NCBI GenBank assembly: GCA_019752125.1
Contig: JAIEMM010000007.1
Location: forward strand, 1-61,654
Length of the DNA stretch: 61,654 bases
Reading direction: 5' to 3'
Source: Patescibacteria group bacterium
Lineage (GTDB): Bacteria; Patescibacteriota; Minisyncoccia; Phycocordibacterales; SBAW01
Part shown: positions 1 to 61,654 of the stretch, in pieces
Numbering within the stretch: position 1 is the first letter of the stretch
How the letters are laid out: the number at the start of each line of letters is the position of its first letter
Program-made: the position numbers and the translations under genes
Notes under the pieces: generated by a model
What the model was told of the DNA's origin: nothing
The model's database searches: none
Seen by the model: the letters and a program-made list of their open reading frames with translations, nothing else

Positions 1-2
1 TT

Positions 3-746
3 AAAAACCACCCTATGGTTAGAGCTTCCGCAGAGGAGTCTGCTACAGCATCGTCGACATTGTACATAGTTATCACTAGTGACAAAGGTCTTGCAGGTTC
101 TCTTAACTCAGGCGTTCTTCGCAAGATCTACGCAGAAATGCTCGCAGATCCCGAGCAAGGTCGAGGGACTCAGGTTATTGCGGTAGGTAAGAAGGCGAAT
201 GACTTTTTCACTACGCGCAATATCCCTGTTACCGCATTCCATGCAAATAACGACAAGATCACTCCAGAACTTATTGATGAGATTACACTTGAAGCACTCA
301 ATCGTTTCACTATGGGCGCAGTTGGTACAGTAAAAATTGCGTATCAGAATTTTATTTCGACGCTTGAACAAAAGCCTGTCATTCATACGGTATTACCACT
401 TTCAGTGGGTGAGCTTCAAAACGTTGTGGAAGGAATCACGCCAACAAAAGGTGTATTTTCAGAAAAGTCAGATATACACGCACCTGCAGAGTATTCGATA
501 GAGCTCGATGGAGAAGATATACTCAGCGCGCTCGCACCTAAACTTGTGTCCATTTTCGTGTACCATGCACTACTCGAGTCTCATGCGTCGGAACATTCCG
601 CCCGCATGGTGTCGATGAAGTCAGCATCGGACAAGGCAGGAGAGATGGAGCACAAGCTGACACTGCAATTTAACAAAGCACGACAGGCAGCAATTACGAG
701 AGAGGTGAGTGAAATTATCGGCGGTATGGAGGCAATGGCAAATTAA
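3..746 (+). CDS. atpG: F0F1 ATP synthase subunit gamma (5' truncated by window edge)
   Basis: ITSDKGLAGSLN and C-terminal SEHSARMVSMKSASD...KARQAAITREVSEI motifs; frame open to window start; directly upstream of atpD. Confidence 0.97.
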   Translation, partial: KNHPMVRASAEESATASSTLYIVITSDKGLAGSLNSGVLRKIYAEMLADPEQGRGTQVIAVGKKANDFFTTRNIPVTAFHANNDKITPELIDEITLEALNRFTMGAVGTVKIAYQNFISTLEQKPVIHTVLPLSVGELQNVVEGITPTKGVFSEKSDIHAPAEYSIELDGEDILSALAPKLVSIFVYHALLESHASEHSARMVSMKSASDKAGEMEHKLTLQFNKARQAAITREVSEIIGGMEAMAN

Positions 747-759
747 TAAACGGGAATAA

Positions 760-2132
<1,373 letters not shown>

Positions 2133-2133
<1 letters not shown>

Positions 2134-2369
2134 TGAAATTAGTTATTGCAAAAGTTGATGAAAATGTGTTCGATGGCGAGGCCATCTCTGTTACTGTGCC
2201 CGGAAGCCAGGGAGAGATGACTATACTCGGCCACCACGAACCACTTATTACAACGCTTAAGGCGGGGACTATTGTTATTAAACAACTCGCCGATGTGGAA
2301 CCTATCCAGATCCCTATCCAGGGCGGCATGCTCGAAGTCCGCACAGAGGGCGCAACCATCCTTCTATAA
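2133..2369 (+). CDS. atpC: ATP synthase epsilon, short form (N-terminal beta-sandwich only, 78 aa)
   Basis: VTVPGSQGEMTILGHHEPLIT motif; start overlaps atpD stop. Confidence 0.9.
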
Positions 2370-2372
2370 AGT

Positions 2373-2395
2373 TGAGCAAGGTTCGACCTTGCTCA
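2373..2395. repeat. Perfect 10-bp hairpin (TGAGCAAGGT-TCG-ACCTTGCTCA), same family as in-frame copy in mnmA
   Basis: Direct reading; its reverse complement matches 15429-15445 at 15/17 nt. Confidence 0.75.
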
Positions 2396-2499
2396 TAGCT
2401 ATACACAGGTTGCGCCTGAGCTCATCTTTGTTATAAAGAAAATAGTTGCGTAGCGTTGTGCGTACGTGCCAGATCTTTAGTTTAGTAAGGGGACGTGTT

Positions 2500-2760
2500 A
2501 TGGCTCGGGTTCAAGCTTATTGTGCAGGATGCAGCGAAGCATTCGGAATGACTGCTCGTCGCAGCCACTACAACGGTCTTCAGTTCCACCACGTGGACTA
2601 CCAGAGTAAATGCTTGGAGGATTACAAGAAAAAACATCCTCCTCTGACCATCCGTCAACGAGTTGGTGGCTTTGTTCTCGCACTGCTCCCAGCGTTTCTT
2701 CAGCCATCCGAAGAAGAGAACAGTTCGACAACAGAAGTCATGCACGCCGCTGACGACTGA
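2500..2760 (+). CDS. Small hypothetical protein (86 aa), CxxC plus His/Cys possible Zn site and C-terminal hydrophobic stretch; accessory cassette
   Basis: ATG at 2500 preceded by SD AAGGGGA (2487-2493); followed by terminator. Confidence 0.65.
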   Translation: MARVQAYCAGCSEAFGMTARRSHYNGLQFHHVDYQSKCLEDYKKKHPPLTIRQRVGGFVLALLPAFLQPSEEENSSTTEVMHAADD

Positions 2761-2784
2761 CTCATCTTGTGCTGTATGCTACAG

Positions 2785-2812
2785 GGCGCCTGCGAAAGCG
2801 GACGCCTTTTTT
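2785..2812 (+). terminator. Intrinsic terminator
   Basis: GGCGCCTGC-GAAA-GCGGACGCC hairpin followed by T6. Confidence 0.75.
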
Positions 2813-2831
2813 CTTATGTTAAAATTTTTAC

Positions 2832-3812
2832 ATGACCTTTGCGATTTTAATGTCGCTCATTACTCTCGGCTTGTATTGTGTACAACAGCTGGGTGTCACT
2901 CTTGCTGTTGGTGCTGAAACAATATTGCTTGTTGCGTATCTTCAAGCGGTTCGTGATGGTGTTGTTGATGAAGAAGAAAAAGGGTTTGCCCGCGCAGTAC
3001 GAAGCGTTAAAGATTTCGGTTTGTTTTTCATAATCATTTCTGGAGGAGCTCTAGTGGCTAATCAGTTTTTTACCGGTCAGCTTAATGACTTTCTTTCAAT
3101 CACCGTGCTCTTTAAATGGAGCTTGATAGGTATCGGGCTTTTCTTAGGATTTGTTCGCGGTTCTGGTCTTATAACAGGATTGATACAAGGTCTTTCTGCG
3201 GGAACATGGTACGCGCTTTTTGCCGTCCATATCTTAGCGCCTGAAGCGCCTTGGGAGCAGCTCGTCATATTTTATGGGATCTGGCTTGTCGGATTTTGCA
3301 TGTGTTGGACCGTTCTTGTATTTTCATTACGAAATAAAAAAGCTGCGTATGTGGCCCCTGCGCGCCCGGTAGCTGCAAGTGCTGTGCCAAAGGCTGCTGT
3401 GGTAATTACTCCGGACAGGGTGAAGTCTACGCAGGAAACAGTCGTAGCCGAGCCTGCGCAAGCTCGTCCGATCGGTTCTGTCGAACCGCGGCCCGATCTT
3501 GCTCCGGCATCCGCGACATTTATTTCTCCGGTTACGATGACTATGCCGAAGCAGAACCCGGCTGCGGAGCCGAAGACCGACGCAGAGGGTTCTGCGCAGG
3601 CAAAACCACAACCTTCTATTCCGACTATTCCGACTCCTCCGACGCCGCCGTCTATGCCTATAGCGGCATCTATACCTCCTCCTGTTCCGCCACCTCCACC
3701 GCCAAAGGTTCCAGTGTCTGCTCCTACAACACCTCCGCCGCCAGCCTCATGGTTGCACGTGATGCCAAAAACACCTGAAGAGCTCGCAAAACGTAAGGAG
3801 CAGACGTCATAA
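2832..3812 (+). CDS. Hypothetical multi-pass membrane protein with long Pro/Ala-rich C-terminal tail
   Basis: About 5 hydrophobic segments in first 165 aa, then low-complexity Pro-rich tail; TGnTAAAAT 6 nt before ATG. Confidence 0.8.
   Translation: MTFAILMSLITLGLYCVQQLGVTLAVGAETILLVAYLQAVRDGVVDEEEKGFARAVRSVKDFGLFFIIISGGALVANQFFTGQLNDFLSITVLFKWSLIGIGLFLGFVRGSGLITGLIQGLSAGTWYALFAVHILAPEAPWEQLVIFYGIWLVGFCMCWTVLVFSLRNKKAAYVAPARPVAASAVPKAAVVITPDRVKSTQETVVAEPAQARPIGSVEPRPDLAPASATFISPVTMTMPKQNPAAEPKTDAEGSAQAKPQPSIPTIPTPPTPPSMPIAASIPPPVPPPPPPKVPVSAPTTPPPPASWLHVMPKTPEELAKRKEQTS
3547..3600. repeat. Palindromic element (45-nt stem-loop plus flanks), copy 1, within CDS
   Basis: Core 3559-3581 identical to 36829-36851; closing 9-bp stem GCAGAACCC/GGGTTCTGC. 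Confidence 0.85.
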
Positions 3813-3817
3813 TCAAC

Positions 3818-4432
3818 ATGCATTTTTTTAAAGACGCACCAAAAAAGAACATCGTTATCTTGCTCGGACACCCTGATACTTCACAAACGCTCTGTGGTGA
3901 GCTTGCGTTGTTGTATGAAAGTGCAGCAAAAAAGGCAGGGCATGAGGTGAAACGTTTTAATCTTGGCGAAATGAATTTCGATCCCATCATGCATAAGGGA
4001 TATAAGGAGATACAACAGCTCGAGCCCGATCTTGTTAAATTTCAAGACGCTATTCGTTGGAGCAATCATTTCGTCGTCATATATCCAAACTGGTGGTGCA
4101 CCATGCCAGCGCTTTTAAAAGGTTTGTTCGATCGCGTATGGCTGCCAGGGTTTTGTTTCCACATGATTAAAAACGCAGAGGGCAAACAAAAGATGGGCTG
4201 GCATAAATTATTGAAAGGTAGAACGGCGCGTGTTGTTGTTACCTCCGGTTCTCATCCAATGCTTATCTATTTGTTCTTTGGTGACTATACAAATGAAATA
4301 AAAAGGGGGATTCTGTGGTTTGCTGGGTTTAAAACAAAACTTACTAAGTTTGGTCCTGCAGAACATGCTCCTGAATGGAAACTCAACGAGTGGCGACGCA
4401 CAATTGCACGGCTAGGGAGACTGGGGGAATAG
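3818..4432 (+). CDS. NAD(P)H-dependent oxidoreductase, flavodoxin-like fold (quinone reductase family)
   Basis: ILLGHP...S, YPNWWCTMPALLKGLFDRV, LLKGRTARVVVT motifs. Confidence 0.9.
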   Translation: MHFFKDAPKKNIVILLGHPDTSQTLCGELALLYESAAKKAGHEVKRFNLGEMNFDPIMHKGYKEIQQLEPDLVKFQDAIRWSNHFVVIYPNWWCTMPALLKGLFDRVWLPGFCFHMIKNAEGKQKMGWHKLLKGRTARVVVTSGSHPMLIYLFFGDYTNEIKRGILWFAGFKTKLTKFGPAEHAPEWKLNEWRRTIARLGRLGE

Positions 4433-4537
4433 GGTATCGACAAAGCAGCTTTTTGTGCAATACTTGACCGCGTTGTGTTCTTTTGAGTACGTGTAAACTT
4501 TTGCTACCCTTTTCAAAACCATTTCTGGAGATGCCAA

Positions 4538-5245
4538 ATGCTACGGTTTTTATGTGGGCTCGCGCTCGCGTTCCTTCTGGGAGCGTGTGTGAGCGAAGGT
4601 AGTGGCGGGTACGTTGCGACCTCTGCTCCGTCGGCTGCCCTCTCGTCTGGCGACATCTGCGACGACGACGAATGCGCCGTCATGGTGGCTGACCGCCCCA
4701 ACGAAGTGCTCTATTTCGGCCGTGGGCCCATGTGGGGCACGCCGCTCTACGCGATCGCCTGGGAACCCGGCTACAGTATCCCGTGGGGTCTCCGGTACTA
4801 CAATCGCTGGAACGGTGTCGTCGTCAACAGAACTGTTTTCCAGACGGTCGCCGTCGACCGCGGGTGGAATCGCTCGGTCTTCGCTGCCAACGTTGCGCCG
4901 CGCGGCGTCCATCCGTTCCGCGGCAATACTGCGGTGCGGCTGCCGAACGGCACTTCGGTCGCGTACAACAACCGTCGCGATCACATCAGGCCGGTCACCG
5001 GTTTGCCGTCTCGGCCTCCGGTGCATGCCGGTGTTGCTCCGCCGTCGCGGCCTCCGGTCCATACTGGTGTGACGCCCCGACCGCCGCAACACACGGCTCC
5101 GCCTGTGCGTACGGCGCCCCCGCCGTCGCGGCCTCCGGTGCAGCACGTTTCCACTCCGCCGCCCCGGGTCTATGCGCCTCCGCCTCGGCCTGCGCCGGCC
5201 CCTCAGCGCAGGAGCTGTGGCGGGCGCGGCGAGCCCAGGTGCTAA
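4538..5245 (+). CDS. GC-rich hypothetical lipoprotein with Pro/Arg-rich repetitive tail; accessory cassette
   Basis: Lipobox-like LLGAC at residue 17; SD GGAG upstream; about 67% GC in sampled line 4621-4680; three 21-nt PSRPPV(H/Q) repeats at 5005, 5041, 5122. Confidence 0.75.
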   Translation: MLRFLCGLALAFLLGACVSEGSGGYVATSAPSAALSSGDICDDDECAVMVADRPNEVLYFGRGPMWGTPLYAIAWEPGYSIPWGLRYYNRWNGVVVNRTVFQTVAVDRGWNRSVFAANVAPRGVHPFRGNTAVRLPNGTSVAYNNRRDHIRPVTGLPSRPPVHAGVAPPSRPPVHTGVTPRPPQHTAPPVRTAPPPSRPPVQHVSTPPPRVYAPPPRPAPAPQRRSCGGRGEPRC

Positions 5246-5266
5246 GCAGCGCCTGAAAACTGTTCC

Positions 5267-5300
5267 AAAACGCGTCCTTGCGGGACGCGTTTTTTCTTTT
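5267..5300 (+). terminator. Intrinsic terminator (possibly bidirectional)
   Basis: AAAACGCGTCC-TTGCG-GGACGCGTTTT plus T-run. Confidence 0.85.
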
Positions 5301-5353
5301 CATAGACTAAACAGGGTTGTTATTGTATAACGAGGTGGAAAGGAGTACCTCGT

Positions 5354-5647
5354 ATGAATCTGAAGGTGTTTGCTGCTCTCGCGCTAGCGATGCTGTCTGT
5401 TGCCGCGTGTGGAATCCCACCGCTTTATACCACTCGCGTGGTTGCGGTTGCTTCTCCGCCGATTGTTGAGGTCGCCGGCGACTACTACTATCCGCTCAAC
5501 TGCTACGAGTTCGGGTGTGCACACCGTGTCGTCGTGGTGGGTGGCCGTCGCGGCTACTATATCGGACCAAGATTCTACCCATATGTTGGACGCGTCTACT
5601 ATCACGGCTACGGCCCATGGCGCCGTCCTGTATGGGTCTACATCTGA
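5354..5647 (+). CDS. Small hypothetical lipoprotein, Tyr/Gly/Arg-rich; accessory cassette
   Basis: Signal peptide ending VAAC; SD GGAAAGGAG; TAGACT-17-TATAAC promoter candidate. Confidence 0.7.
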   Translation: MNLKVFAALALAMLSVAACGIPPLYTTRVVAVASPPIVEVAGDYYYPLNCYEFGCAHRVVVVGGRRGYYIGPRFYPYVGRVYYHGYGPWRRPVWVYI

Positions 5648-5663
5648 AGCTCATTATCTGCCC

Positions 5664-5696
5664 CCGCCCGAGTTTCTCTCGGGCGGTTTTCTTTTT
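5664..5696 (+). terminator. Intrinsic terminator
   Basis: CCGCCCGAG-TTTCT-CTCGGGCGG plus T-rich tail. Confidence 0.85.
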
Positions 5697-5722
5697 GTAA
5701 AAATAGAATGTATAGTCTTGTA

Positions 5723-6823
5723 ATGGGTTTAGCTATAGGAATCGTAGGGCTCCCCAACGTGGGGAAGTCGACTCTTTTTAACGCGCTTACTAAAAAGAGC
5801 GTGCTCGCGGCCAATTATCCGTTTGCGACCATCGACCCTTCAGTGGGCGTCGTTTCTGTGCCTGACGAGCGGGTAGACAAACTTGCAGCATTTTCAAACT
5901 CGGAGAAAGTAGTTCCTGCGGCTGTTGAATTTGTTGACATTGCTGGCCTTGTAAAAGGTGCCTCAGAGGGTGAGGGGTTGGGCAACAAATTTCTTTCACA
6001 CATTCGTGAGGTAGATGCTATCGCACACGTTGTGCGTATGTTTGATAACACCAACATTATGCACGTAGATGGAGAGGTAAACCCACTTCGCGATATTGAA
6101 ACTATTAATCTTGAACTTATTTTGGCCGACTTGGAGACAGTGCAGAAGCGTCTCGAGTCATTGACGCGTGATGTTAAACAAGGAAAGAAAGAATCTATCC
6201 TTGAAGAAGCGGCTGTGCAGAAAGCATATACCGTTCTAAAAGAGGGGAATATGGCACGTGAAGCCGAATACACTCCGGAGGAAAAAGAAGCAATGAAAGG
6301 CCTGCACTTACTTTCAATGAAACCAATGCTCTATGTATTGAACAAAGAGGCGGGCGGCCACAACATCGATGAATTAAACGACGGACGTTTTGAACGTCTT
6401 CAAGAGTTCCTCACGAAGACTGCGGCATCATATGTAATAGTTGATGCAAATGTTGAAAGCGAGCTTCGTGAGCTCCACACAGACGACAAAGCTTCGTTCC
6501 GTCAGGAATACGGTGTTTTTGATGATGGCGTAAACGAACTTATTAAGGCGGGGTATCAGCTCCTTGGCCTTATGAGCTTCTTTACTACCGGCCCAGGCGA
6601 AACTCGCGCGTGGACTATCCCTGTCGGCTCTACTGCACCAGAAGCTGGCGCCGCTATCCATACAGATTTCTTCAACAAGTTTATCCGCGCAGAGGTAATT
6701 GCGTGGGACACGCTTATCGAAGCTGGTTCCTATGCAAAGGCTCGCGAAAAAGGCCTCGTTCGAACAGAAGGTAAGGAATACATCGTGAAGAACGGCGATG
6801 TGATAGAATTTTTACACAGCTAA
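5723..6823 (+). CDS. ychF: Redox-regulated ATPase YchF (Obg family)
   Basis: GIVGLPNVGKSTLFNALT, DIAGLVKGAS.GEGLGNKFL, C-terminal TGS domain. Confidence 0.98.
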   Translation: MGLAIGIVGLPNVGKSTLFNALTKKSVLAANYPFATIDPSVGVVSVPDERVDKLAAFSNSEKVVPAAVEFVDIAGLVKGASEGEGLGNKFLSHIREVDAIAHVVRMFDNTNIMHVDGEVNPLRDIETINLELILADLETVQKRLESLTRDVKQGKKESILEEAAVQKAYTVLKEGNMAREAEYTPEEKEAMKGLHLLSMKPMLYVLNKEAGGHNIDELNDGRFERLQEFLTKTAASYVIVDANVESELRELHTDDKASFRQEYGVFDDGVNELIKAGYQLLGLMSFFTTGPGETRAWTIPVGSTAPEAGAAIHTDFFNKFIRAEVIAWDTLIEAGSYAKAREKGLVRTEGKEYIVKNGDVIEFLHS

Positions 6824-6843
6824 TTATCCACTCATCTATATAT

Positions 6844-7785
6844 ATGCCAGCAAAAACAACTCCTAAAGATTTCTTTCTCTGGGCAGGGGCAATGGTTTCT
6901 CTCTTTGGCAGTATTGCTGCCTTTATCGGTCTCGTGTTCGATTATATAAACTACGCTTTTCCGGACCCGCTCGCATACTACGTAAGCAATCCATATGAAA
7001 ATGGCGTCGCGTACGAAATGTCATCATTGATTATTCTCGGCGCGCTTTGCTTGGTTTTGATGCGCGTCATTCATAGCACTATCAAGAAAGATCCGACGCG
7101 CGCAGACGTTTGGGTGCGACGTTGGGCACTTTTCCTTACACTCTTTGTCGCAGGCGCCGCTATTGCTATCGACCTTATCGTTCTACTGACCTCGTTCTTG
7201 AACGGTGAGTCGCTCACGACAGCATTTTTGCTCAAAGTTCTTGTTGTGCTCCTCGTCGCAGCAGCTGGCTTTATGCACTTTTTGGCAGACCTTCGCGGCT
7301 ACTGGAATGCAAACCCTACACTCTCAATTCGAGTAAGCGTTGGTGTTGGTATTCTCGTTATCCTTACTATCCTCGCAGGGTTCTTTATTCTCGGGACTCC
7401 TCAGCAGGCACGGCAGATGCGTTTGGACATGCAGCGTGTGAGCGACTTGCAAACCTTACAGGGTGAAATAACAAACTATTATCAACAAAAACAAGCTCTG
7501 CCAAGTTCGCTTGCGGAGCTGAATGACCCCTTGCTCTACAATACAGTTCCAGTCGATCCGGAAACTAATCAGCCCTACGAATACTCAAAAACTGCAAGCT
7601 TAGGATTTGAATTGTGCGCTACATTCAAGGCCGCAAGCAGTGGCAACACACCTTCGCGTACAATGCCAGTGAAAGTAGGTGGCGTTTCTCAGGCGGATAA
7701 CTGGGTACACACGGCAGGTCGCTCTTGCTTCGTGCGTTCGATTGACCCTGATTTTTTCCCTCCACCAACAAAAAACACTCAGTAA
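6844..7785 (+). CDS. CPR-type membrane protein (DUF5671-like N-terminus) with C-terminal pilin/GspG-like domain
   Basis: KDFFLWAGAMVSL start, several TM segments, then TM + RLDMQRVSDLQTLQGEITNYY...DPETNQPYEY...ELCATF. Confidence 0.7.
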   Translation: MPAKTTPKDFFLWAGAMVSLFGSIAAFIGLVFDYINYAFPDPLAYYVSNPYENGVAYEMSSLIILGALCLVLMRVIHSTIKKDPTRADVWVRRWALFLTLFVAGAAIAIDLIVLLTSFLNGESLTTAFLLKVLVVLLVAAAGFMHFLADLRGYWNANPTLSIRVSVGVGILVILTILAGFFILGTPQQARQMRLDMQRVSDLQTLQGEITNYYQQKQALPSSLAELNDPLLYNTVPVDPETNQPYEYSKTASLGFELCATFKAASSGNTPSRTMPVKVGGVSQADNWVHTAGRSCFVRSIDPDFFPPPTKNTQ

Positions 7786-7812
7786 TGCTACGGATGGGCG
7801 CAGTATGACCAC

Positions 7813-10647
7813 ATGGAAAAATACAATCACAAGGAGATAGAAAAGAAGTGGCAGAAGCGATGGGAAGAATCGCAGTTGTATAAAACATCGGAAGATCCGA
7901 ACAAACCAAAAACCTATGTGCTCGACATGTTTCCGTACCCGTCAGGGGAAGGGTTGCATGTTGGCCACCCAAAAGGGTATATCGCAACTGATATTTACTC
8001 ACGTTTCAAGCGTATGCAAGGTCACAACGTACTCCACCCAATGGGATGGGATGCCTTTGGCCTGCCTGCAGAAAACTTCGCAATCAAGAACAAAATCCAT
8101 CCTCGCATTGCAGTTGAGAAAAACATCGCAACGTTCAAAGATCAATTGTCACACATTGGTTTTAACTACGACTGGTCTCGCGAGATAAATACGACTGATC
8201 CTGAATACTATAAATGGACGCAATGGATCTTCCTCCAGCTCTATAAGAAGGGCTTGGCGTATCAGTCAAATGAACCAATCAATTGGTGCCCTTCGTGTAT
8301 GACAGGTCTCGCGAATGAAGACTTGGATGGCAATGTGTGTGAACGCTGCGGCAGCGAAGTTGAAAAACGCGCGCTCCCACAGTGGGTGCTCAAAATCACT
8401 GCCTATGCAGACCGCATGCTTACCGACTTGGACGCGCTCGACTGGCCAGAACATATCAAAACCGCGCAGCGCAACTGGATAGGTAAGAGCGAAGGATCAG
8501 AGATTGAATTTGCGATCGCTGGCAGCGATAAAAAGGTAAAAGTATTTACCACCCGCGCTGACACATTATTTGGCGCAACATTTTTGGTGCTTGCTCCTGA
8601 ACACCCCCTACTTCGCCAAGGCTTCGCAGGGCAAGCTCTCGAAAATCAAAAAGAAGTTGATGAATATATTGCCAAAGCTGCTGCAAAAACAGAAATTGAA
8701 CGTACGAATGTTGAGAAAGAAAAGACTGGCGTAGAACTTAAGGGTGTTAAGGCAATCAATCCCGTAAACAATACAGAAATCCCAATATATGTTGCCGATT
8801 ATGTGTTAACTGGATACGGCACCGGCGCCATTATGGCCGTACCTGCTCACGACGACCGCGACGCTGCATTTGCAAAAAAGTTTGGAATCGAAATACGTGA
8901 CGTTATCTCACAAAAGTTTGATCTTGAAGGAATGCATGCTGAGCGCCCGGATGTCGAAACAATCACTCGTATAGTAGTCGATCCTATCCTTAGAGATAAA
9001 GATAATAATTTTTATCTTATAAAAGAGGGGTCGGAACACGTTCATTTTGCGGGTGGTGGTGTCGAAGAAGGAGAAACTGATGAAGAAGCCCTTGCTCGAG
9101 AAATCACAGAAGAAACAGGATTCACTGATTTTACAATTGGTAGAAAAATACTCCCAAATTCATCTGTTTGGGGTTATCGACATACAAAAAATAAAAACCA
9201 ACGTTCTGTAGGTTACGCGTACGAAGTCGTACTACATTCGGACACTAGGGTACATTCGGAAGTCGAGGATGGAAAACATGAGCTCGTAAAAGTCTCAAAA
9301 GATAAAGTGCTGGAGACTATTACGTGGCCGCATCATAGGTATTTGTTCGAGCAATACTTGGATGAGAAATTCTTTACTGATGATGGAATTCTTATAAATT
9401 CTGGTAATTTTGACGGCCTAACTTCGAAAGAGGCAAGAGTAAAAATTACAGAAGCTGTTGGAGGCAAGATGACTTCAACGTACAAGATTAAAGATTGGGT
9501 ATTTAGCCGTCAGCGATATTGGGGAGAACCTATTCCGATCATTCATTGTCCTAAGGATGGTGCAGTAGCTGTTCCAGATGACCAGCTTCCCGTAACACTT
9601 CCAGAAGTAGAGTCGTATGAACCATCTGGAACGGGCGAGTCTCCACTCGTAAATATTACTGAGTGGGTTAATACGACCTGCCCAACGTGCGGCGGCCCTG
9701 CAAAACGCGAAACAAACACCATGCCTCAGTGGGCAGGTTCTTCGTGGTACTACCTTCGCTTCATGGATCCGAATAACAGCAAGGCGCTTGTTGCACAAGA
9801 CAAAGAGAAATACTGGGCACCTGTGGATGTATACGTCGGCGGCGACCACGCAGTGCGTCATCTTATTTACGCGCGCTTCTGGCACAAGTTCCTCTACGAC
9901 ATCGGCTCAGTTTCTACTATCGAACCATTCGCACGTCTTGAATTCCTCGGATTTATCTTGGCAGAAGACGGTCGCAAGATGAGTAAACGCTACGGCAACG
10001 TCATCGACCCAACTGATGTAGTTGCAACGTATGGTGCAGATGCATTTCGTACCTACGAAATGTTTATGGGGCCGTTTGAAAATACCGTTGCGTGGAGCAC
10101 TTCTTCTATCACCGGCACTGCGCGCTTTATTGAACGTGTATATAAAATTGAACCAGGTTCTACAGAGGTAAAATCTCTCAACCCAATTCTTCATCAAACT
10201 ATCAAGAAAGTTACGGAAGATATTGAAGCATTCAAATTTAATACAGCCATCAGTCAAATGATGATACTTCTGAATGCTATTGAGAAAGAGGCATCTGTAG
10301 GTAAAGAACAATGGGAAAATTTCTTGAGAATACTTGCGCCATTCGCTCCTCATGTAACTGATGAACTCTGGGAAAAACTTGGTCACACAGAATCAATTCA
10401 TCTTTCGACCTGGCCAGTATATGATCCTGCAAAAACAGTTGCCGATACTGTAACGGTCGCAATTCAGGTAAATGGGGTCACAAGGGGATCTATAGATTTA
10501 CCAAAGAATGTTCTTCAGCAAGACGCACTTCTGGAAGCAAAGAAAGTTGTTGAAAAATGGCTTACACAGGAGGTAATTCGAGAAATATACGTACCTGGTA
10601 GGATAATTAACTTTGTTATGGTGTCTCCCCACACCACGGCTTTGTAG
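7813..10647 (+). CDS. leuS: Leucine--tRNA ligase with inserted NUDIX domain
   Basis: MFPYPSGEGLHVGH (HIGH), FTTRADTLFG, GTGAIMAVPAHDDRD editing motif, KMSKR. Confidence 0.98.
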   Translation: MEKYNHKEIEKKWQKRWEESQLYKTSEDPNKPKTYVLDMFPYPSGEGLHVGHPKGYIATDIYSRFKRMQGHNVLHPMGWDAFGLPAENFAIKNKIHPRIAVEKNIATFKDQLSHIGFNYDWSREINTTDPEYYKWTQWIFLQLYKKGLAYQSNEPINWCPSCMTGLANEDLDGNVCERCGSEVEKRALPQWVLKITAYADRMLTDLDALDWPEHIKTAQRNWIGKSEGSEIEFAIAGSDKKVKVFTTRADTLFGATFLVLAPEHPLLRQGFAGQALENQKEVDEYIAKAAAKTEIERTNVEKEKTGVELKGVKAINPVNNTEIPIYVADYVLTGYGTGAIMAVPAHDDRDAAFAKKFGIEIRDVISQKFDLEGMHAERPDVETITRIVVDPILRDKDNNFYLIKEGSEHVHFAGGGVEEGETDEEALAREITEETGFTDFTIGRKILPNSSVWGYRHTKNKNQRSVGYAYEVVLHSDTRVHSEVEDGKHELVKVSKDKVLETITWPHHRYLFEQYLDEKFFTDDGILINSGNFDGLTSKEARVKITEAVGGKMTSTYKIKDWVFSRQRYWGEPIPIIHCPKDGAVAVPDDQLPVTLPEVESYEPSGTGESPLVNITEWVNTTCPTCGGPAKRETNTMPQWAGSSWYYLRFMDPNNSKALVAQDKEKYWAPVDVYVGGDHAVRHLIYARFWHKFLYDIGSVSTIEPFARLEFLGFILAEDGRKMSKRYGNVIDPTDVVATYGADAFRTYEMFMGPFENTVAWSTSSITGTARFIERVYKIEPGSTEVKSLNPILHQTIKKVTEDIEAFKFNTAISQMMILLNAIEKEASVGKEQWENFLRILAPFAPHVTDELWEKLGHTESIHLSTWPVYDPAKTVADTVTVAIQVNGVTRGSIDLPKNVLQQDALLEAKKVVEKWLTQEVIREIYVPGRIINFVMVSPHTTAL
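8606..8635. repeat. 30-nt palindromic element in frame in leuS (LRQGFAGQA)
   Basis: 20/30 nt identical to 24597-24626, with compensatory stem changes. Confidence 0.7.
8915..9370 (+). other. NUDIX hydrolase domain inserted in LeuRS (boundaries approximate)
   Basis: Exact Nudix box G-x5-E-x7-REITEETGF at 9055-9123, between IRDVIS and the LeuRS FTDDGILINSG segment. Confidence 0.9.
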
Positions 10648-10662
10648 TAAAAATAGGGGAAT

Positions 10663-10691
10663 TTGACCAATAGGATAGGGTGTGATATATT
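10663..10691 (+). promoter_or_regulatory. sigma70-type promoter
   Basis: TTGACC-17 nt-TATATT with TG extension. Confidence 0.75.
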
Positions 10692-10708
10692 AGAACACAC
10701 GTAAATAT

Positions 10709-11764
10709 ATGCCGACAGTAAGCCAAAAAACAGCCGACAAGACAGGCTTTAAGCCAAAAGCTATCGCTAAAAAGCTCCTCAGCTCTCTCCCAGAGCGTTC
10801 TCGTGTTGTGCTCGAGCAGCGCTTTGGTTTGGGCGCAAATCCTGAACGCGTTACGCTTGAAGCTATTGGCCAGAAGTATGGCATTACCCGTGAGCGCGTG
10901 CGCCAGATTGAAAACCACGCTCTTGCTGCTCTTAAAAAATCTCCAGCTTTTATTGAAGCAGGTGCTGCGTTTCAGGAACTTGAACGCATCATCGATTCTC
11001 TTGGTGGTATTGTCTGTGAAGACGATCTTTTGAACTTCATCACGAAGGATGCCTCGATGCAGAATCATATCTACTTCTTGCTCGTACTTGGCGACCCATT
11101 TAAATTCCGCAAAGAAGACAATGAAGTAAATCGTTGCTGGTATGTTGACCCAGATCTTGCAAAACAGGTTGAGTCGTCACTCAGAACGCTGTACGCAGGT
11201 CTTTCGGACGAAGATCTTATCCCAGAAGGTGAAATGATTGATCGTTTCTTGAAAGAACTCCAGACTATCAACGACAAGCATCGCAACGATGAGATTTTGA
11301 AGCGCTGGTTGGCTATCTCGAAGAATATTGGCAAGAATCCGCTTGGCGAATGGGGTCACTCAGCATCTCCAAATGTTAAAACTAAAGGCGTTCGTGACTA
11401 CGCATATCTCGCAGTAAAGAAACACGGATCCCCACTACACTTCCGCGAAGTCGCTCAGCTTATTGAGAAAACGTTTGGTCGCGCAGCTCACGTTGCAACA
11501 ACCCACAACGAACTTATTAAAGACGACCGTTTCGTTCTTGTTGGCCGCGGTATGTATGCGCTTAAGGAATGGGGATACACATCGGGCGTTGTACGCGACG
11601 TTGTACGCGAAATTCTTCGCTCAAACGGACCTCTCACAAAAGATGAAATTATCGAAAAGGTGATGAAGGAGCGCCATGTTAAACCAGGCACCATCGTTGT
11701 AAACCTCCAGAATCAGAAATACTTCAAGCGAGGCAAAGACGGACGATTTTCTCTAGTTAAATAG
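10709..11764 (+). CDS. DNA-binding protein: sigma70 region-4-like HTH plus C-terminal winged HTH(s) (HARE-HTH / RNAP delta-like)
   Basis: RFGL...TLEAIGQKYGITRERVRQIE; PLHFREVAQLI...HNELIKDDRFVLVGRGMYALKEWG. Confidence 0.75.
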   Translation: MPTVSQKTADKTGFKPKAIAKKLLSSLPERSRVVLEQRFGLGANPERVTLEAIGQKYGITRERVRQIENHALAALKKSPAFIEAGAAFQELERIIDSLGGIVCEDDLLNFITKDASMQNHIYFLLVLGDPFKFRKEDNEVNRCWYVDPDLAKQVESSLRTLYAGLSDEDLIPEGEMIDRFLKELQTINDKHRNDEILKRWLAISKNIGKNPLGEWGHSASPNVKTKGVRDYAYLAVKKHGSPLHFREVAQLIEKTFGRAAHVATTHNELIKDDRFVLVGRGMYALKEWGYTSGVVRDVVREILRSNGPLTKDEIIEKVMKERHVKPGTIVVNLQNQKYFKRGKDGRFSLVK

Positions 11765-11772
11765 CTCCCGCA

Positions 11773-11800
11773 AAAAACTCCCGAAGTAAGGGAGTTTTTT
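11773..11800. terminator. Bidirectional intrinsic terminator
   Basis: AAAAACTCCC-GAAGTAA-GGGAGTTTTT between convergent genes. Confidence 0.85.
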
Positions 11801-11807
11801 GTTTCGA

Positions 11808-12185
11808 CTAGTGCCCGCCACCACCACCTGTAAACAGCTGTTTTTTTATAAAGATAAAAACCCAAAGAAGTATGCCGACTCCGGCAAACCAGTATCCAAG
11901 GGTTGTTTGGGTGCCGTCGTTAAATCCAAACCACGACGCCATCGTACGGACGATCTCCCATACATAAAAGAGTGCAAAAAGCATAAGGACGCCATGCACT
12001 TGGCGCGTAAGGGCATGCTCTAAGTGTTCTTCGTGTGCGTCCATTTTAAAAATGTTACCGACACTTCCCAGCCATCCGCGCAGAAAAAGAAGAAACGCAA
12101 GAGCTGCTAGAAAAGCAAATAACGCTTCAACGTAATGAAATGGGGTAGCGAGTACTTTATCCCAAAAATCAGCAAACCAGATCAT
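11808..12185 (-). CDS. Hypothetical membrane protein (3 TM)
   Basis: Three hydrophobic segments; divergent from 12210 with overlapping -10 boxes. Confidence 0.7.
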   Translation of the reverse strand: MIWFADFWDKVLATPFHYVEALFAFLAALAFLLFLRGWLGSVGNIFKMDAHEEHLEHALTRQVHGVLMLFALFYVWEIVRTMASWFGFNDGTQTTLGYWFAGVGILLWVFIFIKKQLFTGGGGGH

Positions 12186-12209
12186 AGGCTTTGCGGTATA
12201 CTATAGCAT

Positions 12210-13577
12210 ATGATCCTGCATCACGAGGCAGAGAAGGTCCGGGAATTTATGGACGCATGGCATCTCGAAGAGAGTGTCTTTATGCCGATCGCCCTCCTCT
12301 TACTCATTTGGTATGCGGCAGTGTATGATCCGGCAACTATTCCAGCAACACTCGCTATGGTGGTCGCGCTTTCTCCTATATGGCTTCCACTTTTTTTAGG
12401 GATCAGCCTGTATGTCACTTGGATACACTACGTGCGCTATAAATTTTGGTTCTCACGAGAAAAAGGGTTGCTCGAGATACAGCTGCCAGCCGAAGTAACA
12501 AAGTCACCGGCCGCAATGGAGGTGTTCCTTGACTCTATATGGACAACAGGAGGTGAAACAACATTTCTCGACCGTGTTTTGAGAGGAGGTTATAAATCAA
12601 CGTGGTCGCTTGAAATTGCATCGAACGAAGGCCGTATAAGTTTTTATCTCCATGGGCTTAAGGCATGGCATCCAGCAATTGAAGCTCGTCTGTACGGGCA
12701 GTTTCCTGAAGCTCGAGTAATTGCTGTGGACGATTACGTCAGTAAAATACCTTTTAACTTAGACGAATACGAAATTTGGGGCGCAGAATACATGAAGAAG
12801 GATCCGCAAGCTTCTCCCATAAGAACCTACGTGGACTTTGAGCTTGATAAGAACACTGATACGCCAGAAACGAAAGTCGACCCACTGACTAATATTTTGG
12901 AATTAATGAACAATGTGGGCAAAGACCAGTATTTGTGGTATCAGCTGATTCTTAAGGCACACAACACGTTTGAATGGTATGGCTTCCCAGAAAAAGAAAG
13001 TCAGTATGTCGAAAAAGGTAAAAAACACATAGCAAAAATTATGGAAGGAGCAGCTACTCGAAGCAAAGGAGTGCAAGCGGCCGTAAAAGAAGAGGGTACA
13101 AACACTGCTTCTCCAACAATGTCATTAACAGAAGGTGAGCGCGATATTGTGAAAGGTATTGAGCATTCGCTTACTAAAAACCCATTTGAAGTTGGTATAC
13201 GCGTACTCTACATAGCAAAGAAAGATAAATTTCACGGTATTTGGGGCGCGTACCTCTTCCGCATGTTTCAAGTATTTAAATCAGCTGGAAACGGCATTGG
13301 TGGTAAGGGTGGGCGCGGAATGGTCCGGTTTGACTATCCATGGGAAGACTTTATGGGTATTCGCGAGAAAGTTGTAAAAAACTTACTCTTCTTCCACTAT
13401 AAGTATCGAGCGTATTTTGGTGTGCCGTATGACCAAGTGCCTTCGATTATGACCACAGAAGAAGTCGCAACGCTCTGGCACTTCCCGTACTCAAACGTTC
13501 AAACGCCTGGCCTTAACCGTGTGCCATCGAGAACTTCGCAGGCGCCTACAAACTTACCGACTCTGCCAGGTCAATAA
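12210..13577 (+). CDS. CPR conserved membrane-anchored protein resembling the N-terminal region of CPR VirD4/TraD-associated proteins
   Basis: 2 N-terminal TM; LLEIQLP, WSLEIAS, PIRTY, DPLTNILE, EEVATLWHFP motifs recalled from this family; no Walker A. Confidence 0.55.
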   Translation: MILHHEAEKVREFMDAWHLEESVFMPIALLLLIWYAAVYDPATIPATLAMVVALSPIWLPLFLGISLYVTWIHYVRYKFWFSREKGLLEIQLPAEVTKSPAAMEVFLDSIWTTGGETTFLDRVLRGGYKSTWSLEIASNEGRISFYLHGLKAWHPAIEARLYGQFPEARVIAVDDYVSKIPFNLDEYEIWGAEYMKKDPQASPIRTYVDFELDKNTDTPETKVDPLTNILELMNNVGKDQYLWYQLILKAHNTFEWYGFPEKESQYVEKGKKHIAKIMEGAATRSKGVQAAVKEEGTNTASPTMSLTEGERDIVKGIEHSLTKNPFEVGIRVLYIAKKDKFHGIWGAYLFRMFQVFKSAGNGIGGKGGRGMVRFDYPWEDFMGIREKVVKNLLFFHYKYRAYFGVPYDQVPSIMTTEEVATLWHFPYSNVQTPGLNRVPSRTSQAPTNLPTLPGQ

Positions 13578-13578
13578 T

Positions 13579-14529
13579 ATGGGATTCTATGTACGAGCCG
13601 CATTGATAGGCGGCATTATTTTCAGTTTTCTCGTGTATCTTTTTCTATTCTCTGCGCCGCGCTCTTTCCCGCAGCAACTTCTTCTCCCAGTTCACAGTGG
13701 GGAAACGGGGTATGAAATTGCATCTGCGTTGAAAGCTAGTGATGCGATACGTTCGCAGCTTGTATTTCGCGCACTGCTAAGACTTTCTGGCTCAAGTAGC
13801 CATGTTATTGCCGGCACATATTATTTTCCACATCCGCAAAACGTTTTTACTATTGTGTGGCGTCTGCAAACTGCAAACTTTGGTGTAGAGCCTATTAAAG
13901 TAACCATACCAGAAGGTAATGACGTGGCACGTATGAGCGCCATACTTGAGCAAGCGCTGCCAACTTTCGACTCGGGCACATTTTTGACCATCGCAAAACC
14001 ACAGGAAGGCTATCTTTTCCCAGACACGTACTTCCTCTATCCTGGTCAAAGTATGTCAGACATAGTCAAAGCTATGCGAGATAATTTTACGGCGCACATA
14101 CAGGATACGGTTGTACAGCAAACGCTTACCGCCTCAGGAAGATCTCAAACTGACCTTGTCATAATGGCATCGCTTCTTGAAAAAGAAGCGCCAGATACGG
14201 CGAACCGTCAGATTATCTCCGGGATTTTATGGAAGCGCCTTAGCCTCGGAATGCCGCTACAAGTAGATGCAGTATTTCCTTTTATTACTGGCAAACCAAT
14301 TGATGCTATTTTGCAGAGTGACTACAAAATCGATTCTCCGTACAATACCTATCTATACAAAGGGCTGCCTCGAGGGCCCATAACAAACCCAGGGTTAGAT
14401 GCCATTATTGCGGCCGCAACACCAACCACAACGCCGTATCTCTACTACCTGTCAGACAAGAAGGGGGTATTTCATTACAGCAAAACTTTTAACGAACAAC
14501 TCGCCAACCAAAGAAAATATTTGAAGTAA
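13579..14529 (+). CDS. mltG: Endolytic transglycosylase MltG
   Basis: EGYLFPDTY, MASLLEKE, GMPLQVDA, SPYNTYLYKGLPRGPITNPG. Confidence 0.95.
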   Translation: MGFYVRAALIGGIIFSFLVYLFLFSAPRSFPQQLLLPVHSGETGYEIASALKASDAIRSQLVFRALLRLSGSSSHVIAGTYYFPHPQNVFTIVWRLQTANFGVEPIKVTIPEGNDVARMSAILEQALPTFDSGTFLTIAKPQEGYLFPDTYFLYPGQSMSDIVKAMRDNFTAHIQDTVVQQTLTASGRSQTDLVIMASLLEKEAPDTANRQIISGILWKRLSLGMPLQVDAVFPFITGKPIDAILQSDYKIDSPYNTYLYKGLPRGPITNPGLDAIIAAATPTTTPYLYYLSDKKGVFHYSKTFNEQLANQRKYLK

Positions 14530-14555
14530 TCTAAATAAATGGTACTGTCCGTAGT

Positions 14556-15617
14556 ATGTTTGGGAAGAATAAGGGAAAAGTATTTGTAGGCCTCTCGGGG
14601 GGTGTAGATTCCGCTGTTTCTGCGGCTCTTTTGCAGTCGCAAGGATACGACGTAACAGGCGTATTTATTAGGATTGCCTTGCCCGGATACCCATGTTCAG
14701 CGGGAGCTGATCGTATTGATGCAATGCGCGTTGCTACCCACCTTCAGATTCCATTTTTGGAAATCGACCTATCTGAGTCATACGCAAAAGAAGTGTTCGC
14801 CTCATCCCTTAGTGGATTTAAAAAGGGGAGGACGCCTAACCCAGACACTCTCTGCAACCGTGAAATAAAATTCGGTGCATTTTTTAATTTCGCAATGGAG
14901 CAAGGTGCAGATTTTGTTGCCACAGGACATTATGCGCAGACAAAAGACGGGTTGCTCTATGCAGGAAAAGACCCCTCAAAAGATCAAAGCTATTTTCTGT
15001 GGATGGTGAAGAAGGAAATACTTGAGAAAACTATATTTCCTGTTGGTAATTTGGAGAAAACAGAGGTGCGTGCACTCGCGGAGAAATTCAAACTTCCAAA
15101 TGCTCGCCGCAAAGACAGTCAGGGATTGTGCTTCTTGGGAGAGGTTTCTATAGAAGATATGCTCCATAAAGAATTGAGTCCTGTGCCCGGCGATGTCCTT
15201 TCGGAAACTGGGGAAGTGATTGGCCGTCATGAGGGCACGCCTCTCTATACGCTTGGGCAAAGACATGGTTTTACACTTTCCTCACAGACACCCGACACAA
15301 AAGCCCACTTTGTTATTGAAAAAGATATTGAATTCAACACCATTACTGTCTCAACAGAGCGGTTCCCTCATGGTGTAACAAAAACAGACGTTACGCTTAT
15401 AGAAACTAATTGGATAGGGGAATTACAGGCGAGGTCGGACCTTGCCGCCCAATACCGTTACCACCAAACGCTTATCCCAGTGGAGATTGTAGGGGAAACA
15501 CACGTAGTACTTGGGCAACCTCACTACATGCCGCTAGGTCAATCACTCGTTTTATATACAAAAGAAGGCAGATGTCTTGGTGGAGGTATTGTTGACAAGT
15601 CAGATCTCACTGCATAG
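14556..15617 (+). CDS. mnmA: tRNA 2-thiouridine synthase MnmA
   Basis: SGGVDS, TPNPDTLCNREIKF, ATGHYA, KDSQGLCF. Confidence 0.97.
   Translation: MFGKNKGKVFVGLSGGVDSAVSAALLQSQGYDVTGVFIRIALPGYPCSAGADRIDAMRVATHLQIPFLEIDLSESYAKEVFASSLSGFKKGRTPNPDTLCNREIKFGAFFNFAMEQGADFVATGHYAQTKDGLLYAGKDPSKDQSYFLWMVKKEILEKTIFPVGNLEKTEVRALAEKFKLPNARRKDSQGLCFLGEVSIEDMLHKELSPVPGDVLSETGEVIGRHEGTPLYTLGQRHGFTLSSQTPDTKAHFVIEKDIEFNTITVSTERFPHGVTKTDVTLIETNWIGELQARSDLAAQYRYHQTLIPVEIVGETHVVLGQPHYMPLGQSLVLYTKEGRCLGGGIVDKSDLTA
15429..15445. repeat. Short palindrome within mnmA CDS (ARSDLA)
   Basis: GCGAGGT-CGG-ACCTTGC; 15/17 match to reverse complement of 2376-2392. Confidence 0.6.
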
Positions 15618-15637
15618 CTGAAGGCTATACTTAGCCT

Positions 15638-16045
15638 GTGAGACAAAGAAAGGCGGCTCTCTTAATACTTGTACTTCTCGCCATCCTTGTTCTTGGGGCG
15701 TGGGGTCTTTTAACATTGCAAACTAAACAACAGGCCCCTACCACAGTTACGATTGATCTTCCGTTAATACTCCACCATTCAGTGCGGGATGGCGTTCATT
15801 CGTATAGCGGAACTATCTCACTACCCAATGCATGTAACACTCTTTCAAATGGGATATCGACAAAGGGCGTAGATCCTTCCCACCTCACCATCCAACTATC
15901 TGAAGGGAGCGTACCGTGTCCGAGCGCAGTAAAAACAGCAGTCGAGTTTCTTGTTTCGTTCACGGATGGCAGGACAGCACCTGTTGTTGACGCCGTGACC
16001 TTCAACGGAATGGAAGTACCTTTTACCCTTACGGAAAACCAGTAG
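15638..16045 (+). CDS. Hypothetical exported / membrane-anchored protein
   Basis: N-terminal TM, beta-rich domain with two Cys; TATACT 6 nt before GTG. Confidence 0.7.
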   Translation: MRQRKAALLILVLLAILVLGAWGLLTLQTKQQAPTTVTIDLPLILHHSVRDGVHSYSGTISLPNACNTLSNGISTKGVDPSHLTIQLSEGSVPCPSAVKTAVEFLVSFTDGRTAPVVDAVTFNGMEVPFTLTENQ

Positions 16046-16046
16046 T

Positions 16047-16880
16047 ATGCCGATAAAAGTTGCAAAAGCAGATGGCACGACTGAAAATTTTGACTCACTC
16101 AAACTTCGTTCATCTCTCCACAAAGCAGGAGCTAGCGAGGAGATCACTGTCCGTATCGTAGATGAAATATCCAAAGGGTTATACGATGGTATCCCAACAG
16201 AAGAGATATATAGACGTGCATTTGCGTTACTGCGCGGACATCGCCGAGACACAGCCTCACATTATTCGTTGAAACGTGCGATTCTTGAATTTGGACCATC
16301 TGGTTTTCCATTTGAAACGTACCTTGCTGCGTTATTTAAGGCAGAAGGATATACCGATGTAAAAACCGGCCAGATTATACAAGGCGGCTGTGTCGAGCAT
16401 GAGGTGGATGTCAGTATGAAAAAAGACGCCAAGAAATTTTTTGTCGAAGCAAAATTTCATAACAGCCCAGCTATAAAAAGTGATCTAAAAGTGTCTCTGT
16501 ATGTAAAAGCTCGGATCGATGATTTGAAAGCAGTGATGGGTGGAGAAACTATTATGGGAATGATAGTGACGAATACAAAGTTCACCACGAAGGCAATACA
16601 GTACGCGACCTGTGAGGGGCTAGAGCTTATGAGCTGGGGATATCCTCGTGGCCACAATCTCCATACTCGTATCGAGGCAGCAAAACTTTACCCTGTAACG
16701 GCACTTACCAGCCTTTCAAAAACTCAAAAAACAGCCTTGTTAACACAGAAAATAGTCCTCTGCAGCGAATTGAAGGACCGTACAGACGCTTTGTTGGCGG
16801 CTGGAATGGCCGCTAAAAAGATAGAGCAGGTGTTACATGAAGCCGCCCTATTGTGCGCTTCGGGGAAAGAGCTATCATAG
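16047..16880 (+). CDS. ATP-cone domain plus Mrr-like PD-(D/E)XK restriction endonuclease domain protein
   Basis: IKVAKADGTTENFDSLKLRSSL..AGA (ATP cone); EHEVDV...VEAKFH and IVTNTKFTTKAIQYA (Mrr_cat-like). Confidence 0.8.
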   Translation: MPIKVAKADGTTENFDSLKLRSSLHKAGASEEITVRIVDEISKGLYDGIPTEEIYRRAFALLRGHRRDTASHYSLKRAILEFGPSGFPFETYLAALFKAEGYTDVKTGQIIQGGCVEHEVDVSMKKDAKKFFVEAKFHNSPAIKSDLKVSLYVKARIDDLKAVMGGETIMGMIVTNTKFTTKAIQYATCEGLELMSWGYPRGHNLHTRIEAAKLYPVTALTSLSKTQKTALLTQKIVLCSELKDRTDALLAAGMAAKKIEQVLHEAALLCASGKELS

Positions 16881-16912
16881 AGCTATACTTTTTAATCAAT
16901 AAATAGCGGCGT

Positions 16913-17575
16913 ATGGATGAATCACAGAATTCTGGAAAGAAACCTCAGCTCTCTTGGGCACAGCCTGTTAGTTCAATTAAACCTACACAGATGAAGTCTT
17001 CGCAGAACCCGCCGATCGGTTCTGGGGAAACGCGGACGAATTCTGCTTCGGCACCTGCTCGCAGCGACCACACTATGCGAAATCTTATTATCGCAATAGT
17101 CGCAATACTCGTTGTAATGGGTATTGCGTGGGCTATAACAGGAAACAAAAAAGATTCAGACGCAGTATCAGACACAACCCCTTCAAAAACAGCAGGGAAA
17201 CCCTCAAGCGCTGCAGTTTCAGGAACACCATCTTCTACTGCGCAAGCTTCGTTCCCAAGTGGCCCACTTGTTATCACTTCGCCACAAAATGCAGGTCTTG
17301 AAATTGCTGTTTCAAATGTAGCAGTACAGGTACCAACATGGGTTGTTATTTACGAAAATTATAACGGACAGCCTGGCAATGTGCTTGGCGCGGCACTCTT
17401 CACAAAAGACCGCTCAAGCGGTGCCGTAGATTTGCTCCGCGGCACATTGCCTGGACAGAGCTACTTTGCAGGCGAGGCACGTGATGATGGCGACCACATG
17501 TTCTCCATGGCAAACGACCCAGCAACACGTGACGCAAACGGTAACCCTATAACCCTTAAGTTCGAAACAAAATGA
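16913..17575 (+). CDS. Hypothetical single-TM protein with Ser/Pro linker and C-terminal beta domain
   Basis: TM at about residues 58-76; WVVIYE...PGNVLGAALF motif. Confidence 0.7.
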   Translation: MDESQNSGKKPQLSWAQPVSSIKPTQMKSSQNPPIGSGETRTNSASAPARSDHTMRNLIIAIVAILVVMGIAWAITGNKKDSDAVSDTTPSKTAGKPSSAAVSGTPSSTAQASFPSGPLVITSPQNAGLEIAVSNVAVQVPTWVVIYENYNGQPGNVLGAALFTKDRSSGAVDLLRGTLPGQSYFAGEARDDGDHMFSMANDPATRDANGNPITLKFETK

Positions 17576-18036
17576 AAATAGACCCAATTAGTGCACTGGA
17601 GATCACATATTCGAGCAGGCTTTTGGTAGCAGCATTGCTTGGTATGGCTGTGGGGCTTGAACGCTCTCTTGCAGGGAAACATGCCGGCATGCGGACGTAT
17701 GCTATGGTTTCGCTCGGTTCTGCACTGTTTGTTGCTCTTGGAACACTTGCGTCGTATGAACTGTCGATCTTTTCAGGGATCAATCCGCTCGCAATCGCGG
17801 GCTCTGTCGTAGTTGGCATCGGCTTTATCGGCAGCGGTCTTGCAGCGTTTAAGGGCGACCATATTGAAGTAACTACCGCATCAGGAATTTGGGTTGTGGC
17901 AGCGGTGGGTATGACGGCCGGTTTCGGGCTCTACATACTTGCCGTTGCTGGAACAGTTGTTTCGCTACTGATATTCAGCGTCTTCTCTCGATTAGAGCGT
18001 GTTATGCGTATCCGTTACGGTACTGAGGTTAAATAA
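17572..18036 (+). CDS. MgtC/SapB family membrane protein
   Basis: GLERS...AGMRTYAMVSLGSALF, GIGFIGSG, TTASGIWVVAAVG. Confidence 0.93.
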   Translation: MKIDPISALEITYSSRLLVAALLGMAVGLERSLAGKHAGMRTYAMVSLGSALFVALGTLASYELSIFSGINPLAIAGSVVVGIGFIGSGLAAFKGDHIEVTTASGIWVVAAVGMTAGFGLYILAVAGTVVSLLIFSVFSRLERVMRIRYGTEVK

Positions 18037-18050
18037 TGTAGAATGGTTGA

Positions 18051-18881
18051 ATGAGTTCGTTCTACAAACCAAATCGAAGGCCCGATTATAATTATGGAGG
18101 TCCAAAATGGACGCTTTCTCGTTCAAAAATTGACCTCTTTATGGAGTGTAGTCGGTGTTTTTACATCGACAACAAACTTGGTGTTGCGCGCCCACCTGGT
18201 TTTCCATTTAACTTAAACTCAGCAGTAGACGCATTGCTAAAAAAAGAGCTCGATACGCATCGTGTAAACGGTACCCAGCATCCACTTGCAAAAGAGTATG
18301 GCCTTGATGCAATTCCACTCGCTCATGCAAAAATGGACGAGTGGCGCAACGCGCTCAGCCAAGGAGTGAAGTACGTACACCCAGCGACAGGCCTTACAGT
18401 ACGTGGAGGTGTTGACGATATCTGGGTAAACAAAGACGGCGAGCTTATCGTTATTGACTACAAAGCGACGAGCAAAGATGGAAAGATAGAATCTCTCGAT
18501 GAAGATTGGCATCGCGGATATAAGCGCCAGTTGGAAATATACCAATGGTTGCTTCGCATGAACGGATTCAAAGTATCCGATACGGGGTATTGGTTCTATG
18601 CAAACGCAACAAAAGACCGCGAAGCGTTTGATGCACGCCTCGACTTTGAGCTTACGCTTGTCCCATACACAGGTTCAACAGACTGGGTTGAAGATGTTCT
18701 GATACGCCTCAAGGCATGTCTCGACAGCGATGCATTGCCTCCAGCAGGGGAAGAGTGCGACTACTGCCGGTATCGTGAGGCTGCAGGGAAGGCTCTTATA
18801 AAATTCATTCCTTTAAAATCAAAAAAAATTGCTAAAGAAGAACCCGAATATGAGACACCTGAAAACTCCACCCTCTTCTGA
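18051..18881 (+). CDS. Stand-alone PD-(D/E)XK nuclease (AddB/Cas4-like)
   Basis: LSRSKIDLFMECSRCFY, GGVDDIW, IVIDYKAT, QLEIYQWLL, ECDYC. Confidence 0.85.
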   Translation: MSSFYKPNRRPDYNYGGPKWTLSRSKIDLFMECSRCFYIDNKLGVARPPGFPFNLNSAVDALLKKELDTHRVNGTQHPLAKEYGLDAIPLAHAKMDEWRNALSQGVKYVHPATGLTVRGGVDDIWVNKDGELIVIDYKATSKDGKIESLDEDWHRGYKRQLEIYQWLLRMNGFKVSDTGYWFYANATKDREAFDARLDFELTLVPYTGSTDWVEDVLIRLKACLDSDALPPAGEECDYCRYREAAGKALIKFIPLKSKKIAKEEPEYETPENSTLF

Positions 18882-19152
18882 TTTTGCTAAGAAAGTCCGC
18901 GCCCTTGTGTCCACCATTCCGAAAGGAAAGACGATGACTTATGGGCAGGTTGCTGCGAAAGCAGGTAAACCAGGTGCTGCGCGCGCAGTGGGATACATAA
19001 TGTCAATGAACTATGACCCGAAGGTGCCGTGCCATCGCGTTATCCGCGCTGATGGAAAAGTCGGTGACTATAATCGCGGCGGGGCTATGCGCAAAATGAA
19101 ACTACTCAAAGAGGAAGGCGCACTAAAAACTACGAAGCAAAAAAATAAATGA
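18850..19152 (+). CDS. MGMT family alkylated-DNA repair protein (single domain, active Cys retained)
   Basis: IPKGKTMTYGQVA...ARAVG and PCHRV. Confidence 0.9.
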   Translation: MRHLKTPPSSDFAKKVRALVSTIPKGKTMTYGQVAAKAGKPGAARAVGYIMSMNYDPKVPCHRVIRADGKVGDYNRGGAMRKMKLLKEEGALKTTKQKNK

Positions 19153-19592
19153 AAATTTTAATAATTTCCCCAGGAAAAATACACGACCCATTATTGGCAG
19201 ATGCGATAAGTGAATATGAAAAACGTTTACAGAACCGTCTTCCAATAGAGTGGAGTTTTCCTAAACCAGGAAGCAAAGAAGCTGAGGCAGAGGCCATCAT
19301 AAAGCTACTAAAGAAAGACGATTTCGTTGTCTTGCTTGATGAACGCGGCAAAGATATCGACACTCCTGGTGTGGCAACGTTGCTCGATAAACATCTCCAA
19401 GGGGGCACTAAACGTATGGTATGTATCATCGGCGGAGCCTTTGGTGTAGATAAAACCCTACAAGACTGGGCAAATTTAACGATCAGACTTTCGTCTCTTG
19501 TGTTTCCGCACATGCTCGTGCGACTGATTATTACAGAACAGCTGTATCGCGGTATCTCAATACTCGACGGTAAAAAATACCATCACGCTTAA
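19149..19592 (+). CDS. rlmH: 23S rRNA pseudouridine-1915 N3-methyltransferase
   Basis: LDERGK, IIGGAFG, LSSLVFPHMLVRLIITEQLYR, YHH. Confidence 0.95.
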   Translation: MKILIISPGKIHDPLLADAISEYEKRLQNRLPIEWSFPKPGSKEAEAEAIIKLLKKDDFVVLLDERGKDIDTPGVATLLDKHLQGGTKRMVCIIGGAFGVDKTLQDWANLTIRLSSLVFPHMLVRLIITEQLYRGISILDGKKYHHA

Positions 19593-20275
19593 GAAACCCA
19601 GTCTATTTCTGTGCGATTGTTTTGTTTTAAATATTCGTTTGCGAGTTTGAAGTGGTTGCAACCAAGAAAACCTCTGTGTGCTGAAAGTGGGGAAGGGTGT
19701 ACAGATTTTAAAATTTTGTGTTTTGAAGAATCTATCTCCAATTCTTTCTTACTTGCAAACGCACCCCACAGCATAAAAACAATATTCTCCTCTTTCGCAG
19801 AGAGTGCTTTAATCACCGCATCTGTAAACATATGCCAACCATACTTTGCGTGTGAGTTTGCAAGACCACTCTTTACCGTAAGAGAAGCATTGAGCAGAAG
19901 CACGCCCTGCTTTGCCCAGCGAGTTAAGTCAGAATCTCTATTTATAGACGTGCCGTACTCGAGCTCTATCTCTTTAAAAATATTTAGCAGCGATGGAGGA
20001 ATTTTGTTCGCACTTTCTGTTGAGAAAGAGAGGCCGTGTGCCACACCTGGTGTGTGGTACGGATCCTGTCCTAAAATAACTACTTTTGTATCTTCTGGGT
20101 CAAAGTAGTCGAATGCGCGAAATATTTTCGATGGATGAGGGAAGACTTCTCCATGCAAATACTCCTCCCGCACTTTGGCAGAAAGCTCTTTGAAGTACGT
20201 TTTTTCAAATTCCTCTTCGACGAGTGTCTTCCAAGCTGGAGGTATCTTTACGTTCGAATGTTCCGAAGCGCTCAT
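19589..20275 (-). CDS. ung: Uracil-DNA glycosylase (family 1)
   Basis: VILGQDPYH, GVLLLNASLTV, HPSPLS; start set at 20275 with TATACT 7 nt upstream. Confidence 0.97.
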   Translation of the reverse strand: MSASEHSNVKIPPAWKTLVEEEFEKTYFKELSAKVREEYLHGEVFPHPSKIFRAFDYFDPEDTKVVILGQDPYHTPGVAHGLSFSTESANKIPPSLLNIFKEIELEYGTSINRDSDLTRWAKQGVLLLNASLTVKSGLANSHAKYGWHMFTDAVIKALSAKEENIVFMLWGAFASKKELEIDSSKHKILKSVHPSPLSAHRGFLGCNHFKLANEYLKQNNRTEIDWVS

Positions 20276-20431
20276 ATGTTCAAGTATACAATCGTTGCAT
20301 CTTTGTAAGATTTGTGGTTTTATATATTTCTGCTTTTGCAAAGGAGAGCACAGTTGTCTCAGCTTACTGCGTATCTGGTCCCGTGGCGCCTGAAAGTCGC
20401 CCCACCTCCTGGTAAACCAGGAAACGGTTCA

Positions 20432-20590
20432 TTGCCGATAGAAGCAAGTTCTACTGAGGATGCGAGAAATCGCGTCAGGGCAGCTGTGAGACACAACTAC
20501 AAGCTCACAAGCGTTGAGGATATCACGATCAGCGGAACCATCCTGACCCTCACAAAAGACGAAGCCAAGAAGTTCTTTCCTCATCGCTAG
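20432..20590 (+). CDS. Small hypothetical protein (about 52 aa, TTG start uncertain); accessory cassette
   Basis: AGGAAA upstream; stop followed immediately by terminator. Confidence 0.45.
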   Translation: MPIEASSTEDARNRVRAAVRHNYKLTSVEDITISGTILTLTKDEAKKFFPHR

Positions 20591-20614
20591 CACCACATGT
20601 CGTGGTGCTTTTTT
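20591..20614 (+). terminator. Intrinsic terminator
   Basis: CACCAC-ATGTC-GTGGTG plus T6. Confidence 0.65.
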
Positions 20615-22555
20615 CTACCAAATCTTGGCGCGCTTGTTCGGTTCGCGATAGAGCTTATCGCCCTTTTTAATACCGTACGTTTCGTAGAATGGTTCGAAGT
20701 TAGAAAGCGGCGCATTGATGCGGAACGGCGCATCTGCGTGGGGGTCAGTAAGTGCGCGCATCTTGCGGACTTCTGGACGGGCAATAGTACGCTCCATCTG
20801 AGCAAAGGCTAAGAAGAAACGCATCTCTGGCGAGAGGCCGCCCACAATTTTTCTTCCAGTTTTAGAGAGATGTTTCTGATACGCATCCCAGCCGATAACA
20901 AGCCCGCCCAAATCGGCAATATTTTCTCCTAAGGTAAGTTGGCCGCTCATATTGACGCCCGGCTGCACTTCGTATGCATCAGCCTGCTCCACAACCAACG
21001 TGCTCTTTTGTTCGAATTTCTTTTTATCACCAGCAGTCCACCAGTTTTTCATATTGCCATTGATATCGAATTTTGCACCATTGTCATCAAAGGCGTGCGT
21101 CATCTCGTGACCAATAACAGTACCGATACCTGCATAGTTCAGTGCGTCATCTGCGGAAAGGTCAAAGAATGGCCACTGCAGAATCGCAGCAGGAAACGCT
21201 ATGTCGTTGAGTGTCTGGCTGCAGTACGCGTTAACAGTCTGAGGCGACATAAACCATTCGTCACGGTCGACTTTGTTTTTTTGAAGTTTACGCAAGGACT
21301 TTGCGTATGCGTGTGCATGAACGCGTTCAATGTTACCCAAATAATCATCAGGTTTTATTACAACACCTTTGTATGTATCCCATTTTTTTGGATATCCGAT
21401 CTTGCGGCTAATTGCGCGCAGTTTCTTTATTGCTTTCTTTTTTGTTGCAGGACTCATCCAGTCGAGTTTTTTCATTCGATCTTCGTACACATCGAACAAG
21501 TCGCTTACAAGCGCATCCATTTTTTTCTTGGAAGAAGCAGGGAAGTATTGTGCTACATAGAGCTTGCCGAATGGTTCACCCAAAGCGCCGTTTGCAGCGT
21601 TGAGTGCGCGGCGCCATAGAGGTTTCATCTTTTTAGTGCCGTACATCACCTGGTTGTAGAAACGGAAATTTTCTTTAACAAACGGCTCTGACAAGCTTCC
21701 TGCAAAGTCATTTATAAGATGCCATTCGAGATATACTTTCCAGTCTTCAAGCGGCACTTCTTTAAGCATTTTAAGAACTTCAGCAAAAAACTCAGGCTGT
21801 CCGACAATAATGTTTTGAACATTCTTTGCGCCAATACGTGCAAAATATTCTTTCCAGAATGGAGTCGGACGTACTTTGTGGTAGACCTTTTCAGGGTCGC
21901 GCGTATCCTCTTTTTTCATTGAAGCTTTTGCGAGGCGAGTTTCTATACGCATTACAACTTCCTGGGCACGAGCGATATCCTTTTTTGTAAAACCGGCAAG
22001 CTTCAAGAGCTTCTCGATATGGACTATATACGCATCACGCACACGCGTTTGTTCAGGTCCGTTCTTCAAATAGTAATCGCGTTCAGGCAGGCTCAAGCCA
22101 CCTTGCCATAGATGCATGATGTAGGCAGTGCTATTTTTTGCATCCTGGTCGATAAAGAAATTCCACACACCAGAAACTCCTTCTTTATGGAGATACGCAA
22201 GAGTTTTAAGAAGTTCGTCATACGAAGAAATGTCGGAGATTTTTTTGCGGAAAGGGAGCAGGGGCTTTATACCAAGGGCGTTACGGCGTGGCATATCGAT
22301 TGCTGCGCGATAATAGTCGGCAATCATTTGCTCAGCACTTCCTTTTGGGTGTGCTTTCTTCTTCAACAGCCCATCCATAATAGTTTTGAGATTCTTTTCA
22401 GTCTCAATACGCAGTGTAGTAAAGCTACCCCATGTAGCTTCTTCGGGTGGAATTTTTGCCTTCTTTACCCATCCGCCATTGGCATAGTGGTAAAAATCGT
22501 CTTGCGGGCGAACGCTGATATCTATATTTTTTGCATCAAATCCCCAGTTTTTCAT
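20615..22555 (-). CDS. pepO: M13 family metalloendopeptidase (PepO/neprilysin-like)
   Basis: PQDDFYHYANGGW, VNAY, HEMTHAFD, GENIADLGG. Confidence 0.95.
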   Translation of the reverse strand: MKNWGFDAKNIDISVRPQDDFYHYANGGWVKKAKIPPEEATWGSFTTLRIETEKNLKTIMDGLLKKKAHPKGSAEQMIADYYRAAIDMPRRNALGIKPLLPFRKKISDISSYDELLKTLAYLHKEGVSGVWNFFIDQDAKNSTAYIMHLWQGGLSLPERDYYLKNGPEQTRVRDAYIVHIEKLLKLAGFTKKDIARAQEVVMRIETRLAKASMKKEDTRDPEKVYHKVRPTPFWKEYFARIGAKNVQNIIVGQPEFFAEVLKMLKEVPLEDWKVYLEWHLINDFAGSLSEPFVKENFRFYNQVMYGTKKMKPLWRRALNAANGALGEPFGKLYVAQYFPASSKKKMDALVSDLFDVYEDRMKKLDWMSPATKKKAIKKLRAISRKIGYPKKWDTYKGVVIKPDDYLGNIERVHAHAYAKSLRKLQKNKVDRDEWFMSPQTVNAYCSQTLNDIAFPAAILQWPFFDLSADDALNYAGIGTVIGHEMTHAFDDNGAKFDINGNMKNWWTAGDKKKFEQKSTLVVEQADAYEVQPGVNMSGQLTLGENIADLGGLVIGWDAYQKHLSKTGRKIVGGLSPEMRFFLAFAQMERTIARPEVRKMRALTDPHADAPFRINAPLSNFEPFYETYGIKKGDKLYREPNKRAKIW

Positions 22556-22604
22556 ATATGTTTTGATGATACCCTAAAGGCAAAGAAATTGGTAAGATAT
22601 CGAA

Positions 22605-24476
22605 ATGACCCTAAACGAGGTTAGAACAAAATACTTAGAATTCTATAAAGCACGCGGACATGCCATTATTCCGTCATCCTCCCTCGTACCTCAGAACGAC
22701 CCAACAACGCTTTTTACAGGTTCCGGCATGCAACCTTTGGTGCCGTATTTGCTGGGCAAAAATCATCCAGCAGGTAGTCGTGTCGTAGACTCTCAGAAAT
22801 GCTTCCGTTCGATGGACATAGAAGAGGTTGGAGACAACCGTCACACAACATTCTTCGAGATGCTCGGTAATTGGTCTTTGGGGGACTATTTCAAACAAGA
22901 ACAGCTCCCATGGATCTTTGAATTCCTCACAGATGAGATTGGTCTCGACCCAGAAAAACTTTTTGTTACCGCATTTATCGGCGACGAGAAAAATAATGTT
23001 CCAAAAGACGTAGAGGCTGGAGAAATTTGGCAGAAACTTTTTGCTGGCAAAAATATTGACGCAAAGATAGTTGATATAGGTTCAGAAGAAGATGGCTACC
23101 AGAAAGGCATGCAAGGCGGCCGCATCTTCTACTACGAAGCAAAGAAAAACTGGTGGTCACGCGCAGGAACTCCAGACAAAATGCCCGCAGGAGAGCCAGG
23201 AGGCCCAGATTCTGAGGTTTTTTATGACTTCGGTACACCACACGACACAAAGTGGGGCCCAGAATGCCACCCAAACTGTGATTGCGGCCGTTTCCTCGAG
23301 ATTGGCAACTCCGTATTTATGCAGTACATCAAAAAAGAAGACGGAACCTTCGGTCTTCTTCCTAAACAAAACGTAGACTTCGGCGGCGGTTTGGAACGCA
23401 TTATGATGGCTGCCTCAGGTAATCCAGATATTATTTTGGCAAACCACGGCCCCATTGTTGAATATCTAGAGAAAATCTCAGGTAAAAAATACGAAGACAA
23501 CATCCGTGCGTTCAGAATTATTGCTGACCATATGAAGGCCGCAGTATTTTTGATCGGTGATGGAGTCCGTCCAAGCGCAAGCGACCAAGGATATTATGTT
23601 CGTCGTCTTATACGTCGAAGTGTGCGTTATGCAGATAAGCTCGGAATTGCTCAGAGCGGTTTTGCGAACGTCGTTAAACCTATCGTCGCAATGTATAAAG
23701 ATCAGTATCCGGAACTGAACGAAAAAATTGAGATGATTGAAAGCACTATTTCGACTGAAGAAGAGAAGTTCCACAAGTCACTCTCGCGAGGTATGAAAGA
23801 ATTGGAGCGCTTCATTGGCGTAGGCACTGTCTCTGCCGAAGATGCATTCCAACTTGTAACCACATTCGGCTTCCCACTGGAACTTATTATTGAAGAAGCG
23901 GGGGAGAAGGGTATTAAACAAATCGACATTGAGGGCTTTAAAGAACTTTTGAAGCAGCATCAGGACCTTTCGCGCTCTGGCTCTGAACAAAAATTCAAAG
24001 GAGGCTTGGCAGATACGAATGAAAAAACTGTTCGCCTCCACACAGCGCACCATATATTGCTGAAAGCTCTTCAGGTTGTGCTTGGACCAGAAGTACACCA
24101 ACGCGGATCAAATATTACGCAGGAACGTTTGCGCATAGACTTTAATTACGGTCAAAAAATGACCGACGAACAGAAAAAAGAAGTTGAGCGCATCGTAAAT
24201 GAAAAAATTCAAGAGGATATTCCTGTTATCCGTACTGAAATGTCACTTGAAGAGGCTGATAAGCTCGGCGCAGAACATGAGTTTGGCGCAAAATATCCAG
24301 AACGTGTGTCCGTCTATTCAGTTGGTCCGCTCGACAGCGCTTTCTCTATAGAATTCTGTGGAGGCCCACACGTTGAACACACCGGAGAACTCCTTAAATC
24401 TGGCGCACGTTTCAAAATCCAAAAAGAAGAAGCTGTTTCTGCAGGTGTCCGTCGTATAAAAGCAGTGTTGGAGTAA
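22605..24476 (+). CDS. alaS: Alanine--tRNA ligase, short form lacking C-Ala domain
   Basis: DPTTLFTGSGMQP, RHTTFFEMLGNWSLGDYFK, GGGLER, editing HTAHH and EFCGGPH. Confidence 0.97.
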   Translation: MTLNEVRTKYLEFYKARGHAIIPSSSLVPQNDPTTLFTGSGMQPLVPYLLGKNHPAGSRVVDSQKCFRSMDIEEVGDNRHTTFFEMLGNWSLGDYFKQEQLPWIFEFLTDEIGLDPEKLFVTAFIGDEKNNVPKDVEAGEIWQKLFAGKNIDAKIVDIGSEEDGYQKGMQGGRIFYYEAKKNWWSRAGTPDKMPAGEPGGPDSEVFYDFGTPHDTKWGPECHPNCDCGRFLEIGNSVFMQYIKKEDGTFGLLPKQNVDFGGGLERIMMAASGNPDIILANHGPIVEYLEKISGKKYEDNIRAFRIIADHMKAAVFLIGDGVRPSASDQGYYVRRLIRRSVRYADKLGIAQSGFANVVKPIVAMYKDQYPELNEKIEMIESTISTEEEKFHKSLSRGMKELERFIGVGTVSAEDAFQLVTTFGFPLELIIEEAGEKGIKQIDIEGFKELLKQHQDLSRSGSEQKFKGGLADTNEKTVRLHTAHHILLKALQVVLGPEVHQRGSNITQERLRIDFNYGQKMTDEQKKEVERIVNEKIQEDIPVIRTEMSLEEADKLGAEHEFGAKYPERVSVYSVGPLDSAFSIEFCGGPHVEHTGELLKSGARFKIQKEEAVSAGVRRIKAVLE

Positions 24477-24498
24477 AAAGCGTTATATACTTATCTCC

Positions 24499-25509
24499 AT
24501 GGCAGGGCTGTTTTCGAAGCAGGCTCCTATGGGTATAGGAAAGACCGTTCTTCTCGTTGATATTGAGAACGGTTCTGTTGGCTGTGCGTTGGTGCACCTG
24601 CCTTCGCTGAAGCTGCGGCAGGCAAGTCTGTCTACTGGCAAAGAGCTTCCAAAACTTTTTGCAGAGACGCGAGTTGCCTTGCCAATGATGCGTACGCTCG
24701 ACCTCGAGAAGCTTATGAAGGAAACCGATACTGCCCTTCGCGAAGCGCTTACGCACACTAGCGTTACGGCAGCTCGTATGCGCACCCATGCAAAGCTTTC
24801 ACATATCGGAGCAATACACTCAAGTGCCGTATTTATTTCAGCACCTTGGACTGCCGCACGTACTCAAAACGGCGAACTAGACTGGGAAATCGAATCTGAA
24901 CTCCAAAGCCATATTAGCCGTGCAATTGCCGATACTTTTGGCGATATAGCTATTTCTTTTTACGCCACAAGCGCTGCGGTAGCCCACGCTACAGGCCATT
25001 TATTTGAAACTGCCCCACATCTCTTACTGACTACAATGACAGGAGAGGTCACAGAACTTAGTGTGCTTGAAGATGGCAAACTGACTGCACGAGCAACTAT
25101 TCCTTTCGGTAAACATTTTTTTCTGCGTACACTTTCAAGCCATGCAGGGCTTAGTTACCCAGAGGCTCACTCAGCGCTACGTCTTGCGCGAGGCTCGAAC
25201 ATAGAAACTCCTGTGGAAGAGGCTCTGTATGCCGCAGGTACTCAATTTGCTAGTAACTTTGCAACTGCGGCACAAGAGCTCCATGCGGACAACTCGCCTC
25301 ATGGCATTTTAGTTGTTGCCCAAGAACCAATGGGCGAATGGCTTGTGCAAATGCTTGTAGGACAGGAGGCCCTTACAAAAAGTTTCTCTCAAGGCACCAC
25401 TGTACAGGCTCTCCATACCCACCATGTTATGCCGTATCTCTCAGCCCACGCAGCAAAGCCAGATATCGTCTTTATGGTAGAGGCGCTGTTTATTAATCGA
25501 ATGATATAA
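24499..25509 (+). CDS. Hypothetical actin-fold (FtsA/PilM-like) protein
   Basis: LLVDIENGSV phosphate-1-like motif; ATIPFGKHFFLR..SSHAGLSYPEAHS segment resembling the FtsA/PilM IPFGG motif and following helix. Confidence 0.6.
   Translation: MAGLFSKQAPMGIGKTVLLVDIENGSVGCALVHLPSLKLRQASLSTGKELPKLFAETRVALPMMRTLDLEKLMKETDTALREALTHTSVTAARMRTHAKLSHIGAIHSSAVFISAPWTAARTQNGELDWEIESELQSHISRAIADTFGDIAISFYATSAAVAHATGHLFETAPHLLLTTMTGEVTELSVLEDGKLTARATIPFGKHFFLRTLSSHAGLSYPEAHSALRLARGSNIETPVEEALYAAGTQFASNFATAAQELHADNSPHGILVVAQEPMGEWLVQMLVGQEALTKSFSQGTTVQALHTHHVMPYLSAHAAKPDIVFMVEALFINRMI
24597..24626. repeat. 30-nt palindromic element within CDS (LPSLKLRQAS)
   Basis: CCTGCC/GGCAGG stem; homologous to 8606-8635 but read in another frame. 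Confidence 0.7.
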
Positions 25510-25516
25510 TACTCGT

Positions 25517-26785
25517 ATGCGTGATATGAATCCTCGTAACTCTATTCGTGATATCCCAGTCTCAAGTAGCGGGCATCGTCGCAACAGCCACCAGCAAGAA
25601 CGCTTCGAAGAAGATATCCCACTTCCTCGCCGTCGCAAAGGTTCGCGCCGGTTCCTCTGGATAATGCTTGGCATTATCGTCATTTGTGCTGCTGCTGGTT
25701 TACTTCTTGCAACCTTGTTTGAAGGGGCGACAATCACTATCACGCCAAAAATGCAGAGCATAACGCCACCTGCAAATATTGTCGCACTTCCAAATGCCGG
25801 GGGAGGTAGCCTTGGGTACCAAACTATCGCTCTTTCACAATCTGCAACAACGACAGTAAATGCTACGGGCACGTCCCATGTATCAAAAGCGGCAAGTGGC
25901 GTTATAACTATTTCAAATGTTTTTAGTACTGCCCCCCAATCACTTGTTGCAAATACCCGTTTTGCAGCAGGTGACGGTAAGATCTACAAAATACACAGCG
26001 CTATCACCATTCCAGGAGCAAAGAAAAGTACGAGCGGAACTCTCACGGCAGGCACCATAACCACTACCGTGTACGCCGATGTGGCAGGCCCAGACTACAA
26101 TCGTCCGAACGCCACCACATTTACCATTCCGGGCTTCAAGGGCGGGGACAAATACATAAAAATAACAGCTCAAGCTGCTGCAGGCGCTATCCAAGGAGGT
26201 TTTGTTGGCGATCAACCAAGCATCTCAGAAGTTGATATGAAAAATGCGCAAGCAACTCTCCAAAAGACTCTTGATGCGTCCCTTCGAAGCTCAGTCGGAA
26301 CTCAGATTCCTAACGGCTTTATGCCAGTACAAGGCTCTCTCGCCGTAGACTACTCTGACATTTCTCAATCTAAAGGAGAGGGAACAGTAGTAAATCTCTC
26401 ACAGACCGCCCATGCCTCAATGGCCATGGTAAACGCATCGAGTCTTGCAAGTGTATTGGCTAGACTTTTGGTCACAGGATATAGCGGTGAAGCGGTTGAA
26501 TTTGCCTCACCAAACCCTCTTATCCTCCAGGTCTCAACATCTACAGGAAACGTCACTACGGGCCCTTTAAACCTGCTTCTACAAGGCAATCCGACCCTCG
26601 TATGGCAGTTCGACAAGCAGGCTCTAAAGGCAGCGCTCCTTGGGAAAGATAAAAATGCCTTCGAGGAGGTTATTTCGACCTTCGCTCCTGCCATAGAAAA
26701 AGCGAAAGCCAGCATCCGCCCGTTCTGGAAGGGTCATTTCCCGACAGACGAGTCCAAACTTGGCGTTGTTATTGACGCTCAATAA
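25517..26785 (+). CDS. Single-TM protein with baseplate J/gp47-like extracellular domain
   Basis: Basic N-terminus and TM, then ASGVITISN, LVANTRF, ITIPG, VYADVAGPDYN, GG motifs; TGATATAAT 6 nt before ATG. Confidence 0.6.
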   Translation: MRDMNPRNSIRDIPVSSSGHRRNSHQQERFEEDIPLPRRRKGSRRFLWIMLGIIVICAAAGLLLATLFEGATITITPKMQSITPPANIVALPNAGGGSLGYQTIALSQSATTTVNATGTSHVSKAASGVITISNVFSTAPQSLVANTRFAAGDGKIYKIHSAITIPGAKKSTSGTLTAGTITTTVYADVAGPDYNRPNATTFTIPGFKGGDKYIKITAQAAAGAIQGGFVGDQPSISEVDMKNAQATLQKTLDASLRSSVGTQIPNGFMPVQGSLAVDYSDISQSKGEGTVVNLSQTAHASMAMVNASSLASVLARLLVTGYSGEAVEFASPNPLILQVSTSTGNVTTGPLNLLLQGNPTLVWQFDKQALKAALLGKDKNAFEEVISTFAPAIEKAKASIRPFWKGHFPTDESKLGVVIDAQ

Positions 26786-26819
26786 GGTTTCTGCTATTAT
26801 CGTAGTCACCGCTTTGGTA

Positions 26820-27029
26820 ATGGAAACACACGCACCAGAAGTACAAGGGGTTGTCGAAGAGGCCCTCCCTAATACCCTGTTTCGTGTCTCTCTTGAATCG
26901 GGGGAGGTAATACTTTCATATCTTGCTGGAAAAATGCGACTTCATCGCATAAAAGTTCTAGTAGGGGATAAGGTAATGCTCAAACTCGACCCTTACGGTG
27001 GGAAGGCTCGTATCACACGACGTCTGTAG
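26820..27029 (+). CDS. infA: Translation initiation factor IF-1
   Basis: [35 protein letters not shown]. Confidence 0.96.
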
Positions 27030-27033
27030 AATA

Positions 27034-27147
27034 ATGAAAATAAAAGCATCACTTAAAGTACGTTGTGCGAACTGCAAGATGCTCCGCCGAAAAGGGCGGG
27101 TGTATGTTATCTGCAGCAACCCACGTCATAAGCAGAAACAAGGATAA
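27034..27147 (+). CDS. rpmJ: 50S ribosomal protein L36
   Basis: Manual translation [37 protein letters not shown] (below ORF-track cutoff). Confidence 0.98.
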
Positions 27148-27151
27148 TCAT

Positions 27152-27529
27152 ATGCGTATCGCAGGTATTACACTTCCAAATAAACACACGAGCTATGCGC
27201 TCACCGCACTCTACGGTATTGGTCTTTCTCGTGCACAGAAAATTTGTAAGGACGCAAAGGTAGATCCTGTAAAAAAAGCTGATGAGCTTACTGCTGATGA
27301 AGAGGGTCGCATCCGCGCTATCGTTGAAACGCTTAAACTTGAAGGAGATCTCAAACGCGAGGTCGCCGGCAACATCAAGCGTTTGAAAGATATAGGTGCG
27401 TACCGAGGACTCCGTCACTCAAAACGCATGCCAGTTCGTGGTCAGCGCACAAAGACAAATTCCCGCACAGTTCGTGGCAACGTTCGCAAGACCATGGGCT
27501 CGGGTCGCCGTAAGGTTGAAAAGACCTAA
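27152..27529 (+). CDS. rpsM: 30S ribosomal protein S13
   Basis: MRIAGITLP, ALTALYGIG, YRGLRH...PVRGQRTKTN. Confidence 0.98.
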   Translation: MRIAGITLPNKHTSYALTALYGIGLSRAQKICKDAKVDPVKKADELTADEEGRIRAIVETLKLEGDLKREVAGNIKRLKDIGAYRGLRHSKRMPVRGQRTKTNSRTVRGNVRKTMGSGRRKVEKT

Positions 27530-27565
27530 AATTTATTGTATAAGTAGACTTTATTCGAATTCCAA

Positions 27566-27994
27566 ATGGGTAAGAAACGAATCGTCAAAAAAGGAGGTAG
27601 TGATGACAGCGGTAGCCGCGGTTCTTCATCGCGCGCATCACGTCGCAAGATGGATTCAGGCCTGTTGTATGTTGAAGCTACCTACAACAACACCAAAGTC
27701 TCCATTACAGATGAGAAGGGTAACGTTGTTGCCTGGTCTTCGTCTGGCTCGCTAGGTTTTGCAGGTGCGAAGAAGGGTACTCCTTTTGCAGCAGCAAAGG
27801 TTGGTGAACTTTTGGCGGACAAGGGTGCGTTGATGGGTCTTAAGAGCGTTTCGGTAGTTGTGTCTGGCGTTGGAGCTGGCCGTGAATCTGCGATCCGTTC
27901 GTTCGCAAGCAAGGGTATAGCTATTAACAGCATCAAGGATACGACACCGGTTCCGCACAACGGACCACGTGCCCCTAAGCCTCGTCGCGTATAA
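27566..27994 (+). CDS. rpsK: 30S ribosomal protein S11
   Basis: ATYNNT, KKGTPFAA, GAGRESAIR, DTTPVPHNG. Confidence 0.98.
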   Translation: MGKKRIVKKGGSDDSGSRGSSSRASRRKMDSGLLYVEATYNNTKVSITDEKGNVVAWSSSGSLGFAGAKKGTPFAAAKVGELLADKGALMGLKSVSVVVSGVGAGRESAIRSFASKGIAINSIKDTTPVPHNGPRAPKPRRV

Positions 27995-28003
27995 ACAATA
28001 TTT

Positions 28004-28615
28004 ATGTTAGTTGGACCAAAATACAAAATCTGCAAACGTCTGGGGGCTAGCGTTTTCGAAAAATGCCAGACCCAAAAGTTCCAGCTCGCGGAAGCGCGCG
28101 CTCCTCGTCGTACCCGCACCAAGCGTGGTGGAGGTGGAGACTTCGGAACTCAATTGCTTGAAAAGCAAAAGGCTCGCTTTACGTATGGTCTAACTGAAAG
28201 CCAATTCTCACGCTACGTGCATGAAGCTATGGAGAAGAAGGGTACAGAAACCATCTCAACTCTTATGGTTCGCCTTGAGTCTCGCCTCGACAACGTTATC
28301 TTCCGTTCAGGCATTGTTAAGACTCGCCGTGCCGCACGCCAGCTCGTATCTCACGGACACGTTACTGTTAACGGTCGCCGCCTCACCATTCCTTCGCACG
28401 CAGTACAGGTGAATGACGTTGTCGGTGTTCGCCCAGAAAGCCGTGGAAGCGCTTTGTTTGCAAACCGCGCAGAGCAGATGGTTGAACAGAAAACTCCGCA
28501 CTGGATGAAGATGGAGCAAGACGGTCTTACCTTCAAAGTAGTTGCAGCACCAAATGTCGCAGATACCGAAGCACCATTCAGCCCTGCCGTTATCATCCAA
28601 TTTTATAGCCGTTAA
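28004..28615 (+). CDS. rpsD: 30S ribosomal protein S4
   Basis: GPKYKICKRLG, QLLEKQK, LESRLDNV, ARQLVSHGH. Confidence 0.98.
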   Translation: MLVGPKYKICKRLGASVFEKCQTQKFQLAEARAPRRTRTKRGGGGDFGTQLLEKQKARFTYGLTESQFSRYVHEAMEKKGTETISTLMVRLESRLDNVIFRSGIVKTRRAARQLVSHGHVTVNGRRLTIPSHAVQVNDVVGVRPESRGSALFANRAEQMVEQKTPHWMKMEQDGLTFKVVAAPNVADTEAPFSPAVIIQFYSR

Positions 28616-28654
28616 GTGCGTTAATAATATTTAATTATCTAAGTAATTTTGCGT

Positions 28655-29620
28655 ATGATGGAATATTCAATCACATTGCCGAGTAAGCCTCGTATTATCT
28701 CGGAAGAGGAGCATTCTGGCGTCTACGAAATAGACGGTCTTTATCCTGGCTATGGCCACACCCTTGGCAACAGCCTCCGCCGCATCGTTCTTTCATCACT
28801 TCCAGGTGCTGCTATCACTTCAGTTAAAATCGAAGGCGTAGAGCACGAATTCTCCACAATGAACGGCGTACGCGAAGACGTTGTTACCATCCTTTTGAAC
28901 CTCCAGAAGCTCCGCTTCGAAATGCTCACCGGGGAGCCTCAGACTGTTACCATCTCTGCAAAGGGGCCAAAGAAAATTACTGCTGCAGACATGACTGTTC
29001 CTGGCCAGGTCCGTTTGCTCAATCCTAACGCCTACGTGTGCGAACTTACAGACAAGAATACCTCTTTTGAAGCAGAGTTCCGCATTGAACGCGGTCTTGG
29101 ATATGTTCCACGCGAAGCTCTTAAGAAGGATCGTGTTGAGATCGGTGAAATCTCAGTCAACGCAATCTTCTCTCCAATCCGCCGCGTAAACTACGAAGTA
29201 GAGAACATGCGCGTTGGCGACAGAACCGACTTTAACCGCCTCCGCATCGCAATTGAAACTGACGGCACCCTTACTCCACGCGCAGCTCTCGAGCAAGCAA
29301 TTGAAGTAATGATTACGCAGCTTAAGGCAATAGTAGGCTTCCGTGAGGAAGAATTGCCTTCAGCCGTATCACCAGTTCAGGCGCCGGTAGCAAATGGGGC
29401 AGTAGGAAGCGAGGCAAATGCAGAAGCGCTTAAAACACGCATCGAGGATCTCGACTTTTCGCCACGCACCATCGCAGCGCTTGAAAAGGCAAACATCCGC
29501 ACCGTTGGAGGTTTGGCACGCAAGAAAGAAGCTGATCTTTTGGAGATCGATGGTCTTGGACCAAAATCAATCCAGGAGATTAAACGCGCACTTGCAAACT
29601 TCGGTATTATCCTCAAGTAG
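28655..29620 (+). CDS. rpoA: DNA-directed RNA polymerase subunit alpha
   Basis: GYGHTLGNSLRRIVLSSLPGAAIT, FSPIRRVNY, alpha-CTD IEDLDFSPRT; exact start 28649 or 28655 uncertain. Confidence 0.98.
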   Translation: MMEYSITLPSKPRIISEEEHSGVYEIDGLYPGYGHTLGNSLRRIVLSSLPGAAITSVKIEGVEHEFSTMNGVREDVVTILLNLQKLRFEMLTGEPQTVTISAKGPKKITAADMTVPGQVRLLNPNAYVCELTDKNTSFEAEFRIERGLGYVPREALKKDRVEIGEISVNAIFSPIRRVNYEVENMRVGDRTDFNRLRIAIETDGTLTPRAALEQAIEVMITQLKAIVGFREEELPSAVSPVQAPVANGAVGSEANAEALKTRIEDLDFSPRTIAALEKANIRTVGGLARKKEADLLEIDGLGPKSIQEIKRALANFGIILK

Positions 29621-29640
29621 TTTATTTACGACCAAGCTTT

Positions 29641-29988
29641 ATGAGACACGGAAACAATGTAAGAAAATTCGGACGAGTGACCAATCAACGCAATGCGTTG
29701 CTCAAGGGTCTTGCTCGCAGCTTGGTCATCAAAGGGAAGATCAAAACCACAGAAGCTCGCGCAAAAGAAATTCGCCCGTTGGTAGAAAAACTTATTACCA
29801 AAGGTAAAAATGTAACACTTGCGAACCGCCGCATTCTTATCGCAGATTTGGGCAGCGTAGCAACAATGAATAAATTGATCCGCACCGCAGCTACCTATGA
29901 AGACCGCAAAGGTGGATACATCCGCATTACTAAAATGGGTCCTCGTAAGGGCGACGGCGCTGCAATGGCCGTAATTGAGTTTGTATAA
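29641..29988 (+). CDS. rplQ: 50S ribosomal protein L17
   Basis: MRHG, IKTTEARAKEIR, GGYIRI, RKGDGA. Confidence 0.98.
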   Translation: MRHGNNVRKFGRVTNQRNALLKGLARSLVIKGKIKTTEARAKEIRPLVEKLITKGKNVTLANRRILIADLGSVATMNKLIRTAATYEDRKGGYIRITKMGPRKGDGAAMAVIEFV

Positions 29989-29992
29989 TTTT

Positions 29993-30334
29993 ATGATTAC
30001 TATCGACGCACAAGACAAGACTCTCGGACGTGTAGCTTCTGCTGCAGCTAAGGCATTGCTCGGCAAGCACACAGCTTCGTTTGCTAAAAACATTGTCGAC
30101 CAGGCAGGCGTAACTATCGTAAATGCATCGAAAATAAAGATTTCGGGCAATAAGACAAAAGCAAAGACCTACGTCCGCTACTCTGGCTACCCAGGCGGTC
30201 AGAAAAAGGAAACGTACGAAATGCTTACAACACGCCGTGGTAAGGAAGAGGCAATTCGCCGCGCAGTTCTCGGCATGCTTCCAAAAAACCGCCTTCAGAC
30301 ACCTCGCATCAAGATGCTAAAAATCGAACAATAA
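29993..30334 (+). CDS. rplM: 50S ribosomal protein L13 (short, 113 aa)
   Basis: IDAQDKTLGRVAS, VTIVNASKI, YSGYPGG, AVLGMLPKN. Confidence 0.96.
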   Translation: MITIDAQDKTLGRVASAAAKALLGKHTASFAKNIVDQAGVTIVNASKIKISGNKTKAKTYVRYSGYPGGQKKETYEMLTTRRGKEEAIRRAVLGMLPKNRLQTPRIKMLKIEQ

Positions 30335-30335
30335 T

Positions 30336-30746
30336 ATGGCAACTACTCAGACTAAAGATACATACATTGAAACAGTCGGTCGCCGCAAGACCGCCATTGC
30401 GCGCGCACGCATCACTCCGTCGACAAAGACTTCTGTCACAATCAACGGTAAGGATATAAACGACTACTTCCCAACACAGGCACTTCGTGCAACAGCAATG
30501 GATGCCTTTTTGAAAGTCGCACTTGCTACACAGTTCACAACAACAGTTGTTGCATCTGGCGGCGGTATCGCAGGACAGGCTACTGCAGTTCGCCATGCTA
30601 TCGCTCGCGCACTTATCGAATATGATATAAATCTCCGCGGCGTCCTTAAGAAAGAAGGATTCCTCAAACGCGACCCACGCGCAAAGGAACGCAAGAAACC
30701 AGGTCTCGTCAAAGCTCGCAAGCGCAAGCAGTGGAGCAAACGCTAA
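30336..30746 (+). CDS. rpsI: 30S ribosomal protein S9
   Basis: GRRKTAIAR, GGGIAGQA, RDPRAKERKKPG...QWSKR. Confidence 0.98.
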   Translation: MATTQTKDTYIETVGRRKTAIARARITPSTKTSVTINGKDINDYFPTQALRATAMDAFLKVALATQFTTTVVASGGGIAGQATAVRHAIARALIEYDINLRGVLKKEGFLKRDPRAKERKKPGLVKARKRKQWSKR

Positions 30747-30763
30747 AGATATCAAAACAAATC

Positions 30764-30785
30764 ATCCCCGAGAGGGGATTTTTTG
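30764..30785 (+). terminator. Intrinsic terminator of ribosomal operon
   Basis: ATCCCC-GAGA-GGGGAT plus T-run. Confidence 0.75.
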
Positions 30786-30884
30786 TTGCTGTTTCTTTAC
30801 TGAGACTGTGTTAGGCTTTCGGCAGACGGGTATGAGGGAATCCTTCCCTTACCTTTGTCTGGCTTAACCGTGAAAGGAAAAGCC

Positions 30885-31241
30885 ATGAAACTTCCCGAAA
30901 ACACCAATGCGTACCTGTGGGGCGCCGCTGTCGGTGCCATTGCACTCGCTGTCGTCGGCTTCAGCTGGGGCGGCTGGGTCACCGGCGGCACATCGGCGAA
31001 GAACGCGGCGGCTGCGGCCAATGATGCAAAGGTCGCCGTTCTCGCGCCGATCTGTGCCGCTCGTTTCCGGGGCCAGGACAACTCTGCGGGCAAGATCGCC
31101 GAGCTCGCCAAGGCCAGCTCCTGGGACCGCGGTAACATCATCGAAAAGAGCGGCTTCGCCTTGATGCCGGGCAGCAAGACGAGCGACTCAGATGTCTCGC
31201 GTGCCTGCGCCGAGCTGTTGGTCAATCTGCCCAAGAGCTGA
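30885..31241 (+). CDS. GC-rich hypothetical membrane-anchored protein of proteobacterial appearance; accessory cassette
   Basis: SD GAAAGGAAA; WGAAVGAIALAVVGFSWGGWVTGG...LAPICAARF motif; structured leader; terminator. Confidence 0.8.
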   Translation: MKLPENTNAYLWGAAVGAIALAVVGFSWGGWVTGGTSAKNAAAAANDAKVAVLAPICAARFRGQDNSAGKIAELAKASSWDRGNIIEKSGFALMPGSKTSDSDVSRACAELLVNLPKS

Positions 31242-31263
31242 TCTGCTCAACGATTTCAAAACC

Positions 31264-31298
31264 CCCTGCGGCAAAAAAACCGCAGGGATTTTTCTTTT
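31264..31298 (+). terminator. Intrinsic terminator
   Basis: CCCTGCGG-loop-CCGCAGGG plus T-rich tail. Confidence 0.8.
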
Positions 31299-31349
31299 CC
31301 ATGGTGTTTTCTGTTACACTGTGAATCTATTTAATAACTCTTTACATCT

Positions 31350-31859
31350 ATGAACCCAGATTCAGTATACGAATTTACACTTCCTGTTTTTATTAAAATG
31401 CTTGGTGGCCTTAAGGGCGTACTTAAAAAAGCGGGGGAGCATGGCTTGGATGAAGCTACACTTTTGAACGATCGTTTGGCGCCGGACATGTTCCCACTCG
31501 TAAAGCAGGTACAGGTTGCCACAGATAATGCAAAAGGCGTTGCGGCACGCCTCTCTGGCAGCGAAGTTCCTAGTTATCCAGACACTGAAACAACATTGGC
31601 AGAACTTGATGCTCGCATTGATAAGACAATTGCGTATCTACAAAGCATCACAAAAGAATCCTTTGCAAACGCAGAGCAGGTACAGGTAACGTTCCCGTAT
31701 TTTCCAGGCAAATTTATGGCTGGGTTTGAGTATGCCCGCGAATATGCAATCCCGAACTTCTTTTTCCACGTCGCAACTGCGTACGCCATCATTCGCAAAA
31801 ACGGTGTGGCTATTGGGAAGGCAGATTACATGAACGGTTTGCCCCTCCAGGATTTATAA
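31350..31859 (+). CDS. DUF1993 family protein (DinB-like fold)
   Basis: RLAPDMFPLVKQVQVATD, PNFFFHVATAYAIIRKNGVAIGKADY. Confidence 0.9.
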   Translation: MNPDSVYEFTLPVFIKMLGGLKGVLKKAGEHGLDEATLLNDRLAPDMFPLVKQVQVATDNAKGVAARLSGSEVPSYPDTETTLAELDARIDKTIAYLQSITKESFANAEQVQVTFPYFPGKFMAGFEYAREYAIPNFFFHVATAYAIIRKNGVAIGKADYMNGLPLQDL

Positions 31860-32056
31860 AAAAGAGACTCCGCTTTGTGGGCGGAGTCATGTTCTGGTTG
31901 TTAAAGCTACAGCAAGTTTCTATCACTCTCCTCATCGTCACCTCAGGGTGTCCGTCTGGTCCCGGTGAGGACGCTACAGGACACAACACTTCCGGCCGTT
32001 ATTGGGAATCTATGTAATAGAAGACTGGAACGCTGAATTCTTTAAGAACCTGAACA
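31860..32056 (-). ncRNA. Candidate rod-shaped ncRNA of about 195 nt (6S-like)
   Basis: TTGACA-17-TACCGT promoter (32090-32062), four nested long-range stems, terminator 31866-31888; no convincing ORF. Confidence 0.45.
31866..31888. terminator. Intrinsic terminator (U-tract on - strand)
   Basis: GACTCCGC-TTTGTGG-GCGGAGTC. Confidence 0.8.
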
Positions 32057-32129
32057 AAAATACGGTACAGTAGGGCAATGTATATGTCAATAAAGTTGAC
32101 TCCTAGCTTTTTTTGTGTAAAATGGTGCA

Positions 32130-32609
32130 ATGTTGAGCGACTCTGATGAAGAATTTATACAAGAAGACGAAGACCAGAGCCCAGCCGCCATCAAAAAACT
32201 CCGAGAAAAACTAGCGACGGCAATAAAGGAGAAACAAGAATACTTGGATGGCTGGCAGCGGGCCCGAGCGGACTTCGCAAACTTCAAAAAAGAGGAGGCT
32301 CTGATGCTTGCGCAGAAAGAAGACCGCATCAAAGCAGAATTTGTAGAAGCGCTTCTTCCGACCCTCGACTCTTTTGAGATGGCGCTCAAGCATAGCCCTT
32401 CAGATGAGCTCAAGTTAGTAGAAAAACAATTACTCGGTTCATTGCAGAAGATGGGAGTAGAGCGGTTCGGGGCACAAGGAGAACCATACGACCATTACAA
32501 ACACGAAGCATTGGCCCAACAAGGAGATGGCGAAACAGTGAAGTCAGTTGAACGTAGCGGATATAAAACAGGAGAAATAATTATTAGACCAGCACAAGTG
32601 ATTATCTAG
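32130..32609 (+). CDS. grpE: Nucleotide exchange factor GrpE
   Basis: [45 protein letters not shown]; TTGACT-16-TAAAAT ending 6 nt before ATG. Confidence 0.95.
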
Positions 32610-32641
32610 ATAATCACTTAAATAAAAAGAATAATCTAAAT

Positions 32642-34543
32642 ATGGCAAAAATACTTGGAATCGACTTGGGTACAACAAACTCTGCAATGGCAATTATGCG
32701 CGGAGGGGAGCCTCAGATTATTGAAAACGCAGAAGGCGCACGCACTACCCCCTCTGTTGTTGCCGCCTCTAAGACAGGGGAGCGCTTGGTTGGTCTTATT
32801 GCACGCCGCCAAGCGGTAACTAATCCTAAGAACACGGTCTACCAGATCAAACGCTTTATCGGCCACAACTTTGAAGAAGAATTTGTCCAGAAAGACAAAT
32901 CGGCTGTTCCATTTGAAATGCGTAAGACTGCCAACGGAGGCATTGAAGTAGAGATGGGCGGTCAATGGTCTCGCCCGGAAGAAATTTCTGCGATGATCTT
33001 GGGTAAGCTTAAAGCTGATGCGGAAAAACGCCTTGGCGAAACTATTACAGAAGCAGTTATCACTGTTCCTGCGTACTTTAACGACGCACAGCGCGCAGCA
33101 ACTCGCGACGCAGGTAAAATTGCCGGCCTCGATGTTAAGCGCATCATTAACGAGCCAACAGCCGCAGCGCTTGCATACGGATTCAACAAAAAGAAAGATG
33201 AGAAAGTTGTAGTCTTCGACTTCGGCGGCGGCACCTTCGATATTTCTGTGCTTGAAGTCGTTATGGCAGAAGGCAATGAAGGCTCTATTGAAGTACGTTC
33301 AACCGACGGCGACGCACACTTGGGCGGTAAGGATATCGACCAGAAAATTATCGACTGGATTGCAACAGAGTTCCAAAAGGAAAGCGGTATTGATGTCCGC
33401 AACGACCCACTCGCGCGCCAGCGCCTCGACGAAGCAGCTGAGAAGGCAAAAATTGAACTTTCGACTGCTATTGAAACTGAAATAAACATTCCGTTTATTA
33501 CCTCCGACTCTTCTGGCCCTCGTCATCTTTTGCTTAAGATGACTCGCGCAAAGCTTGAAGAGCTTTCTCAGGAATTCATTGACCGCGCACTTATGATCAC
33601 AAAGCGCGCAATGGAGGCATCGCCGTTTAAGGTAGCTGACATTAACGAAGTCATTCTCGTTGGTGGCCAGACCCGCATGCCAGCACTCCAAGCTGCCGTT
33701 GAAAAGTATTTCGGCAAGAAGCCAAACATGTCTGTAAACCCAGACGAAGTAGTCGCTATCGGCGCCGCAATCCAGGGAGGTATCCTCGGTGGAGATGTAC
33801 GCGACGTGCTTCTTCTCGATGTTATTCCACTCTCACTTGGTATTGAAACCATGGGCGGCGTTGCAACGAAGATCATTGAACGCAACACAACAATCCCTAC
33901 CAGCCGCTCACAGGTATTTTCAACTGCGGCGGACAACCAGACATCAGTAGAAATTCACATCTCACAAGGGGAGCGCGCAATGGCAGCAGACAACAAGTCT
34001 CTTGGACGCTTTGTTCTTGATGGAATTCCACCAGCACCGCGCGGCATGCCACAGGTTGAAGTTACCTTCGATGTAGACGCAAACGGCATTCTCTCTGTAA
34101 AAGCAAAAGATAAAGCAACCAATAAAGAGCAGTCTATCCGCATCGAAGCATCATCTGGCCTTTCAGATGCTGATATTGAAAAGATGCGTAAAGATGCGGA
34201 GGCAAATGCAGATTCTGATAAGCAGAAAGCAGAACTTGTAGAGGCTAAAAATATGGCAGAACAATCTGTCTACTCTGCAAAGAAAGCACTCGATGACAAC
34301 AAAGACAAACTTCCCGCAGAACTCGCCACTTCAATAAATGAAAAAATTGCTACAGTTGAAGCAAAGAAGGGTGGAGAAAATGCCGCTGAGATAAAAACAG
34401 CAGTCGAAGAACTCTCGAAAGAATTATCGAAAGTATACGAGGCGGTTCAAAAGACTTCAGGCAATAATCCGCCAGCAGGGGAACAAACTCCACCGCAGGA
34501 AAATCCTGAAACACCTCCAACAAGCAACACTGACCAAGCATAG
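32642..34543 (+). CDS. dnaK: Chaperone DnaK
   Basis: [40 protein letters not shown]. Confidence 0.99.
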
Positions 34544-34562
34544 TAGCTATTACTTCTTGAAT

Positions 34563-34599
34563 AAAAAGAAATCCCCCAACCAGTTGCCCGGTTGGGGGA
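34563..34599 (-). terminator. Intrinsic terminator
   Basis: TCCCCCAACC/GGTTGGGGGA 10-bp stem with T-rich tail on - strand. Confidence 0.8.
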
Positions 34600-34616
34600 A
34601 GGGGGAGGGCTGGGTA

Positions 34617-34904
34617 CTAGACCCATTCCAGAAAGTGAAGCCGCCGCATCTGCCGCTCCAAGAAGCGAAAAATGCGGTGGATGATGAAGACCGTGATTGC
34701 ACACGCGACAACTGGGCCGAAGGTCAGCACCAGCTTGTCGCACAGCGGGATAAGGAAACCCTTGTGTTCGACACAGAAGATTTCCCACTGCCAGAAGCCG
34801 TAGTAAAGTTCTACCCAAACCATAGCGATTGTGGATAGAATTTGCAGAAGTGCGCTGAGGCACTCGATTGTTGAGCGCGTAGCTGTTTTTAGCGAACGAA
34901 TCAT
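34617..34904 (-). CDS. Small hypothetical membrane protein (95 aa); accessory cassette
   Basis: TTGACA-17-CATTGT promoter (34962-34934), SD GAGGAAAGGG, hydrophobic segments, terminator. Confidence 0.6.
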   Translation of the reverse strand: MIRSLKTATRSTIECLSALLQILSTIAMVWVELYYGFWQWEIFCVEHKGFLIPLCDKLVLTFGPVVACAITVFIIHRIFRFLERQMRRLHFLEWV

Positions 34905-34983
34905 GTCAAAAACCCTTTCCTCTATCTGGGGATACAATGTCAGTAATTAGACAAACTGTCAAGTTGTGGTATTGTGAATATCC

Positions 34984-36813
34984 ATGAAAGATAAAGCTCG
35001 AAAACGAAGCCTGAATAAAGCTGTATTGAAAATATACTGGCAACATACGCGCAAATATCCAGTTGCGGTAGGCCTGACTATTTTTGGTGTGATATTGACC
35101 CAAGCATGTTTTCTTGCGGCGCCTTTGTACATGCGAAAGTTTTTCAACCTACTCGCCTCAAACGCACCGACTGATGCCGCTGCACATCAATTGTTTGCCA
35201 TGCTTGCGATCGTAGCAGGCATATATTTGTTAGAGGTTGCCGGTCGCCGTATTGAAATGTTCAGTAACATTTACATGCAGGTACGTGTGATGCCCGCACT
35301 TATGGAGACAGCGTTCCAGCATCTCATGCGTCACTCGTATAACTTCTTTATCTCAAACTTTGCAGGCTCTTTGACCAGCAGGGTCAATCGTTTTGGCCGA
35401 GCATTTGAAGGCATCTTCGACAACATCGTCATCAGTTTTATGCCAACAGCGTTCTTCGTCACTGGCAGCGTTGTTGTGCTTTTCCTACATAACAAAATTC
35501 TCGGCACAGCGCTCGGAGTGTGGGCTGTTACTTTCGTATTATTCCAACTATGGGTATCAAAACTACGCCAACCTATACGTTCAGCACGTGCTGCAGCAGA
35601 AACAAAAATAACTGCAGTGCTTGCGGATTCAATTTCAAATCAAAATACAATTTCACTGTTCTCTGGCACCACACATGAACAGGGAATTTTCCACGATGTG
35701 GTGCAAGCGTGGGCCAAAATTACTTCACGATACTGGACAATAGATAGCTTGATATGGATGTGTATCGGTTTATTTATAACGGTTATAGAAATTGGCCTCC
35801 TGGCTGGAGCGGTACATTTTTGGCGTCTTGGACTCATGACTGTGGGGGATTTCGTCCTTATTCAGGCATATCTCATTACCACCTTTGATCGCCTTGTCGC
35901 TATCAATCGTGAACTGCGTGCATTCTTCTCTAACTTTGCTGACGCTGCGGAAATGGTTGAAATATTGGAAACACCTCACGAAGTTGCTGATATTCCAGGG
36001 GCCAAAAAACTCAAAACAACTGAAGGAAAAATTGAATTTAAGGATGCGTATTTTTATTTTAAAGAAGATGTTCCGGTCCTCGACAATCTAAACCTCACGA
36101 TCGCATCGCACCAAAAAGTAGCCTTGGTTGGCCCTTCAGGCGCAGGCAAATCAACTATCACCAAACTCCTGCTTCGTTTCTTCGATATAAAAGAGGGGAG
36201 CATAGAGATAGATGGGCAAAATATTGCGGACGTAACCCAGGATAGCTTGCGCGAAGCAATTTCGTTTGTCCCACAAGAACCCGTGCTCTTCCACCGCACC
36301 CTTCGAGAAAATATCGCCTACGGTAAGCGTGATGCAACAGATGAAGAGGTGTATGAGGCGGCAAAGAAAGCACACTGCCATGAATTTATTTCAGGCCTTA
36401 AAGATGGGTACGACACATACGTAGGGGAGCGCGGCGTGAAGCTCTCTGGCGGTGAACGCCAACGTGTTGCTATCGCTCGTGCAATCTTGAAGAACTCGCC
36501 GATTCTTATTTTGGACGAAGCAACTTCAAGTCTGGATTCAGAATCAGAAGCATTGATCCAAGACGCTCTCCAAACTCTTATGAAAGGCAAGACAGTGATT
36601 GTTATTGCGCACCGCCTTTCAACCATCATGAACATGGACAGAATTGTCGTAGTAGAAAATGGCACAATTGCCGCCGAGGGAACCCACACAGAATTGCTTG
36701 AGAAAAAAGGTCTATATCAAAAACTTTGGAGTATCCAAGCTGGAGGCTTTATCCCCGACGATGGGACTGGAGTTGAAGAGGTCGAGGAAGAAGACGCTGA
36801 GGTGACCGAGTAA
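34984..36813 (+). CDS. ABC transporter, fused permease/ATP-binding (MsbA/ABCB-type exporter)
   Basis: TM domain; GPSGAGKST, LSGGERQR, ILDEATSSLD, IAHRLST. Confidence 0.95.
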   Translation: MKDKARKRSLNKAVLKIYWQHTRKYPVAVGLTIFGVILTQACFLAAPLYMRKFFNLLASNAPTDAAAHQLFAMLAIVAGIYLLEVAGRRIEMFSNIYMQVRVMPALMETAFQHLMRHSYNFFISNFAGSLTSRVNRFGRAFEGIFDNIVISFMPTAFFVTGSVVVLFLHNKILGTALGVWAVTFVLFQLWVSKLRQPIRSARAAAETKITAVLADSISNQNTISLFSGTTHEQGIFHDVVQAWAKITSRYWTIDSLIWMCIGLFITVIEIGLLAGAVHFWRLGLMTVGDFVLIQAYLITTFDRLVAINRELRAFFSNFADAAEMVEILETPHEVADIPGAKKLKTTEGKIEFKDAYFYFKEDVPVLDNLNLTIASHQKVALVGPSGAGKSTITKLLLRFFDIKEGSIEIDGQNIADVTQDSLREAISFVPQEPVLFHRTLRENIAYGKRDATDEEVYEAAKKAHCHEFISGLKDGYDTYVGERGVKLSGGERQRVAIARAILKNSPILILDEATSSLDSESEALIQDALQTLMKGKTVIVIAHRLSTIMNMDRIVVVENGTIAAEGTHTELLEKKGLYQKLWSIQAGGFIPDDGTGVEEVEEEDAEVTE

Positions 36814-36816
36814 CGA

Positions 36817-36870
36817 CGAAGGCAACGTCGGCTGCGGAGCCGAAGACCGACACAGAGACGTTGCCGCAGG
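36817..36870. repeat. Palindromic element (45-nt stem-loop plus flanks), copy 2, intergenic
   Basis: Same core as 3547-3600; closing stem GGCAACGTC/GACGTTGCC. Confidence 0.85.
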
Positions 36871-36966
36871 AGCTCAGGAAGAGGTTTTTGTTGCAGCATC
36901 CGTTCATGTAGTCCCATATATGGGACCGTTTGCGATACGTGGGAAAGTTGTTAGAATGGGTCTAAG

Positions 36967-38043
36967 ATGGCTGCTAAAAACTACTACGATATACTAGGAA
37001 TCCAGAAGAGCGCAACCAAAGACGAGATCAAGAAGGCGTTCCATAAACTCGCGCACAAACTCCACCCCGACAAAGCGAGCGGTGATGCAGATAAATTTAA
37101 AGAAGTAAGTGAAGCGTACTCAATCTTGAGCGATGAAAAGAAGCGCGCAGAGTACGACTCGTACGGCCGTGTTTTTGGAGGTGGTGGCGCCCCAGGCGGT
37201 GGTGGGTTTAACGCAGGCGGGTTCGACTTCTCACAATTTCAAGATGCATTCCAGGGAGGTTTTGCCGGATTCGATTTTGGCGACATCTTTGGCGAAGCCT
37301 TCGGTGGTGGAGGCAGACAGCGCCTCGGCCGCGATATTTCTATCGACCTCGAACTTTCATTTAAAGAAAGTGTTTTCGGTGTAAAACGCACCGTACTTCT
37401 TGCAAAAACAGCTCAGTGCGAAACATGCAAAGGTTCGGGTGCAGAGCCAGGTAGCAAAATGGAGACGTGCAAATACTGCAACGGTAGCGGCAAACTCCAC
37501 GAAACAACAAACTCATTTTTTGGCCAGATAACGATGCAGAGTCCATGCCGCCACTGCCACGCAAGTGGTAAGGTCCCAGATCAGAAATGTCACACCTGCC
37601 GCGGGGAGGGTGTCTACAAAAAACAAGAAGAGATCGACATCGTCGTACCTCCAGGTATTGAAGGTGGCGAGATGATCCGCCTCACAGGCGCAGGCGAAGC
37701 TGTGCAAGGAGGCTCTTCAGGCGACCTATACGTCAAAGTCCATGTACAAAACGACCCACGTTTTAAGAAAGACGGACAGAACCTCATAACAGAGCTTTCT
37801 ATCAAACTCTCGGATGCGCTTTTAGGTAGCGAATATAAAGTTCAATCGCTCGACGGTGATGAAAATCTTTCAATTCCACCTGGCGTAAACCATGGCGAAC
37901 TTTTGAAAATAAAAGGCAAAGGTGTAGCTAGCACTCAAGGCAAACGTGGCGACCTTATTGTTCGTATCAAAATAAATCTCCCATCAAAAATCTCCCGCAC
38001 TGCAAAAAATTTGATCGAGAAGCTCAAAGAAGAGGGGATATAA
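36967..38043 (+). CDS. dnaJ: Chaperone DnaJ
   Basis: J-domain HPD, G/F-rich linker, four CxxCxGxG-type repeats. Confidence 0.98.
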   Translation: MAAKNYYDILGIQKSATKDEIKKAFHKLAHKLHPDKASGDADKFKEVSEAYSILSDEKKRAEYDSYGRVFGGGGAPGGGGFNAGGFDFSQFQDAFQGGFAGFDFGDIFGEAFGGGGRQRLGRDISIDLELSFKESVFGVKRTVLLAKTAQCETCKGSGAEPGSKMETCKYCNGSGKLHETTNSFFGQITMQSPCRHCHASGKVPDQKCHTCRGEGVYKKQEEIDIVVPPGIEGGEMIRLTGAGEAVQGGSSGDLYVKVHVQNDPRFKKDGQNLITELSIKLSDALLGSEYKVQSLDGDENLSIPPGVNHGELLKIKGKGVASTQGKRGDLIVRIKINLPSKISRTAKNLIEKLKEEGI

Positions 38044-38095
38044 AAAAAATAAAACCCGCATCCAAATTGATGCGGGTCCTTCTAAAATAGTTCTA

Positions 38096-38193
38096 TTAGC
38101 CCTGAGGCTCAGTGATTACGTCGATAGCGTCGGCGTAATCCTTTGCGGCCGCCAGCTTTCGAGTGCTTCGGTAGCCGTTCTCGGTTCAGCCAT
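38096..38193 (-). pseudogene. Mini-ORF cassette with apparent 1-nt frameshift (25 aa as read, 32 aa if restored)
   Basis: TTGACA-17-TAAATT promoter, SD GAAAGGG, terminator 38042-38077; -1 frame gives KLAAAKDYADAIDVITEPQG*. Confidence 0.4.
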
Positions 38194-38317
38194 GACTAGC
38201 CCTTTCATTGCTAGGGTGTGAAGATCAATACAAAAACAATTTACATATTTAATGCTGTTTTGTCAAGTATCTTTAAGCGAAGAAATATCAGAATTTTCTT
38301 GCTATAGTATCTTCATA

Positions 38318-39262
38318 ATGTCAGAAAAAAAGAGACTTTTAACAGGCCTACAATCTAGCGGTGCGCTACATATTGGAAACTATTTTGGTGCGCTTAAGCC
38401 TTTTCTAAATACATACGAAGAGTACGAGAGCTTTTTGATGATCGCAGACTATCACGCGCTTACATCTCTCAAGAACCCTGAGGAACTGAGGCAGAATATT
38501 TATAACGTTGTTCGTGATTATCTAGCCGTTGGTGTTGACCCATCTAAGGCAGTTATCTTCCAGCAGTCTCGTGTTCAAGAACACACAGAACTTGCATGGA
38601 TTTTTGATTGTTTGGTTACCGTCCCGTTTTTGGAACTCGGCCACGCATATAAAGACAAAGTAGCGAAAGGTTTGGAAGCAAACGCAGGGTTGTTTACATA
38701 CCCAATGCTTATGGCGGCAGACATTCTTTTGTATGACACAGATGTCGTGCCAGTAGGGGAAGACCAGCGCCAGCATATTGAATACGCTCGCGAAGCTGCT
38801 AAAAAGTTTAACAACGCATTCGGTCAGACGTTTAAAGAACCTGAAGAAAAAATCCAGAAAGAGATCGCTGTTGTGCCTGGTATTGACGGCAAGAAGATGA
38901 GCAAGAGCTACGGCAATACTATTCCGCTCTTTGGCACAAAAGAAGAAGTATCAAAAGCTGTTATGAGCATCGTTACAGACTCTTCAGGCGAGAGGCCAGA
39001 AAATGTATATGCAATCCATGCACTCTTCCGTTCAGAATCTGAGCTTGGTCCCATATATGAGACCAATGCAGGCAAGTACAAAGTACTTAAAGAGATGCTG
39101 ATTGAAGATATCGAGGCAGTTATTGCACCAATGCGCGAAAAGCGAAATTCTATTACTGACGAGGATGTTAAGAAAGTCATAGAAGAAGGCAGTGCACAAG
39201 CAAAAACTATCGCATCTGCAAAGATGTCAGATGTTCGAAAGAAAGTCGGAGTAAGCCTATAA
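38318..39262 (+). CDS. trpS: Tryptophan--tRNA ligase
   Basis: TGLQSSGALHIGNYFGA, YPMLMAADIL, VPVGEDQRQH, KMSKS. Confidence 0.98.
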   Translation: MSEKKRLLTGLQSSGALHIGNYFGALKPFLNTYEEYESFLMIADYHALTSLKNPEELRQNIYNVVRDYLAVGVDPSKAVIFQQSRVQEHTELAWIFDCLVTVPFLELGHAYKDKVAKGLEANAGLFTYPMLMAADILLYDTDVVPVGEDQRQHIEYAREAAKKFNNAFGQTFKEPEEKIQKEIAVVPGIDGKKMSKSYGNTIPLFGTKEEVSKAVMSIVTDSSGERPENVYAIHALFRSESELGPIYETNAGKYKVLKEMLIEDIEAVIAPMREKRNSITDEDVKKVIEEGSAQAKTIASAKMSDVRKKVGVSL

Positions 39263-39318
39263 AACAGAATCGCTCACCGGGGAGGTCGATGAGCGACTCC
39301 GTTGGTGAGCGATAAGGC

Positions 39319-39537
39319 TTAGTAGACCTGGAAATTGCCGATCTCGTCGAATCTTCTGGCCGCCTCGTTGGCGGGAGCGATGTTCCAGCCGTCGGGCAGA
39401 GTGTCGCCAAAGGCAAGGCCTGAATGGCCCGGAGCTTTGACGAAGATATAGATCCCGTCGGGCTTGCGGCGACGGACAACTCCGCCTTGATCGGTACCCC
39501 ACACAGGGTAGGGATATTCTGCGTTCTGATCGGCCAT
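39319..39537 (-). CDS. Small hypothetical protein (72 aa); accessory cassette
   Basis: TTGACG-18-TATAAT promoter (39615-39586), SD AAGGAGG, long hairpin 39267-39311 downstream. Confidence 0.7.
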   Translation of the reverse strand: MADQNAEYPYPVWGTDQGGVVRRRKPDGIYIFVKAPGHSGLAFGDTLPDGWNIAPANEAARRFDEIGNFQVY

Positions 39538-39666
39538 ATTGGCCTCCTTCTATTTTGTTGAGGGGAACTAGCGAACTACTCGTATATTATATACCACGAA
39601 AGAGTGTTTCGTCAAGTTTATATAAACGAAGCCAGGTAACACTTTTTCTGCTATATTGTGGATAAT

Positions 39667-41004
39667 ATGCAACGGACACTTATAGGCGATTTGGGCGCGC
39701 ACAAAGGAGAAGAGGTAACCATTAAGGGCTGGGTCAGCGTGCGCCGCGACCAGGGCAAGATGGTGTTTTTTGATTTTCGCGATCGCTCGGGAACTGTACA
39801 GGGTGTCGTGCTTCCTCCGCCAGCTGGCGGACTCGCAACTATGGAGATTGCAAAAGAAATTCGCAACGAATATGTCGTTTCAGTAGATGGCAAAGTAAAT
39901 GCCCGCCCAGAAAAAAACGTTAACTCAAAAGTTCAGAACGGTGACATTGAACTTGAAGTAATGGGCATTACTATTTTGGCAAAAGCAGAGCCGCTTCCAT
40001 TCGATATGTCAGTAGATGGCTACAATCTCGACCTCACAACTGAACTCGACCATCGCGCACTTACACTCCGCCACCCACGCCTCCAGGCTATCTTTAAAGT
40101 GCAGGCCGTTATCATCGACTCGTTCCGTGAATACATGAAGTCTCAGGACTTTATGGAATTCCAAGCACCTGCAATTACACCAGCAACCGCAGAAGGCGGA
40201 GCAGAAGTATTCCAAGTTCAATACTTCGACAAGAAAGCATACCTCACACAGTCGCCACAGCTCTACAAGCAAATTGTGATGACTGCGTTTGAACGCGTGT
40301 TCTCAGTAAACAAAGTATTCCGCGCAGAACCATCTGCAACCACGCGCCATATTACAGAAATCGTTTCTCTCGATGCCGAAATGGCATTTATCGAATCGTG
40401 GACGGATGTACGTGATATGTCTGAAGAGACAGTACGTTTTGTACTCCAGCAGGTAGAAAAGAAATGCGCCCGCGAACTCGAAGTGTTGGGTGCAGTACTT
40501 CCAACAATGATAGAAAAGACTCCAACATATTCTCTTACTGAAGCGTTTGCAAAACTCGGTGTTCCAGAAGATAAAGATCTTAATCCAGAACAAGAACGTA
40601 AGCTGTGCGAAATAGTAAAAGAAGAAACTGGTTCTGACTTTGTATATGTCTACGGCTATCCAACAATGAAGAAGCCGTTTTACGTATATCCAAACCCAGA
40701 GAATCCAGAATTTAACGAAGGTATGGACCTTCTATGCCGCGGTGTTGAATGGCTCTCAGGCGGCCGCCGCGTAAACGACTACGCACAGCTTATGCAACAT
40801 GTCGAAAAGTGGGGGATGGATCCTAAGAAAATCGAAATGTTCCTCGAAGCCTTCCGCTATGGCGCACCACCCGAAGGCGGCTTTGCTTTGGGTGCTGAAC
40901 GCATGACCATGCAGATCCTCGGCCTCAAAAACATCCGTGAAGCAACTCTCTTCCCACGCGACATGAACCGCATCGACTTGCCGCTTTCAGAGACTGAGAT
41001 TTAA
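39667..41004 (+). CDS. aspS: Aspartate--tRNA ligase, archaeal-type (likely non-discriminating)
   Basis: OB fold GWVSVRRDQGK, EGGAEVF, QSPQLYKQ, FRAE, GGFALGAER, FPRD; about 445 aa without GAD domain. Confidence 0.93.
   Translation: MQRTLIGDLGAHKGEEVTIKGWVSVRRDQGKMVFFDFRDRSGTVQGVVLPPPAGGLATMEIAKEIRNEYVVSVDGKVNARPEKNVNSKVQNGDIELEVMGITILAKAEPLPFDMSVDGYNLDLTTELDHRALTLRHPRLQAIFKVQAVIIDSFREYMKSQDFMEFQAPAITPATAEGGAEVFQVQYFDKKAYLTQSPQLYKQIVMTAFERVFSVNKVFRAEPSATTRHITEIVSLDAEMAFIESWTDVRDMSEETVRFVLQQVEKKCARELEVLGAVLPTMIEKTPTYSLTEAFAKLGVPEDKDLNPEQERKLCEIVKEETGSDFVYVYGYPTMKKPFYVYPNPENPEFNEGMDLLCRGVEWLSGGRRVNDYAQLMQHVEKWGMDPKKIEMFLEAFRYGAPPEGGFALGAERMTMQILGLKNIREATLFPRDMNRIDLPLSETEI
39816..39831. repeat. 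Perfect 16-bp palindrome TCCGCCAGCTGGCGGA in aspS (PPAGG)
   Basis: Identical copies at 41124 and 43449. Confidence 0.9.
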
Positions 41005-41019
41005 GCCTATAATTAGGCT

Positions 41020-42450
41020 ATGAAATTCCAAACGACTCCTGCAAAGGATGCTATTACTGTTGATTTTATTGAAGGCTCGCTGAATCGTTTTGATGGAAAA
41101 ACTCTCTCTATCGGATATGGTAATCCGCCAGCTGGCGGAAAGCCGCTTAACCGTCGCAAATTTGTTTTGTTTACCCGTAAAGTTGTCTCAACCGCAAAAC
41201 AGAATAAACTAAAAACTATTTCTGTTGATTTTAAGAGTCTGAAATCAATCGCTCCAAAAGATTTCTCTGATGCAGAGGTTGCAAAAGTAGCTGCTACATC
41301 GTTTGTAATGGCGGACTACGAACACAATACATATAAGCGCAAACCAAAGGACGGCTTCGCACGTGTTGAAGTGGTGTGTTTATTGAACGCATCTAAAGAA
41401 GCTATTGAAGGTGCGAAGAAGGGCCACTGGATAGCAGAGGAAGTAAATGCCTGCCGCGAGTTGGCAAACACTCCGGGCGGTGACTTAACTCCGAAACAAT
41501 TTTCTGCACTCGCAAAGAAAACTATTAAGGGTGCAGATACTAAAGTTACTGTACTTGGCCGCAAAGAAATGGAGAAACTCGGCATGGGTGGAGTTGTCGG
41601 CATTGGCAAAGGCTCAGACAATGAGCCGCAGTTTGTTGCCGTTGAATATTGGGGGGCCAGCCCCTCGACAGGCTCGGGGCGATTAAAACCTGTGGTTTTA
41701 ATCGGTAAAGGCGTAACGTTTGACTCAGGAGGCCTTAACTTGAAACCAGGCGACCACATGTACGAGATGCACATGGACATGTCGGGCGGGGCAGCAGTGC
41801 TCTATACCGTTGCGCTCGTAGCAAAACTTAAATTGAAAGCAAACGTTGTCGGCCTTATCCCAACTGTAGAAAATATGCCAGGCCAGCACGCAGTCCGCCC
41901 AGGCGACATGCTCAAGTCTATGTCTGGCCGCCACATTGAAGTACTTAACACAGACGCAGAAGGTCGCGTTATCTTGGCAGACGGTATTACCTACGCGAAG
42001 AAATACAACCCTGCAGTTGTTGTAGATGTTGCAACACTCACTGGTGCGGCACTCACAGCTCTCGGTACCCAGTGTTCAGCAGTAATGACTAACGACCAAA
42101 AGCTTGAAGACACACTTCGCGCGCTTGGAGAAGAGTCTGGCGACTATGTCTGGCCATTCCCAGTCTGGGAAGAATACGAAGCAATGACTAAAGGAATCTT
42201 CGGCGATGTTCCAAACATCTCAACAGACGGAAATAGCCGCTATGGAGGGGTTATTGCAGGAGGCATGTTCCTACATGAATTTGCGAAGGATTTGGACTGC
42301 CCATGGGCCCACATAGACATGGCCCCTCGTATGACATCAACTCCAGGCGAACACCTCGCTAAAGGCGCTGTAGGGGCTCCTGTGCGTCTTCTTTTGGCTC
42401 TTGTAGAACGCTACGCCCTCGGCCATAGCCCTACGGGCGAGGCAAAATAA
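41020..42450 (+). CDS. pepA: Leucyl aminopeptidase (M17)
   Basis: GKGVTFDSGG, MHMDMSGGAAV, NTDAEGR, DVATLTGA. Confidence 0.96.
   Translation: MKFQTTPAKDAITVDFIEGSLNRFDGKTLSIGYGNPPAGGKPLNRRKFVLFTRKVVSTAKQNKLKTISVDFKSLKSIAPKDFSDAEVAKVAATSFVMADYEHNTYKRKPKDGFARVEVVCLLNASKEAIEGAKKGHWIAEEVNACRELANTPGGDLTPKQFSALAKKTIKGADTKVTVLGRKEMEKLGMGGVVGIGKGSDNEPQFVAVEYWGASPSTGSGRLKPVVLIGKGVTFDSGGLNLKPGDHMYEMHMDMSGGAAVLYTVALVAKLKLKANVVGLIPTVENMPGQHAVRPGDMLKSMSGRHIEVLNTDAEGRVILADGITYAKKYNPAVVVDVATLTGAALTALGTQCSAVMTNDQKLEDTLRALGEESGDYVWPFPVWEEYEAMTKGIFGDVPNISTDGNSRYGGVIAGGMFLHEFAKDLDCPWAHIDMAPRMTSTPGEHLAKGAVGAPVRLLLALVERYALGHSPTGEAK
41124..41139. repeat. 16-bp palindrome copy in pepA (PPAGG)
   Basis: Identical to 39816-39831. 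Confidence 0.9.
41660..41680. repeat. 21-nt hairpin within pepA CDS (SPSTGSGR)
   Basis: GCCCC/GGGGC and CGA/TCG stems in a loop just before the conserved KPVVLIGKG. Confidence 0.55.
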
Positions 42451-42454
42451 AGAA

Positions 42455-42482
42455 GGCGCCCGACGGTAAAACCGTGGGCGCC
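42455..42482. terminator. Hairpin between convergent genes (likely terminator)
   Basis: GGCGCCC-G-ACGG-TAAAA-CCGT-GGGCGCC. Confidence 0.7.
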
Positions 42483-42486
42483 CAAC

Positions 42487-42672
42487 TTAACGAGGATATT
42501 CTTTCTCGATTTCGGCTATTGCTTCGCAGTACGAGCAAAGCTTTTTACCGATTTCAATTTTTTCGTGGCAGCTTTCGCAGCGCACATCATCATCGTTGAA
42601 TTCTTCAAGTTCGGTGTGCTCCGGTTCGTCTTCAACGTCCCAAAGCGTTCCGCTGCAATACAACGTAGTCAT
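42487..42672 (-). CDS. Small acidic zinc-finger-like protein (CxxC...CxxC, 61 aa); accessory cassette
   Basis: CESC/CSYC; SD AGGAGAAGG; TTGACA-17-TATACT promoter (42839-42811). Confidence 0.7.
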   Translation of the reverse strand: MTTLYCSGTLWDVEDEPEHTELEEFNDDDVRCESCHEKIEIGKKLCSYCEAIAEIEKEYPR

Positions 42673-42870
42673 GACCTTCTCCTATATTGGGTTGAACCAA
42701 AATAGAAGCCTACCCGCTTTCTGCACGCACGCAGGGGCAAAGGGTAGAGGATCGGCTCTCGGTCCTGATAGCCCACACAGACCGAAAGATATTTAAAGAA
42801 CGTAAGCTTGAGTATATCTTAAATATTCTATTTTGTCAATAGCCATCTACATAAGGTAAAGTATAAGGGA

Positions 42871-43614
42871 ATGCCGATAAACGTAAAAACTGATGTATTT
42901 GAAGGGCCGCTGGACCTACTTCTTGAGCTTATAGAAAAGCGCAAGCTGCTTATTAACGATGTCTCACTCGCGTCGGTTACTGATGAATACATCGCGCGAA
43001 TCTCAGGGAATGAATTGCCTGTAGGGGAGACAGCTGAGTTCGTTGCACTCGCTGCAACACTGCTTCTTATTAAATCCCGCTCGCTTCTGCCAACTCTCGA
43101 GCTTTCTCCGGATGAGTCAAAAGATATTAAGGAACTTGAATACCGCTTAGCGGTGTACCAACTTATCAAAGAGGCGGCGAGAGGTGTTAGTAGTTCACTA
43201 GAAAACGCTCCGCTCTACGAAGGCAACCCGCCTGCAGTTGAACCAATGTTTTTATTTGATACATCTGCAACATTGGAGTCGCTTCGTGCATCTATTCAAA
43301 AGGTTATAGAAGAATTCCCTGTACAAATTTCTCTACCAAAAGTAGCAGTGAAGAAAATTGTTTCTATTGAAGAAATGATCCAGAAAATGGCGGGCAGAGT
43401 GTCATCTGCATTCAGTGTTTCTTTTAAGGAATTCTCCGGGTTAAACAATCCGCCAGCTGGCGGAAGGGGTGAACATATTAAACATGAAATAATTGTGAGT
43501 TTTCTAGCACTCTTAGAGTTAGTGAAGCAGGGTATAATTAAAGCACATCAGGGCGATCACTTTAGCGACATCACGCTTGAGTCCGATGCTGTATCTACAC
43601 CAACCTATGAATGA
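42871..43614 (+). CDS. scpA: Segregation and condensation protein A (kleisin)
   Basis: FEGPLDLLLELI, AATLLLIKSRSLLP, IIVSFLALLELVK. Confidence 0.95.
   Translation: MPINVKTDVFEGPLDLLLELIEKRKLLINDVSLASVTDEYIARISGNELPVGETAEFVALAATLLLIKSRSLLPTLELSPDESKDIKELEYRLAVYQLIKEAARGVSSSLENAPLYEGNPPAVEPMFLFDTSATLESLRASIQKVIEEFPVQISLPKVAVKKIVSIEEMIQKMAGRVSSAFSVSFKEFSGLNNPPAGGRGEHIKHEIIVSFLALLELVKQGIIKAHQGDHFSDITLESDAVSTPTYE
43449..43464. repeat. 16-bp palindrome copy in scpA (PPAGG)
   Basis: Identical to 39816-39831. Confidence 0.9.
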
Positions 43615-44149
43615 TCTCCAGAGTAAAATTGAAGGGCTACTGTTTGCGCTCGGAAGGCCTGTTTCCTATACAGAACTAGCTAAAATTCTACAAACGGATG
43701 TTGGCACTGTGGCTGAGGCCGTATCTGTCCTTAAAAAAGAGCGGCAAGGCGGCATTGTACTTGTTGACGATGGAAACATGCTTGAACTCCGCACATCACA
43801 AGCCGCCGCTGCGGTTATTGAACAAATTCGCCGCGATGAATATTCTCGCGAGATAGGGAAGGCAGGTTTGGAAACACTTGCAACTGTTATGTATCGCGGA
43901 CCATTATCCCGAAGTGAAATAGATTTTATCCGTGGCGTTAATTCATCCCAAACTCTCCGCACACTTTTGATGCGAGGGCTCGTGCGCCGCATTCCAAACC
44001 CTCGCGATGAACGCTCCTTCCTCTATGAGGTAACAACTGAAGTACTCGCTCAGCTCGGGTTACAAGATCCCCGCGATTTGCCAGACTATACAGACGTGAA
44101 AGAAAAATTATCCGCCCTTGAAGAGTCGTACCGTAATGCAAACGCATAA
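43607..44149 (+). CDS. scpB: Segregation and condensation protein B
   Basis: IEGLLFA, GLETLATVMY..P.SRSEIDFIRGVNS, LY..T..L...GL. Confidence 0.95.
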   Translation: MNDLQSKIEGLLFALGRPVSYTELAKILQTDVGTVAEAVSVLKKERQGGIVLVDDGNMLELRTSQAAAAVIEQIRRDEYSREIGKAGLETLATVMYRGPLSRSEIDFIRGVNSSQTLRTLLMRGLVRRIPNPRDERSFLYEVTTEVLAQLGLQDPRDLPDYTDVKEKLSALEESYRNANA

Positions 44150-45077
44150 CACACATTCTTTTGCATCAGCTGTGGGCGCACTAAGCCTTGTTGCCGTGGC
44201 ATTTGTAAGTGGTGTAGGTGCTGTTTCTCTACTAAACACCATCAATACAAATAGTTCCAATGCCGCGTCAGTTGCGCAAGCATTTTCCAGACCCCTTTCT
44301 GTAGATCCATCTACGCTCACTGCAAAAGCAGCCATAGTGTATGACCCGCAGACACATCGTGTACTGTACGAAAAAAATGGACACGCACTACTACCGCTTG
44401 CGTCGCTTACCAAACTCGTAACTGCAACAGCTATTTTGGACCGAGTAGTGGGCAACCCGACTATAACCATCATTAAAGATGACCTTGTGCAAAATGGTGC
44501 AGAATCTGATGCAGACTTTGCAGCAGGGGACAGGATAAAACTGCATGACCTACTTGAAATAGGCCTCATTGCATCATCAAACAACGCCATCCAGGCTGCA
44601 GCAAGAATGCTCGGGACAAACTACACTGACATTCTTCAGGCAACTGTCTTTGGTTTGGGTATTTCAGATATGGAATTCAATAACGGAACAGGTCTTGATG
44701 TAAACACCTCTACCGCAGGTGCGTACGGCTCGGCATACGACATAGCTCTTATCGCGGCCAACTTCGCCACACAACATCCAGAATATTTTAATCTTACCCA
44801 AAAGCCAGACGTCACCATTCCGGTTGGCTTTGGAGGGACCATACGCGCGCACGCAACTAATCTTCCTCTGCAAGATATGCCTGGCCTTAAAGGCGCAAAA
44901 ACGGGATACACTGAACTAGCAGGCGGCAATATCGTAGCGTTGTTTGATATTGAAGTCGGGCATCCAATTGTTATTGCAGTTCTTGGCTCCACCCAAACGG
45001 CCCGCTTCATCGATACGGAAATTCTTCTAGCCGCCACTCGTGCCAGCTTACACGCACCAGAAACACACACACAATGA
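44136..45077 (+). CDS. D-alanyl-D-alanine carboxypeptidase (peptidase S11)
   Basis: LPLASLTK (SxxK), SSNNA (SxN), AKTGYT (KTG). Confidence 0.92.
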   Translation: MQTHNTHSFASAVGALSLVAVAFVSGVGAVSLLNTINTNSSNAASVAQAFSRPLSVDPSTLTAKAAIVYDPQTHRVLYEKNGHALLPLASLTKLVTATAILDRVVGNPTITIIKDDLVQNGAESDADFAAGDRIKLHDLLEIGLIASSNNAIQAAARMLGTNYTDILQATVFGLGISDMEFNNGTGLDVNTSTAGAYGSAYDIALIAANFATQHPEYFNLTQKPDVTIPVGFGGTIRAHATNLPLQDMPGLKGAKTGYTELAGGNIVALFDIEVGHPIVIAVLGSTQTARFIDTEILLAATRASLHAPETHTQ

Positions 45078-46129
45078 TTACCTCAGATATAATCCGAGTT
45101 TTTGTTCCCGCAATGATCACGTTTTTAGTGGGCATCGGCATTACACCCTTTGTCACTCATTTTTTATACAAATGGAAGATGTGGAAACCTAAAGCAGGAA
45201 AGGTTGCCTTTGATGGAAAACCTGCAGAGGTTTTTAACCAACTCCATGAGGCACGCGAAACTGGCACACCACGTTTTGGCGGAGTCATCGTGTGGGGGAG
45301 TGTGCTTCTCTGCGCACTCTTTCTTTCTGTGCTCTCATTTATAGCCCCTGAATCCTTCGGCGGACTTACATTTATCAGTCGTAGCCAGACATGGCTACCG
45401 TTTACTGCACTGGTCGCCGGAGCACTCGTCGGATTCTTTGATGATTTATTCGAAGTGCGTGGCACAGGTGGTTTAAAATTGCGCGTTCGCCTTCTTGTTG
45501 TTGCAATTATTGCCGCATTTTGTGCACTATGGTTCTACGAAAAACTAGGGGTATCTTCTATCTCATTCCCGTTTATAGGAACACCCTTACATCTGGGGGT
45601 GTGGTTTATGCTCTTCTTTGTCTTCACCGCACTCTTTATGTACGCCGGGGGTGTTATCGATGGCATAGATGGTTTGGCTGGTGGGATATTCTGCACCATG
45701 TTTGCAGCCTACGCAGGTATCGCATTTTTTCAGCACCAATACGACATTGCGGCACTCGGGGCTGCTATCGCCGGCGCATTGCTCGCATTCTTATGGTTCA
45801 ATATCCCACCAGCACGTTTCTACTTATCTGAAACGGGTACTATGGGGCTTACGTTAGCGCTTGTTGTCATTGCATTCTTAACTGACATGCACGGTGGAGG
45901 GAAAGGAATTATGGTGCTTCCTATTATTGCGCTTCCTTTGGTAGCAACCGTTGCCTCAAACATCCTCCAAATTATTTGGAAAAAAGTATTTAAGAAAAAA
46001 CTATTACGCATCGCACCGCTCCATCACCACTTTGAAGCCCTGGGTTGGCCCGCATACAAAGTAACCATGCGCTACTGGATCGTGGGCGTAGTCTGCGCAC
46101 TTATTGGCATGACCATTGCTCTTTTCTGA
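45074..46129 (+). CDS. mraY: Phospho-N-acetylmuramoyl-pentapeptide transferase
   Basis: GTPRFGG, GFFDD, DGIDGLA, APLHHHFEALGW. Confidence 0.95.
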   Translation: MITSDIIRVFVPAMITFLVGIGITPFVTHFLYKWKMWKPKAGKVAFDGKPAEVFNQLHEARETGTPRFGGVIVWGSVLLCALFLSVLSFIAPESFGGLTFISRSQTWLPFTALVAGALVGFFDDLFEVRGTGGLKLRVRLLVVAIIAAFCALWFYEKLGVSSISFPFIGTPLHLGVWFMLFFVFTALFMYAGGVIDGIDGLAGGIFCTMFAAYAGIAFFQHQYDIAALGAAIAGALLAFLWFNIPPARFYLSETGTMGLTLALVVIAFLTDMHGGGKGIMVLPIIALPLVATVASNILQIIWKKVFKKKLLRIAPLHHHFEALGWPAYKVTMRYWIVGVVCALIGMTIALF

Positions 46130-47223
46130 TGAAGAACCGAATCGACACTCCATTCTTTTTCACAACTGGAGCACTTGTTGTGTGCGGCCTACTGATATTT
46201 ACTTCAGCCGCACTTGGGCAACTTGCACGCGACGGCGCTTCGTTTACGTCTGTAGCCGTAAGCCAGCTCCTACTTGGCTTTGTATGTGGCAGCATTCTGC
46301 TTGTATTTTTTTCACGCCTAGACTACAGAATATTAAAACCCTATACGCCATATATTTTTGCTTTCGCGTTTTTTCTCACACTTCTTACCTTTGTTCCTCA
46401 TATCGGGCTGTCTCTTAAAGGCGCGTCCCGCTGGATAGTCATCGGGGGCTTCTCAGTCCAACCGGAAGAGGTTCTCAAGCTCGCAACTGTGCTGTTTCTT
46501 GCAGCTGTATATTCAACACGAGCAAAAACTGTTCAAACACTTAAGGGTGGGATTGTGCCACTTATACTTATCACCGGAAGCGTTGCCGCAGTTCTTATAG
46601 CACAACCAAACACCGCAGGCGTGATTATTATCGGCATGGCAAGTGCAGCCATACTTTTTGCTGCGGGCGGCCGCGTCTTACATCTATGTATGCTTGCCGC
46701 AGTGGGCGTGTGTGCAATAGTTGGCGCAGCGTTTGTATACCCTCACGTCGCATCACGCATTGAAACATATCTACACCATTCATCTGACCCACAAGGAGCT
46801 GGCTACCAAGTGGAGCAGTCGCTTATCGCTATCGGTTCTGGAGGCTTAACCGGACGTGGCTTCGGGCAAAGTATAGAAAAGTTTTCATATCTTCCAGAAC
46901 CTATAGGGGACTCTATTTTTGCCGTTGCAGGTGAAGAATTCGGCTTCATCGGGAGCAGCCTGCTTGTTATGCTCTTTGCGCTTTTCACTATGTTGGGCCT
47001 ACGTATAGCCGCCCGGGCACAGGACCCCTTCGGTGGACTGCTCGTCGTTGGACTTGTTATACTCATTGCGGGGCAATCTTTTTTCAACATTGCTTCATCG
47101 CTCGCACTCGTTCCACTGGTCGGCGTCCCGCTTATTTTCGTATCCCACGGTGGCACAGCGCTGGCGTTGGCACTTGCAGAAGTAGGTCTCATACTCAGCG
47201 TTTCAAGGCATATGCGCTCTTAA
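46129..47223 (+). CDS. ftsW: SEDS family peptidoglycan polymerase FtsW
   Basis: GASRWI, SVQPEEVLK, GYQVEQSLIAIGSGG, LPEPIGDSIF, SHGG. Confidence 0.92.
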   Translation: MKNRIDTPFFFTTGALVVCGLLIFTSAALGQLARDGASFTSVAVSQLLLGFVCGSILLVFFSRLDYRILKPYTPYIFAFAFFLTLLTFVPHIGLSLKGASRWIVIGGFSVQPEEVLKLATVLFLAAVYSTRAKTVQTLKGGIVPLILITGSVAAVLIAQPNTAGVIIIGMASAAILFAAGGRVLHLCMLAAVGVCAIVGAAFVYPHVASRIETYLHHSSDPQGAGYQVEQSLIAIGSGGLTGRGFGQSIEKFSYLPEPIGDSIFAVAGEEFGFIGSSLLVMLFALFTMLGLRIAARAQDPFGGLLVVGLVILIAGQSFFNIASSLALVPLVGVPLIFVSHGGTALALALAEVGLILSVSRHMRS

Positions 47224-47230
47224 ATTAACT

Positions 47231-48358
47231 ATGAAAATCCTTTTTACCGGCGGAGTAACCGGAGGTCATTTTTACCCAATCATCGCAGTCGCTGAAGCGC
47301 TCCACGACCGTGTGCGCGAGGAGAAAATTCTTGACCCAAAGTTATATTTTGCGTCTCCGAACCCCTACGATAAAGAAATGTTACTTGCGAACGATATCGC
47401 GTTCGTGCCTACATCAGCAGGGAAGCTGCGTCGCTATTTTTCAATATTAAATTTTTTTGATTATTTCAAGACCGCGTGGGGTATCACAGAATCAGTCCTA
47501 CGCACCTTCTTCTTATATCCTGACGTAGTGTTTGGGAAAGGTGGATACGGAAGTTTTCCGACATTGCTCGCAGCGCGCCTGTTCCGCATCCCAGTGGTTA
47601 TACATGAGTCAGACGCTGCGCCCGGCCGCGTAAATATGTGGGCGGGTAAGTTCGCAACAAAAATTGCAATTTCATACCCTGAAGCCGCAGACTATTTCCC
47701 TAAAGACAAAGTTGCCTTCACTGGCAACCCTGTTCGCAAATCACTCATGCTTCCTGCGCGCGAAGGAATGCACGAATTTTTAAAACTTGAACGAGATGTT
47801 CCTGTTATCTACGTTACGGGGGGCTCGCAAGGTGCTGAGGCGGTGAACGAAGCAATCCTCGCGGCACTGCCAGAACTCGTAAAACACTATCAGATCATTC
47901 ATCAAGCAGGAGAACTTAATATCAAAGAAGTGACACAGCGTGCCCGAGTTGCGCTTGCAGATTCAGCCCATAAAGACCGCTACAAGCCCTACGCATACCT
48001 CAACGACCAAGCCTTGCGTATGACAGCAGGCATCGCGCAACTCGTGATTTCGCGCGCAGGTTCTACTATTTTTGAGATTGCGCTCTGGGGCATCCCGTCC
48101 ATCATCATTCCTATACCAGAACCTATTTCGCATGACCAAAAGACAAATGCCTTCGCCTATGCGCGCTCGGGCGCGGCAACAGTCATTGAACAAGCGAACC
48201 TTACGCCACATCTGCTTGTGTCAGAAATTACACGCATTTTAGGCAATGAACAGCTCCGCTCGTCGATGAGCGCCGCTGCCAGGGGGTTTGCGCGTGCTGA
48301 CTCTGCGCGGCTTGTTGCAGACGCATTATTGAATATCGGCCTTTCCCATGAGCAATAA
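47231..48358 (+). CDS. murG: UDP-GlcNAc:lipid I transferase
   Basis: GGVTGGHFYP, GGYGSFP, HESD, GNPVR, GGSQGA. Confidence 0.96.
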   Translation: MKILFTGGVTGGHFYPIIAVAEALHDRVREEKILDPKLYFASPNPYDKEMLLANDIAFVPTSAGKLRRYFSILNFFDYFKTAWGITESVLRTFFLYPDVVFGKGGYGSFPTLLAARLFRIPVVIHESDAAPGRVNMWAGKFATKIAISYPEAADYFPKDKVAFTGNPVRKSLMLPAREGMHEFLKLERDVPVIYVTGGSQGAEAVNEAILAALPELVKHYQIIHQAGELNIKEVTQRARVALADSAHKDRYKPYAYLNDQALRMTAGIAQLVISRAGSTIFEIALWGIPSIIIPIPEPISHDQKTNAFAYARSGAATVIEQANLTPHLLVSEITRILGNEQLRSSMSAAARGFARADSARLVADALLNIGLSHEQ

Positions 48359-49676
48359 TGTAGTAACTCGTGTAGCGCCTTCGCCTACAGGCCAGATGCA
48401 TATTGGCACAGTCCGTACGGCTTTGTTTAATTATATTTTTGCTAAACAAAACGGAGGCACATATCTTGTCCGCATAGAAGACACCGACAAAGAACGCAAT
48501 AGGGAAGAGTGGGTTGATGATATCTGGCAGGATTTCCAGTGGTGTGCACTTACACCAGATAAAAAATATCGACAGTCAGAACACGTCGGACGCCACAAAG
48601 AATTACTTCATTCTCTTGTTAATTCAGACAAGGCCTACGTTTCTAAAGAACCAAAAAAAGACGATGCTTCACAAACGGTAGAGGTTGTTCGACTACGAAA
48701 CCCAGGCGGGAAGGTAACGTTTACCGATCTTATCCGTGGGGAAGTGACAATTGATACGACAGAGCTGGGAGACTTTGTTATTGCCCGTTCTATAGATGAC
48801 CCTCTCTACCACTTCGCAGTAGTGGCTGACGACGGCGACGCCGGAGTGACTCACGTTATCCGTGGAGATGATCATATTTCAAATACACCAAGACAGATTT
48901 TGATTTTGGAAGCACTCGGTTTCCAGCGCCCTGTGTACGCGCACCTTCCGCTGATTCTTGCACCAGACCGCTCCAAACTTTCAAAGCGCAAACATGGCGC
49001 ATCGCTAGAAAATTATCGCGGACAGGGTTTTTTGCCTGAAGCAATACTCAACTACCTCGCACTGCTTGGATGGAACCCTGGCACAGAAAAAGAGTTGTTT
49101 ACACTTGATGAGTTAATCAAAGAGTTTTCGCTTGAGCGCGTTCATAAAGCTGGCGCTGTGTTTGATATTGAAAAAATGAAATGGTTTAACCACGAGTATA
49201 CAAAAATGCTTTCGCTCGAAGAGTACGAAAAGCAACTCTCTGTCTTTATTGAATCGCGCGGAGAAACCGTACCTCCATACATGCCAGCTATATGTACAGA
49301 GCTTCGTAATAGGGCTCAAACGTATGGTGAAGCCGCCAACTTTTTAATAGATGGCGAATTTTCTTTTATGGAAGAAACTATCCCCACTCCCACTACAGAC
49401 CTTCTATTAAAAGGAGCTAAGGCCAGCGCAGAAGCGGTTAAGACACATTTGCAGGCGGTACTGGAGTTACTCGGCAACCAAGAAGGTTTTACGGCAGACT
49501 CAGTGAAGGAACTTGTGTTCCCCTACGCCACAGAAAAGGGGAGGGCTTCAGTACTATGGCCTATGCGCGTAGCTTTGAGTGGAAAAGAAAAATCACCTGA
49601 CCCCTTCACGCTCGCAGGACTTCTTGGGAAAGAGAGAACACTTGAACGCATTGAGAAAGCCTTCCAATTGCTTTAA
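48348..49676 (+). CDS. gltX: Glutamate--tRNA ligase
   Basis: RVAPSPTGQMHIG, RIEDTD, IRGDDH, KLSKR. Confidence 0.97.
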   Translation: MSNNVVTRVAPSPTGQMHIGTVRTALFNYIFAKQNGGTYLVRIEDTDKERNREEWVDDIWQDFQWCALTPDKKYRQSEHVGRHKELLHSLVNSDKAYVSKEPKKDDASQTVEVVRLRNPGGKVTFTDLIRGEVTIDTTELGDFVIARSIDDPLYHFAVVADDGDAGVTHVIRGDDHISNTPRQILILEALGFQRPVYAHLPLILAPDRSKLSKRKHGASLENYRGQGFLPEAILNYLALLGWNPGTEKELFTLDELIKEFSLERVHKAGAVFDIEKMKWFNHEYTKMLSLEEYEKQLSVFIESRGETVPPYMPAICTELRNRAQTYGEAANFLIDGEFSFMEETIPTPTTDLLLKGAKASAEAVKTHLQAVLELLGNQEGFTADSVKELVFPYATEKGRASVLWPMRVALSGKEKSPDPFTLAGLLGKERTLERIEKAFQLL

Positions 49677-49685
49677 AGTAGAGTA

Positions 49686-50924
49686 ATGCTCTCACTGTTT
49701 GCTTCTTTGCTACTTTTGTTTGCCCCTATAGCTCACGCTCAGACACCGAGCGATGTGCAGGCGCAGATAGATACCAATACTACGCAGATACAACAACTGC
49801 AAGCAGAAATTGCACAACTGCAAAAGCAACTCGATGCAACCTCCAAACAAAAGCAGACTCTCCAAAATGCAATCAACGAAATTGCTCTTAACATCAAGAA
49901 GATAAATACGACCATTACGCTTACTAATGCGCAGATCGTCCAAAAAGACAAAGAGATAAATCGTCTCTCCGGAAGTATCTCAACTACAACGGACGAGATA
50001 GGGGTAGTCGCGGATGAAATTGGAAGTTCACTCCAGCAGTTAAACATGCTCGACAATGAACCACTGGCTCTTGTCATTTTAAGCGGTGCAGATATTTCAT
50101 CAGTGTTCGATACAGAAAATGCACTCGAGTCAATTCGAAGCGGCCTTCAAAACAGAACAACAGAACTTCAGCATCTGAAAAGCAATCTCGTTAGCACAAA
50201 AAATACAACAACGCAGCAGCGTGCACAGCTAGCGACGCTCAAACAAAATCTCGCGCAACAGAAAACCAGCTTAGGATTGGCCCAGCAATCACAAACGCAA
50301 CTTCTCGCACAGACTAAAAACCAAGAGAGTTCATACCAAGCACTTATTGCACAGAAAAAAGCAGAAGAGGCGGCCTTTGAAGCAGAGCTGGTGAAGCTTG
50401 CGCAAGGACTCGGTACGGCTGATGTTTCAAGCGCAGCTGCAGCTAGACGTGGAATATTGAAATGGCCCCTCGACAACGTTGCCATCACGCAATATTTTGG
50501 GAACACTTCGTTCGCCCAATCTGGTGCATACAGTGGCCAAGGCCACAATGGTATAGACTTCCGCGCACCAATCGGTACGCCAATTAAAACAGCTCTTACT
50601 GGAACAGTGCAGGAAATAAACTTGGGCGCCGTTAAGAACTGTCAGTACGGAAAATGGGTGCTTATAAAACACGACAACGGTTTGACCTCGCTGTATGCCC
50701 ACCTTTCGTCCATTACAGTAAATAAAGGGGACAGAGTGCTAACAGGACAGGTGATAGGGTATGCAGGCGATACAGGCTACGCAACTGGCCCTCACCTCCA
50801 CCTCACAGTATATGTATCGAGCGCAGTCAGTTTTAAAACCTATACATGCAACAGCGGTAAAACTGCATATATTCCCATCGCACCTCTCAACGCGTACTTA
50901 AACCCTCTCTCGTATTTGCCATAA
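49686..50924 (+). CDS. Secreted coiled-coil protein with M23 peptidase domain (EnvC/CwlO-like)
   Basis: Signal peptide, long coiled coil, HNGIDF, YAHL, TGPHLH. Confidence 0.93.
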   Translation: MLSLFASLLLLFAPIAHAQTPSDVQAQIDTNTTQIQQLQAEIAQLQKQLDATSKQKQTLQNAINEIALNIKKINTTITLTNAQIVQKDKEINRLSGSISTTTDEIGVVADEIGSSLQQLNMLDNEPLALVILSGADISSVFDTENALESIRSGLQNRTTELQHLKSNLVSTKNTTTQQRAQLATLKQNLAQQKTSLGLAQQSQTQLLAQTKNQESSYQALIAQKKAEEAAFEAELVKLAQGLGTADVSSAAAARRGILKWPLDNVAITQYFGNTSFAQSGAYSGQGHNGIDFRAPIGTPIKTALTGTVQEINLGAVKNCQYGKWVLIKHDNGLTSLYAHLSSITVNKGDRVLTGQVIGYAGDTGYATGPHLHLTVYVSSAVSFKTYTCNSGKTAYIPIAPLNAYLNPLSYLP

Positions 50925-50993
50925 AAAAATACTATATACTTATGGGTGAGCGGTGGTGGTCGAGCCGCATAAATCTCTAACATATTTTACACT

Positions 50994-51215
50994 ATGAAAG
51001 TAGTACATATGGTTGCGTTTATTCTTCTCGTGGTCGGCGGCTTGAACTGGGGCCTCGTTGGTCTTGGCAACTTCGCTGGTAGCGATTGGAATATCGTGAA
51101 CATGCTCCTTGGCTCATGGCCAATGGTTGAACAGGCTGTCTATGTCCTTGTAGGCGTCTCAGCAGTATGGCTTCTCATCGGTCACAAGAAAGCCTGCAGA
51201 GAGTGCTCAATGTAG
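50994..51215 (+). CDS. DUF378 family small membrane protein
   Basis: LLVVGGLNWGLVG...VYVLVGVSA. Confidence 0.9.
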   Translation: MKVVHMVAFILLVVGGLNWGLVGLGNFAGSDWNIVNMLLGSWPMVEQAVYVLVGVSAVWLLIGHKKACRECSM

Positions 51216-51232
51216 TAGGCCAGTTTTTTAGT

Positions 51233-51261
51233 AAAAATCCCCGCCTTTGGTGGGGATTTTT
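51233..51261. terminator. Bidirectional-type terminator
   Basis: AAAAATCCCCGCC-TTT-GGTGGGGATTTTT. Confidence 0.8.
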
Positions 51262-51285
51262 ACGTATATGCTATACTCTTCATCT

Positions 51286-52035
51286 ATGAGCACGAACGCT
51301 ATATCTATTAAGAATCTACGTAAGACCTATAAGACGGGCACGCAGGCGCTCAAGGGAGTCGACCTCGACATCGAGGCGGGCGATTTCTTTGCACTCTTGG
51401 GGCCTAACGGGGCAGGGAAGACCACTATTATCAGCATCATTACCAGCCTCACCAGAAAGACCGAGGGCGAGGCTAAAGTGTTTGATATATCGATAGACGA
51501 GGACCCTGACCAAGCAAAAACCTACATTGGTCTTGTGCCGCAGGAGTTTAACTTCAATATTTTTGAAAAAGTAATCGATATCGTAACCACCCAAGCTGGG
51601 TACTACGGTATCCCACGCAAAATTGCGATTGAGCGTGCAGATGAAATTCTTAAAGCACTCGGTCTGTGGGACAAGCGCAACACTATGGCGCAGCAGCTTT
51701 CAGGAGGTATGAAGCGCCGCCTTATGATCGCTCGCGCGCTCGTCCACAAACCAAAACTTCTTATTCTCGATGAGCCGACCGCGGGTGTCGACATTGAAAT
51801 GCGTTTGGGTATGTGGGACTATCTTCGCCGCATAAACAAAGAGGGCACGACCATCATCCTTACCACTCACTACTTGGAAGAAGCAGAGCAGCTTTGCCGC
51901 ACGGTTGCCATCATAAACAAAGGGGAAGTGAAGTTGCATAAACCTATGAAAGAGCTTTTGGAAGGAGATGGAGGAGAGAAGCTTGAAGATGTATACCTTG
52001 GAATTATTCAGGAAGATAACAAAGACAACAAATAG
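51286..52035 (+). CDS. ABC-2 type transporter ATP-binding protein (YadG-like)
   Basis: GPNGAGKTT, LSGGMKRR, LDEPT; TGCTATACT 8 nt before ATG 51286. Confidence 0.93.
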   Translation: MSTNAISIKNLRKTYKTGTQALKGVDLDIEAGDFFALLGPNGAGKTTIISIITSLTRKTEGEAKVFDISIDEDPDQAKTYIGLVPQEFNFNIFEKVIDIVTTQAGYYGIPRKIAIERADEILKALGLWDKRNTMAQQLSGGMKRRLMIARALVHKPKLLILDEPTAGVDIEMRLGMWDYLRRINKEGTTIILTTHYLEEAEQLCRTVAIINKGEVKLHKPMKELLEGDGGEKLEDVYLGIIQEDNKDNK

Positions 52036-52036
52036 T

Positions 52037-52810
52037 ATGACAGGATCTCAAATGTGGACCTCGTACTACACGATGGCCCGAAAAGAATTTGTGCGCATGA
52101 TACGTATCTGGTCGCAGACCCTTCTTCCACCTATCGTCACAACAAGTCTCTACTTTGTAGTGTTTGGCTCCTTCATCGGCTCCCAACTTGCTGAAATTAA
52201 TGGTTTCAGCTACATGCAGTTTATCGTGCCAGGCCTCATCATGATGTCGATGATCACCAGCTCATACATGAACACGGTGTCGACCTTCTATTTTGCAAAA
52301 TGGCAGCGCACGCTGGATGAAGTTCTTGTATCACCAACACCAAATTGGATTGTTATCGCAGGCTTTATCAGCGGGGGAATGATGCGTGGACTTATGGTGG
52401 GAGCCTTAGTGCTTCTTGTGTCACTCTTCTTTACGCACCTTGCGATCCACAGCGTGGTTATACTCGTGCTTGCAGGCATCCTTACAACAATGCTGTTCTC
52501 ACTTGCCGGCCTTGTAAACGGCATATTTGCAAAAGGCTTTGACGGTATCTCTATTGTTCCAACATTCGTTCTCACCCCGCTTACATACCTGGGTGGCGTA
52601 TTCTACTCAGTAAACCAATTCTCAGATTTCTGGCGCACGGTATCGCTGTTCAACCCGATTCTCTACATGATCAACGCCTTCCGTTACGGCTTCCTTGGCA
52701 TTAGTGATGTATCGATTGCCTTTAGCTTCTCAATGCTTGTGACAGCCAACGTAGTGCTCCTTGCACTCACGGCGTACTTGTTTAAGAAAGGGTGGGGCTT
52801 CAAGAACTAA
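52037..52810 (+). CDS. ABC-2 type transporter permease (YadH-like)
   Basis: QTLLPP, YMQFIVPGLIMM, PLTYLGGVFYS, NPILYMINAFRYG. Confidence 0.93.
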   Translation: MTGSQMWTSYYTMARKEFVRMIRIWSQTLLPPIVTTSLYFVVFGSFIGSQLAEINGFSYMQFIVPGLIMMSMITSSYMNTVSTFYFAKWQRTLDEVLVSPTPNWIVIAGFISGGMMRGLMVGALVLLVSLFFTHLAIHSVVILVLAGILTTMLFSLAGLVNGIFAKGFDGISIVPTFVLTPLTYLGGVFYSVNQFSDFWRTVSLFNPILYMINAFRYGFLGISDVSIAFSFSMLVTANVVLLALTAYLFKKGWGFKN

Positions 52811-53475
52811 AAAAGTTTTTGTGGCTTCTTGCCTCGCTTCCACTCAGTAAATTTGAGTGTATTGCGTTCAAGAGGGGAGGTCTTGCGTAAGCGTCTACGC
52901 GCGCTGTTTGCAATGATAGAAATGTGGGGCGACTCATCTAACTCTTCAGCAACGAAATCAAGATGCCCTTCCTTCCCCTCTGAGACAACCCATTGCTCTG
53001 GCTTATATCGACGTAGGTCGAATGGTTTTGAAAATGCCTTTAGGGTTTTGACGCCGTCATCTAGATAGTATTCGTGAAAATATGACATCGCGAGCTCTCG
53101 CGGGGTTTTATACACAGCATCGCGCCAACGCAACACAGCATGGTTAGTTTTACTTATTGCACCCCACCCGCCCTTTTCTTGAAAGAGGGTGACAACGTGG
53201 TCGTCGTCGTGCGCAAGCGTCTGCAGATCTAAAAGAAGAGGCTTGTGGCCATGGTAGGCGAGAGCGGCGGCGGCAAACAGCGCGCCTTCCATACAGTGAG
53301 CCACTCTTTCCCTTAGCATCTGACGAGGGGAACGGAGCGTGTCTCCGCGGGGTTCAAAATTTATAGGTAGGCTGTCGAGATAATCCTGTATCTTTTGAGG
53401 AGTATCCAATCGAGAAAAAACCTTGTGCTCCTCCTTCGTTAACAATTTCTTCAGGTTCTTTGTATACACTTTCAT
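52807..53475 (-). CDS. Hypothetical protein, transglutaminase-like (Cys-His)
   Basis: AHCMEGALFAAAAL, DDDHVV, WGAISKTNH. Confidence 0.75.
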   Translation of the reverse strand: MKVYTKNLKKLLTKEEHKVFSRLDTPQKIQDYLDSLPINFEPRGDTLRSPRQMLRERVAHCMEGALFAAAALAYHGHKPLLLDLQTLAHDDDHVVTLFQEKGGWGAISKTNHAVLRWRDAVYKTPRELAMSYFHEYYLDDGVKTLKAFSKPFDLRRYKPEQWVVSEGKEGHLDFVAEELDESPHISIIANSARRRLRKTSPLERNTLKFTEWKRGKKPQKLF

Positions 53476-53534
53476 ATGTACCAGCTCATCCGTTTAGAGT
53501 CGTATTTATATTTAACCACATTTAGTTACCATCT

Positions 53535-53690
53535 ATGTTATATACCATTGCAATCGTCTTATTGATCTTGTGGCTACTGGGTATCGTCTCGTCGTACACC
53601 ATTGGCGGGTTTATTAACATCCTGCTTGTTGTCGCCGTAATCCTCGTCCTTATCCGCCTTATCCGCGGAGAGAAACCGTTCAATATATAA
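53535..53690 (+). CDS. lmo0937-family small membrane protein (51 aa)
   Basis: Manual translation MLYTIAIVLLILWLLGIVSSYTIGGFINILLVVAVILVLIRLIRGEKPFNI. Confidence 0.85.
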   Translation: MLYTIAIVLLILWLLGIVSSYTIGGFINILLVVAVILVLIRLIRGEKPFNI

Positions 53691-53724
53691 AAAAACCGTT
53701 CACCTCGGGGGAGGGAACGGCTTT
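53691..53724. terminator. Bidirectional terminator
   Basis: CCGTTC...GAACGG stem with A-run before and T-run after, between convergent ORFs. Confidence 0.7.
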
Positions 53725-53738
53725 GAATACTGTCGAGG

Positions 53739-54233
53739 CTACCCACGCTCGTACGAAGAGAGCGCGTACGAAGAGGGCATAAAACGAAACGCGCTACCAG
53801 CCTTGATGGAATCCTGGCACCTGCGAACATCTTCCACCGCCAACCGACGCCCGAGAGGGTCGATCGCCTTGCTGCCGCTGACCTTGTTCCAGATGAGAGC
53901 TTTCGCCTTGTCGGCCTCGTCCCCAAAGAGCTGGATGATGGTGCCCTCCACCTTCATCTTGGAGACGTTCACCTGGTTGTAGCTGCCGTAGAGAGTGACC
54001 TCCTGCGTGGCGGCAAAGAGCTGGATCATCTCCGGATCTGCCGTGCAGAATATGACTTCTTGGGTCGCACCATCCTTCTCGCTGAAGGCGATAATGGCGC
54101 AGTGCCGTAAAAAGTCTTGACTCTCTTCTGGTTCGAAAGGATGTGCGTCGCCACGAGCCTTGAAGAACATGCTCCAGATGTGGGGCAAGTGTTTTACCCC
54201 ATTGTGCACGCTGAGAGGCTTGTACTGAGACAT
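53739..54233 (-). CDS. GC-rich hypothetical protein (164 aa); accessory cassette
   Basis: SD AAGGGAG before ATG 54233; GC-rich codon usage. Confidence 0.75.
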   Translation of the reverse strand: MSQYKPLSVHNGVKHLPHIWSMFFKARGDAHPFEPEESQDFLRHCAIIAFSEKDGATQEVIFCTADPEMIQLFAATQEVTLYGSYNQVNVSKMKVEGTIIQLFGDEADKAKALIWNKVSGSKAIDPLGRRLAVEDVRRCQDSIKAGSAFRFMPSSYALSSYERG

Positions 54234-54310
54234 TTTTCTCCCCTTTTTTGTAAGAACTTCCTGCACAAATTACCATACTCTCTCCGCAAATCAACAGAGA
54301 AGAGAAAAGA

Positions 54311-54336
54311 AAAAGCCACTCTTTCGAGGGGCTTTT
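54311..54336. terminator. Bidirectional terminator
   Basis: AAAAGCC-A-CTC-TTTC-GAG-G-GGCTTTT. Confidence 0.75.
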
Positions 54337-54359
54337 GATTGGGTAGGGGATCTAGTCGC

Positions 54360-54530
54360 TTATGGGTGCGTATGCACCTTCGGATAGCGCCAGTTTATAA
54401 CCATGCCCAACACGTAGATCAAGGCGACCGCCAAGGGTCCCCACCATCCGAACGCGTTGTAGGCCATGATGGCCAACAGCAAAATGAAGCCGTGGGCCAT
54501 CGTCACAGTCCCAATCCTTATGCCACCCAT
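54360..54530 (-). CDS. Small membrane protein (56 aa); accessory cassette
   Basis: Manual translation MGGIRIGTVTMAHGFILLLAIMAYNAFGWWGPLAVALIYVLGMVINWRYPKVHTHP; SD GGGAGAG. Confidence 0.65.
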   Translation of the reverse strand: MGGIRIGTVTMAHGFILLLAIMAYNAFGWWGPLAVALIYVLGMVINWRYPKVHTHP

Positions 54531-54828
54531 TTCGCTCTCCCAAGTTACGTTGAAGAAGTTAGGTAATATACTCTCAACAAGTCCTAAAGAACTATATCAC
54601 GTTTTTTAATTTTAGCAATACACCCAAGGCATATTAGTAGGGAAGGGCTTCCCTGTTTTTTTGGAGAAAAAATTTTCAACAAATTTTTATAGTTTTTTAT
54701 CAAACCAAACGGTAGGGATATCAGAAATAATTCTCAGACAGGTGCAGGGAAGAGAACAGGGACACAAAGTACAAGTCGTGATTCAACGGATCCAAGCCCA
54801 AGGGGATACTGAATTTTAATATAGGTAT

Positions 54829-54856
54829 ACGTCGCACAATATACCTTTTGCGACGC
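54829..54856. other. Candidate chromosome dimer resolution (dif-like) site, 11-6-11
   Basis: ACGTCGCACAA-TATACC-TTTTGCGACGC; arms 9/11 inverted; in gene-free gap at the orientation switch; KOPS polarity. Confidence 0.65.
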
Positions 54857-55002
54857 TTATTAGGCTCAATATAGAGGGGGCCTGGCTTAAGCCCTGTTTG
54901 AGCCGCTGGCTTTCAATTAATCCTTCCCCGCCCTATAGTTACTTTAGATTTGTCTCTTAGAATTATTTTATTTTTATTTAATTTACTCTCCTCTTTTCAC
55001 TT

Positions 55003-55353
55003 ATGAACAGGAACTTGGCTGTCTTGATACTTTTAGTCGCCGGACTGGTTTTGTACGGATTCGCCAATACTCCAACTCAGCCCAATACTCAGACAGCCTC
55101 TGTAGGCTCTTATAACGAGTCCGTTGTCACAAACCCGACCTCTGACACCCGTACGGATACCCAAACAGATGCCGAGGACAGTCCTCGGTGTAATCCAAAC
55201 TATTCTGGTTGTCTAAAATCTGACGCGAGTGATTATGACTGTGCAGAAGGTTCTGGAGATGGTCCGTACTACACGGGCCCGGTTCGTGTCATCGGCTACG
55301 ACCAATACGGACTCGACAGAGACCACGACGGCTGGGCCTGCGAAAAAAATTAA
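55003..55353 (+). CDS. Exported protein with C-terminal Excalibur-like Ca-binding / Cys domain
   Basis: Signal/TM, Thr-rich linker, CNPNYSGC...DYDC...GLDRDHDGWACE. Confidence 0.8.
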   Translation: MNRNLAVLILLVAGLVLYGFANTPTQPNTQTASVGSYNESVVTNPTSDTRTDTQTDAEDSPRCNPNYSGCLKSDASDYDCAEGSGDGPYYTGPVRVIGYDQYGLDRDHDGWACEKN

Positions 55354-55361
55354 CCAGACAA

Positions 55362-55380
55362 GGGGATTGACGACTTCCCT
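55362..55380 (+). promoter_or_regulatory. 19-nt promoter repeat copy 1 (contains -35 TTGACG)
   Basis: GGGGATTGACGACTTCCCT identical to 55548-55566; -10 TAATTT 16 nt after -35. Confidence 0.75.
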
Positions 55381-55423
55381 GTTCGTGGTAATTTGATTCT
55401 AGTAATTAACTGAGGAGGGTTCT

Positions 55424-55504
55424 GTGGGTCCTGACCATCTTTTGATTTGTGGGGCGGTAGTCGTCGCAATCCTTATCATAATCGCTCGTGCCCGTGAGTC
55501 TTAG
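55424..55504 (+). CDS. 26-aa hydrophobic peptide; accessory cassette
   Basis: SD GAGGAGG; GTG start; MGPDHLLICGAVVVAILIIIARARES; terminator 55507-55534. Confidence 0.55.
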   Translation: MGPDHLLICGAVVVAILIIIARARES

Positions 55505-55547
55505 CCGGCCGCCTTCTCCAGGCGGTCTTTTTTTATGTGGCCATGCG

Positions 55548-55566
55548 GGGGATTGACGACTTCCCT
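55548..55566 (+). promoter_or_regulatory. 19-nt promoter repeat copy 2
   Basis: Identical to 55362-55380; -10 TATTGT 16 nt after -35. Confidence 0.75.
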
Positions 55567-55613
55567 TTCTGTAGTATTGTGTTTTGGCACCATGTAACTG
55601 GAGGGCAAGACAA

Positions 55614-56015
55614 ATGAGCACGTTCAAGAATATCGAAGACATCGTGAAGGCGGATTTCAAGAAGGGTCTGAAGCTTCTGGACCGGGTCATGCCGGGCTGG
55701 CGCGCCAAGGTCAAGAAGCCCGTCAGCATCAGCGACGCCGCATCCTGCCCCATCGCCCAGATCACGGGCTCGAACTTCTTCCACGCCGACCTGGGGAAGT
55801 TCGGCTTCGACCCCGACACCGTCGCCCAGTTCAAGGACGTCTCGCTGAAAGGTTCCGACAGGGTTGCCCGCCAAGAGTGGGCGTCCCAGTTCGGCTTCTC
55901 GACCGGTGAACGGCACCAGAAGAACGAAAGAGGCCACTGGTGCCTGAGCACGCTGGGCTACGCGACGGAGATGTTCAACAAACTCTGGAACACGGAACTC
56001 GGCTTCACCGCCTAG
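55614..56015 (+). CDS. GC-rich hypothetical protein (133 aa), phage-like; accessory cassette
   Basis: SD GGAGG; about 63% GC in sampled line 55741-55800; LLDRVMPGW...C..AQ..G motif. Confidence 0.75.
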   Translation: MSTFKNIEDIVKADFKKGLKLLDRVMPGWRAKVKKPVSISDAASCPIAQITGSNFFHADLGKFGFDPDTVAQFKDVSLKGSDRVARQEWASQFGFSTGERHQKNERGHWCLSTLGYATEMFNKLWNTELGFTA

Positions 56016-56034
56016 ATCGCGTCCCAACAGCCAC

Positions 56035-56067
56035 AAAGGCTTCTCTTTCGAGAAGCCTTTTTCTTTT
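56035..56067. terminator. Bidirectional terminator
   Basis: AAAGGCTTCTC-TTTC-GAGAAGCCTTT. Confidence 0.85.
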
Positions 56068-56094
56068 ATAAAAACAGGGAACTGACTCCCCTAT

Positions 56095-56388
56095 CTACCA
56101 AAAAAGATTTCCGGAGGAATAGAATAAAGATATGATGACATACGGCGCGACTATCACCACACTCTGTAGAGCACTCAAGCTCTTTCTTTTCAAACAAAGC
56201 CAAACTAGGCCTGCAGAAATACCGCAGATCGCTATCAATACAAGATCTATTAAACCGATGACCATATACGAAGTGCTCATGGCACTGTACGCAAGGGCAA
56301 GAACAGCACCTGGTGCAAGTATGTACACTATATAAACCACAACAATACTGTGGACGGCGGCAAGAAAGGTTAAAATCCATTTAGACAT
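56095..56388 (-). CDS. Small 3-TM membrane protein (97 aa)
   Basis: MSKWILTFLAAV...; TATAAT 6 nt before ATG. Confidence 0.65.
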   Translation of the reverse strand: MSKWILTFLAAVHSIVVVYIVYILAPGAVLALAYSAMSTSYMVIGLIDLVLIAICGISAGLVWLCLKRKSLSALQSVVIVAPYVIISLFYSSGNLFW

Positions 56389-56460
56389 AGGATGATTATA
56401 AGGCACTAGTGTAAAAATCTCAGCTATTGACGAGATTAGAATATATGTTAGTGTGCGGCG

Positions 56461-56582
56461 AGTCCTGAGGTGAATCTGCTGCCCCAAACAGCCGAGACTA
56501 ATCTGACCTGTTCCTTTCCATTTCCACGTTCCTGGAGCAAGTTGGTGTCCCTTAGTCTTCACCTCAGGACAACTTCTTTTTT
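56461..56582 (+). ncRNA. Candidate structured small RNA of about 120 nt
   Basis: TTGACG-16-TAGTGT promoter (56427-56454); 13-bp closing stem 56462-56474/56558-56570; inner stem AGACTAA/TTAGTCT; 3' U-tract. Confidence 0.55.
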
Positions 56583-56640
56583 GTGATATCGTAGGCATGC
56601 ACCAAGAGTATCCTTAAGAGATACAAACGGAGGGCTGGAG

Positions 56641-56793
56641 ATGTCCAATTCATCAGAGGGTTCCAACAACCGCTATTTCCTGCACGGTTCCAGTTCGCAG
56701 GATTTGTGGCTGAAGAGGAGCGAGTCGTGGCTGTTCAGTCTGGCCGTGCTCGGTATCACCGCTCTGGTCTCGCTGATCATCCATCAGCTTTAG
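56641..56793 (+). CDS. 50-aa peptide with C-terminal TM; accessory cassette
   Basis: SD GGAGG; manual translation MSNSSEGSNNRYFLHGSSSQDLWLKRSESWLFSLAVLGITALVSLIIHQL; terminator 56792-56848. Confidence 0.6.
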   Translation: MSNSSEGSNNRYFLHGSSSQDLWLKRSESWLFSLAVLGITALVSLIIHQL

Positions 56794-56896
56794 ACCGCCC
56801 AGGTTTTCAATACAAAAGCCGCCCCTCATCAGGGCGGTCTTTCTTTTTATGTCTGTCCCAGGTAGTGTATTCAAAGTCTGTTCCCTGGGGGGTGTC

Positions 56897-57046
56897 ATGG
56901 TTCGATTTGCAGCACTCTGCCTATTTCTGCTGCTACTCAACTTCAACTTCTACTATGTTGTGAGCCAGGCCGGAGTGAGGAGAAACGCCACCGTCACCGG
57001 CAATTTTCCAGAGATTCTCGCGGCTATCATCGTGATCCTTTACTAG
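56897..57046 (+). CDS. 49-aa two-TM peptide; accessory cassette
   Basis: G-rich SD; MVRFAALCLFLLLLNF...EILAAIIVILY; terminator CTGCCA/TGGCAG at 57047-57068. Confidence 0.55.
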   Translation: MVRFAALCLFLLLLNFNFYYVVSQAGVRRNATVTGNFPEILAAIIVILY

Positions 57047-57066
57047 CTGCCATTTTTGGCAGTTTT

Positions 57067-57504
57067 TTATTTTCCAGCAGTGGCTAGAAGTTTGGCGTTT
57101 TGAGTTTTACCCCAGCACGGCTTGGACGAGTTCCAAGGAGTAGTTCCTTCTTTTTCATATAAGTAACGAGCGTAGGCCATATTTCCTTCAAGGGTATATA
57201 TGTCGTACCCAAGCTTCTTTGATGTGGCTAGGTGAAAGTCTTCGTTGACCTGCATTACACCGACGTCGCGGTTATTCTGCTTGCCACGATATATCTCCCC
57301 TTCTTTGTCGAATTGGCGGAAGTGAGATTCGCACTTAGAAATATCCACCATAACGGGGATATCGTAGAAGTACGCTTCTACCTGGTCGCGGATGGTCTGT
57401 GCCTGCGGAGCAATCCCCAAAGTCGGTACAGAAGGGGTTGTCGAGGCAGGGGTGGCACCTAGCGCTGATGAGAGCGCCAGAGCGAGGCCAAGAGCATAAG
57501 GCAT
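57067..57504 (-). CDS. Exported lysozyme-like / SLT transglycosylase-fold protein
   Basis: Signal peptide; ISKCES (catalytic Glu), DVGVMQVN, NMAYARYLY..EG..PW...CW. Confidence 0.8.
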   Translation of the reverse strand: MPYALGLALALSSALGATPASTTPSVPTLGIAPQAQTIRDQVEAYFYDIPVMVDISKCESHFRQFDKEGEIYRGKQNNRDVGVMQVNEDFHLATSKKLGYDIYTLEGNMAYARYLYEKEGTTPWNSSKPCWGKTQNAKLLATAGK

Positions 57505-57698
57505 GAATGAATTTCCATATAACGATAATTACTAAACCCGGGAACGAAAAAGGCCGGCTCGACCGCCGACTTAAAGACTATGATGCCCGTTTCAAAAGAG
57601 TCGGTCAATCGAAGAGCTTGACAAGCCCATCTATATACCCTTGTCTCCAAAAAACCCTTATTTTACAACGTATTTAAACAAGCACCGTAGCCCAAATA

Positions 57699-58301
57699 TT
57701 AAAGCCAGGGAATTTCGTACTGGTCAAACTCTGGAAGCAGTTTTTTGTCGTAGAGCAGGCGAGAAATGACTTCCGCATGGCTTTTTGCACCCGTTAGGGC
57801 GTTGTGAGGCTTAGGTTCTTCTGGAATACCGCAATAATTAAGCACCGCATCCAGGTTGAGCTTGGAGTGATGTTTCTCAGGATCAACTGGGGGAGTCAGT
57901 CCCCTCTTTATCATGTGCATGTAACACAAGGTGTGGGTGTCGATAGTACGGTGAGCAAAGGGCCAGTCGGTATGACCTGCGCGCTGCGCCCCAGCAGCTA
58001 GAAAGTCGCGGTCGTAGGAAACGTTCTGGCCTGCCAAAGTCCTTTCCTCGAGAGTTTCGGCCCAGACCTTAAATTTATGGATCAAATCGGCCTCAGACTG
58101 CTTGGCAGGGTCAGTTGCTTGTTCCCTGCTAAAGCCATTTACCTGTAAAGCCTCCTCTTCTATATGGGCCCCATCCCAAACGCGGCATTCTTCATAAAAT
58201 TGGTTCTCCGGGTGGTCCAAATCTAAGGCCCCCACGCTTAAAATCGAGTTCTTCTGGGCATCCAAGCCGCTACCTTCAACATCTACGATAAGCATTGCCA
58301 T
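57699..58301 (-). CDS. DEDDh 3'-5' exonuclease (DnaQ-like)
   Basis: IVDVEGSG, AGQNVSYDRDFL, HNALTGA (Exo I-III; last Asp appears replaced). Confidence 0.85.
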   Translation of the reverse strand: MAMLIVDVEGSGLDAQKNSILSVGALDLDHPENQFYEECRVWDGAHIEEEALQVNGFSREQATDPAKQSEADLIHKFKVWAETLEERTLAGQNVSYDRDFLAAGAQRAGHTDWPFAHRTIDTHTLCYMHMIKRGLTPPVDPEKHHSKLNLDAVLNYCGIPEEPKPHNALTGAKSHAEVISRLLYDKKLLPEFDQYEIPWL

Positions 58302-58333
58302 AGTTTAACCTATCTGGTACTATCTTTCTACAT

Positions 58334-58609
58334 ATGGCATCAAAGAAGGCGGGCGGAACAGCGAAAAACCTAAACGACTCAAATGCAAAATATTTGGGCG
58401 TTAAACTCTATGCAGGTCAACCAGCAAAGGTTGGCGACATTATCGTACGTCAGCGCGGCACCGCAATGGTCCCTGGTAAGAATGTAGGCCTTGGTAAAGA
58501 CCACACTCTCTTCGCGCTTATCAACGGCGTTGTCGGTTTCCGCAATGTCCGCAAGATAAACTTCAACGGCAAGAAGGCCGTTCGTTCAGCGGTAGACGTT
58601 ATCGCTTAA
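58334..58609 (+). CDS. rpmA: 50S ribosomal protein L27
   Basis: [31 protein letters not shown]. Confidence 0.97.
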
Positions 58610-59019
58610 CTTCTAGCCCATCTCTGGGCGAGAAACACAGACAGCGGAACCAGTGTTGTTAACTGGAGCAATGGAGAAAGGCCTACGTGAAAAAGCGTGG
58701 GCATTGCTGTTGTATAGGCCCATGTATGCAGAGCCATTGCTTTATATTCAACCAGCAACGCAACAACAAACCCGCCAACTCCCAAAGCAGCGTAGTGGCG
58801 TATATACCAAGGTCCGACCTCGCCAGAACATAGAACCACAAACGTGGTAATCAACACTGTATACAACACATCTCCAGAGGTAGCCCAGAGAATGAGTGGC
58901 CAGCCACTCCCCAACTGCTCATACCCTGTATAGAGAGGCAGGTGCAGATACTCCCAAACCAGGTTAAAGGCAAAGGACAGAGCAACAACGGCTGCTATAA
59001 ATTTACTTGCTATGCGCAT
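58606..59019 (-). CDS. Hypothetical membrane protein (4 TM)
   Basis: [12 protein letters not shown]...GD; VEYKA..W.Y..MP...GLSPLLQ. Confidence 0.75.
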
Positions 59020-59386
59020 CGAGTTTTTTCTCGATAGAGTCTAGGCGAGCGATCAATATCTTGAGATCTACTGTTTCTGAGCGCAACTCTTCTTCTGTCT
59101 TTTCAACTACTTTCTTCTCGTGTTTAAGGCCTGAAAGAATGATGTTGTCACCGATAAAGAATGAGACGAAGAGCCCTGTAGGGAGCATGATAAGAGCTCC
59201 TATGAGCAACGACGGTAGTCCGAAGAGTGAAGGATAGTATTCTGCAGTCTCCCACACACCCTTCCAGAACAGCACGATGCCTACGCCGCCAATAAAAGAA
59301 TAAATTAGTGGCCTACGGCTCAGACGACCTCGAACATGATCTTCCAACTTATCGAAAAAATGATTGACTCTCTGATATGCATTCAT
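59003..59386 (-). CDS. Hypothetical membrane protein (2 TM plus coiled coil)
   Basis: DKLEDHVRGRLSRRPLIYSFIGGVGIVLFWKGVW. Confidence 0.75.
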   Translation of the reverse strand: MNAYQRVNHFFDKLEDHVRGRLSRRPLIYSFIGGVGIVLFWKGVWETAEYYPSLFGLPSLLIGALIMLPTGLFVSFFIGDNIILSGLKHEKKVVEKTEEELRSETVDLKILIARLDSIEKKLDAHSK

Positions 59387-59403
59387 AGGTAGCTCTAGTA
59401 TAC

Positions 59404-59850
59404 CTATATTCCAGCCGTAATGGTGAGGACCATTTCCACACCCACATTCTTTCCCATAACCTTAAACATGTGTTCTCCTGTCGTTTTTATAGGGCCCGTA
59501 AGCTCAATGGAACCTTCTGAGATCTGGAGCGCATGCTGACCTAAAATAGCCTTTGCAATATCCTTTTCAGTAATACCCTTAAACAGCCCGCCTTTTTCTG
59601 TAGCTTTTGCTGAAATAGAGATGGTTTTGCCTTTAAGTGACAAAACTTTTTTGTTAACGACCTCATCTTCTTTTCTTTGAGCTTCTCGAGCGGCCTCGTT
59701 TTGAGCCTCTATCTGTTTTACTTTCTCGTCAGTAGCAGGTTCAGCAAATTTATTCTTAAAAAGAAAATTTACCGCGTACCCATCGGCTACGTTTTTAATC
59801 TCGTGTCGCTGCCCAACGCCACGTACATCTTTAAGGAGAATTACTTTCAT
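59404..59850 (-). CDS. rplI: 50S ribosomal protein L9
   Basis: [37 protein letters not shown]. Confidence 0.96.
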
Positions 59851-59851
59851 A

Positions 59852-61063
59852 TTAGTTCGAGAGATAGAGGATAGCCGCGTTCAACTGAGCGTCATCTCCA
59901 GCCTGGACGGCTGCGCGGGTTGTCGTCGCATGGATATCAGGTTGCAAACCACCGTCTGAGATGGAGTTTCCGTTTGGAGTCAGCCAACGAGCAATAGTAA
60001 CTTTGAGTTGTGCCCCGCCGCCTAAGTCCATAAGCTCCTGTACTGAGCCTTTGCCGAAGGTGCGCGTTCCAACAAGTTTGGCTACACCGTGTTGCTGAAG
60101 AGCGCCTGCAAGGATTTCTGACGCCGAAGCAGAACCCTGGTCTACCAATACAGCCATCTTAAAGTTCTTGTTCCCTGCAAACACGTTATAGCCTAGGCTA
60201 CGATGAGAGACATTTTCTTGTTTGCCTTTAAAATCTTCTGTAACAATAACGTCCCCCGTGGGCAAGAAATAACTTGCCATTTGAACAGCTGCATCGAGGT
60301 AGCCGCCCGGGTCGCCACGTAGGTCGAGAATAAGTTTTGTGTCACCCGACTGTATAAACTGACGCAATGCGTCGCGGAAGAGATTAACTGAGTTTTCTGA
60401 GAAGCTATAGAGTGTGATTTTAAATATGCCGCCATTCAACTTCTCCGTATCGATAATAGGGATGTTGATAGTCTGGCGCGTAAGATTAACTGTAAAAGGT
60501 TTGCCTGTACCGCGCACAAGCGTAAGGGAGACTGGCGTACCGATAGGTCCACGGATTGTTTTTACTGCCTGGTCAGACGTCATCATTTCCGATGACGTTG
60601 CGCCGATAGCAACGATAATGTCCCCAGTTTGAATGTCAGCCGCTGCTGCAGGGGTTCCCTTGAGGGCAGAGACGGCAACAAGCTGACCTTTGGAATTATT
60701 ATCGATCTGCAAACCGATACCACCAAAGGAACCGCTAATATCTTGCTGGAATATCTGCGCGTCAGATGGAGGAAAAAAGACAGTGTATGGGTCGCCAAAG
60801 CTTGATGTTAGCCCTGCGATTGCTCCGTAGAGTTGTTCTTGTGCAGTAGGAAATGAGCTTGAGGCATGAGTAACGACGAAATTTTTATTGAGAAGTTGGT
60901 ATGCTGCCCAAAATTGGGTCATATCTACATCTTCTGGTTGCACGCCCGTTACAGCATATGTAACTGCCGCCGACACGCTTTGCTGATGTATGACTGTTCC
61001 AAGATAGAACGCTGCCATCAACGCCAATACCACTCCTGCTGCCTTCCATTTCTGTGTCGTCAT
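59852..61063 (-). CDS. ctpA: S41 family carboxyl-terminal processing protease
   Basis: [36 protein letters not shown]. Confidence 0.95.
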
Positions 61064-61125
61064 ATATGCCCACAGTATAGCACTTTAGTAATAATTGGAA
61101 AAAATTTTGATGCTATAGTTTATAC

Positions 61126-61654
61126 ATGATCACACGATACGTGCAGAGAAATCTCACGTGGATAGACTGCGCCTCCCCTACCGCGGCTGAGGTTCGCAGC
61201 TTGATGCACGAGTTCGACATTGACCCTCTTATTGCAGAAGAGCTCCTCCTCCCTTCCTACAAGCCCAAAGTAGAGAAAATGGGCAACCTTATTTATGTTA
61301 TTTTGCACTTCCCTACGCTGCGCAATGGTCGGCAGACGCCTGAACAGGAAATCGATTTTATTATCGGCAAACATTTTCTTATAACAACGCGATACGAAAA
61401 TATTGATCCTTTCCACACTTTTGCAAAAATATTTGAAGTTGAGGCTCTGCTCAAGAAAGAAGCGCATGCTACCCACGGAGGCCATCTATTTGTTGCACTG
61501 GTGCGAAATTTATACCAAGCAATAGAAACCGGCTGCACTACAATGCATCGCCGCCTTCGCGACATTGAAGAGCGTGTTTTCAGCGGGGACGAACGCCGTA
61601 TGGTTGCAGAACTTTCTCAAGTAGGCCGCACCATCCACGACTTCCGCCAGTCGA
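61126..61654 (+). CDS. corA: CorA family Mg2+ transporter (3' truncated by window edge)
   Basis: Manual translation MITRY...TWIDCASPT...FDIDPLIAEELL.PSYKPKVE...VILHFP; frame open to window end. Confidence 0.8.
   Translation, partial: MITRYVQRNLTWIDCASPTAAEVRSLMHEFDIDPLIAEELLLPSYKPKVEKMGNLIYVILHFPTLRNGRQTPEQEIDFIIGKHFLITTRYENIDPFHTFAKIFEVEALLKKEAHATHGGHLFVALVRNLYQAIETGCTTMHRRLRDIEERVFSGDERRMVAELSQVGRTIHDFRQS

Follow-up and report, generated by a model that had tools for sequence, protein, structure and literature searches.

What are the 15 small ORFs that sit between core genes in the 61,654-nt stretch of DNA analyzed here (the window), and why do they carry expression signals different from those of their neighbors? 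A preliminary description of the locus regarded them as portable single-gene units served by a moron-like acquisition and expression system. All 15 start coordinates open ORFs (25–235 aa), and the units appear self-contained as judged by their sequence signals. We consider that the flagged ORFs probably make up the flexible, accessory part of the gene content of an Adlerbacteria-like Parcubacterium (CPR) with a tiny genome, and that they are not carried by a system dedicated to gene acquisition.

Core genes and flagged ORFs follow two expression grammars. In a gene-by-gene table whose statistics are partly circular, since the flagged ORFs had been picked partly on these same traits, a strong SD (−7 or stronger) preceded 11 of the 15 flagged ORFs and none of 59 core genes; median SD duplex energies were −8.3 and −1.7 kcal/mol, respectively (p = 8e-9). 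Median GC3 was 0.66 in the flagged ORFs and 0.44 in the core (n = 59, range 0.38–0.57; Mann-Whitney p = 3e-8), although ORFs 2500, 42487, and 55424 have core-like values (0.48–0.49). The overall GC content of 63–67% reported earlier held roughly for 4538 (68%) and 30885 (64%) only, the other ORFs having 45–60%. A terminator just after the stop, as claimed, was recovered in 14 of the 15 flagged ORFs compared to 3 of 59 core genes, when called as a hairpin of −9 kcal/mol or better with a T-run no more than 80 nt from the stop, and the top terminator matches of consensus scans were flagged-ORF sites. An unbiased census of sites combining an SD, a start, and an ORF placed 14 of 55 inside the non-core 14% of the window and none at core gene starts.

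All promoters, leaders, and transcription starts given here are predicted. Promoter-like sites lie 19–77 nt upstream of the flagged ORFs, which would thus have leaders; these sites had been described as often near consensus, but their quality is uneven, scoring 11/12 for 39319, 10/12 for 38116, 9/12 for four ORFs, and less for the others. RNA evidence for the units consists of two 151-nt metatranscriptome contigs. The core genes, for their part, bore out the impression that many of them lack an SD and look leaderless. A −10 box ending 4–11 nt upstream of the start codon was found at 5/6 or better in 15 of 60 core genes, compared to 3.2% of all ATGs and none of the 15 flagged ORFs, and at 4/6 or better in 31 of 60 core genes and 13% of all ATGs. 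Such boxes, carried by between one-quarter and one-half of the core genes, suggest leaderless messages. The same split recurs in further CPR contigs, whose GC contents are 48% and 31%.

Comparison of presence and absence at the junctions showed that the units are accessory, their content differing between the genomes of related Adlerbacteria at conserved junctions. The units occupy terminator-to-promoter gaps and one variable island (53.5–57.7 kb). Relatives retain the core order rpsI-grpE-dnaK-ABC-dnaJ-trpS-asnS-pepA-scpA; the gaps along it vary between about 10 nt and 2.4 kb and their contents are unrelated, and the island, between a gene for a 222-aa protein and an exonuclease gene, spans 0.9–6.2 kb in relatives. 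At the same junctions, relatives have SD-led, GC3-rich genes of their own (L016 3984–4427, L012 6164–6970, L003 4674–4973, L088 12594–12881). The ABC gene is 64% identical beside neighbors at 94–96%. Most cassette proteins lack relatives outside CPR-like contigs. Independent short contigs (Logan) from three drinking-water runs of one study crossed core-to-cassette joints at 100% identity, which supports the assembly across these joints.

The view that the units are portable and newly acquired applies to 30885, an import, but not to about half of the set: seven units (2500, 4538, 5354, 34617, 39319, 55614, and 56641) have same-locus orthologues in relatives. In these orthologues the SD is preserved and so, wherever the comparison was made, are the terminator and G/C-rich codons, at a synonymous divergence of ~0.5–0.8, which indicates that the grammar is a maintained property of old residents and not a scar of recent arrival.

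Four flagged ORFs lie on the forward strand upstream of 21 kb. The gene for a small Zn-ribbon-like protein (2500–2760, 86 aa, SD −8.3, GC3 0.49) stands between a conserved predicted promoter (TTGCGC at 2410–2415, TATAAA at 2432–2437) and a terminator of −16.4 at about 2785–2815. The promoter and terminator DNA of this slot is conserved in L085 around a very diverged ORF, the two ORFs having in common only CxxC..FG..RR and a C-terminal EVxxAAD. The gene for a Pro-rich lipoprotein (4538–5245, 235 aa, GC3 0.73, terminator −17.3) has only 3 homologues among 5.8 billion proteins; its same-locus orthologue in L085 is 53–60% identical in amino acids, compared to 81–97% for the core there, and retains the SD, the terminator, and a GC3 of 0.68. 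Also resident in L085 is the gene for a small lipoprotein (5354–5647, 97 aa, GC3 0.60, terminator −19.5), with an identical SD (GGAAAGGAG) in both genomes and a GC3 of 0.73 in L085. A doubtful ORF of 52 aa (20432–20590, SD only −5.4, GC3 0.58, terminator 20589–20609) is antisense to both neighbors and opens with TTG in a reading frame devoid of any ATG.

In the 34–43 kb block, all four units are on the reverse strand and antisense to their neighbors, as first described. The gene for a small membrane protein between dnaK and the ABC transporter (34617–34904, 95 aa, SD −7.4, GC3 0.66, terminator −24.8, promoter TTGACA-17-CATTGT) has a 36% orthologue with SD, terminator, and GC-rich codons at the same junction of L002; it is missing from L001, L016, and others, with a gap there of about 80 nt. 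The unit at 38116–38193 is a 25-aa ORF or a small RNA: its promoter (TTGACA-17-TAAATT, 38266–38238) and terminator (38080–38051) would delimit a 187-nt transcript with a predicted fold z of −3.1 and the ‘SD’ inside a hairpin loop, no homologue was found in 80 loci, and its status as a protein gene is doubtful. Between trpS and asnS lies the gene for a small protein of 72 aa (39319–39537, SD AGAAGGAGG of −11.7, GC3 0.67, promoter TTGACG-18-TATAAT); L001, L002, and L012 have orthologues of 37–51% identity at this junction, with an SD and a co-varying terminator, and the gene is missing from L003, L005, L007, L011, and L016, whose trpS-asnS gaps measure 7–16 nt. The gene for a small acidic Zn-ribbon-like protein (42487–42672, 61 aa, SD −7.3, GC3 0.48, terminator −23.7) has a predicted promoter (TTGACA-17-TATACT, 42839–42811) that would give a leader of about 140 nt. 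Its product has a weak double zinc ribbon match below the Pfam cutoff, and it was found in none of 80 relatives.

Unit 30885 (30885–31241, forward strand, terminator 31264–31287) encodes a 118-aa membrane protein of alphaproteobacterial origin. The protein has 977 homologues, the closest at 86% amino acid identity, and those named belong to Reyranella, Reyranellales, or Rhodospirillales. At the DNA level the unit is 82–84% identical to Reyranella-like contigs of 65% GC, from the SD (GAAAGGA) through the stop only; the native context in those contigs is conserved (FA desaturase, gene, amino-acid permease). All 18 relatives with rpsI covering the junction lack the gene. A 1308-nt insert containing it stands where L001 has 21 nt, bounded exactly by the T-run of the rpsI terminator on one side and by the −35 element of the leaderless promoter of grpE on the other; no target duplication was found at its ends, and both joints are spanned by independent contigs. 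Changes specific to the window comprise 15 from GC to AT and 5 from AT to GC. By sequence comparison, 30885 is demonstrably a recent import from a high-GC Reyranella-like alphaproteobacterium, and its SD evidently arrived with the gene, the terminator evidently not. It is the one unit for which a donor was identified.

The variable island contains a DUF5670 small membrane protein gene (53535–53690, forward strand, Pfam E 1e-14, GC3 0.62, no SD) that was overlooked in the preliminary description and has an 84% orthologue in L088. The reverse-strand gene at 53739–54233 (SD −8.3, GC3 0.73, terminator −17.8) is missing from L088. It encodes a 164-aa protein of a small family (41 representatives, 25–40% identity) with a predicted split-barrel fold (PNPOx/FMN-binding-like, pLDDT 91), and PDB matches of the predicted structure are flavin-binding or heme-binding split barrels (TM 0.5–0.6). 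A gene for a 56-aa membrane protein (54360–54530, reverse strand, SD −7.3, GC3 0.77, terminator −12.2, promoter TTGCTA-16-TATAGT) is followed by a forward-strand 26-aa ORF that is doubtful as a protein gene (55424–55504, SD −12.6, GC3 0.48, terminator 55507–55527). The promoter of the latter (GGGGATTGACGACTTCCC, 55362–55398) recurs at 55548–55584. The remaining flagged ORFs are on the forward strand. The gene for a 133-aa protein at 55614–56015 has the strongest codon bias of all (GC3 0.88), a terminator of −16.4, and an SD (CTGGAGGGCA) conserved in L088; a protein search gave a single homologue, of 59% identity, on L084, and 59% orthologues occupy the same locus in L088 and L089. A 151-nt metatranscriptome contig covers 55605–55755 of this unit. 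A 50-aa membrane protein gene (56641–56793, GC3 0.75, terminator −14.4) has the same SD (CGGAGGGC) in the window, L088, and L084, and a 49-aa membrane protein gene (56897–57046, SD −10.2, GC3 0.64, terminator 57045–57064) ends the series. For 54360, 55424, and 56897, homologues were not found in the relatives compared at the island.

Between these units lies a stand-alone RNA-only unit (56461–56582, forward strand) with a 13-bp clamp, internal hairpins, and a U-tract (fold z −5.4), likewise overlooked at first, for which Rfam gave no match. L088 and L084 share its promoter and the flank downstream of it, but carry a different RNA as cargo.

Codon composition bears on a second reading, in which the units form a maintained native expression class, a selected ‘dialect’ for fast-evolving surface or accessory proteins whose foreign origin would be incidental and whose SD and codons selection would keep, e.g., because they stabilize the mRNA, raise output, or serve a separate route of initiation. 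Orthologous cassettes have a four-fold-site GC of about 0.6–0.86 in both genomes (0.86 in each for 55614), compared to about 0.40 in the core. Given a synonymous identity of 0.45–0.70 for core genes between the compared genomes, neutral decay after simple import should have about halved this excess, and yet it was kept. The offset belongs to individual genes, down to a scale of less than 100 bp: a leaderless-type accessory membrane gene in the island (56095–56393, reverse strand; TATAAT, 6 nt, ATG at about 56393) has a GC3 of 0.41 between two SD-led GC3-rich units, and its 40% orthologue in L088 is also low in four-fold-site GC, which argues that composition is maintained gene by gene and that plain transfer does not explain it. 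The 53739 family, with SDs also in L086 and L087, exceeds the core GC3 in three hosts of very different GC (0.73/0.44, 0.66/about 0.45, and 0.25/about 0.15). However, the codon shift is generic: it extends to every codon family, C and G endings are both affected, and the import 30885, which gained its SD by import, shows the same shift; ribosomal protein genes are unbiased (GC3 0.44–0.49), GC3 is core-like in three of the flagged units and below that of the core in some junction inserts of L003, L004, and L007, and no selective mechanism is known. We regard this reading as possible, though on balance doubtful.

The flexible accessory gene set that we favor would work as follows. Core genes would be expressed without SD pairing, those first in operons being leaderless-type and internal ones abutting or overlapping their neighbors. 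Accessory genes would survive only where insertion is harmless, i.e., in terminator-promoter gaps and the island at 53.5–57.7 kb, each as a monocistronic unit in which a sigma-70-type promoter precedes a leader of 20–140 nt bearing a strong SD; the short ORF would often encode a lipoprotein or a membrane protein, and the strong intrinsic terminator behind it may shield the neighbors, most importantly where the insertion is antisense. Turnover may proceed by occasional illegitimate insertion of foreign DNA, as seen at 30885, and presumably by homologous recombination through conserved flanks that swaps divergent alleles or cargo between strains; the basis for the latter is a set of patterns, namely conserved promoters and terminators with diverged or different cargo and the divergence of the ABC gene. 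DNA would enter by uptake or transformation. The retention of SD, terminator, and G/C-ending codons over long divergence suggests that the grammar is functional and selected in the lineage, and not just a fingerprint of the donor.

A dedicated capture or exchange system, integron-like or acting through boundary hairpins to swap single-gene units at fixed slots, is in our judgment highly improbable. It would fit the conserved promoters and terminators around other cargo in the 2500 slot (versus L085) and the 56.4–56.6 kb slot (versus L088 and L084), as well as the unit ends: every unit is hairpin-ended, often followed by a T-run interrupted by a single C, and such T-runs number 20 in the window against 6.2 expected, with 8 of the 20 at cassette terminators. 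Recombination through the flanks, however, accounts equally for the slot pattern. As noted before, no integrase, transposase, attC, or target-site duplication was found in the window, the last also being absent at the sole insertion with definable ends, and searches of the 61 kb for an HUH enzyme, any recombinase, attC-like sites, or a shared boundary repeat were equally negative. The unit ends have no common sequence, their hairpins are unrelated, and their sole repeat is a local promoter duplication. The proposed acquisition system thus found no support here.

An origin of the units as phage morons, or as remnants left by prophages or other mobile elements, has very little to recommend it. 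The promoter-gene-terminator layout between conserved genes is as in morons, and the L088 island contains a SIR2-like gene typical of defense islands, but a tblastn search with every cassette protein as query found nothing in 50,697 phage records, IMG/VR yielded no relative in four scans with single proteins and one with a family, beyond two weak matches to the 30885 family, no cassette protein matched a PHROG family, and the neighbors are housekeeping genes; the moron likeness is one of layout. An artefact of chimeric assembly or of chance ORFs in GC-rich terminator regions, to which the metagenome origin and the short, homologue-free 38116, 55424, and 20432 (perhaps RNA or non-coding) would lend themselves, is the least credible account, given independent contigs from three runs across the joints, orthologues in independently assembled relatives, homologues for most units, strong codon periodicity with core-like GC1 and GC2 and GC3 alone raised, and the confidently predicted fold of the 53739 product.

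Several known systems resemble the accessory set in part. Phage morons, known from lambdoid and HK97-like phages, stand between conserved genes as autonomous units of promoter, gene, and terminator. Like them, the units here are single genes with their own (here predicted) promoter and terminator, wedged between conserved genes, variable in presence between close relatives and often unlike their neighbors in composition; unlike them, they sit in a cellular housekeeping chromosome in which phage genes, PHROG families, and viral relatives were not found, and several are old syntenic residents. Integron cassettes are likewise single-gene, swappable, and fixed in position, but they are typically promoterless, whereas these units carry predicted promoters and are dispersed rather than arrayed, and IntI, attC, and attI were not found. 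Lomsadze and colleagues are said to have described in 2018, with GeneMarkS-2, a ‘group C’ of bacterial genomes with frequent leaderless transcription. Operon-internal genes of such genomes usually retain an SD; the window shares their −10 box a few nt before the start of many core genes, but confines strong SDs to accessory units.

A parallel in SD usage comes from SD-poor Parcubacteria, of which one subgroup lacks the 16S anti-SD motif (CCUCC); across Parcubacteria, the motif was detected in only 48% of 16S genes (Tsurumaki et al., 2022; PMC9297842). The likeness lies in the SD-less core genes of the window, and SD-bearing accessory genes such as those found here are not described in that paper. 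Finally, the units resemble genomic islets and singly transferred genes undergoing amelioration in that their GC3 is atypical, they are patchily distributed, and they sit at operon boundaries, and also in the one donor lineage at 82–84% DNA identity with its signature of GC-to-AT drift. They differ from simple amelioration in that orthologues retain both the GC3 excess and the SD at a synonymous divergence of about 0.5–0.8.

The small ORFs flagged between the core genes are real, stand-alone accessory genes, a few of which may be RNAs, of a lineage that is poor in Shine-Dalgarno (SD) sites and largely leaderless. Reading frames are open at 15/15 of the flagged start coordinates, and we compared these ORFs gene by gene with 59-60 housekeeping (core) genes of the window. 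Median GC3 was 0.66 for the flagged ORFs and 0.44 for the core genes (core range 0.38-0.57; p = 3e-8), median SD duplex energy was -8.3 and -1.7 kcal/mol, respectively (p = 8e-9), and an SD of -7 kcal/mol or stronger preceded 11/15 flagged ORFs but 0/59 core genes; the preliminary description had picked the ORFs partly on the traits compared here. Terminators, defined as hairpins of -9 kcal/mol or better with a T-run no more than 80 nt from the stop, followed 14 of the 15 flagged ORFs and 3 of the 59 core genes. A leaderless-type -10 box (at least 5/6 matches, ending 4-11 nt upstream of the start) was found before 15/60 core genes and 0/15 flagged ORFs, compared to a background of 3.2% for all ATGs; when at least 4/6 matches were accepted, the box preceded 31/60 core genes and 13% of all ATGs. 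As in leaderless-rich genomes, a -10 element thus stands at a fixed short distance from many starts, e.g., at grpE (TTGACT-17-TAAAAT, ending 6 nt before the ATG) and at 25517 and 41020 (TATAAT, with the same 6-nt spacing). At four-fold sites, the composition of core genes (A.29, C.24, G.16, T.32) differs from that of the cassettes (A.10, C.37, G.31, T.23); GC1 and GC2 of the cassettes are core-like and the GC3 difference is therefore a genuine codon-level signal.

This comparison of SD, GC3, terminators, and -10 boxes confirms that the small ORFs have separate expression traits. By sequence signals they would be self-contained units, with 14 predicted terminators and with predicted promoters, which lie 19-77 nt upstream and are of uneven quality. 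Three flagged ORFs (2500, 42487, and 55424) have core-like GC3, and the protein-coding status of 38116 (25 aa), 55424 (26 aa), and 20432 (TTG start) is in doubt. Two stand-alone units had been overlooked, one with a DUF5670 gene (53535-53690) and one consisting of RNA only (56461-56582). Across ORF calls from about 84 sequences (the window and the fetched loci L001-L080 and L085-L087), a GC3 excess above 0.1 was seen in 21% of SD-type accessory ORFs and 1.1% of conserved genes, an enrichment that is only modest in calls made noisy by spurious small ORFs and false internal starts.

The 61.6-kb window has a GC content of 47.3% and contains ATP synthase genes, leuS with a NUDIX insert, DUF5671, yceG, mnmA, ribosomal protein genes, grpE-dnaK-dnaJ, several tRNA synthetases, and cell-wall genes. 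A TrpS scan of species-representative genomes gave 80 loci, the best being that of Candidatus Adlerbacteria RIFOXYC1_FULL_48_26 (L001), with core proteins 90-98% identical to those of the window; on this identity, the host is an Adlerbacteria-like Parcubacterium of the candidate phyla radiation (CPR). The joints between core and cassettes are spanned at 100% identity by short, independently assembled Logan contigs from three drinking-water runs of a single study, which argues against a chimeric assembly. Within LeuS (7813-10647), the NUDIX domain spans residues 387-512 and is inserted after the editing domain; a NUDIX hit is also seen in the leuS of the related locus L085. Four copies of a 19-nt palindrome, AATCCGCCAGCTGGCGGAA, lie inside core genes (34466, 39814, 41122, and 43447), two of them exact and two at 79-84% identity. 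Two longer repeats, one of 42 nt (3559-3600 and 36829-36870, 83% identical) and one of 64 nt (3451-3514 and 16995-17058), tie a gene of unknown function to other places.

The proposal that the flagged units are accessory is borne out by the relatives, in which the order rpsI-grpE-dnaK-ABC-dnaJ-trpS-asnS-pepA-scpA is kept while the junction content varies. Junction gaps measure 11-93 nt in L016 and hold 0.3-2.4 kb of unrelated DNA in other relatives; counterparts of 30885, 38116, and 42487 were found in none of the 80 loci. A 1308-nt block of the window (30788-32095) stands in place of 21 nt of L001. Besides cassette 30885, it comprises a DUF1993 gene and a gap in which there is an orphan terminator; it begins directly after the T-run of the rpsI terminator, ends directly before the -35 of the grpE promoter, and shows no target duplication at its ends in comparison with L001. 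The orphan terminator of this 1.3-kb insert is on the minus strand (31888-31866) with no convincing ORF upstream, and the segment 31860-32095 may be another RNA-only unit. Between a 222-aa gene (52807-53475) and an exonuclease gene (57699-58301) lies a variable island of 4.2 kb in the window, 6.2 kb in the closest relative (L088), and 0.9-3.4 kb in more distant relatives. In the same slots, relatives have SD-led, GC3-rich genes of their own as well as inserts whose GC3 is below that of the core. Accessory genes sit in a few permissive junctions that turn over between species.

Several segments of these junctions have features of their own. In the island of L088 (13700-15800), a low-GC gene of 412 aa (GC3 0.32) that is not in the window has an N-terminal motif that suggests a SIR2-like protein, possibly of defence. 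In the window island, a 472-nt gap (54531-55002) is AT-rich (37% GC) and has no ORF. It includes divergent promoters, a terminator-like hairpin on the plus strand (54636-54657), and a segment that is conserved in L088, and it is touched, only partly and at 54827-54859, by two metatranscriptome contigs. Between its near-consensus promoter (42839-42811) and the SD, cassette 42487 has a leader of about 140 nt (within 42673-42870), part of which is GC-rich and probably structured; there was no Rfam match in this leader.

By synteny and orthologue identity, about half of the units are syntenic, fast-evolving residents. Cassettes 4538 and 5354 are at the same locus in L085, at 53-60% and 74-81% identity compared to 81-97% for core proteins, and retain SD, terminator, and high GC3. 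Orthologues of 39319 (37-51%) occupy the trpS-asnS junction of L001, L002, and L012, an orthologue of 34617 (36%) is in L002, and those of 55614 and 56641 (59 and 51%) follow in the same order in L088/L089 and L084. At the 2500 slot, promoter and terminator DNA are conserved in L085 around a diverged ORF, recognisable only by a CxxC..FG..RR motif and its C-terminus. Cassette 53739 belongs to a small unnamed family (41 representatives, 25-40% identity, CPR-like contexts) that is confidently modelled as a split barrel resembling PNPOx/FMN-binding proteins. No donor outside CPR was found for units other than 30885.

Cassette 30885 is, on sequence evidence, a recent alphaproteobacterial import. 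Its protein has 977 homologues, up to 86% identical, and all named ones are from Reyranella, Reyranellales, or Rhodospirillales. Donor-type contigs have 65% GC and a conserved native context in which the gene lies between a fatty-acid desaturase and an amino-acid permease. The DNA is 82-84% identical to that of the donors from the SD (GAAAGGA) to the stop; the upstream region and terminator hairpin of the window were not found in the donors. Substitutions specific to the window copy comprise 15 GC->AT and 5 AT->GC changes, and GC3 is 0.78 compared to 0.82-0.83 in the donors. Only 30885 combines distant closest relatives and absence from 18 relatives with this atypical GC3. The gene thereby points to a concrete donor lineage, Reyranella-like alphaproteobacteria of the same water habitat, and possibly to physical partners. 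An AlphaFold model of 30885 was left unused for its low confidence (pLDDT 48). At the left end of another Adlerbacteria contig (L004, 1-1300), genes with GC3 of 0.76-0.9, one an RsmD 57% identical to that of Sinorhizobium, represent either another alphaproteobacterial import or a chimeric contig end.

In the stand-alone RNA unit at 56461-56582 (plus strand), a 13-bp clamp, GTCCTGAGGTGAA...TTCACCTCAGGAC, encloses hairpins and a loop that contains CCUUUCC, and a U-tract comes next (fold z -5.4). The promoter of this unit and the flank downstream of it are conserved in both L088 and L084, where the cargo is another clamp RNA, GGTGCTGGAGGG...GCCTCCAGCACC, with its own terminator. Rfam at the gathering threshold gave no hits in the whole window, 56461-56582 included. 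The unit at 38050-38236 (minus strand), flagged as the 25-aa ORF 38116, may likewise be a small RNA, with a promoter close to consensus and with three hairpins ahead of a strong terminator (z -3.1); its supposed SD is in a hairpin loop.

Four results point to the grammar of the units being a maintained property rather than a scar. The SDs of 5354 (GGAAAGGAG) and 55614 (CTGGAGGGCA) are identical in both copies and that of 56641 (CGGAGGGC) is common to three; AAGGAG-type motifs also precede the relatives of 39319 and three members of the 53739 family, one from a 31%-GC genome. Orthologue terminators keep their position and their stems co-vary. Core four-fold sites of conserved residues are only 45-70% identical between the window and L088, L085, L001, or L002 (dS roughly 0.5-0.8), and in both genomes cassette orthologues have a GC4 of 0.6-0.86 (about 0.73 when some 190 sites are pooled) compared to 0.40 for the core. 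By a two-state relaxation estimate, a rough model on few sites, the GC4 excess would halve per lineage over a dS of about 0.5-0.8, which makes its retention difficult to explain by purely neutral decay from a common ancestor. The pattern is also a gene-specific mosaic: 56095-56393, with GC3 of 0.41 and a predicted leaderless promoter (TATAAT-6-ATG), lies between 55614 (0.88) and 56641 (0.75), and this is repeated in L088. The 167-aa ORF called here (56095-56598, minus strand) is probably too long; given the perfect TATAAT 6 nt before the ATG at ~56393 and orthologues of ~101 aa in L088 and L084, the gene is likely 56095-56393 and leaderless. Finally, the split recurs in two unrelated CPR contigs reached via the 53739 family, L086 (48.5% GC) and L087 (31% GC): genes with an assigned Pfam function lack an SD, are low in GC3, and are preceded by a -10 box, whereas small hypothetical genes have SDs of the GGAGG type and a GC3 that is 0.1-0.3 higher.

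A special selective "dialect" could be proposed behind the codon composition of the cassettes, but the shift is generic (CTG, GCC, GTC, AAG, ATC, and CGG are all up) and resembles that of the proven import 30885, and ribosomal protein genes show no GC3 shift. Regional GC-biased gene conversion is disfavoured, since in two genomes a low-GC3 gene has a GC3-rich neighbour within 100 bp on either side. Translational selection was rejected as the cause of high GC3, since ribosomal protein genes are unshifted and G-ending codons are up as well as C-ending ones. The long-term retention of SDs and G/C-rich codons in the accessory class alone is the puzzling and interesting part.

A large part of bacterial diversity consists of CPR bacteria, and how their small genomes are expressed and renewed is poorly known. 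The window offers a clean, quantified case in which core and accessory genes of one organism have different start and stop signals. The SDs and G/C-rich codons kept in old cassettes pose a testable question on initiation where SD pairing is otherwise unused. Tsurumaki et al. (2022; PMC9297842) found the anti-SD motif in only 48% of the 16S genes of Parcubacteria, with an overlap with the uL1-lacking group. A 16S 3' end was found in none of 168 sequences (the window and 167 fetched loci). If the 16S of this lineage lacks the motif, conserved SD sites would need a reader other than the canonical 16S tail; candidates would be small structured RNAs of the same slots that have tracts resembling CCUCC or CCUUUCC, among them 56461-56582 and the corresponding RNAs of L088 and L084. 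The SD sites might instead have a non-ribosomal role. It is conceivable, if rather improbable, that Paceibacteria-type CPR have two initiation channels, with bulk genes SD-independent and largely leaderless, and with selection-maintained, stand-alone, fast-evolving accessory genes SD-dependent and keeping G/C-ending codons, leaders, and terminators over the long term. In a full-text literature search on leaderless genes, SD, and CPR, no account was found of accessory genes forming an SD-led class in CPR genomes that are leaderless. In practice, gene finders trained on the SD-less majority, or on SDs, will mis-call one class.

The preliminary description had read the units as a moron-like system for acquiring and expressing portable single genes; the stand-alone accessory units and one import agree with this, but there was no sign of a dedicated acquisition system or phage origin. 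No recombinase or integrase was found among all proteins scanned in the window, and the unit ends share no REP/MITE-like border sequence, their terminator hairpins being unrelated. The only related pair is a local promoter duplication, GGGGATTGACGACTTCCC, at 55362 and 55548; T-runs broken by one C occur after hairpins 20 times compared to 6.2 expected. Cassette proteins had no match above cutoff in Pfam, PHROGs, or NCBIfam. When concatenated, they had no tblastn match to phages and matched plasmids in the 30885 segment only; of the relatives' junction genes, only an RsmD and a CheY-like gene matched plasmids. IMG/VR scans found no relatives, bar two weak hits for the 30885 family. In two slots, the 2500 slot and that at 56.4-56.6 kb, the promoter and the flank downstream are conserved around cargo that has diverged or differs; in the latter, the window has a 122-nt clamp RNA and L088/L084 have another clamp RNA. 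The ABC transporter beside 34617 (34984-36813) shares only 64% identity with that of L001, compared to 94-96% for dnaK and dnaJ on its two sides, which suggests allelic replacement by recombination. DNA identity to L001 falls to 71% in this gene and its 5' third is unalignable. Alleles and cargo may thus be exchanged by homologous recombination across conserved flanks, with rare illegitimate insertion as an added route. Selection would limit surviving units to terminator-promoter gaps and would favour strong terminators, above all in antisense units.

These units resemble known systems in part. Integron cassettes have attC at the cassette end and a nearby IntI, whereas the window has neither an integrase nor a shared end repeat. 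Phage morons are autonomous transcription units; the units here have predicted signals for this, with terminators at 14/15 and promoters 19-77 nt upstream. Morons sit in phages or prophages between conserved phage genes, whereas the neighbours here are ATP synthase, tRNA synthetases, chaperones, and ribosomal proteins. For transferred islets, composition is expected to decay towards that of the host; 30885 has 15 GC->AT and 5 AT->GC substitutions, and the older orthologous cassettes have a GC4 of about 0.73 in both genomes compared to 0.40 for the core.

Follow-up and report, generated by a model that had tools for sequence, protein, structure and literature searches.

A dispersed single-hairpin repeat with exchangeable arms and cores in Candidatus Adlerbacteria genes

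Two hairpins in a 61,654-nt stretch of DNA from a Patescibacteria group bacterium (contig JAIEMM010000007.1; hereafter the window, meaning this whole stretch) have nearly the same core on stems of different sequence. One lies within a gene and the other between genes. This arrangement raises the question of whether the two are copies of a dispersed element and, if they are, whether it is a DNA fold, an RNA fold or a peptide that is preserved. Direct reading gave the layout CGAA-GCAGAACCC-GGCTGCGGAGCCGAAGACCGACGCAGA-GGGTTCTGC-GCAGG for positions 3547-3600 and CGAA-GGCAACGTC-GGCTGCGGAGCCGAAGACCGACACAGA-GACGTTGCC-GCAGG for positions 36817-36870, exactly as had been claimed. The two copies keep the same offsets and match at 35 of 36 non-arm positions. 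Both arm pairs are perfect 9-bp complements of differing sequence, and the distance from stem to stem is the predicted 45 nt. The features of these two copies, which we call family 1, and of the genes around them are as follows.

2832-3812, + strand: copy-1 host gene; its product is a membrane protein of 326 aa whose C-terminal tail is disordered and Pro/Ala-rich
3542-3609, + strand: family-1 copy 1, in frame within ORF 2832-3812; translation MPKQNPAAEPKTDAEGSAQAKP
3544-3547 with 3599-3602: outer helix of copy 1
3548-3550 and 3596-3598: bulges of copy 1 (GAA and GCA)
3551-3559 with 3587-3595: arms of copy 1, around the core at 3560-3586
34984-36813, + strand: ABC-transporter gene, with its stop codon 4 nt upstream of copy 2
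36817-36870, + strand: untranslated family-1 copy 2, located in the 3′ region of the ABC-transporter gene
36821-36829 with 36857-36865: arms of copy 2, around the core at 36830-36856, with G to A at 36852

Allowing up to 3 mismatches, we found the 27-nt core at exactly two places in the window, compared to 0.00 in 100 shuffles, so that chance predicts no copy. The hairpins are copies of a dispersed hairpin element and not a chance match. Both fold as predicted, copy 2 scores 79.6 bits with the covariance model, and searching the window with a model built from family-1 copies revealed no third family-1 copy. The inner GGCU-GCGG-AGCC hairpin that had been proposed within the core is present, but its only informative change is one-sided, a C to U that keeps a G.U pair.

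Copy 2 begins 4 nt past the TAA stop (36811-36813) of the ABC-transporter ORF and 97 nt ahead of dnaJ (36967). Its intergenic placement held up: in the frame used by copy 1, an upstream TGA at 36798 closes the frame, and copy 2 is untranslated. We considered a frameshifted C-terminal extension of the ABC transporter and ruled it out, as frame f0 is closed by the TGA 18 nt upstream and the extension would also have no start codon. An intrinsic terminator was likewise ruled out, as copy 2 has no T-tract or terminator-like tail. Rfam 15 gave no matches over the window at the gathering threshold, and for copies 1 and 2 themselves it gave only miRNA-like matches at chance level (E above 0.4).

We compared copy 1 with an ortholog of its host gene (P0004/L123), which carries a family-1 copy at the same site. 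All 68 nt of positions 3542-3609 are identical between the two, within an aligned 1.6 kb that is 79% identical and in which the next-longest identical run is 35 nt. The unit of 45-54 nt originally described was therefore too small. Family-1 copies share the frame TGCC-GRA-arm9-core27-arm9′-GCA-GGCW, and the unit is a single hairpin of ~59-68 nt. On the top strand, the 27-nt core starts with GGCYGCGG and ends with CRGA. The 5′ flank of the arm is CGAA, CGGA, CGCA, GAGC or CCCC, and the flank on the other strand is CCTGC.

The host gene of copy 1 also carries a second, related hairpin in the opposite orientation. On its minus strand, this family-2 copy reads TGCC-GGA-GCAAGATCG-GGCCGCGGTTCGACAGAACCGATCGGA-CGAGCTTGC-GCA-GGCT. 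It has the outer frame, the 9+27+9 layout and the core ends of family 1, but is inverted relative to the gene, so that ORF 2832-3812 contains an inverted pair whose members are 26 nt apart (3514-3539). A further copy elsewhere in the window combines parts of both families.

3447-3513, − strand: family-2 copy, in ORF 2832-3812; + strand translation EPAQARPIGSVEPRPDLAPAS
3458-3466 with 3494-3502: arms of the family-2 copy (8 of 9 paired), around the core at 3467-3493
16991-17057, − strand: mosaic copy, at the N-terminus of ORF 16913-17575
17002-17010 (GCAGAACCC) with 17038-17046 (GAATTCTGC): mosaic arms, of family-1 type
17011-17037: mosaic core, of family-2 type

Such repeats occur in at least six further proteins; family-2 copies outside the window are those in L119, L124, L128 and L129 and in proteins P0002, P0003, P0007 and P0008. 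The sense strand encodes the peptide ..PAQARPIGSVEPRPD.. The family-1 unit is preceded, 26-68 nt upstream, by an inverted family-2 unit in the window, L119 and L124. At L095, another kind of hairpin takes the upstream position, and TopA, DnaE, RseP and P0006 carry single units. The L123 ortholog has, in place of the family-2 copy, a sequence that is shorter and different. A third 27-nt core, GGTTGCGTCGCCCCAAGCGACGTCAGA, lies within family-1 arms in a metagenome contig (X5) and in protein P0002, and encodes QNPVA(S/P)PQA(T/A)SEGSAQ. One set of arms is thus found around three cores, and one core within four sets of arms. The original description of a conserved core between variable arms is what a search by core returns, but a search by arms shows the reverse. 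Since the same arms occur around other 27-nt cores, these hairpins form a mosaic superfamily.

We scanned species-representative genomes for further copies with an 18-mer from the core. At least 118 matches were listed, ~114 of them random matches in GC-rich genomes that lacked the arms, and the count of carrier species is a lower bound. Among the matches listed, four were true copies, all in Candidatus Adlerbacteria MAGs. A metagenome scan met two of these loci again and added one new locus, and the viral contigs scanned contained no copy. Using a protein search anchored on the encoded peptide, we found three more host families (P0003, P0004 and P0005/P0006), although only 8 proteins matched; a region-limited protein search from RecG found the query alone, as the common peptide was too short to score. 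Outside the window, all copies are within long ORFs. The named hosts are an RseP-like protease, DnaE, TopA, RecG and an HtrA-like protease, and the further hosts are three unknown genes, P0003 and P0005/P0006 among them. The prediction of a dispersed element depended on further copies existing, and they do, in eight unrelated host genes. Known copies are nonetheless few (two of family 1 and two of family-2 type in the 61 kb of the window), and the family has so far been found only in Candidatus Adlerbacteria (CPR/Patescibacteria).

Metagenome contigs also bear on copy number. Some match the elements only and then run into unrelated flanks, and depth over the family-2 region in X5 is ~100, compared to 0-28 on either side (roughly four-fold or higher). 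Together, these observations indicate that the repeats are multi-copy.

We examined stem pairing in an alignment of 11 copies, using 500 shuffles and slid-partner controls. The 9-bp arms are paired in 100% of cells, and seven of the nine arm pairs show changes on both sides, whereas the shuffled mean was 4.5 two-sided pairs for the entire 17-pair structure. None of the 500 shuffles attained any observed covariation measure, and pairing in the slid-partner controls was 28-47%. The arm sets are linked stepwise (GCAGAACCC, GCAGAACTC, GGCGAAGTC, GGCAACGTC, GACATACTC). The 4-bp outer helix, which lies beyond 3-nt bulges (GRA/GCA), is partly supported. Thus, the stem covariation first noticed between two copies is real. 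Snap-back copying of host sequence, considered as a source of the right arm, was ruled out, as identical arms occur in different genes.

To ask which strand folds, we used the outer frame, which does not depend on the arms, to set the top strand of each copy. When an arm position had changed on one side only, the top strand showed G.T in 13 cells from 8 copies and A.C in none; two other mismatches occurred among these one-sided events. The G.T cells come from L079, L119 family 1, L119 family 2, L124 family 2, L125-8647, L131, the window copy at 17002 (two, which are G.T on the − strand, the top strand of that element) and the X1 contig (five). The asymmetry comprises few independent events: X1, with 5 of the 13 cells, was rebuilt from loose ends and has two unlocated mismatches, and L125-8647 was found with a model that itself favors G.U. 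Folding, with RNA or DNA parameters alike, also favors the top strand in 11 of 13 copies. Relative to their host genes, family-1 copies run in the sense direction and family-2-type copies in the antisense direction, so the G.T asymmetry goes with the element and not with the transcript. This suggests that one DNA strand folds. A strand bias in deamination linked to transcription or replication was rejected as its source, as the two families in L119 show opposite polarity within one gene. Of the two options originally offered for the structure under selection, single-stranded DNA is favored, while a protein-binding mRNA motif became less likely because the asymmetry tracks the strand of the element.

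The copies within genes also share a reading frame. The in-gene family-1 copies, in 8 host gene families, all lie on one strand and in one frame and encode ..(K/E)QNPAAEPKTDAEGSAQ.., a common peptide that includes ..AEPKTDAE... With three equally likely frames, such agreement in frame would arise by chance with a probability of ~(1/3)^7. The common strand and frame suggest that translation into a tolerable peptide plays a part. Since other frames of the unit would encode very basic or Cys-rich peptides, although all six frames of the 68-nt block (3542-3609) are open, a filter for a harmless peptide would be the simplest explanation of one-frame use. Copies are mostly in loops or disordered tails of unrelated, largely housekeeping proteins and occasionally between genes; apart from TopA, the insertion sites are predicted from sequence to be disordered tails or linkers.

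TopA allowed us to follow one insertion site through many relatives. A search with this host yielded an alignment of 120 orthologs, in which the element site is a short turn in basal TopAs (738-740 aa). One clade has an older insertion of ~45 aa, with the element at its tip. Orthologs that differ at the tip are 90-94% identical in protein and 81-87% identical in nucleotides (four genes compared). TopA of P0011-P0014/L132 reads FG(K/Q)(D/E)KKKDG..F and lacks the element, while that of L085 carries a family-1 unit in the loop. In L131, the loop holds a different hairpin, with a 16-bp stem and the same GTCGAAGCAGAA...TTTTGCGAAGA termini in the opposite orientation, and P0016 (85%) has a third insert. 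At the nucleotide level, 27 nt in one form stand in place of 63 or 81 nt in the others; the difference at the family-1 site, 27 against 63 nt, is not a plain addition of 51-57 nt and would fit gain as well as loss. Neither the TopA site nor the surroundings of any other copy show a target-site duplication, and no clean empty site with exact ends was seen. Both absence of the element and re-use of its site are shown at the TopA loop, and these comparisons suggest that the element is dispensable in TopA orthologs. At the site of copy 2, the contig of a relative (~83% identical; X5 record 13) has an ABC-dnaJ spacer that is 128 nt shorter and contains no core match.

These differences between relatives stand beside the 68 identical nucleotides of copy 1 and its L123 ortholog. 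A perfect orthologous copy is contrary to a passively decaying selfish insert and needs conversion, re-insertion or host-level selection. The constancy seen here could come from selection, from conversion by other copies or from re-insertion.

A model that we consider probable is that the hairpins are a small, REP/RPE-like, non-autonomous mobile palindromic DNA repeat that folds as one strand. In this model, the element would be copied or maintained through the hairpin of its top DNA strand, and a trans-acting, hairpin-specific enzyme would recognize the apex and the stem-loop junctions. The arms would need only to pair, while the core and junctions would have to retain their sequence, so that mobilizable lineages would show covarying arms around a constant core. 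In-gene copies would persist only in a tolerated frame and loop, where they would be read as a harmless hydrophilic peptide. The prime suspect for the enzyme would be a Y1/HUH (RAYT- or IS200-like) transposase, and naming an HUH nuclease or Y1 enzyme as the mobilizer is pure conjecture on our part. The window had been said to hold no mobilizing enzyme and, in agreement, a Pfam scan of 40 of its 75 non-overlapping ORFs of at least 70 aa detected no transposase. Among the genes called in loci L123-L132, there was also none.

A broader proposal is more tentative. Adlerbacteria, and perhaps Patescibacteria in general, may possibly harbor single-hairpin DNA elements whose defining parts are an asymmetric apex and the stem-loop junctions, not the ends, and which fold and move as one strand, swap arms and cores, repeatedly re-occupy the same permissive protein loops and are kept letter-perfect at orthologous sites by a putative hairpin-specific enzyme. 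Such elements would form a class of their own, mobile and dual-coding, separate from REP/RAYT, RPE and MITEs.

The identity of copy 1 to its ortholog, which includes synonymous positions in genes that are otherwise 79% identical, would also be expected if the hairpin were a nucleic-acid signal useful to the host and under purifying selection, with mobility explaining its arrival only. The signal could be an mRNA structure (a stabilizer or a site for an RNase or RNA-binding protein) or a binding site in a DNA hairpin or cruciform. The invariance of the core across MAGs from different habitats fits this idea, as does the sense orientation of all family-1 copies, whose one-sided stem changes are G.U in mRNA. 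Copy 2 lies just past a stop codon, where REP-type hairpins stabilize transcripts (PMC3733652). However, in family 2 and the mosaics, the one-sided changes read as C.A in mRNA and become G.T only when the antisense strand of the DNA is read, and an mRNA helix is thus not preserved in these copies. Moreover, close TopA orthologs lack the element or carry a different one, the host genes have no pathway in common, and the hairpins have neither an Rfam match nor a terminator-like tail. We therefore regard a host signal as unlikely. A selected peptide module, in which ..AEPKTDAE.. would serve as a linker or short linear motif and the hairpin would be incidental, is far less plausible, to the point that we give it almost no credence. 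It would account for the single frame of the in-gene copies and for their hydrophilic, acidic peptide. Against it, synonymous positions do not differ between copies in different genes, copy 2 is untranslated, the insert appears dispensable in TopA orthologs, and paired or wobble-paired 9-bp arms with seven compensated pairs are impossible to obtain from selection on a peptide.

It is also conceivable that no dedicated enzyme is involved and that GC-rich palindromes arise through replication template switching and gene conversion, with selection filtering for tolerated loops. The mosaic pattern of arms and cores is what piecemeal conversion should produce, and conversion from other copies would keep an orthologous copy identical despite diverged flanks. 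The TopA site, with neither a target-site duplication nor a clean boundary, and the 40 scanned window ORFs, with no transposase, are compatible with such an origin. Yet template switching within a palindrome should soon perfect the arms, and it does not predict lasting one-strand changes that are all G.T. Near-identical units in eight unrelated genes, in MAGs from different sites, would need a transfer step. Since conversion needs a homologous donor and recipient, the first arrival at a new site would remain unexplained. On balance, this origin seems to us improbable, more so than a host signal, though well ahead of a peptide module. Ribozyme, attC and DGR readings were rejected, as the hairpins lack the defining features of each. 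The reading that we favor remains a mobile DNA repeat that folds as one strand.

To our knowledge, hairpin repeats that leave essential genes intact while lying inside them have been documented mainly in Rickettsia and in a small number of REP-rich bacteria. The tiny genomes of CPR bacteria have little intergenic space, so a repeat that survives only if it can be translated offers a natural experiment on the mutual accommodation of selfish DNA and proteins, and the element may supply new surface loops. There are practical consequences too: metagenome assemblies are interrupted at these elements (Logan contigs end there), and proteins look more divergent in CPR phylogenomics than they are. The invariant 27-nt apex, the freely covarying stems and the TopA hot-spot loop, which holds different elements in close relatives, offer handles for study, and from the strand-specific mismatch signature one would expect a single-stranded DNA intermediate. 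The features most worth attention are the conserved apex with its exchangeable arms and cores, the TopA hot-spot loop and the strand-specific G.T signature.

How, then, does the element compare with known systems? The literature that we searched contained no description of such elements in CPR bacteria. A lone hairpin that would fold as one strand recalls the ends of IS200/IS605 elements and their derivatives, in which HUH Y1 enzymes transpose one folded DNA strand. There, too, one strand forms the recognized hairpin, neither terminal inverted repeats nor target duplications are expected, and the sequence of the stem matters less than its shape and the flanking guide nucleotides. IS200/IS605 elements differ in having two different subterminal hairpins, one at the left end and one at the right, around a cargo, whereas the Adlerbacteria element is a lone hairpin with no tnpA nearby. 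Integron attC sites are another single-stranded, strand-specific folded DNA substrate; their structure defines them, and their stems covary from site to site. In attC, however, the ends (R and L boxes) are conserved and the center is variable, which is the reverse of the Adlerbacteria element, and attC sites flank gene cassettes next to an integrase and are not known to lie inside reading frames.

Hairpins retained inside translated genes are also known from organelles. In yeast mitochondria, GC-rich hairpins called GC clusters are kept inside translated genes; these are organellar and have no common 27-nt apex. The coding palindromes of nematomorph mitochondria are similar in that hairpin sequences lie inside translated genes, where coding and strict structure co-exist (PMC6649704). 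They too are organellar and lack a common 27-nt apex, and their repeats encode conserved protein regions instead of dispensable loops (PMC6649704).

The RPEs, the in-frame palindromic repeats of Rickettsia, are about 100-150 bp long (Ogata et al. 2000, as summarized in PMC10969869 and PMC3733652). RPEs resemble the Adlerbacteria element in being palindromes that lie in frame within functional but otherwise unrelated housekeeping genes of a bacterium with a small genome, with one peptide per family, several co-existing families, tolerated loops as sites and no transposase known. In the same way, the Adlerbacteria element inserts the same peptide in frame into unrelated genes (eight host families). 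Its sites also look compatible with the protein fold, as judged from sequence: in TopA, it occupies a lineage-specific loop tip that is absent from the 738-740-aa orthologs. In size, the two part, as the Adlerbacteria unit is a single hairpin of 59-68 nt and thus falls below the RPE range. The two are further set apart by the element being most conserved at its 27-nt apex, by its covarying and exchanged stems and by its CPR taxon.

REPs have a 5-13-bp stem, a 2-20-nt loop and an unpaired GTAG or CGTC tag, and many intragenic REPs lie in replication and repair genes (PMC3733652). The Adlerbacteria element is similar in that REPs are short hairpins with 8-13-bp stems that occur downstream of and inside genes (Di Nocera et al. 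2013, PMC3733652). REPs are often found as inverted pairs; the Adlerbacteria element has an inverted sister unit beside it in the window, L119 and L124 and occurs as single units in TopA, DnaE, RseP and P0006. The replication and repair hosts are another likeness, with topA, dnaE and recG among the Adlerbacteria hosts, as is single-strand, strand-specific folding, which is what a Y1/HUH transposase would use. The 9-bp stem with its 4-bp outer helix fits the REP range, but the conserved 27-nt loop exceeds it, and neither GTAG nor CGTC was found in the element flanks on either strand. The sequence-conserved 27-nt loop with a mini-hairpin of its own and the apparently low copy number are further differences from REPs. 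MITEs (70-300 bp, with 15-30-bp terminal inverted repeats and target-site duplications) are longer than this unit, which is too short to be one and shows no such duplication. Thus, the element works like a REP, an RPE or a MITE without belonging to any of them.

Two copies of family 2, the inverted sister family of the in-frame hairpin repeat (family 1), are present in the window, as are three copies of a perfect 14-nt palindrome, CCGCCAGCTGGCGG, each in frame in one of three unrelated ORFs:

3447-3513, family-2 copy, inverted relative to family 1, in the same ORF as family-1 copy 1
16991-17057, sister-family copy, inverted relative to family 1, at the N-terminus of ORF 16913-17575
39817-39830, palindrome copy, in frame in ORF 39658-41004
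41125-41138, palindrome copy, in frame in ORF 41020-42450
43450-43463, palindrome copy, in frame in the ScpA gene (42871-43614)

The inverted sister family encodes the peptide ..PAQARPIGSVEPRPD.., and its copy at 16991-17057 is a mosaic in which a family-2-type core lies between family-1 arms. Family-1 arms also enclose another 27-nt core, GGTTGCGTCGCCCCAAGCGACGTCAGA, in a variant found in protein P0002 and in a 1291-nt contig of metagenome run X5. This core folds into its own 6-bp hairpin, and the variant is translated as QNPVA(S/P)PQA(T/A)SEGSAQ.

All three copies of the 14-nt palindrome are translated as (N/P)PPAGG, and identity between two of them extends to 19 nt. ORF 32642-34543 carries a degenerate copy near position 34466, within its C-terminal tail. 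These palindromes look like a further, far shorter family of in-frame palindromes.

Other hairpins occur within genes outside the window. In one TopA ortholog (L131:3001-5403), the loop that elsewhere carries a family-1 unit, approximately 1.25 kb into the gene, contains a different hairpin element. Its 16-bp stem is GCAGAAAGACCCTTCG, where the top strand of the element has a single G.T pair; its apex is CGGTGAGAGGAGCACCG. Its termini are common to family 1, in inverted orientation. The same loop holds a third kind of insert in protein P0016 and a short scar-like sequence in locus L130. We also observed a 77-nt GC-rich hairpin of a different family in recG (L095:5537-5613), 19 nt upstream of a family-1 copy, and a decayed family-2-like unit within a PNPase gene (L125:8647-8713).

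Several further features of the window were recorded. The proline-rich and very GC-rich ORF at 4538-5245, for which a Pfam search returned no match, carries imperfect 46-nt repeats (repeat family D1) at 5005-5167, with spacings of 36 and 81 nt. The stretches 16047-16877 and 18051-18878 hold a fusion of an ATP-cone domain with an Mrr-type restriction-endonuclease domain and, close by, a PD-(D/E)XK nuclease gene; these genes had no evident link to the hairpins in the present analysis. The region 52807-59386, mostly on the minus strand, may be accessory or mobile: eight of the nine ORFs scanned there (116-222 aa) lacked a Pfam match, the exception being an RNase_T-like exonuclease (57702-58301).

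At L124:1370-4968, the gene for protein P0003 hosts a pair of family-1 and family-2 elements. Directly downstream lie PrgI-like, TraC-like, and TraG/VirD4-like genes, which constitute a type IV secretion-like cluster on this CPR contig.

Follow-up and report, generated by a model that had tools for sequence, protein, structure and literature searches.

Octamers of the KOPS type directed toward a dif-like site in a bacterium of the CPR

The chromosome of an uncultured Candidatus Adlerbacteria organism, a member of the CPR as the earlier note had it, carries a set of G-rich words polarized along its replichores. The 12 copies of GGGNAGGG found in the stretch of DNA analyzed here (61,654 nucleotides, referred to as the window) belong to this set, which probably serves a KOPS mechanism directed toward dif. 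The earlier note had proposed that KOPS-type octamers are aimed at a dif-like site in this organism, and the octamer counts, the inversion of their polarity and the gamma domain of FtsK all fit this proposal. Since all the words point toward the site of sister-chromosome unlinking, they are very probably the code that steers the DNA pump of model bacteria, operating in this distant group. The KOPS-type system is real and of a kind already known from model bacteria.

Octamers in the window and their relation to genes

All 12 coordinates at which GGGNAGGG had been reported on the + strand are exact, and the - strand has 0 copies in the window, giving a 12:0 split (two-sided binomial p = 4.9e-4). 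Dinucleotide shuffles gave 3.40 +/- 1.66 copies over both strands; the highest count was 8, and none of the 100 shuffles reached 12. The rough expectation of about 2 per strand agrees with these shuffles. The GC content of the window, which had been put at about 46%, is 47.3%. Three copies (53708, 54341 and 54640) are indeed less than 1.2 kb away from the dif-like site, and none was found to the right of 54856 in either orientation. This absence is uninformative alone, because the 6.8 kb on that side should hold no more than about 0.7 copies. The features of the window are as follows.

1..54828, leading strand +: left replication arm, with GGGNAGGG 12:0, GNAGGGGA 10:1 and RNAGGGRA 38:6
54829..54856, no strand: dif-like site ACGTCGCACAA-TATACC-TTTTGCGACGC, 28 bp, with 11-nt inverted arms and a 6-nt center
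54857..61654, leading strand -: start of the right arm, with RNAGGGRA 1:9 and GNAGGGGA 0:2
6881..6888, +: copy 1, GGGCAGGG, within a + strand gene for a DUF5671 protein
7946..7953, +: copy 2, GGGAAGGG, within + strand leuS
19690..19697, +: copy 3, GGGAAGGG, within a - strand UDG family gene (69.6 bits), on its template strand
34596..34609, +: copies 4 and 5, overlapping, GGGAAGGGGAGGG, intergenic, directly 3' of a hairpin at 34573-34598
37603..37610, +: copy 6, GGGGAGGG, within + strand dnaJ
39506..39513, +: copy 7, GGGTAGGG, intergenic according to the ORF map
49538..49545, +: copy 8, GGGGAGGG, within a + strand Glu/Gln-tRNA synthetase gene
51410..51417, +: copy 9, GGGCAGGG, within a + strand ABC-transporter ATPase gene (51247-52035)
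53708..53715, +: copy 10, GGGGAGGG, 1.1 kb from dif, surrounded by unannotated - strand ORFs
54341..54350, +: copy 11, GGGTAGGGGA, intergenic, 0.5 kb from dif
54640..54647, +: copy 12, GGGAAGGG, 182 bp from dif

Copy 11 represents the full extended word, with GGGNAGGG and GNAGGGGA together. Copy 12 sits in a small hairpin, AGGGAAGGGCTTCCCT, which is followed by a T run.

Such a polarity could arise from gene orientation together with codon or ribosome-binding-site usage, given that GGGGAGGG is Shine-Dalgarno-like and most genes are co-oriented with replication. The + strand holds 79% of the coding bases of the window, and several copies are intergenic and purine-rich, as this explanation would have it. 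Against it, copies of GGGNAGGG occur in all three frames, and copy 3 lies antisense within a real UDG-family gene, so that its orientation tracks the replication arm and not the gene. Across the genome, leading-strand genes carry 33 copies in 369 kb (0.089 per kb) and lagging-strand genes carry 15 on their template strand in 163 kb (0.092 per kb), the lagging strand holding just 2 and 2 copies in the same two gene classes. A gene-orientation origin, rejected on the 15:2 ratio of template to coding copies in lagging-strand genes and on the equal density in the two classes, is therefore highly improbable.

Polarity along the replication arms and its inversion at dif

Exact counts per strand, which the earlier note had recommended, showed that GGGNAGGG is nearly one-stranded on every contig of the genome (70:4, by majority strand per contig). 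Examples of the +:- counts are 1:8 on C1, 9:0 on C2, 1:6 on C3, 13:1 on C4, 12:0 on C5 and 1:8 on C8. The majority strand is the leading strand by GC skew, and on the ten contigs oriented by GC skew only (C5 excluded) 55 copies are leading and 4 lagging. The genome as a whole has 67:4, a skew of 0.94, and its relatives have 0.88, 0.97 and 0.97, where the range of known KOPS/SRS, used here as a yardstick, is 0.79-0.91. By skew, GGGNAGGG ranks 15th of 49,127 one-N octamer families with C5 excluded and 9th of 47,429 with C5 included. The net GC skew of the window is about 0, though GGGNAGGG is split 12:0 there, and a 6-mer classifier trained without C5 assigns + as the leading strand as far as about 53 kb and - from about 56 kb onward. 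The polarity of GGGNAGGG tracks the replication arm, independently of gene strand and of GC skew.

The skew inverts at about 54.8 kb, as had been predicted. In the window this is seen through the related word RNAGGGRA, which is commoner than GGGNAGGG and is split 38:6 to the left and 1:9 to the right of the dif-like site (Fisher p = 8e-6). Its last + copy, at 54744, and its first - copy, at 55375, flank the site. When a change point was fitted to independent hexamers, the switch fell at 55.36 kb (support 54.8-57.9 kb), and gene orientation too switches to the - strand from 55.4 kb. The dif-like site at 54829-54856 is single copy in the genome and is found as one good copy in 81 of 88 family genomes, its center being conserved across the family although the search pattern left the center free. 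It matches E. coli dif at only 12 of 28 positions (by eye), which makes it a divergent member. A single-copy 11-6-11 site, a polarity junction and an encoded Xer together identify it as an Xer/dif resolution site, and since the words occupy the leading strand in each arm, they give the direction from the origin to this single dif.

For the dif region, taken as 7% of the genome, the Nolivos criteria call for a minimum of 1 copy per 40 kb together with a skew of at least 0.9. Within 24.6 kb on either side of dif, GGGNAGGG has 9 copies in its own genome, all 9 on the leading strand (skew 1.0), which is inside these bounds. The leading-strand counts in the same region of the relatives are 6/6 in G088, 2/2 in G018 and 3/4 in G089. 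Enrichment toward dif is not consistent: the window holds 12 copies in 54.8 kb where the density elsewhere in the genome would predict 5.5 (2.2-fold, p = 0.011), and G018 showed no enrichment of GGGNAGGG near dif.

In seven relatives (G018, G001, G035, G027, G088, G089 and G136) GGGNAGGG itself flips at dif, and the dif site coincides with the switch in polarity and GC skew. On the 548-kb contig of G018, GGGNAGGG is on the - strand up to 154 kb, on the + strand over 152-409 kb and on the - strand again from 431 kb, with dif at 416,103 and the GC-skew minimum and maximum at 150 kb and 410 kb. G001, G035 and G027 together have 15:0 to the left of dif and 0:12 to the right (p = 6e-8). The complete chromosome of G088 (742,714 bp, 37% GC, FtsK 54% identical) has a majority of 34:1, and its dif lies between a + copy at 612,053 and a - copy at 616,467; G089 has 28:1. 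In other classes the counts are 14:1 in G098, 5:0 in G119 and 20:3 in G136, the last with 63% GC and a flip at its own dif. The polarity inverts at dif and at the origin, and it is conserved in the family, in the class and in other classes of Patescibacteria.

The word family and its candidate reader

GGGNAGGG is one of a set of nested polar words that share the core GNAGGG, with an extended consensus of about GGGNAGGGRA. Some are as polar or more so and far more frequent, namely AGGGGA (186:19), GNAGGGGA (98:7) and RNAGGGRA (372:40). The polarity of GNAGGGGA at least equals that of GGGNAGGG and is more consistent across the phylum; in G118, from another family, GNAGGGGA is polar (38:4) and GGGNAGGG is not (10:7). 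As candidates for the word that is read, GNAGGGGA and RNAGGGRA are at least as good as GGGNAGGG. Which word is read we infer, since GGGNAGGG and GNAGGGGA, which have six overlapping positions, are inseparable in silico.

A strand-asymmetric, context-dependent mutation of G-runs could generate polar words as a by-product, with no reader and with GGGNAGGG polar only through its two G-triplets. Indeed, skew climbs smoothly with G-run length (GG 0.56, GGG 0.61, GGGG 0.70, GGGGA 0.80), dozens of G-rich words are polar, and an order-5 Markov model built from hexamers is enough to give GGGNAGGG a skew of 0.83, the observed value being 0.94. Because G-runs in general lean toward the leading strand, context-dependent mutation may account for some of the signal. 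As the whole explanation it is unlikely, given that 12:0 and 38:6 are seen in a window without net GC skew, that the same specific words are polar from 36% to 63% GC, and that skew hinges on specific flanks (AGGGGA 0.91 versus AGGG 0.63). Moreover, of about 47,000 families only 22 have a skew of at least 0.85 in two genomes, and about 19 of the 22 are shifted or close variants of one word. In four genomes, leading-strand copies of GGGNAGGG are also more numerous than the order-5 Markov model predicts (67/43.4, 45/23.9, 34/22.2 and 28/18.2 observed/expected), an excess that is modest in size (1.5-1.9 fold) with a combined p of 3e-8.

The presence of an FtsK gamma domain, a further check that the earlier note had named, was borne out: the single ftsK gene (contig C7, 779 aa) contains PF09397 at 95.3 bits, and its gamma domain aligns with the KOPS-binding gamma structures PDB 2VE8/2J5P (E = 1e-10). 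This domain was found in 249 of 251 Patescibacteria genomes. In E. coli FtsK, joint mutation of R1300, E1303 and E1306 leads to KOPS blindness (PMC2680272). The equivalents are R, D and E, here within GYARAARLIDILEE and likewise across Paceibacteria, so that R1300 and E1306 are identical and E1303 is conservatively replaced by D; unlike in E. coli FtsK, N1296 of this helix is A or S. One xer gene is present (contig C4, 314 aa), and its product scores 235.5 bits, above the NCBIfam XerA cut-off of 220. From these parts of the system we infer that FtsK-gamma is the reader of the words. In the most likely mechanism, that of KOPS, the winged-helix gamma domain of the sole FtsK would load on the candidate words in one orientation, FtsK would then pump DNA dif-ward at the closing septum, and the single Xer recombinase would resolve chromosome dimers at dif.

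The words could instead be read by another strand-specific machine, for example as Chi-like recombination hotspots by a nuclease that processes DNA ends, or as signals for priming or repair. Chi sites are likewise short, G-rich and polarized from origin to terminus. The commonest polar core, AGGGRA, occurs once per about 1.5 kb, denser than any known KOPS, and G118 retains the same gamma recognition helix as the genomes with polar GGGNAGGG, without polarity of that octamer. This alternative is nevertheless improbable. A search of the genome with one domain family, PF12705, gave no nuclease-helicase of RecB/AddA/AddB size, its PD-(D/E)XK matches being confined to one ORF of 276 aa and another of 306 aa, which argues against a RecBCD/AddAB/AdnAB system, and E. 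coli Chi is weakly skewed here (0.65-0.68). Furthermore, most genomes have the flip 0.05-3 kb from dif, as a pump directed at dif would require, and FtsK-gamma is nearly universal in the phylum.

Comparison with known systems and meaning for CPR

KOPS/FRS, 5'-GGGNAGGG-3' (also GNGNAGGG), is known from E. coli, V. cholerae and P. aeruginosa, and three FtsK gamma domains read it (PMC3384302, PMC2680272). In E. coli its skew is 0.91, its rank is 24 and it occurs once per 12.6 kb (PMC3384302). The octamer consensus here is the same, and its values match these or are better (skew 0.94, rank 9-15, 1 per 9.7 kb); the skew of 1.0 in the dif region, the polarity switch at dif and the homologous gamma domain of FtsK are likewise as in KOPS systems. 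In contrast with E. coli, the host is a CPR organism whose genome measures about 0.7 Mb, reading by FtsK is presumed, dif is near-palindromic and one Xer takes the place of XerC plus XerD. Also unlike KOPS, the best-supported word lies 2 bases further 3' (GNAGGGGA / RNAGGGRA) and is much denser, at about 1 per 2 kb.

The SRS of Bacillus subtilis, 5'-GAGAAGGG-3', is read by SpoIIIE gamma (cited in PMC3384302). The 3' half NAGGG is common to both systems, as is a polar octamer with an FtsK-family gamma domain as its reader, here a presumed one. The SRS family GAGNAGGG has a skew of 0.63-0.75 in three of four Paceibacteria genomes and 0.89 in G089, whereas GGGNAGGG has 0.88-0.97. KOPS are a subclass of AIMS, skewed leading-strand octamers that shape replichore architecture (Hendrickson and Lawrence 2006; PMC5993296). 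By definition, AIMS become more abundant and more skewed nearer the terminus; such a rise is seen in the window and is lacking in G018.

Single-recombinase Xer systems comprise XerS/difSL, XerH/difH and archaeal XerA/dif with ASPS (PMC5357621). One Xer gene, a symmetric 11-6-11 site and polar words converging on dif are found here as well. In contrast with those systems, xer does not adjoin dif but lies on another contig, and the Xer is XerC/D-sized, not XerS/H-sized. Unlike archaeal XerA/dif, a gamma-domain FtsK is present and the polar words are KOPS-like, not of the GTTG-type of ASPS.

To our knowledge, KOPS-guided segregation has been demonstrated experimentally in a few Proteobacteria and Firmicutes only, and our literature search found no paper linking KOPS or dif with CPR/Patescibacteria. 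These episymbiotic bacteria with minimal genomes appear to retain the full logic of FtsK-gamma, polar word, Xer and dif, with a guide word nearly that of E. coli and just one Xer recombinase. In the published view, the guide word differs between families. The GNAGGG core shared by GGGNAGGG of E. coli, GAGAAGGG of SRS and RNAGGGRA of CPR could tentatively be seen as ancestral to the bacterial FtsK-gamma/dif system and kept across Patescibacteria from 36% to 63% GC. On the same tentative reading, the guide word may be no proteobacterial specialty that each family re-invented. If it is ancestral, word polarity and the conserved dif would place the origin and terminus of CPR genomes without GC skew and would allow assemblies to be checked. 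The words mark the replication arms despite a flat GC skew, and can therefore aid in orienting contigs, locating origin and terminus and spotting inversions or misassemblies in CPR metagenome-assembled genomes, the window being an example of such marking.

Strand polarity of GGGNAGGG in the window and across the genome

A pattern search of the 61,654-base window recovered exactly the 12 copies of GGGNAGGG, all on the + strand, that an earlier note had listed, and found no reverse-complement copy anywhere in it. Dinucleotide-preserving shuffles of the window give 3.4 ± 1.7 copies with the two strands summed, the highest count being 8. It is also true that no copy lies to the right of 54856, but that part is 6.8 kb long, where one would expect about 0.7 copies, and this absence is uninformative by itself.

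The window is all of contig C5 of a source genome of 702 kb (14 contigs, 98.9% complete). The strand polarity was confirmed across the genome by exact counts per contig; the majority strands carry 70 copies in all, the minority strands 4.

Copies of GGGNAGGG per contig (+:− strand)
C1, 1:8
C2, 9:0
C3, 1:6
C4, 13:1
C5, 12:0
C6, 0:3
C8, 1:8
C9, 0:3
C10, 0:3
C11, 3:0

GC skew was split into a replication and a transcription term using a map of long ORFs, and the sign of the replication term matches the GGGNAGGG strand in 10 of the 10 contigs with a clear term. These contigs total 587 kb and leave out the window; with GC skew as the only guide to their orientation, 55 copies are on the leading and 4 on the lagging strand, which ranks GGGNAGGG 15th among 49,127 one-N octamer families. 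The polarity does not follow the genes. In leading-strand genes (369 kb) the leading strand is the coding one and has 33 copies against 2 on its complement; in lagging-strand genes (163 kb) it is the template and has 15 against 2. Copies on the leading strand are therefore equally dense in the two classes (0.089 and 0.092 per kb), which rules out gene strand, codon usage or Shine-Dalgarno sequences as the cause. The copies are spread over all three reading frames, and the one at 19690 of the window is antisense within a genuine gene of the uracil-DNA-glycosylase family. The ORF-built gene map is crude and had mis-assigned the copy at 51410, which lies within a + strand ABC ATPase gene.

On contig C4, the surroundings of dnaA (about 32.4 kb, +) have + polarity, and an origin-like switch from − to + occurs at about 5 to 12 kb, close to the sole xer gene (3.7 to 4.6 kb); the replication origin may thus not be adjacent to dnaA. 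On C11 (about 15 to 28 kb), the word polarity turns from + to − at about 15 to 20 kb with no dif-like site there; a local inversion might explain this, as might an acquired island.

The polarity switch and the dif-like site

The replication term of C5 is close to zero (−0.007), and GC skew is unable to orient this contig. It was scored instead in 2-kb bins with a log-odds classifier of 6-mers that had learned from the other contigs. Scores per kb are +20 to +70 in almost all bins as far as about 52 kb, with a single negative one; they are near zero between 52 and 56 kb and −21 to −53 in the remainder, and the cumulative maximum is at 52,956. The hexamers AGGGRA and RGGGGA together are distributed 65:11 to the left and 5:12 to the right of the dif-like site (Fisher p = 1e-5). 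Their maximum-likelihood switch is at 55.36 kb (support 54.8 to 57.9 kb), and a model with no switch is 16 log-likelihood units worse. For RNAGGGRA the counts are 38:6 and 1:9 (p = 8e-6), and its last + copy (54744) and first − copy (55375) bracket the site. The inversion near 54.8 kb that had been proposed for the window is borne out. The gene directions meet at the same place, being + up to 52.8 kb and − from 55.4 kb, where the − strand genes include rplI and a C-terminal processing protease.

Features around the switch
52807-54543 and 55406-57504, genes beside dif, mostly short ORFs with no Pfam match, an orphan-gene stretch at the terminus
54638-54670 (+), hairpin AGGGAAGGGCTTCCCT then TGTTTTTTT, one arm of which is the GGGNAGGG copy nearest dif; terminator-like, with no + strand gene upstream
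54829-54856, 28-bp dif-like site
55361-55379 and 55547-55565 (+), the 19-nt word GGGGATTGACGACTTCCCT twice, 186 bp apart

Each copy of GGGGATTGACGACTTCCCT has a −35-like TTGACG and, about 17 nt downstream, a −10-like TAATTT or TAGTAT, and the pair looks like a repeated promoter module. Its two arms each contribute one + and one − AGGGRA-type word, which blurs the polarity switch.

The dif-like site, ACGTCGCACAA-TATACC-TTTTGCGACGC, consists of 11-nt inverted arms around a 6-nt centre and is present in a single copy in the genome. Inverted-repeat architecture alone is not discriminating, since 10-nt repeats with 6- to 8-nt spacers gave 230 matches across the genome, the majority of them terminators or tRNA stems. 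Likeness to the canonical site is no argument either, because only about 12 of 28 positions match E. coli dif when aligned by eye; the argument is conservation and position. A pattern that put no constraint on the centre and tolerated up to 3 mismatches was matched in 81 of 88 family genomes (5 genera), typically with one good copy each and in some genomes with extra, weaker 3-mismatch matches; a reversed-pattern control was mostly empty. The centre is nonetheless conserved as TATA(C/T)C. The site is also found in far more distant genomes, where FtsK is only 52 to 58% identical, and, beyond the host's class, in two other families of the phylum. The genome encodes a single tyrosine recombinase (C4, 314 aa), which scores equally as XerD (239.5 bits), XerC (236.3 bits) and XerA (235.5 bits).

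Polarity in relatives and the identity of the word

Copies of GGGNAGGG in other Patescibacteria genomes
G018 (same genus, 548-kb contig), − to 154 kb, + at 152-409 kb, − from 431 kb; dif at 416,103; cumulative GC skew lowest at 150 kb and highest at 410 kb
G001 (another genus), G035 and G027, 15:0 on the left side of dif and 0:12 on its right; in G027 the copies closest to dif lie 44 bp to its left and 168 bp to its right
G088 (OZ246398.1, complete 742,714-bp chromosome, 37% GC), 34 leading to 1 lagging; dif at 614,658, flanked by + at 612,053 and − at 616,467
G089 (44.5% GC), 28:1; dif at 51,702, with + at 51,125 and − at 53,294 on either side
G098 (other family of the phylum, outside the host's class), 14:1
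G119 (other family), 5:0
G136 (other family, 63% GC), 20:3, with the switch at the genome's own dif-like site
G118 (L206-L215; other family), 10:7, not polar

Pooled across eight genomes, GGGNAGGG is distributed 223:23. In G118, a dif-like site, ACTTCGCACAAGATACATTGTGCGACAT, is located at the GC-skew switch.

GGGNAGGG is one of several G-rich words, among them GNAGGGGA, GGGTAGGGGA and AGGGGANA. In this genome AGGGGA is distributed 186:19, GNAGGGGA 86:6 and AGGGGANA 70:2. A skew of at least 0.85 both here and in G018 is reached by only 22 of the roughly 47,000 one-N octamers, and about 19 of these are shifted versions or close variants of one extended word, approximately GGGNAGGGRA; GGGNAGGG is 5th among the 22 overall and 3rd by over-representation. 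Across the eight genomes the most consistent word is GNAGGGGA (skew 0.81 to 1.00, pooled 356:22), which is polar even in G118 (38:4), unlike GGGNAGGG. The polar words have the GNAGGG core in common with E. coli KOPS/FRS, and only the shorter NAGGG half in common with Bacillus subtilis SRS. The SRS family, the Lactococcus lactis heptamer and E. coli Chi are weakly skewed here, the exception being the SRS family in G089 (0.89).

Mutational asymmetry of G-runs contributes to the polarity, since the skew of GGGG itself is 0.70. For GGGNAGGG, 67:4 is observed where an order-5 Markov model trained on leading-strand sequence expects 43.4:8.6, so the hexamer background accounts for much, but not all, of the skew. 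The leading-strand excess over this expectation is 1.5- to 1.9-fold in four genomes (combined p = 3e-8). Asymmetry of G-runs alone cannot account for this excess or for the flank specificity, nor for conservation from 36% to 63% GC or polarity in a window with no GC skew. Mononucleotide GC skew is about zero across the terminus-proximal 55 kb of the window, where word polarity is strong, and at 360 to 410 kb of G018 it likewise fades near the terminus while word polarity stays strong. That the GGGNAGGG set is a real KOPS-type architecture is well supported.

The candidate reader and comparison with E. coli

The gamma domain, which the earlier note had suggested looking for, was found in the one FtsK of the genome (779 aa; 95 bits against PF09397). 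It aligns over its full length to the gamma structures of Pseudomonas aeruginosa and E. coli (2VE8, 2J5P) and occurs in 249 of the 251 Patescibacteria genomes sampled. Joint mutation of R1300, E1303 and E1306 makes E. coli FtsK blind to KOPS (PMC2680272); the counterparts in GYARAARLIDILEE are R, D and E, and this helix is conserved across Paceibacteria. We infer that FtsK reads the words. Co-variation of helix and word gave no support for GGGNAGGG as the exact word, the sole non-polar genome, G118, having the same helix (GYARAARLLDILED) as the polar ones. That G118 keeps the helix without GGGNAGGG polarity argues that the word truly read would be nearer GNAGGGGA than GGGNAGGG.

Reading by a Chi-like machine is weakened, because a PF12705 search of the genome found no large PD-(D/E)XK helicase-nuclease; the sole domain matches are ORFs of 276 and 306 aa. 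Small stand-alone PD-(D/E)XK nuclease-domain ORFs are seen at 18114-18779 (+) of the window (PF12705, 48.7 bits) and at about 21.8 to 22.3 kb of C1.

By published KOPS-prediction criteria (PMC3384302), GGGNAGGG does as well here as KOPS does in E. coli. The E. coli word has a skew of 0.91, rank 24 among octamer families, one copy per 12.6 kb and a dif-region skew of 1.0 (PMC3384302); the values here are a leading-strand skew of 0.94, rank 9 to 15, one copy per 9.7 kb and a dif-region skew of 1.0. The system differs from that of E. coli in its host, a CPR bacterium, in having one Xer recombinase and a near-palindromic dif and, probably, in a preferred word that is shifted by 2 nt and denser. 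A literature search turned up no paper that deals with KOPS or dif in CPR.

Elsewhere in the window, the leucyl-tRNA synthetase (7813-10647, +, 944 aa) contains a NUDIX hydrolase domain (PF00293; residues 387-512, E = 1.6e-10) inserted directly after the editing domain.

Follow-up and report, generated by a model that had tools for sequence, protein, structure and literature searches.

The leucyl-tRNA synthetase gene (leuS) of a Patescibacteria group bacterium contains a 30-nt hairpin-forming stretch that resembles a stretch in an unrelated gene on the same contig (JAIEMM010000007.1). We asked whether these are copies of one repeat that spreads as DNA and, if so, what could have copied it. The window is the whole stretch of DNA that was analysed, 61,654 nt in length, and the relevant features are:

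7813..10647, + strand: leuS, encoding LeuRS (944 aa), host of copy 1; assigned by Pfam and by alignment to the T. thermophilus and E. coli LeuRS structures
8606..8635, + strand: hairpin copy 1, CCCTACTTCGCCAAGGCTTCGCAGGGCAAG, in leuS directly after APEHPL, in the editing domain
24499..25509, + strand: gene for a 336-aa conserved hypothetical protein (the 24499 protein), host of copy 2
24597..24626, + strand: hairpin copy 2, CCTGCCTTCGCTGAAGCTGCGGCAGGCAAG, in the 24499 gene

A NUDIX domain is inserted at aa 387-512 of LeuRS.

Two genes carry copies of a dispersed hairpin repeat

Copy 1 is translated in frame as LLRQGFAGQ(A), at codon offset 1, and copy 2 as (L)PSLKLRQAS, at codon offset 2 and hence in another frame. 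The two copies are identical at 20 of 30 bases, and both sequences and frames are exactly as the original prediction had described them. Taken alone, this match does not exceed chance: a partner identical at 20 or more of 30 bases exists for 33% of random 30-mers drawn from the window, and the fold energies of the window hairpins are ordinary (z -0.05 and -1.2). Both observations would fit a resemblance arising by chance or from a common protein motif, a reading to which the remaining evidence leaves a negligible probability. Along with further members of the family, a scan of the whole genome revealed a copy in the XerD gene (C4:4570) that is identical to the leuS copy at 29 of 30 bases, with the identity stopping exactly at both element borders. 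A covariance model (R1) found eight sites in the genome at E <= 2e-6, the next match having E 0.01, and scored the leuS copy and copy 2 at E 5e-7 each. An independent model (R2), built solely from 45 copies in other genomes, ranked the leuS site top in a whole-genome search (E 1.4e-8) and recovered copy 2 with E 2e-4 (match at 24593). In addition, the exact 26-nt pattern occurs at 120 or more loci, compared to about 0.03 expected by our composition-free estimate, and protein homology is excluded since the copies are read in different frames. Both stretches in the window belong to a single dispersed DNA repeat, a 30-nt hairpin. The proposed covariance search, run with R1 and R2, thus recovered both sites as family members; the proposed search pattern CTTCGCN7CGN4GGCAAG matched neither site, and a loosened version returned those two alone.

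The family consensus is CCCTNC-TTCGCY-AA-RGC-TWCG-N'AGGG-CAAG, with the conserved hairpin interior TTCGCYAARGCTWCG. The hairpin consists of a 6-bp outer stem, which is perfect in copy 2 (CCTGCC/GGCAGG), and a 3-bp inner stem, with covariation in both. Over 45 copies, 93.6% of cells were paired and eight of the nine pairs had changed on both sides, a result equalled by none of 500 shuffles, so that the covariation of the closing stems pointed out from the two window sites holds across the family. The inner helix, which was not part of the model behind the alignment, was 100% paired (T-A 24, C-G 19). Predicted stability was modest, at -4 to -6 kcal/mol as DNA (z -0.4 to -2.2), and since fold energies do not separate the hairpins from shuffled sequence, the structural evidence is the covariation only. 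No Rfam family matched at the leuS site.

The repeat is copied as DNA and recurs in the same protein loops

The genome contains eight copies of the hairpin. Family members lie both between and inside genes, in at least five reading frames and in both orientations, with 13 intragenic copies running along the gene and 12 opposite to it. In these small genomes about one copy in two lies within a gene, in some cases deep within an essential one, and is translated as approximately 10 extra residues in a loop that tolerates them. At C4:42121 the apical loop of one copy contains a second, and adjacent inverted pairs resembling REPINs occur in the related genomes G003, G004 and G012. The hairpin is present in 24% of genomes of the same order, at 1-32 copies per genome, and exact copies are found in more than 10 phyla (125 element copies at 120 cross-phylum loci). 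A search of 50,697 phage records gave no match and a plasmid search just five weak partial matches, so neither looks like a vector. We found no description of the hairpin sequence, or of such an element, in the open-access full-text literature.

Comparison with relatives showed that the hairpin lies in frame in unrelated genes whose orthologues lack it. The 24499 protein, for which no Pfam, NCBIfam or PDB relative was found, is present in 25 of 31 relatives; it contains an 11-aa insert, PSLKLRQASLS, that is missing in 17 same-genus orthologues, and its G003 orthologue carries two further element copies at other positions. XerD contains an insert that is absent from 110 of 120 homologues, and within one loop of the XerD homologues the element occurs as forward f0, reverse r2 and reverse r0, as checked in the DNA. 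A further in-frame copy occupies the N-terminal linker of a P-type ATPase, whose orthologues are without it. The closest LeuRS relative, P0003 (91% identical), likewise lacks the element. Together with the frames, orientations and intergenic copies, these inserts missing in relatives establish that the hairpin is copied at the DNA level, as originally suggested by analogy with Rickettsia palindromic elements.

At leuS, 18 nt of the P0003 sequence are replaced by 30 nt, for a net gain of 4 aa. The native codons CCG CTT GTG CGC GAA resemble the 5' half of the element (microhomology), and the XerD site is comparable. Among relatives the LeuRS linker at this position varies by 0-12 aa, and the segment here exceeds that of T. 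thermophilus LeuRS by just 3 aa. A clean leuS insertion of 9-10 aa is ruled out by the replacement relative to P0003 and by the length-variable linker. The expected 9-10 aa indels were found in the 24499 protein, as an 11-aa insert, but not in LeuRS. Similarly, both genes do carry a copy, but the 24499 gene is conserved at the genus level and is not the universal core gene it had been taken for.

Element-bearing LeuRS genes form three separate supported clades, and the LeuRS and XerD loops have each acquired the element independently at least three times. A copying process is needed to account for near-identical copies in a single genome and for the repeated, independent acquisitions in the same loops; the recurrence, the replaced native codons and the cross-phylum conservation together constrain the mechanisms by which the element could spread.

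A clade of small GIY-YIG nucleases is linked to the hairpin

Genes for one clade of small GIY-YIG nucleases (~80 aa, single domain) have the hairpin 5-90 nt ahead of their start codon, in antisense orientation; this arrangement occurs in Patescibacteria, Alpha- and Deltaproteobacteria, Verrucomicrobiota and Bacteroidota. The clade has a distinctive C-terminus (...FE.YLK.GSG.AFA...; YLKSGSGHAFA), matches Pfam GIY-YIG but no named NCBIfam family, and has the UPF0213 proteins 1zg2 and 1ywl as its nearest solved relatives. The element adjoins small GIY-YIG genes in G003, G170, G178 and G035. Among order-wide profile matches, 13 of the 15 best had a hairpin (E <= 0.01) no more than 150 nt ahead of the gene start, compared to two of the next 15. 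At 13 of the 120 cross-phylum loci, a gene of the same clade started 5-90 nt away on the opposite strand.

Without correction for phylogeny, the hairpin was present in 12 of 15 genomes with the nuclease and in 37 of 186 without it (OR 16, p 3.5e-6), and the association persisted when the gene-adjacent copy was excluded (OR 8, p 2.5e-4). Mean copy number, again uncorrected for phylogeny, was 5.8 with the nuclease and 2.6 without it (p 0.004). We found no member of the hairpin-linked clade in the genome analysed here (G000). Two observations count against a role for the nuclease: 37 of the 49 hairpin-bearing genomes of the order, this one included, lack it, and the leuS and XerD copies of G000 look like a recent pair despite its absence.

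Relation to known nuclease-hairpin pairs and palindromic elements

The arrangement resembles that of the Ssn single-strand-specific GIY-YIG nucleases and their hairpin repeats (NTS/dRS3, 'SRM'; Chenal et al. 2025, PMC11893778), for which many nuclease-hairpin pairs are stated to await discovery (PMC11893778). As in Ssn systems, a small (~80-95 aa) single-domain GIY-YIG gene lies beside a 20-50 nt hairpin repeat that also occurs in dispersed copies, pairs are found across many phyla, and repeats are more numerous in gene-bearing genomes. In contrast, the hairpin bears no sequence relation to the SRM search motif published for Ssn: HGTCWYN(0-2)YYVSBRHN(0-5)WNVSBRGN(0-2)RNCYNB matched none of the eight genome copies and none of the 125 cross-phylum copies, searched on both strands with 15-nt flanks (0/133). 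Copy numbers of 1-32 also compare with hundreds for Ssn; the hairpin mostly lies on the upstream side alone, in antisense orientation, whereas Ssn repeats flank both sides; many copies here lie in frame within genes; and the nuclease clade differs from Ssn in its YLKSGSGHAFA C-terminus and in having UPF0213 proteins as nearest solved relatives.

Rickettsia palindromic elements (RPEs; Ogata et al. 2000, summarised in PMC3733652) are likewise palindromic DNA that lies in frame, in several frames, in unrelated and often essential genes and yields an extra peptide, as is seen here for the 24499 protein, XerD, LeuRS (relative to P0003) and the P-type ATPase. Compared by description, the classic RPE-1 is about 100-150 nt long, against 30 nt here. 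RPEs are confined to one genus, whereas the hosts of the hairpin are free-living and episymbiotic bacteria of many phyla; the hairpin further differs in its link to a nuclease gene, in its recurrent acquisition in the same protein loops and in that native sequence can be replaced.

As a short imperfect palindrome that is dispersed in the genome and whose stem is kept by compensatory changes, the hairpin also resembles the 20-40 nt REP/REPIN sequences, which are associated with RAYT (TnpA-REP) transposases, sometimes form inverted pairs and in some cases lie in frame within genes, as in the GTAG/CGTC REPs of Opitutus terrae (PMC3733652, PMC6006769, PMC3116915). Unlike REP families, which are lineage-specific, the hairpin is nearly unchanged across phyla, and the intragenic share of copies sets it apart. 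It flanks no RAYT gene, in contrast to the REPtron arrangement. The four flanking bases on each side were unconserved in the 8 + 45 aligned copies, showing no REP foot (GT[AG]G or CGTC); GTAG was confined to the interior of the element, on the reverse strand of the TACG subfamily.

Possible mechanisms of spread

We lean, by a modest degree, towards an Ssn-like nuclease and hairpin pair that spread by break-repair copying and whose copies in this genome are orphans. The hairpin would probably be the recognition motif of the linked nuclease, by analogy with the Ssn DNases, which cut single strands site-specifically beside their hairpin repeats (PMC11893778). The nuclease would make a single-strand break, and repair may then copy another copy of the hairpin, by conversion or by template switching at microhomology, a step suggested by a few filled-versus-empty comparisons between diverged species. 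Such repair copying would explain the replacement of native sequence, the lack of target duplication and the recurrence in the same loops, and selection would leave only in-frame copies in tolerant loops. Since this genome has no such nuclease gene, its eight copies would be orphans of past nuclease activity. The modest stability of the hairpin and its mismatch to the SRM motif weigh against such a pair, and the hairpin upstream of the nuclease gene could instead be no more than an operator, or mark where a mobile nuclease gene has landed.

It seems unlikely to us that the hairpin is a REP-like miniature element which a RAYT-like Y1 (HUH) tyrosine transposase mobilises in trans by way of its single-stranded form, with the nuclease adjacency secondary. 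This mechanism would account for the REPIN-like inverted pairs and for the nested copy, and the hairpin does co-occur with Y1 (PF01797) genes, which are found in 40 of 49 element-bearing and 73 of 152 element-free genomes (OR 4.8, p 3e-5); G000 itself encodes a single class-2 Y1 protein, in which the HUH and Y...NP motifs are present. However, no hairpin copy flanks a Y1 gene, that of G000 being flanked by, and containing, a different palindrome (GAGGTCSGACCTC), and tblastn with two Y1 queries against the ~8-kb loci around the 120 cross-phylum copies found no Y1 gene. Nine genomes carry the element without any Y1 gene, no GTAG or CGTC foot is conserved, and native leuS sequence is replaced rather than merely interrupted. 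The association with the nuclease is both stronger and physical.

We assign a still smaller probability to the hairpin being mainly an RNA or promoter signal, such as an operator or 5' leader for the nuclease or, close to tRNA genes, a signal for termination or processing, whose intragenic copies are accidental by-products that arose without dedicated copying. A fixed position upstream of the nuclease start codon and the conserved structure seen in the covariation would suit such a signal, as would the 17 of 125 cross-phylum copies situated at most 60 nt from a tRNA gene, compared to ~1.5% expected. The even orientation of intragenic copies argues against it, as do the copies deep in essential genes, the lack of an Rfam match and the lack of a T-tract behind the hairpin, and both the near-identical copies in a single genome and the recurrence in the same loops need a copying process.

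A bolder form of the nuclease-hairpin explanation, which is possible but which we regard as doubtful, is that one ~80-aa GIY-YIG enzyme and a near-invariant 30-nt hairpin circulate as a module across more than 10 phyla, and that break-induced copying, at the expense of native codons, has put the hairpin time and again into the same surface loops of two essential proteins, LeuRS and XerD. If true, this would be a hairpin-homing route that turns a selfish DNA motif into protein sequence, with orphan copies outlasting the loss of the nuclease. The association with the nuclease ties an in-frame 'selfish' palindrome, of a kind known from Rickettsia and a few other genera, to a specific candidate enzyme, and a further probable pair with a different hairpin joins the Ssn-type nucleases, first described in 2025. 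The hairpin-nuclease pair is present in cultivable Mesorhizobium isolates and is thus directly testable; non-pathogenic carriers include Mesorhizobium neociceri CCANP35 and Taklimakanibacter lacteus. The hairpin-written peptides PxFAKATEGK, LLRQGFxGQ, PSLKLRRA, ALRSFSEVG and PFEALAKKG explain recurring odd segments in metagenome-predicted proteins, and alignment and annotation of small-genome bacteria should benefit if these peptides are masked.

A separate hairpin family at the end of pepA

A third hairpin in the window lies at the 3' end of pepA:

42416..42444, + strand: pepA 3'-end hairpin (…LGHSPTGEAK*), member of a separate four-copy family

Positions 42421-42443 had been put forward as a possible degenerate relative of the 30-nt element. 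The pepA site was unmatched by R1, even with filters off, and by R2. It belongs instead to a distinct family, CCCTCGGCC(A/G)TAGCC..ACGGGCGAGGC, which is similar in build to the 30-nt hairpin and has its other copies at C4:64234, C11:24148 and C11:3851.

Two sites in the window belong to a dispersed hairpin family

The window contains exactly two copies of the 30-nt element:

8606-8635, in leuS directly after APEHPL: CCCTACTTCGCCAAGGCTTCGCAGGGCAAG, read as LLRQGFAGQ
24597-24626, in the open reading frame 24499-25509: CCTGCCTTCGCTGAAGCTGCGGCAGGCAAG, read as PSLKLRQAS

The original prediction described these sites as the same DNA read in two frames, and the sequences are as it claimed, with 20/30 bases in common and differing codon offsets. 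Taken alone, this match is not remarkable, since 33% of random window 30-mers have a partner of 20/30 or better elsewhere in the window. Nor does predicted folding stability set the two hairpins apart from shuffled sequence. A Hamming scan across the 702-kb assembly (G000; 14 contigs, of which the window is C5) revealed a sequence on contig C4 that matches the leuS element at 29/30 bases, and also a group of sites resembling CCCTCCTTCGCTAAAGCTACGGAGGGCA. In a covariance search, which the prediction had proposed, a model built from this genome's eight sites returned all of them at E <= 2e-6, with the next match at E 0.01. A second model, based on an alignment of 45 foreign copies only, none from G000, ranked the leuS site first in the genome (E 1.4e-8) and recovered the second site as 24593-24630 (E 2e-4); E-values of such short-calibrated models are rough. 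This recovery is an independent test of family membership and backs it for both window sites.

The element is copied into genes as a unit of ten codons

The eight copies in G000 comprise four intergenic ones, one of them just upstream of tRNA-Pro, and four intragenic ones, located in LeuRS, the 24499 protein, the N-terminal linker of a P-type ATPase and a recombinase outside the window:

C4:4036-4980 (locus L255:1237-2181), minus strand, XerD-type recombinase

The leuS and XerD copies share 29/30 bases, and their identity is sharply bounded, by CCCT... on one side and ...CAAG on the other, which makes the copied unit 30 nt long (ten codons). These sharp borders, and the occurrence of copies in either orientation within genes, bear out the predicted spread at the DNA level. 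Copy number ranges from 0 to 21 per genome among thirty relatives and is patchy even inside a genus. About half of the 45 copies in relatives lie deep within open frames (13 along the gene direction, 12 opposite), giving rise to recurrent peptides such as PxFAKATEGK, LLRQGYEGQ, PTSLKLRRA, ALRSFSEVG and PFEALAKKG. Some copies are old, as one gene has a copy at an identical position in two species and the tRNA-Pro copy is likewise shared. On the minus strand at C4:42095-42165 (L258:500-570), just past a gene's stop codon, a complete 31-nt copy (C4:42121) is nested in a second, more degenerate copy, whose apical loop it splits between TTCGC and TAAAGC.

Indels of 9-10 residues had been anticipated in both window proteins. 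The 24499 protein does have an 11-aa insert, missing from 17 orthologues, whereas in leuS 30 nt stand in place of 18 nt. The comparison is with P0003, the closest relative of the window LeuRS (91% identity), which lacks the element: HPL-VRELPI-QN has become HPL-LRQGFAGQAL-EN. This points to replacement within a linker of variable length and rules out a clean insertion. The native P0003 codons CCG CTT GTG CGC GAA are similar to the 5' half of the element. Three further LeuRS homologues (P0013, P0008 and P0093) have the element at exactly the window's site with different compensated stems, and in a FastTree phylogeny with the insert columns left out and one long branch (P0013), the window sequence, P0008 and P0013 fall into three separate supported clades. 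In the window LeuRS, the editing domain is additionally followed by an inserted NUDIX hydrolase domain (8971-9348, aa 387-512; Pfam E 1.6e-10). An insert of ~150 aa is found in some relatives (G004, G006, G018 and G023 among them) and is missing from others, which have forms of about 760-820 aa; some homologues list alpha/beta-hydrolase or HAD domains instead.

In XerD, the corresponding loop reads ...G-P-KGS-S-L... in 110/120 close homologues, and the remaining ten have inserts there. In the DNA, some of these inserts prove to be the element, either in forward orientation (PYSAKASQGK), in reverse (PFEALAKKG) or in reverse with a different frame (PRSLGGVG), which makes at least three independent events. 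The G000 recombinase itself has two inserts that stem from unlike repeats: one is the 30-nt element (PYSAKASQGK), the other a PPAGG palindrome. In the same loop of other homologues a further insert recurs, …SGPTQGKSQTAILT… / …QSPTQSKSPNALLT…, which may derive from another repeat.

Hairpin structure and distribution

The element consensus is CCCTNC TTCGCY AA RGC TWCG N'AGGG CA(A/C)G. The stem covariation noted originally was confirmed in the 45 foreign copies, where standard pairs fill 93.6% of pair cells, 8/9 stem pairs show changes on both sides, and 0/500 shuffles and no slid register came near this. The outer stem is 6 bp long, and its fifth pair occurs as each of the four types; the inner stem of 3 bp (GCT/AGC or GCC/GGC), which was absent from the model behind the alignment, is 100% paired. 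One frame of the GCT..AGC subfamily contains a TAA stop, which the GCC..GGC subfamily lacks. Folded as DNA, the hairpin has modest stability (-4 to -6 kcal/mol). The interior is better conserved than the outer stem, suggesting that a folded single strand is recognised by its sequence.

Within the same order, 49/201 genomes, mostly metagenome bins, in 41/152 genera have 1-22 copies (E <= 1e-4). An exact 26-nt pattern, CCCTNCTTCGCYAARGCTWCGNAGGG, occurs at at least 120 loci in a species-representative genome collection, where our own composition-free estimate of chance is about 0.03. Hosts among the matches listed include Alpha-, Gamma- and Deltaproteobacteria, Verrucomicrobiota (including Akkermansia), Bacteroidota, Nitrospirota, Planctomycetota, Acidobacteriota, Myxococcota, Omnitrophota, Elusimicrobia, Dependentiae and many Patescibacteria, with isolates (Mesorhizobium, Taklimakanibacter) and complete chromosomes among them. 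Twelve such cross-phylum carrier genomes have 1-32 copies each. The element was found in no entry of a phage collection and in nearly no plasmids. A tRNA gene lies <=60 nt from 17/125 cross-phylum copies among the matches listed, compared to about 1.5% expected; examples are loci L131, L176, L205, L210, L211, L221, L225 and L236, several abutting or overlapping the tRNA 3' end. In L225 (Taklimakanibacter), four copies are interleaved with a tRNA gene cluster and longer ATCCTGCTTCGCG...CGCGAAGCAGGAT hairpins. Eight Nitrospira and deltaproteobacterial loci (L151, L161, L165, L167, L182, L189, L216 and L231) share a longer conserved context, …GAAATTCTCCGAAGCC…[element]…TTCTCCTCGCCTTCATCCCCG…, which hints at a larger composite unit.

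A small GIY-YIG nuclease is the candidate partner

In three Patescibacteria (G003, G170, G178) and a deltaproteobacterium (G035), a small GIY-YIG gene is preceded at a distance of 10-110 nt by the element, which is on the other strand. The encoded proteins have a common C-terminus, FE.YLK.GSGHAFA.(R/K)H, and their nearest solved relatives are UPF0213 proteins. A profile built from three of them and run on the same 201 genomes delineated a distinct high-scoring group, in which the hairpin, frequently as an inverted pair, precedes the start by <=150 nt (E <= 0.01) at 13/15 top loci, compared to only 2/15 next-ranked generic GIY-YIG loci. The clade also starts 5-90 nt from the element, antisense, in 13/120 cross-phylum loci (125 copies, among the matches listed), with hosts including Mesorhizobium isolates, Xanthobacteraceae, Hyphomonadaceae, Rhodospirillales, Akkermansia, Opitutia, Rikenellaceae and Saccharibacteria. 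With kinship ignored throughout, the element is present in 12/15 genomes with the nuclease and 37/186 without (OR 16, p 3.5e-6), the association persists without the gene-adjacent copy (OR 8, p 2.5e-4), and copies number 5.8 versus 2.6 (p 0.004). Several hairpin-linked genes, in L156 (Akkermansia muciniphila), L192, L137 and L265 (G035), have an in-frame stop codon (for example MYYV-stop... and ...PWKM-stop), suggesting that the nuclease gene often decays; the hairpins would then persist. G000 has no member of the clade, and we infer that the window's copies are orphans.

Our best explanation is that this candidate nuclease has the element as its cognate hairpin. A RAYT-like tyrosine transposase (Y1) might be the enzyme instead, and Y1 genes do co-occur with the element (OR 4.8, p 3e-5, kinship ignored), but tblastn with two Y1 queries found no Y1 gene in the ~8-kb loci around the 120 cross-phylum matches listed, and the one class-2 Y1 gene of G000 has another palindrome, GAGGTCSGACCTC, on its flanks and in frame within the gene. 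A purely regulatory hairpin is less likely because orientation within genes is random. For the nuclease-linked hairpin, we favour spread by conversion or template switching at microhomology, which the candidate nuclease would trigger to yield a new copy; this would account for the replaced native codons, absent target duplications, recurrence in the same loops and nesting in a hairpin loop.

Ssn nucleases cut single-stranded DNA beside hairpin repeats, which occur both on the flanks of the nuclease genes and scattered through the genome (PMC11893778), and the element with its adjoining GIY-YIG gene parallels such pairs. However, the published Ssn hairpin search motif (SRM) fits 0/133 copies (8 from G000 and 125 cross-phylum copies listed), which rules out SRM membership by that motif. 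Rickettsia (RPE) and Opitutus (REPs) are known to have in-frame palindromes (PMC3733652), and REP insertions within RAYT genes are on record (PMC6006769). The novel features are the unit of 30 nt, its near-identity between phyla, a specific candidate nuclease partner and repeated replacement-type events in LeuRS and XerD; we found no description of the element sequence in the open-access literature.

Other palindromes

The pepA site, originally considered a possible degenerate relative, belongs to a separate family, and further palindromes occur in the window:

42416-42444, hairpin in pepA, separate 4-copy hairpin family
39817-39830, 41125-41138 and 43450-43463, CCGCCAGCTGGCGG, 21 genome copies, read as PPAGG
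36912-36925, TCCCATATATGGGA, 9 genome copies
15431-15443 and 58809-58821, RAGGTCSGACCTY, 26 genome copies, read as ARSDL, RGRTS or EVGPW

About half of the G000 copies of CCGCCAGCTGGCGG, TCCCATATATGGGA and RAGGTCSGACCTY lie deep within open frames. The genome's only RAYT-like gene is located outside the window (C1:77566-78231), with GAGGTCSGACCTC shortly ahead of the start, again in frame within the gene (PRGRTSP) and once more at the stop codon; this arrangement is REPtron-like and involves a repeat family other than the 30-nt element.
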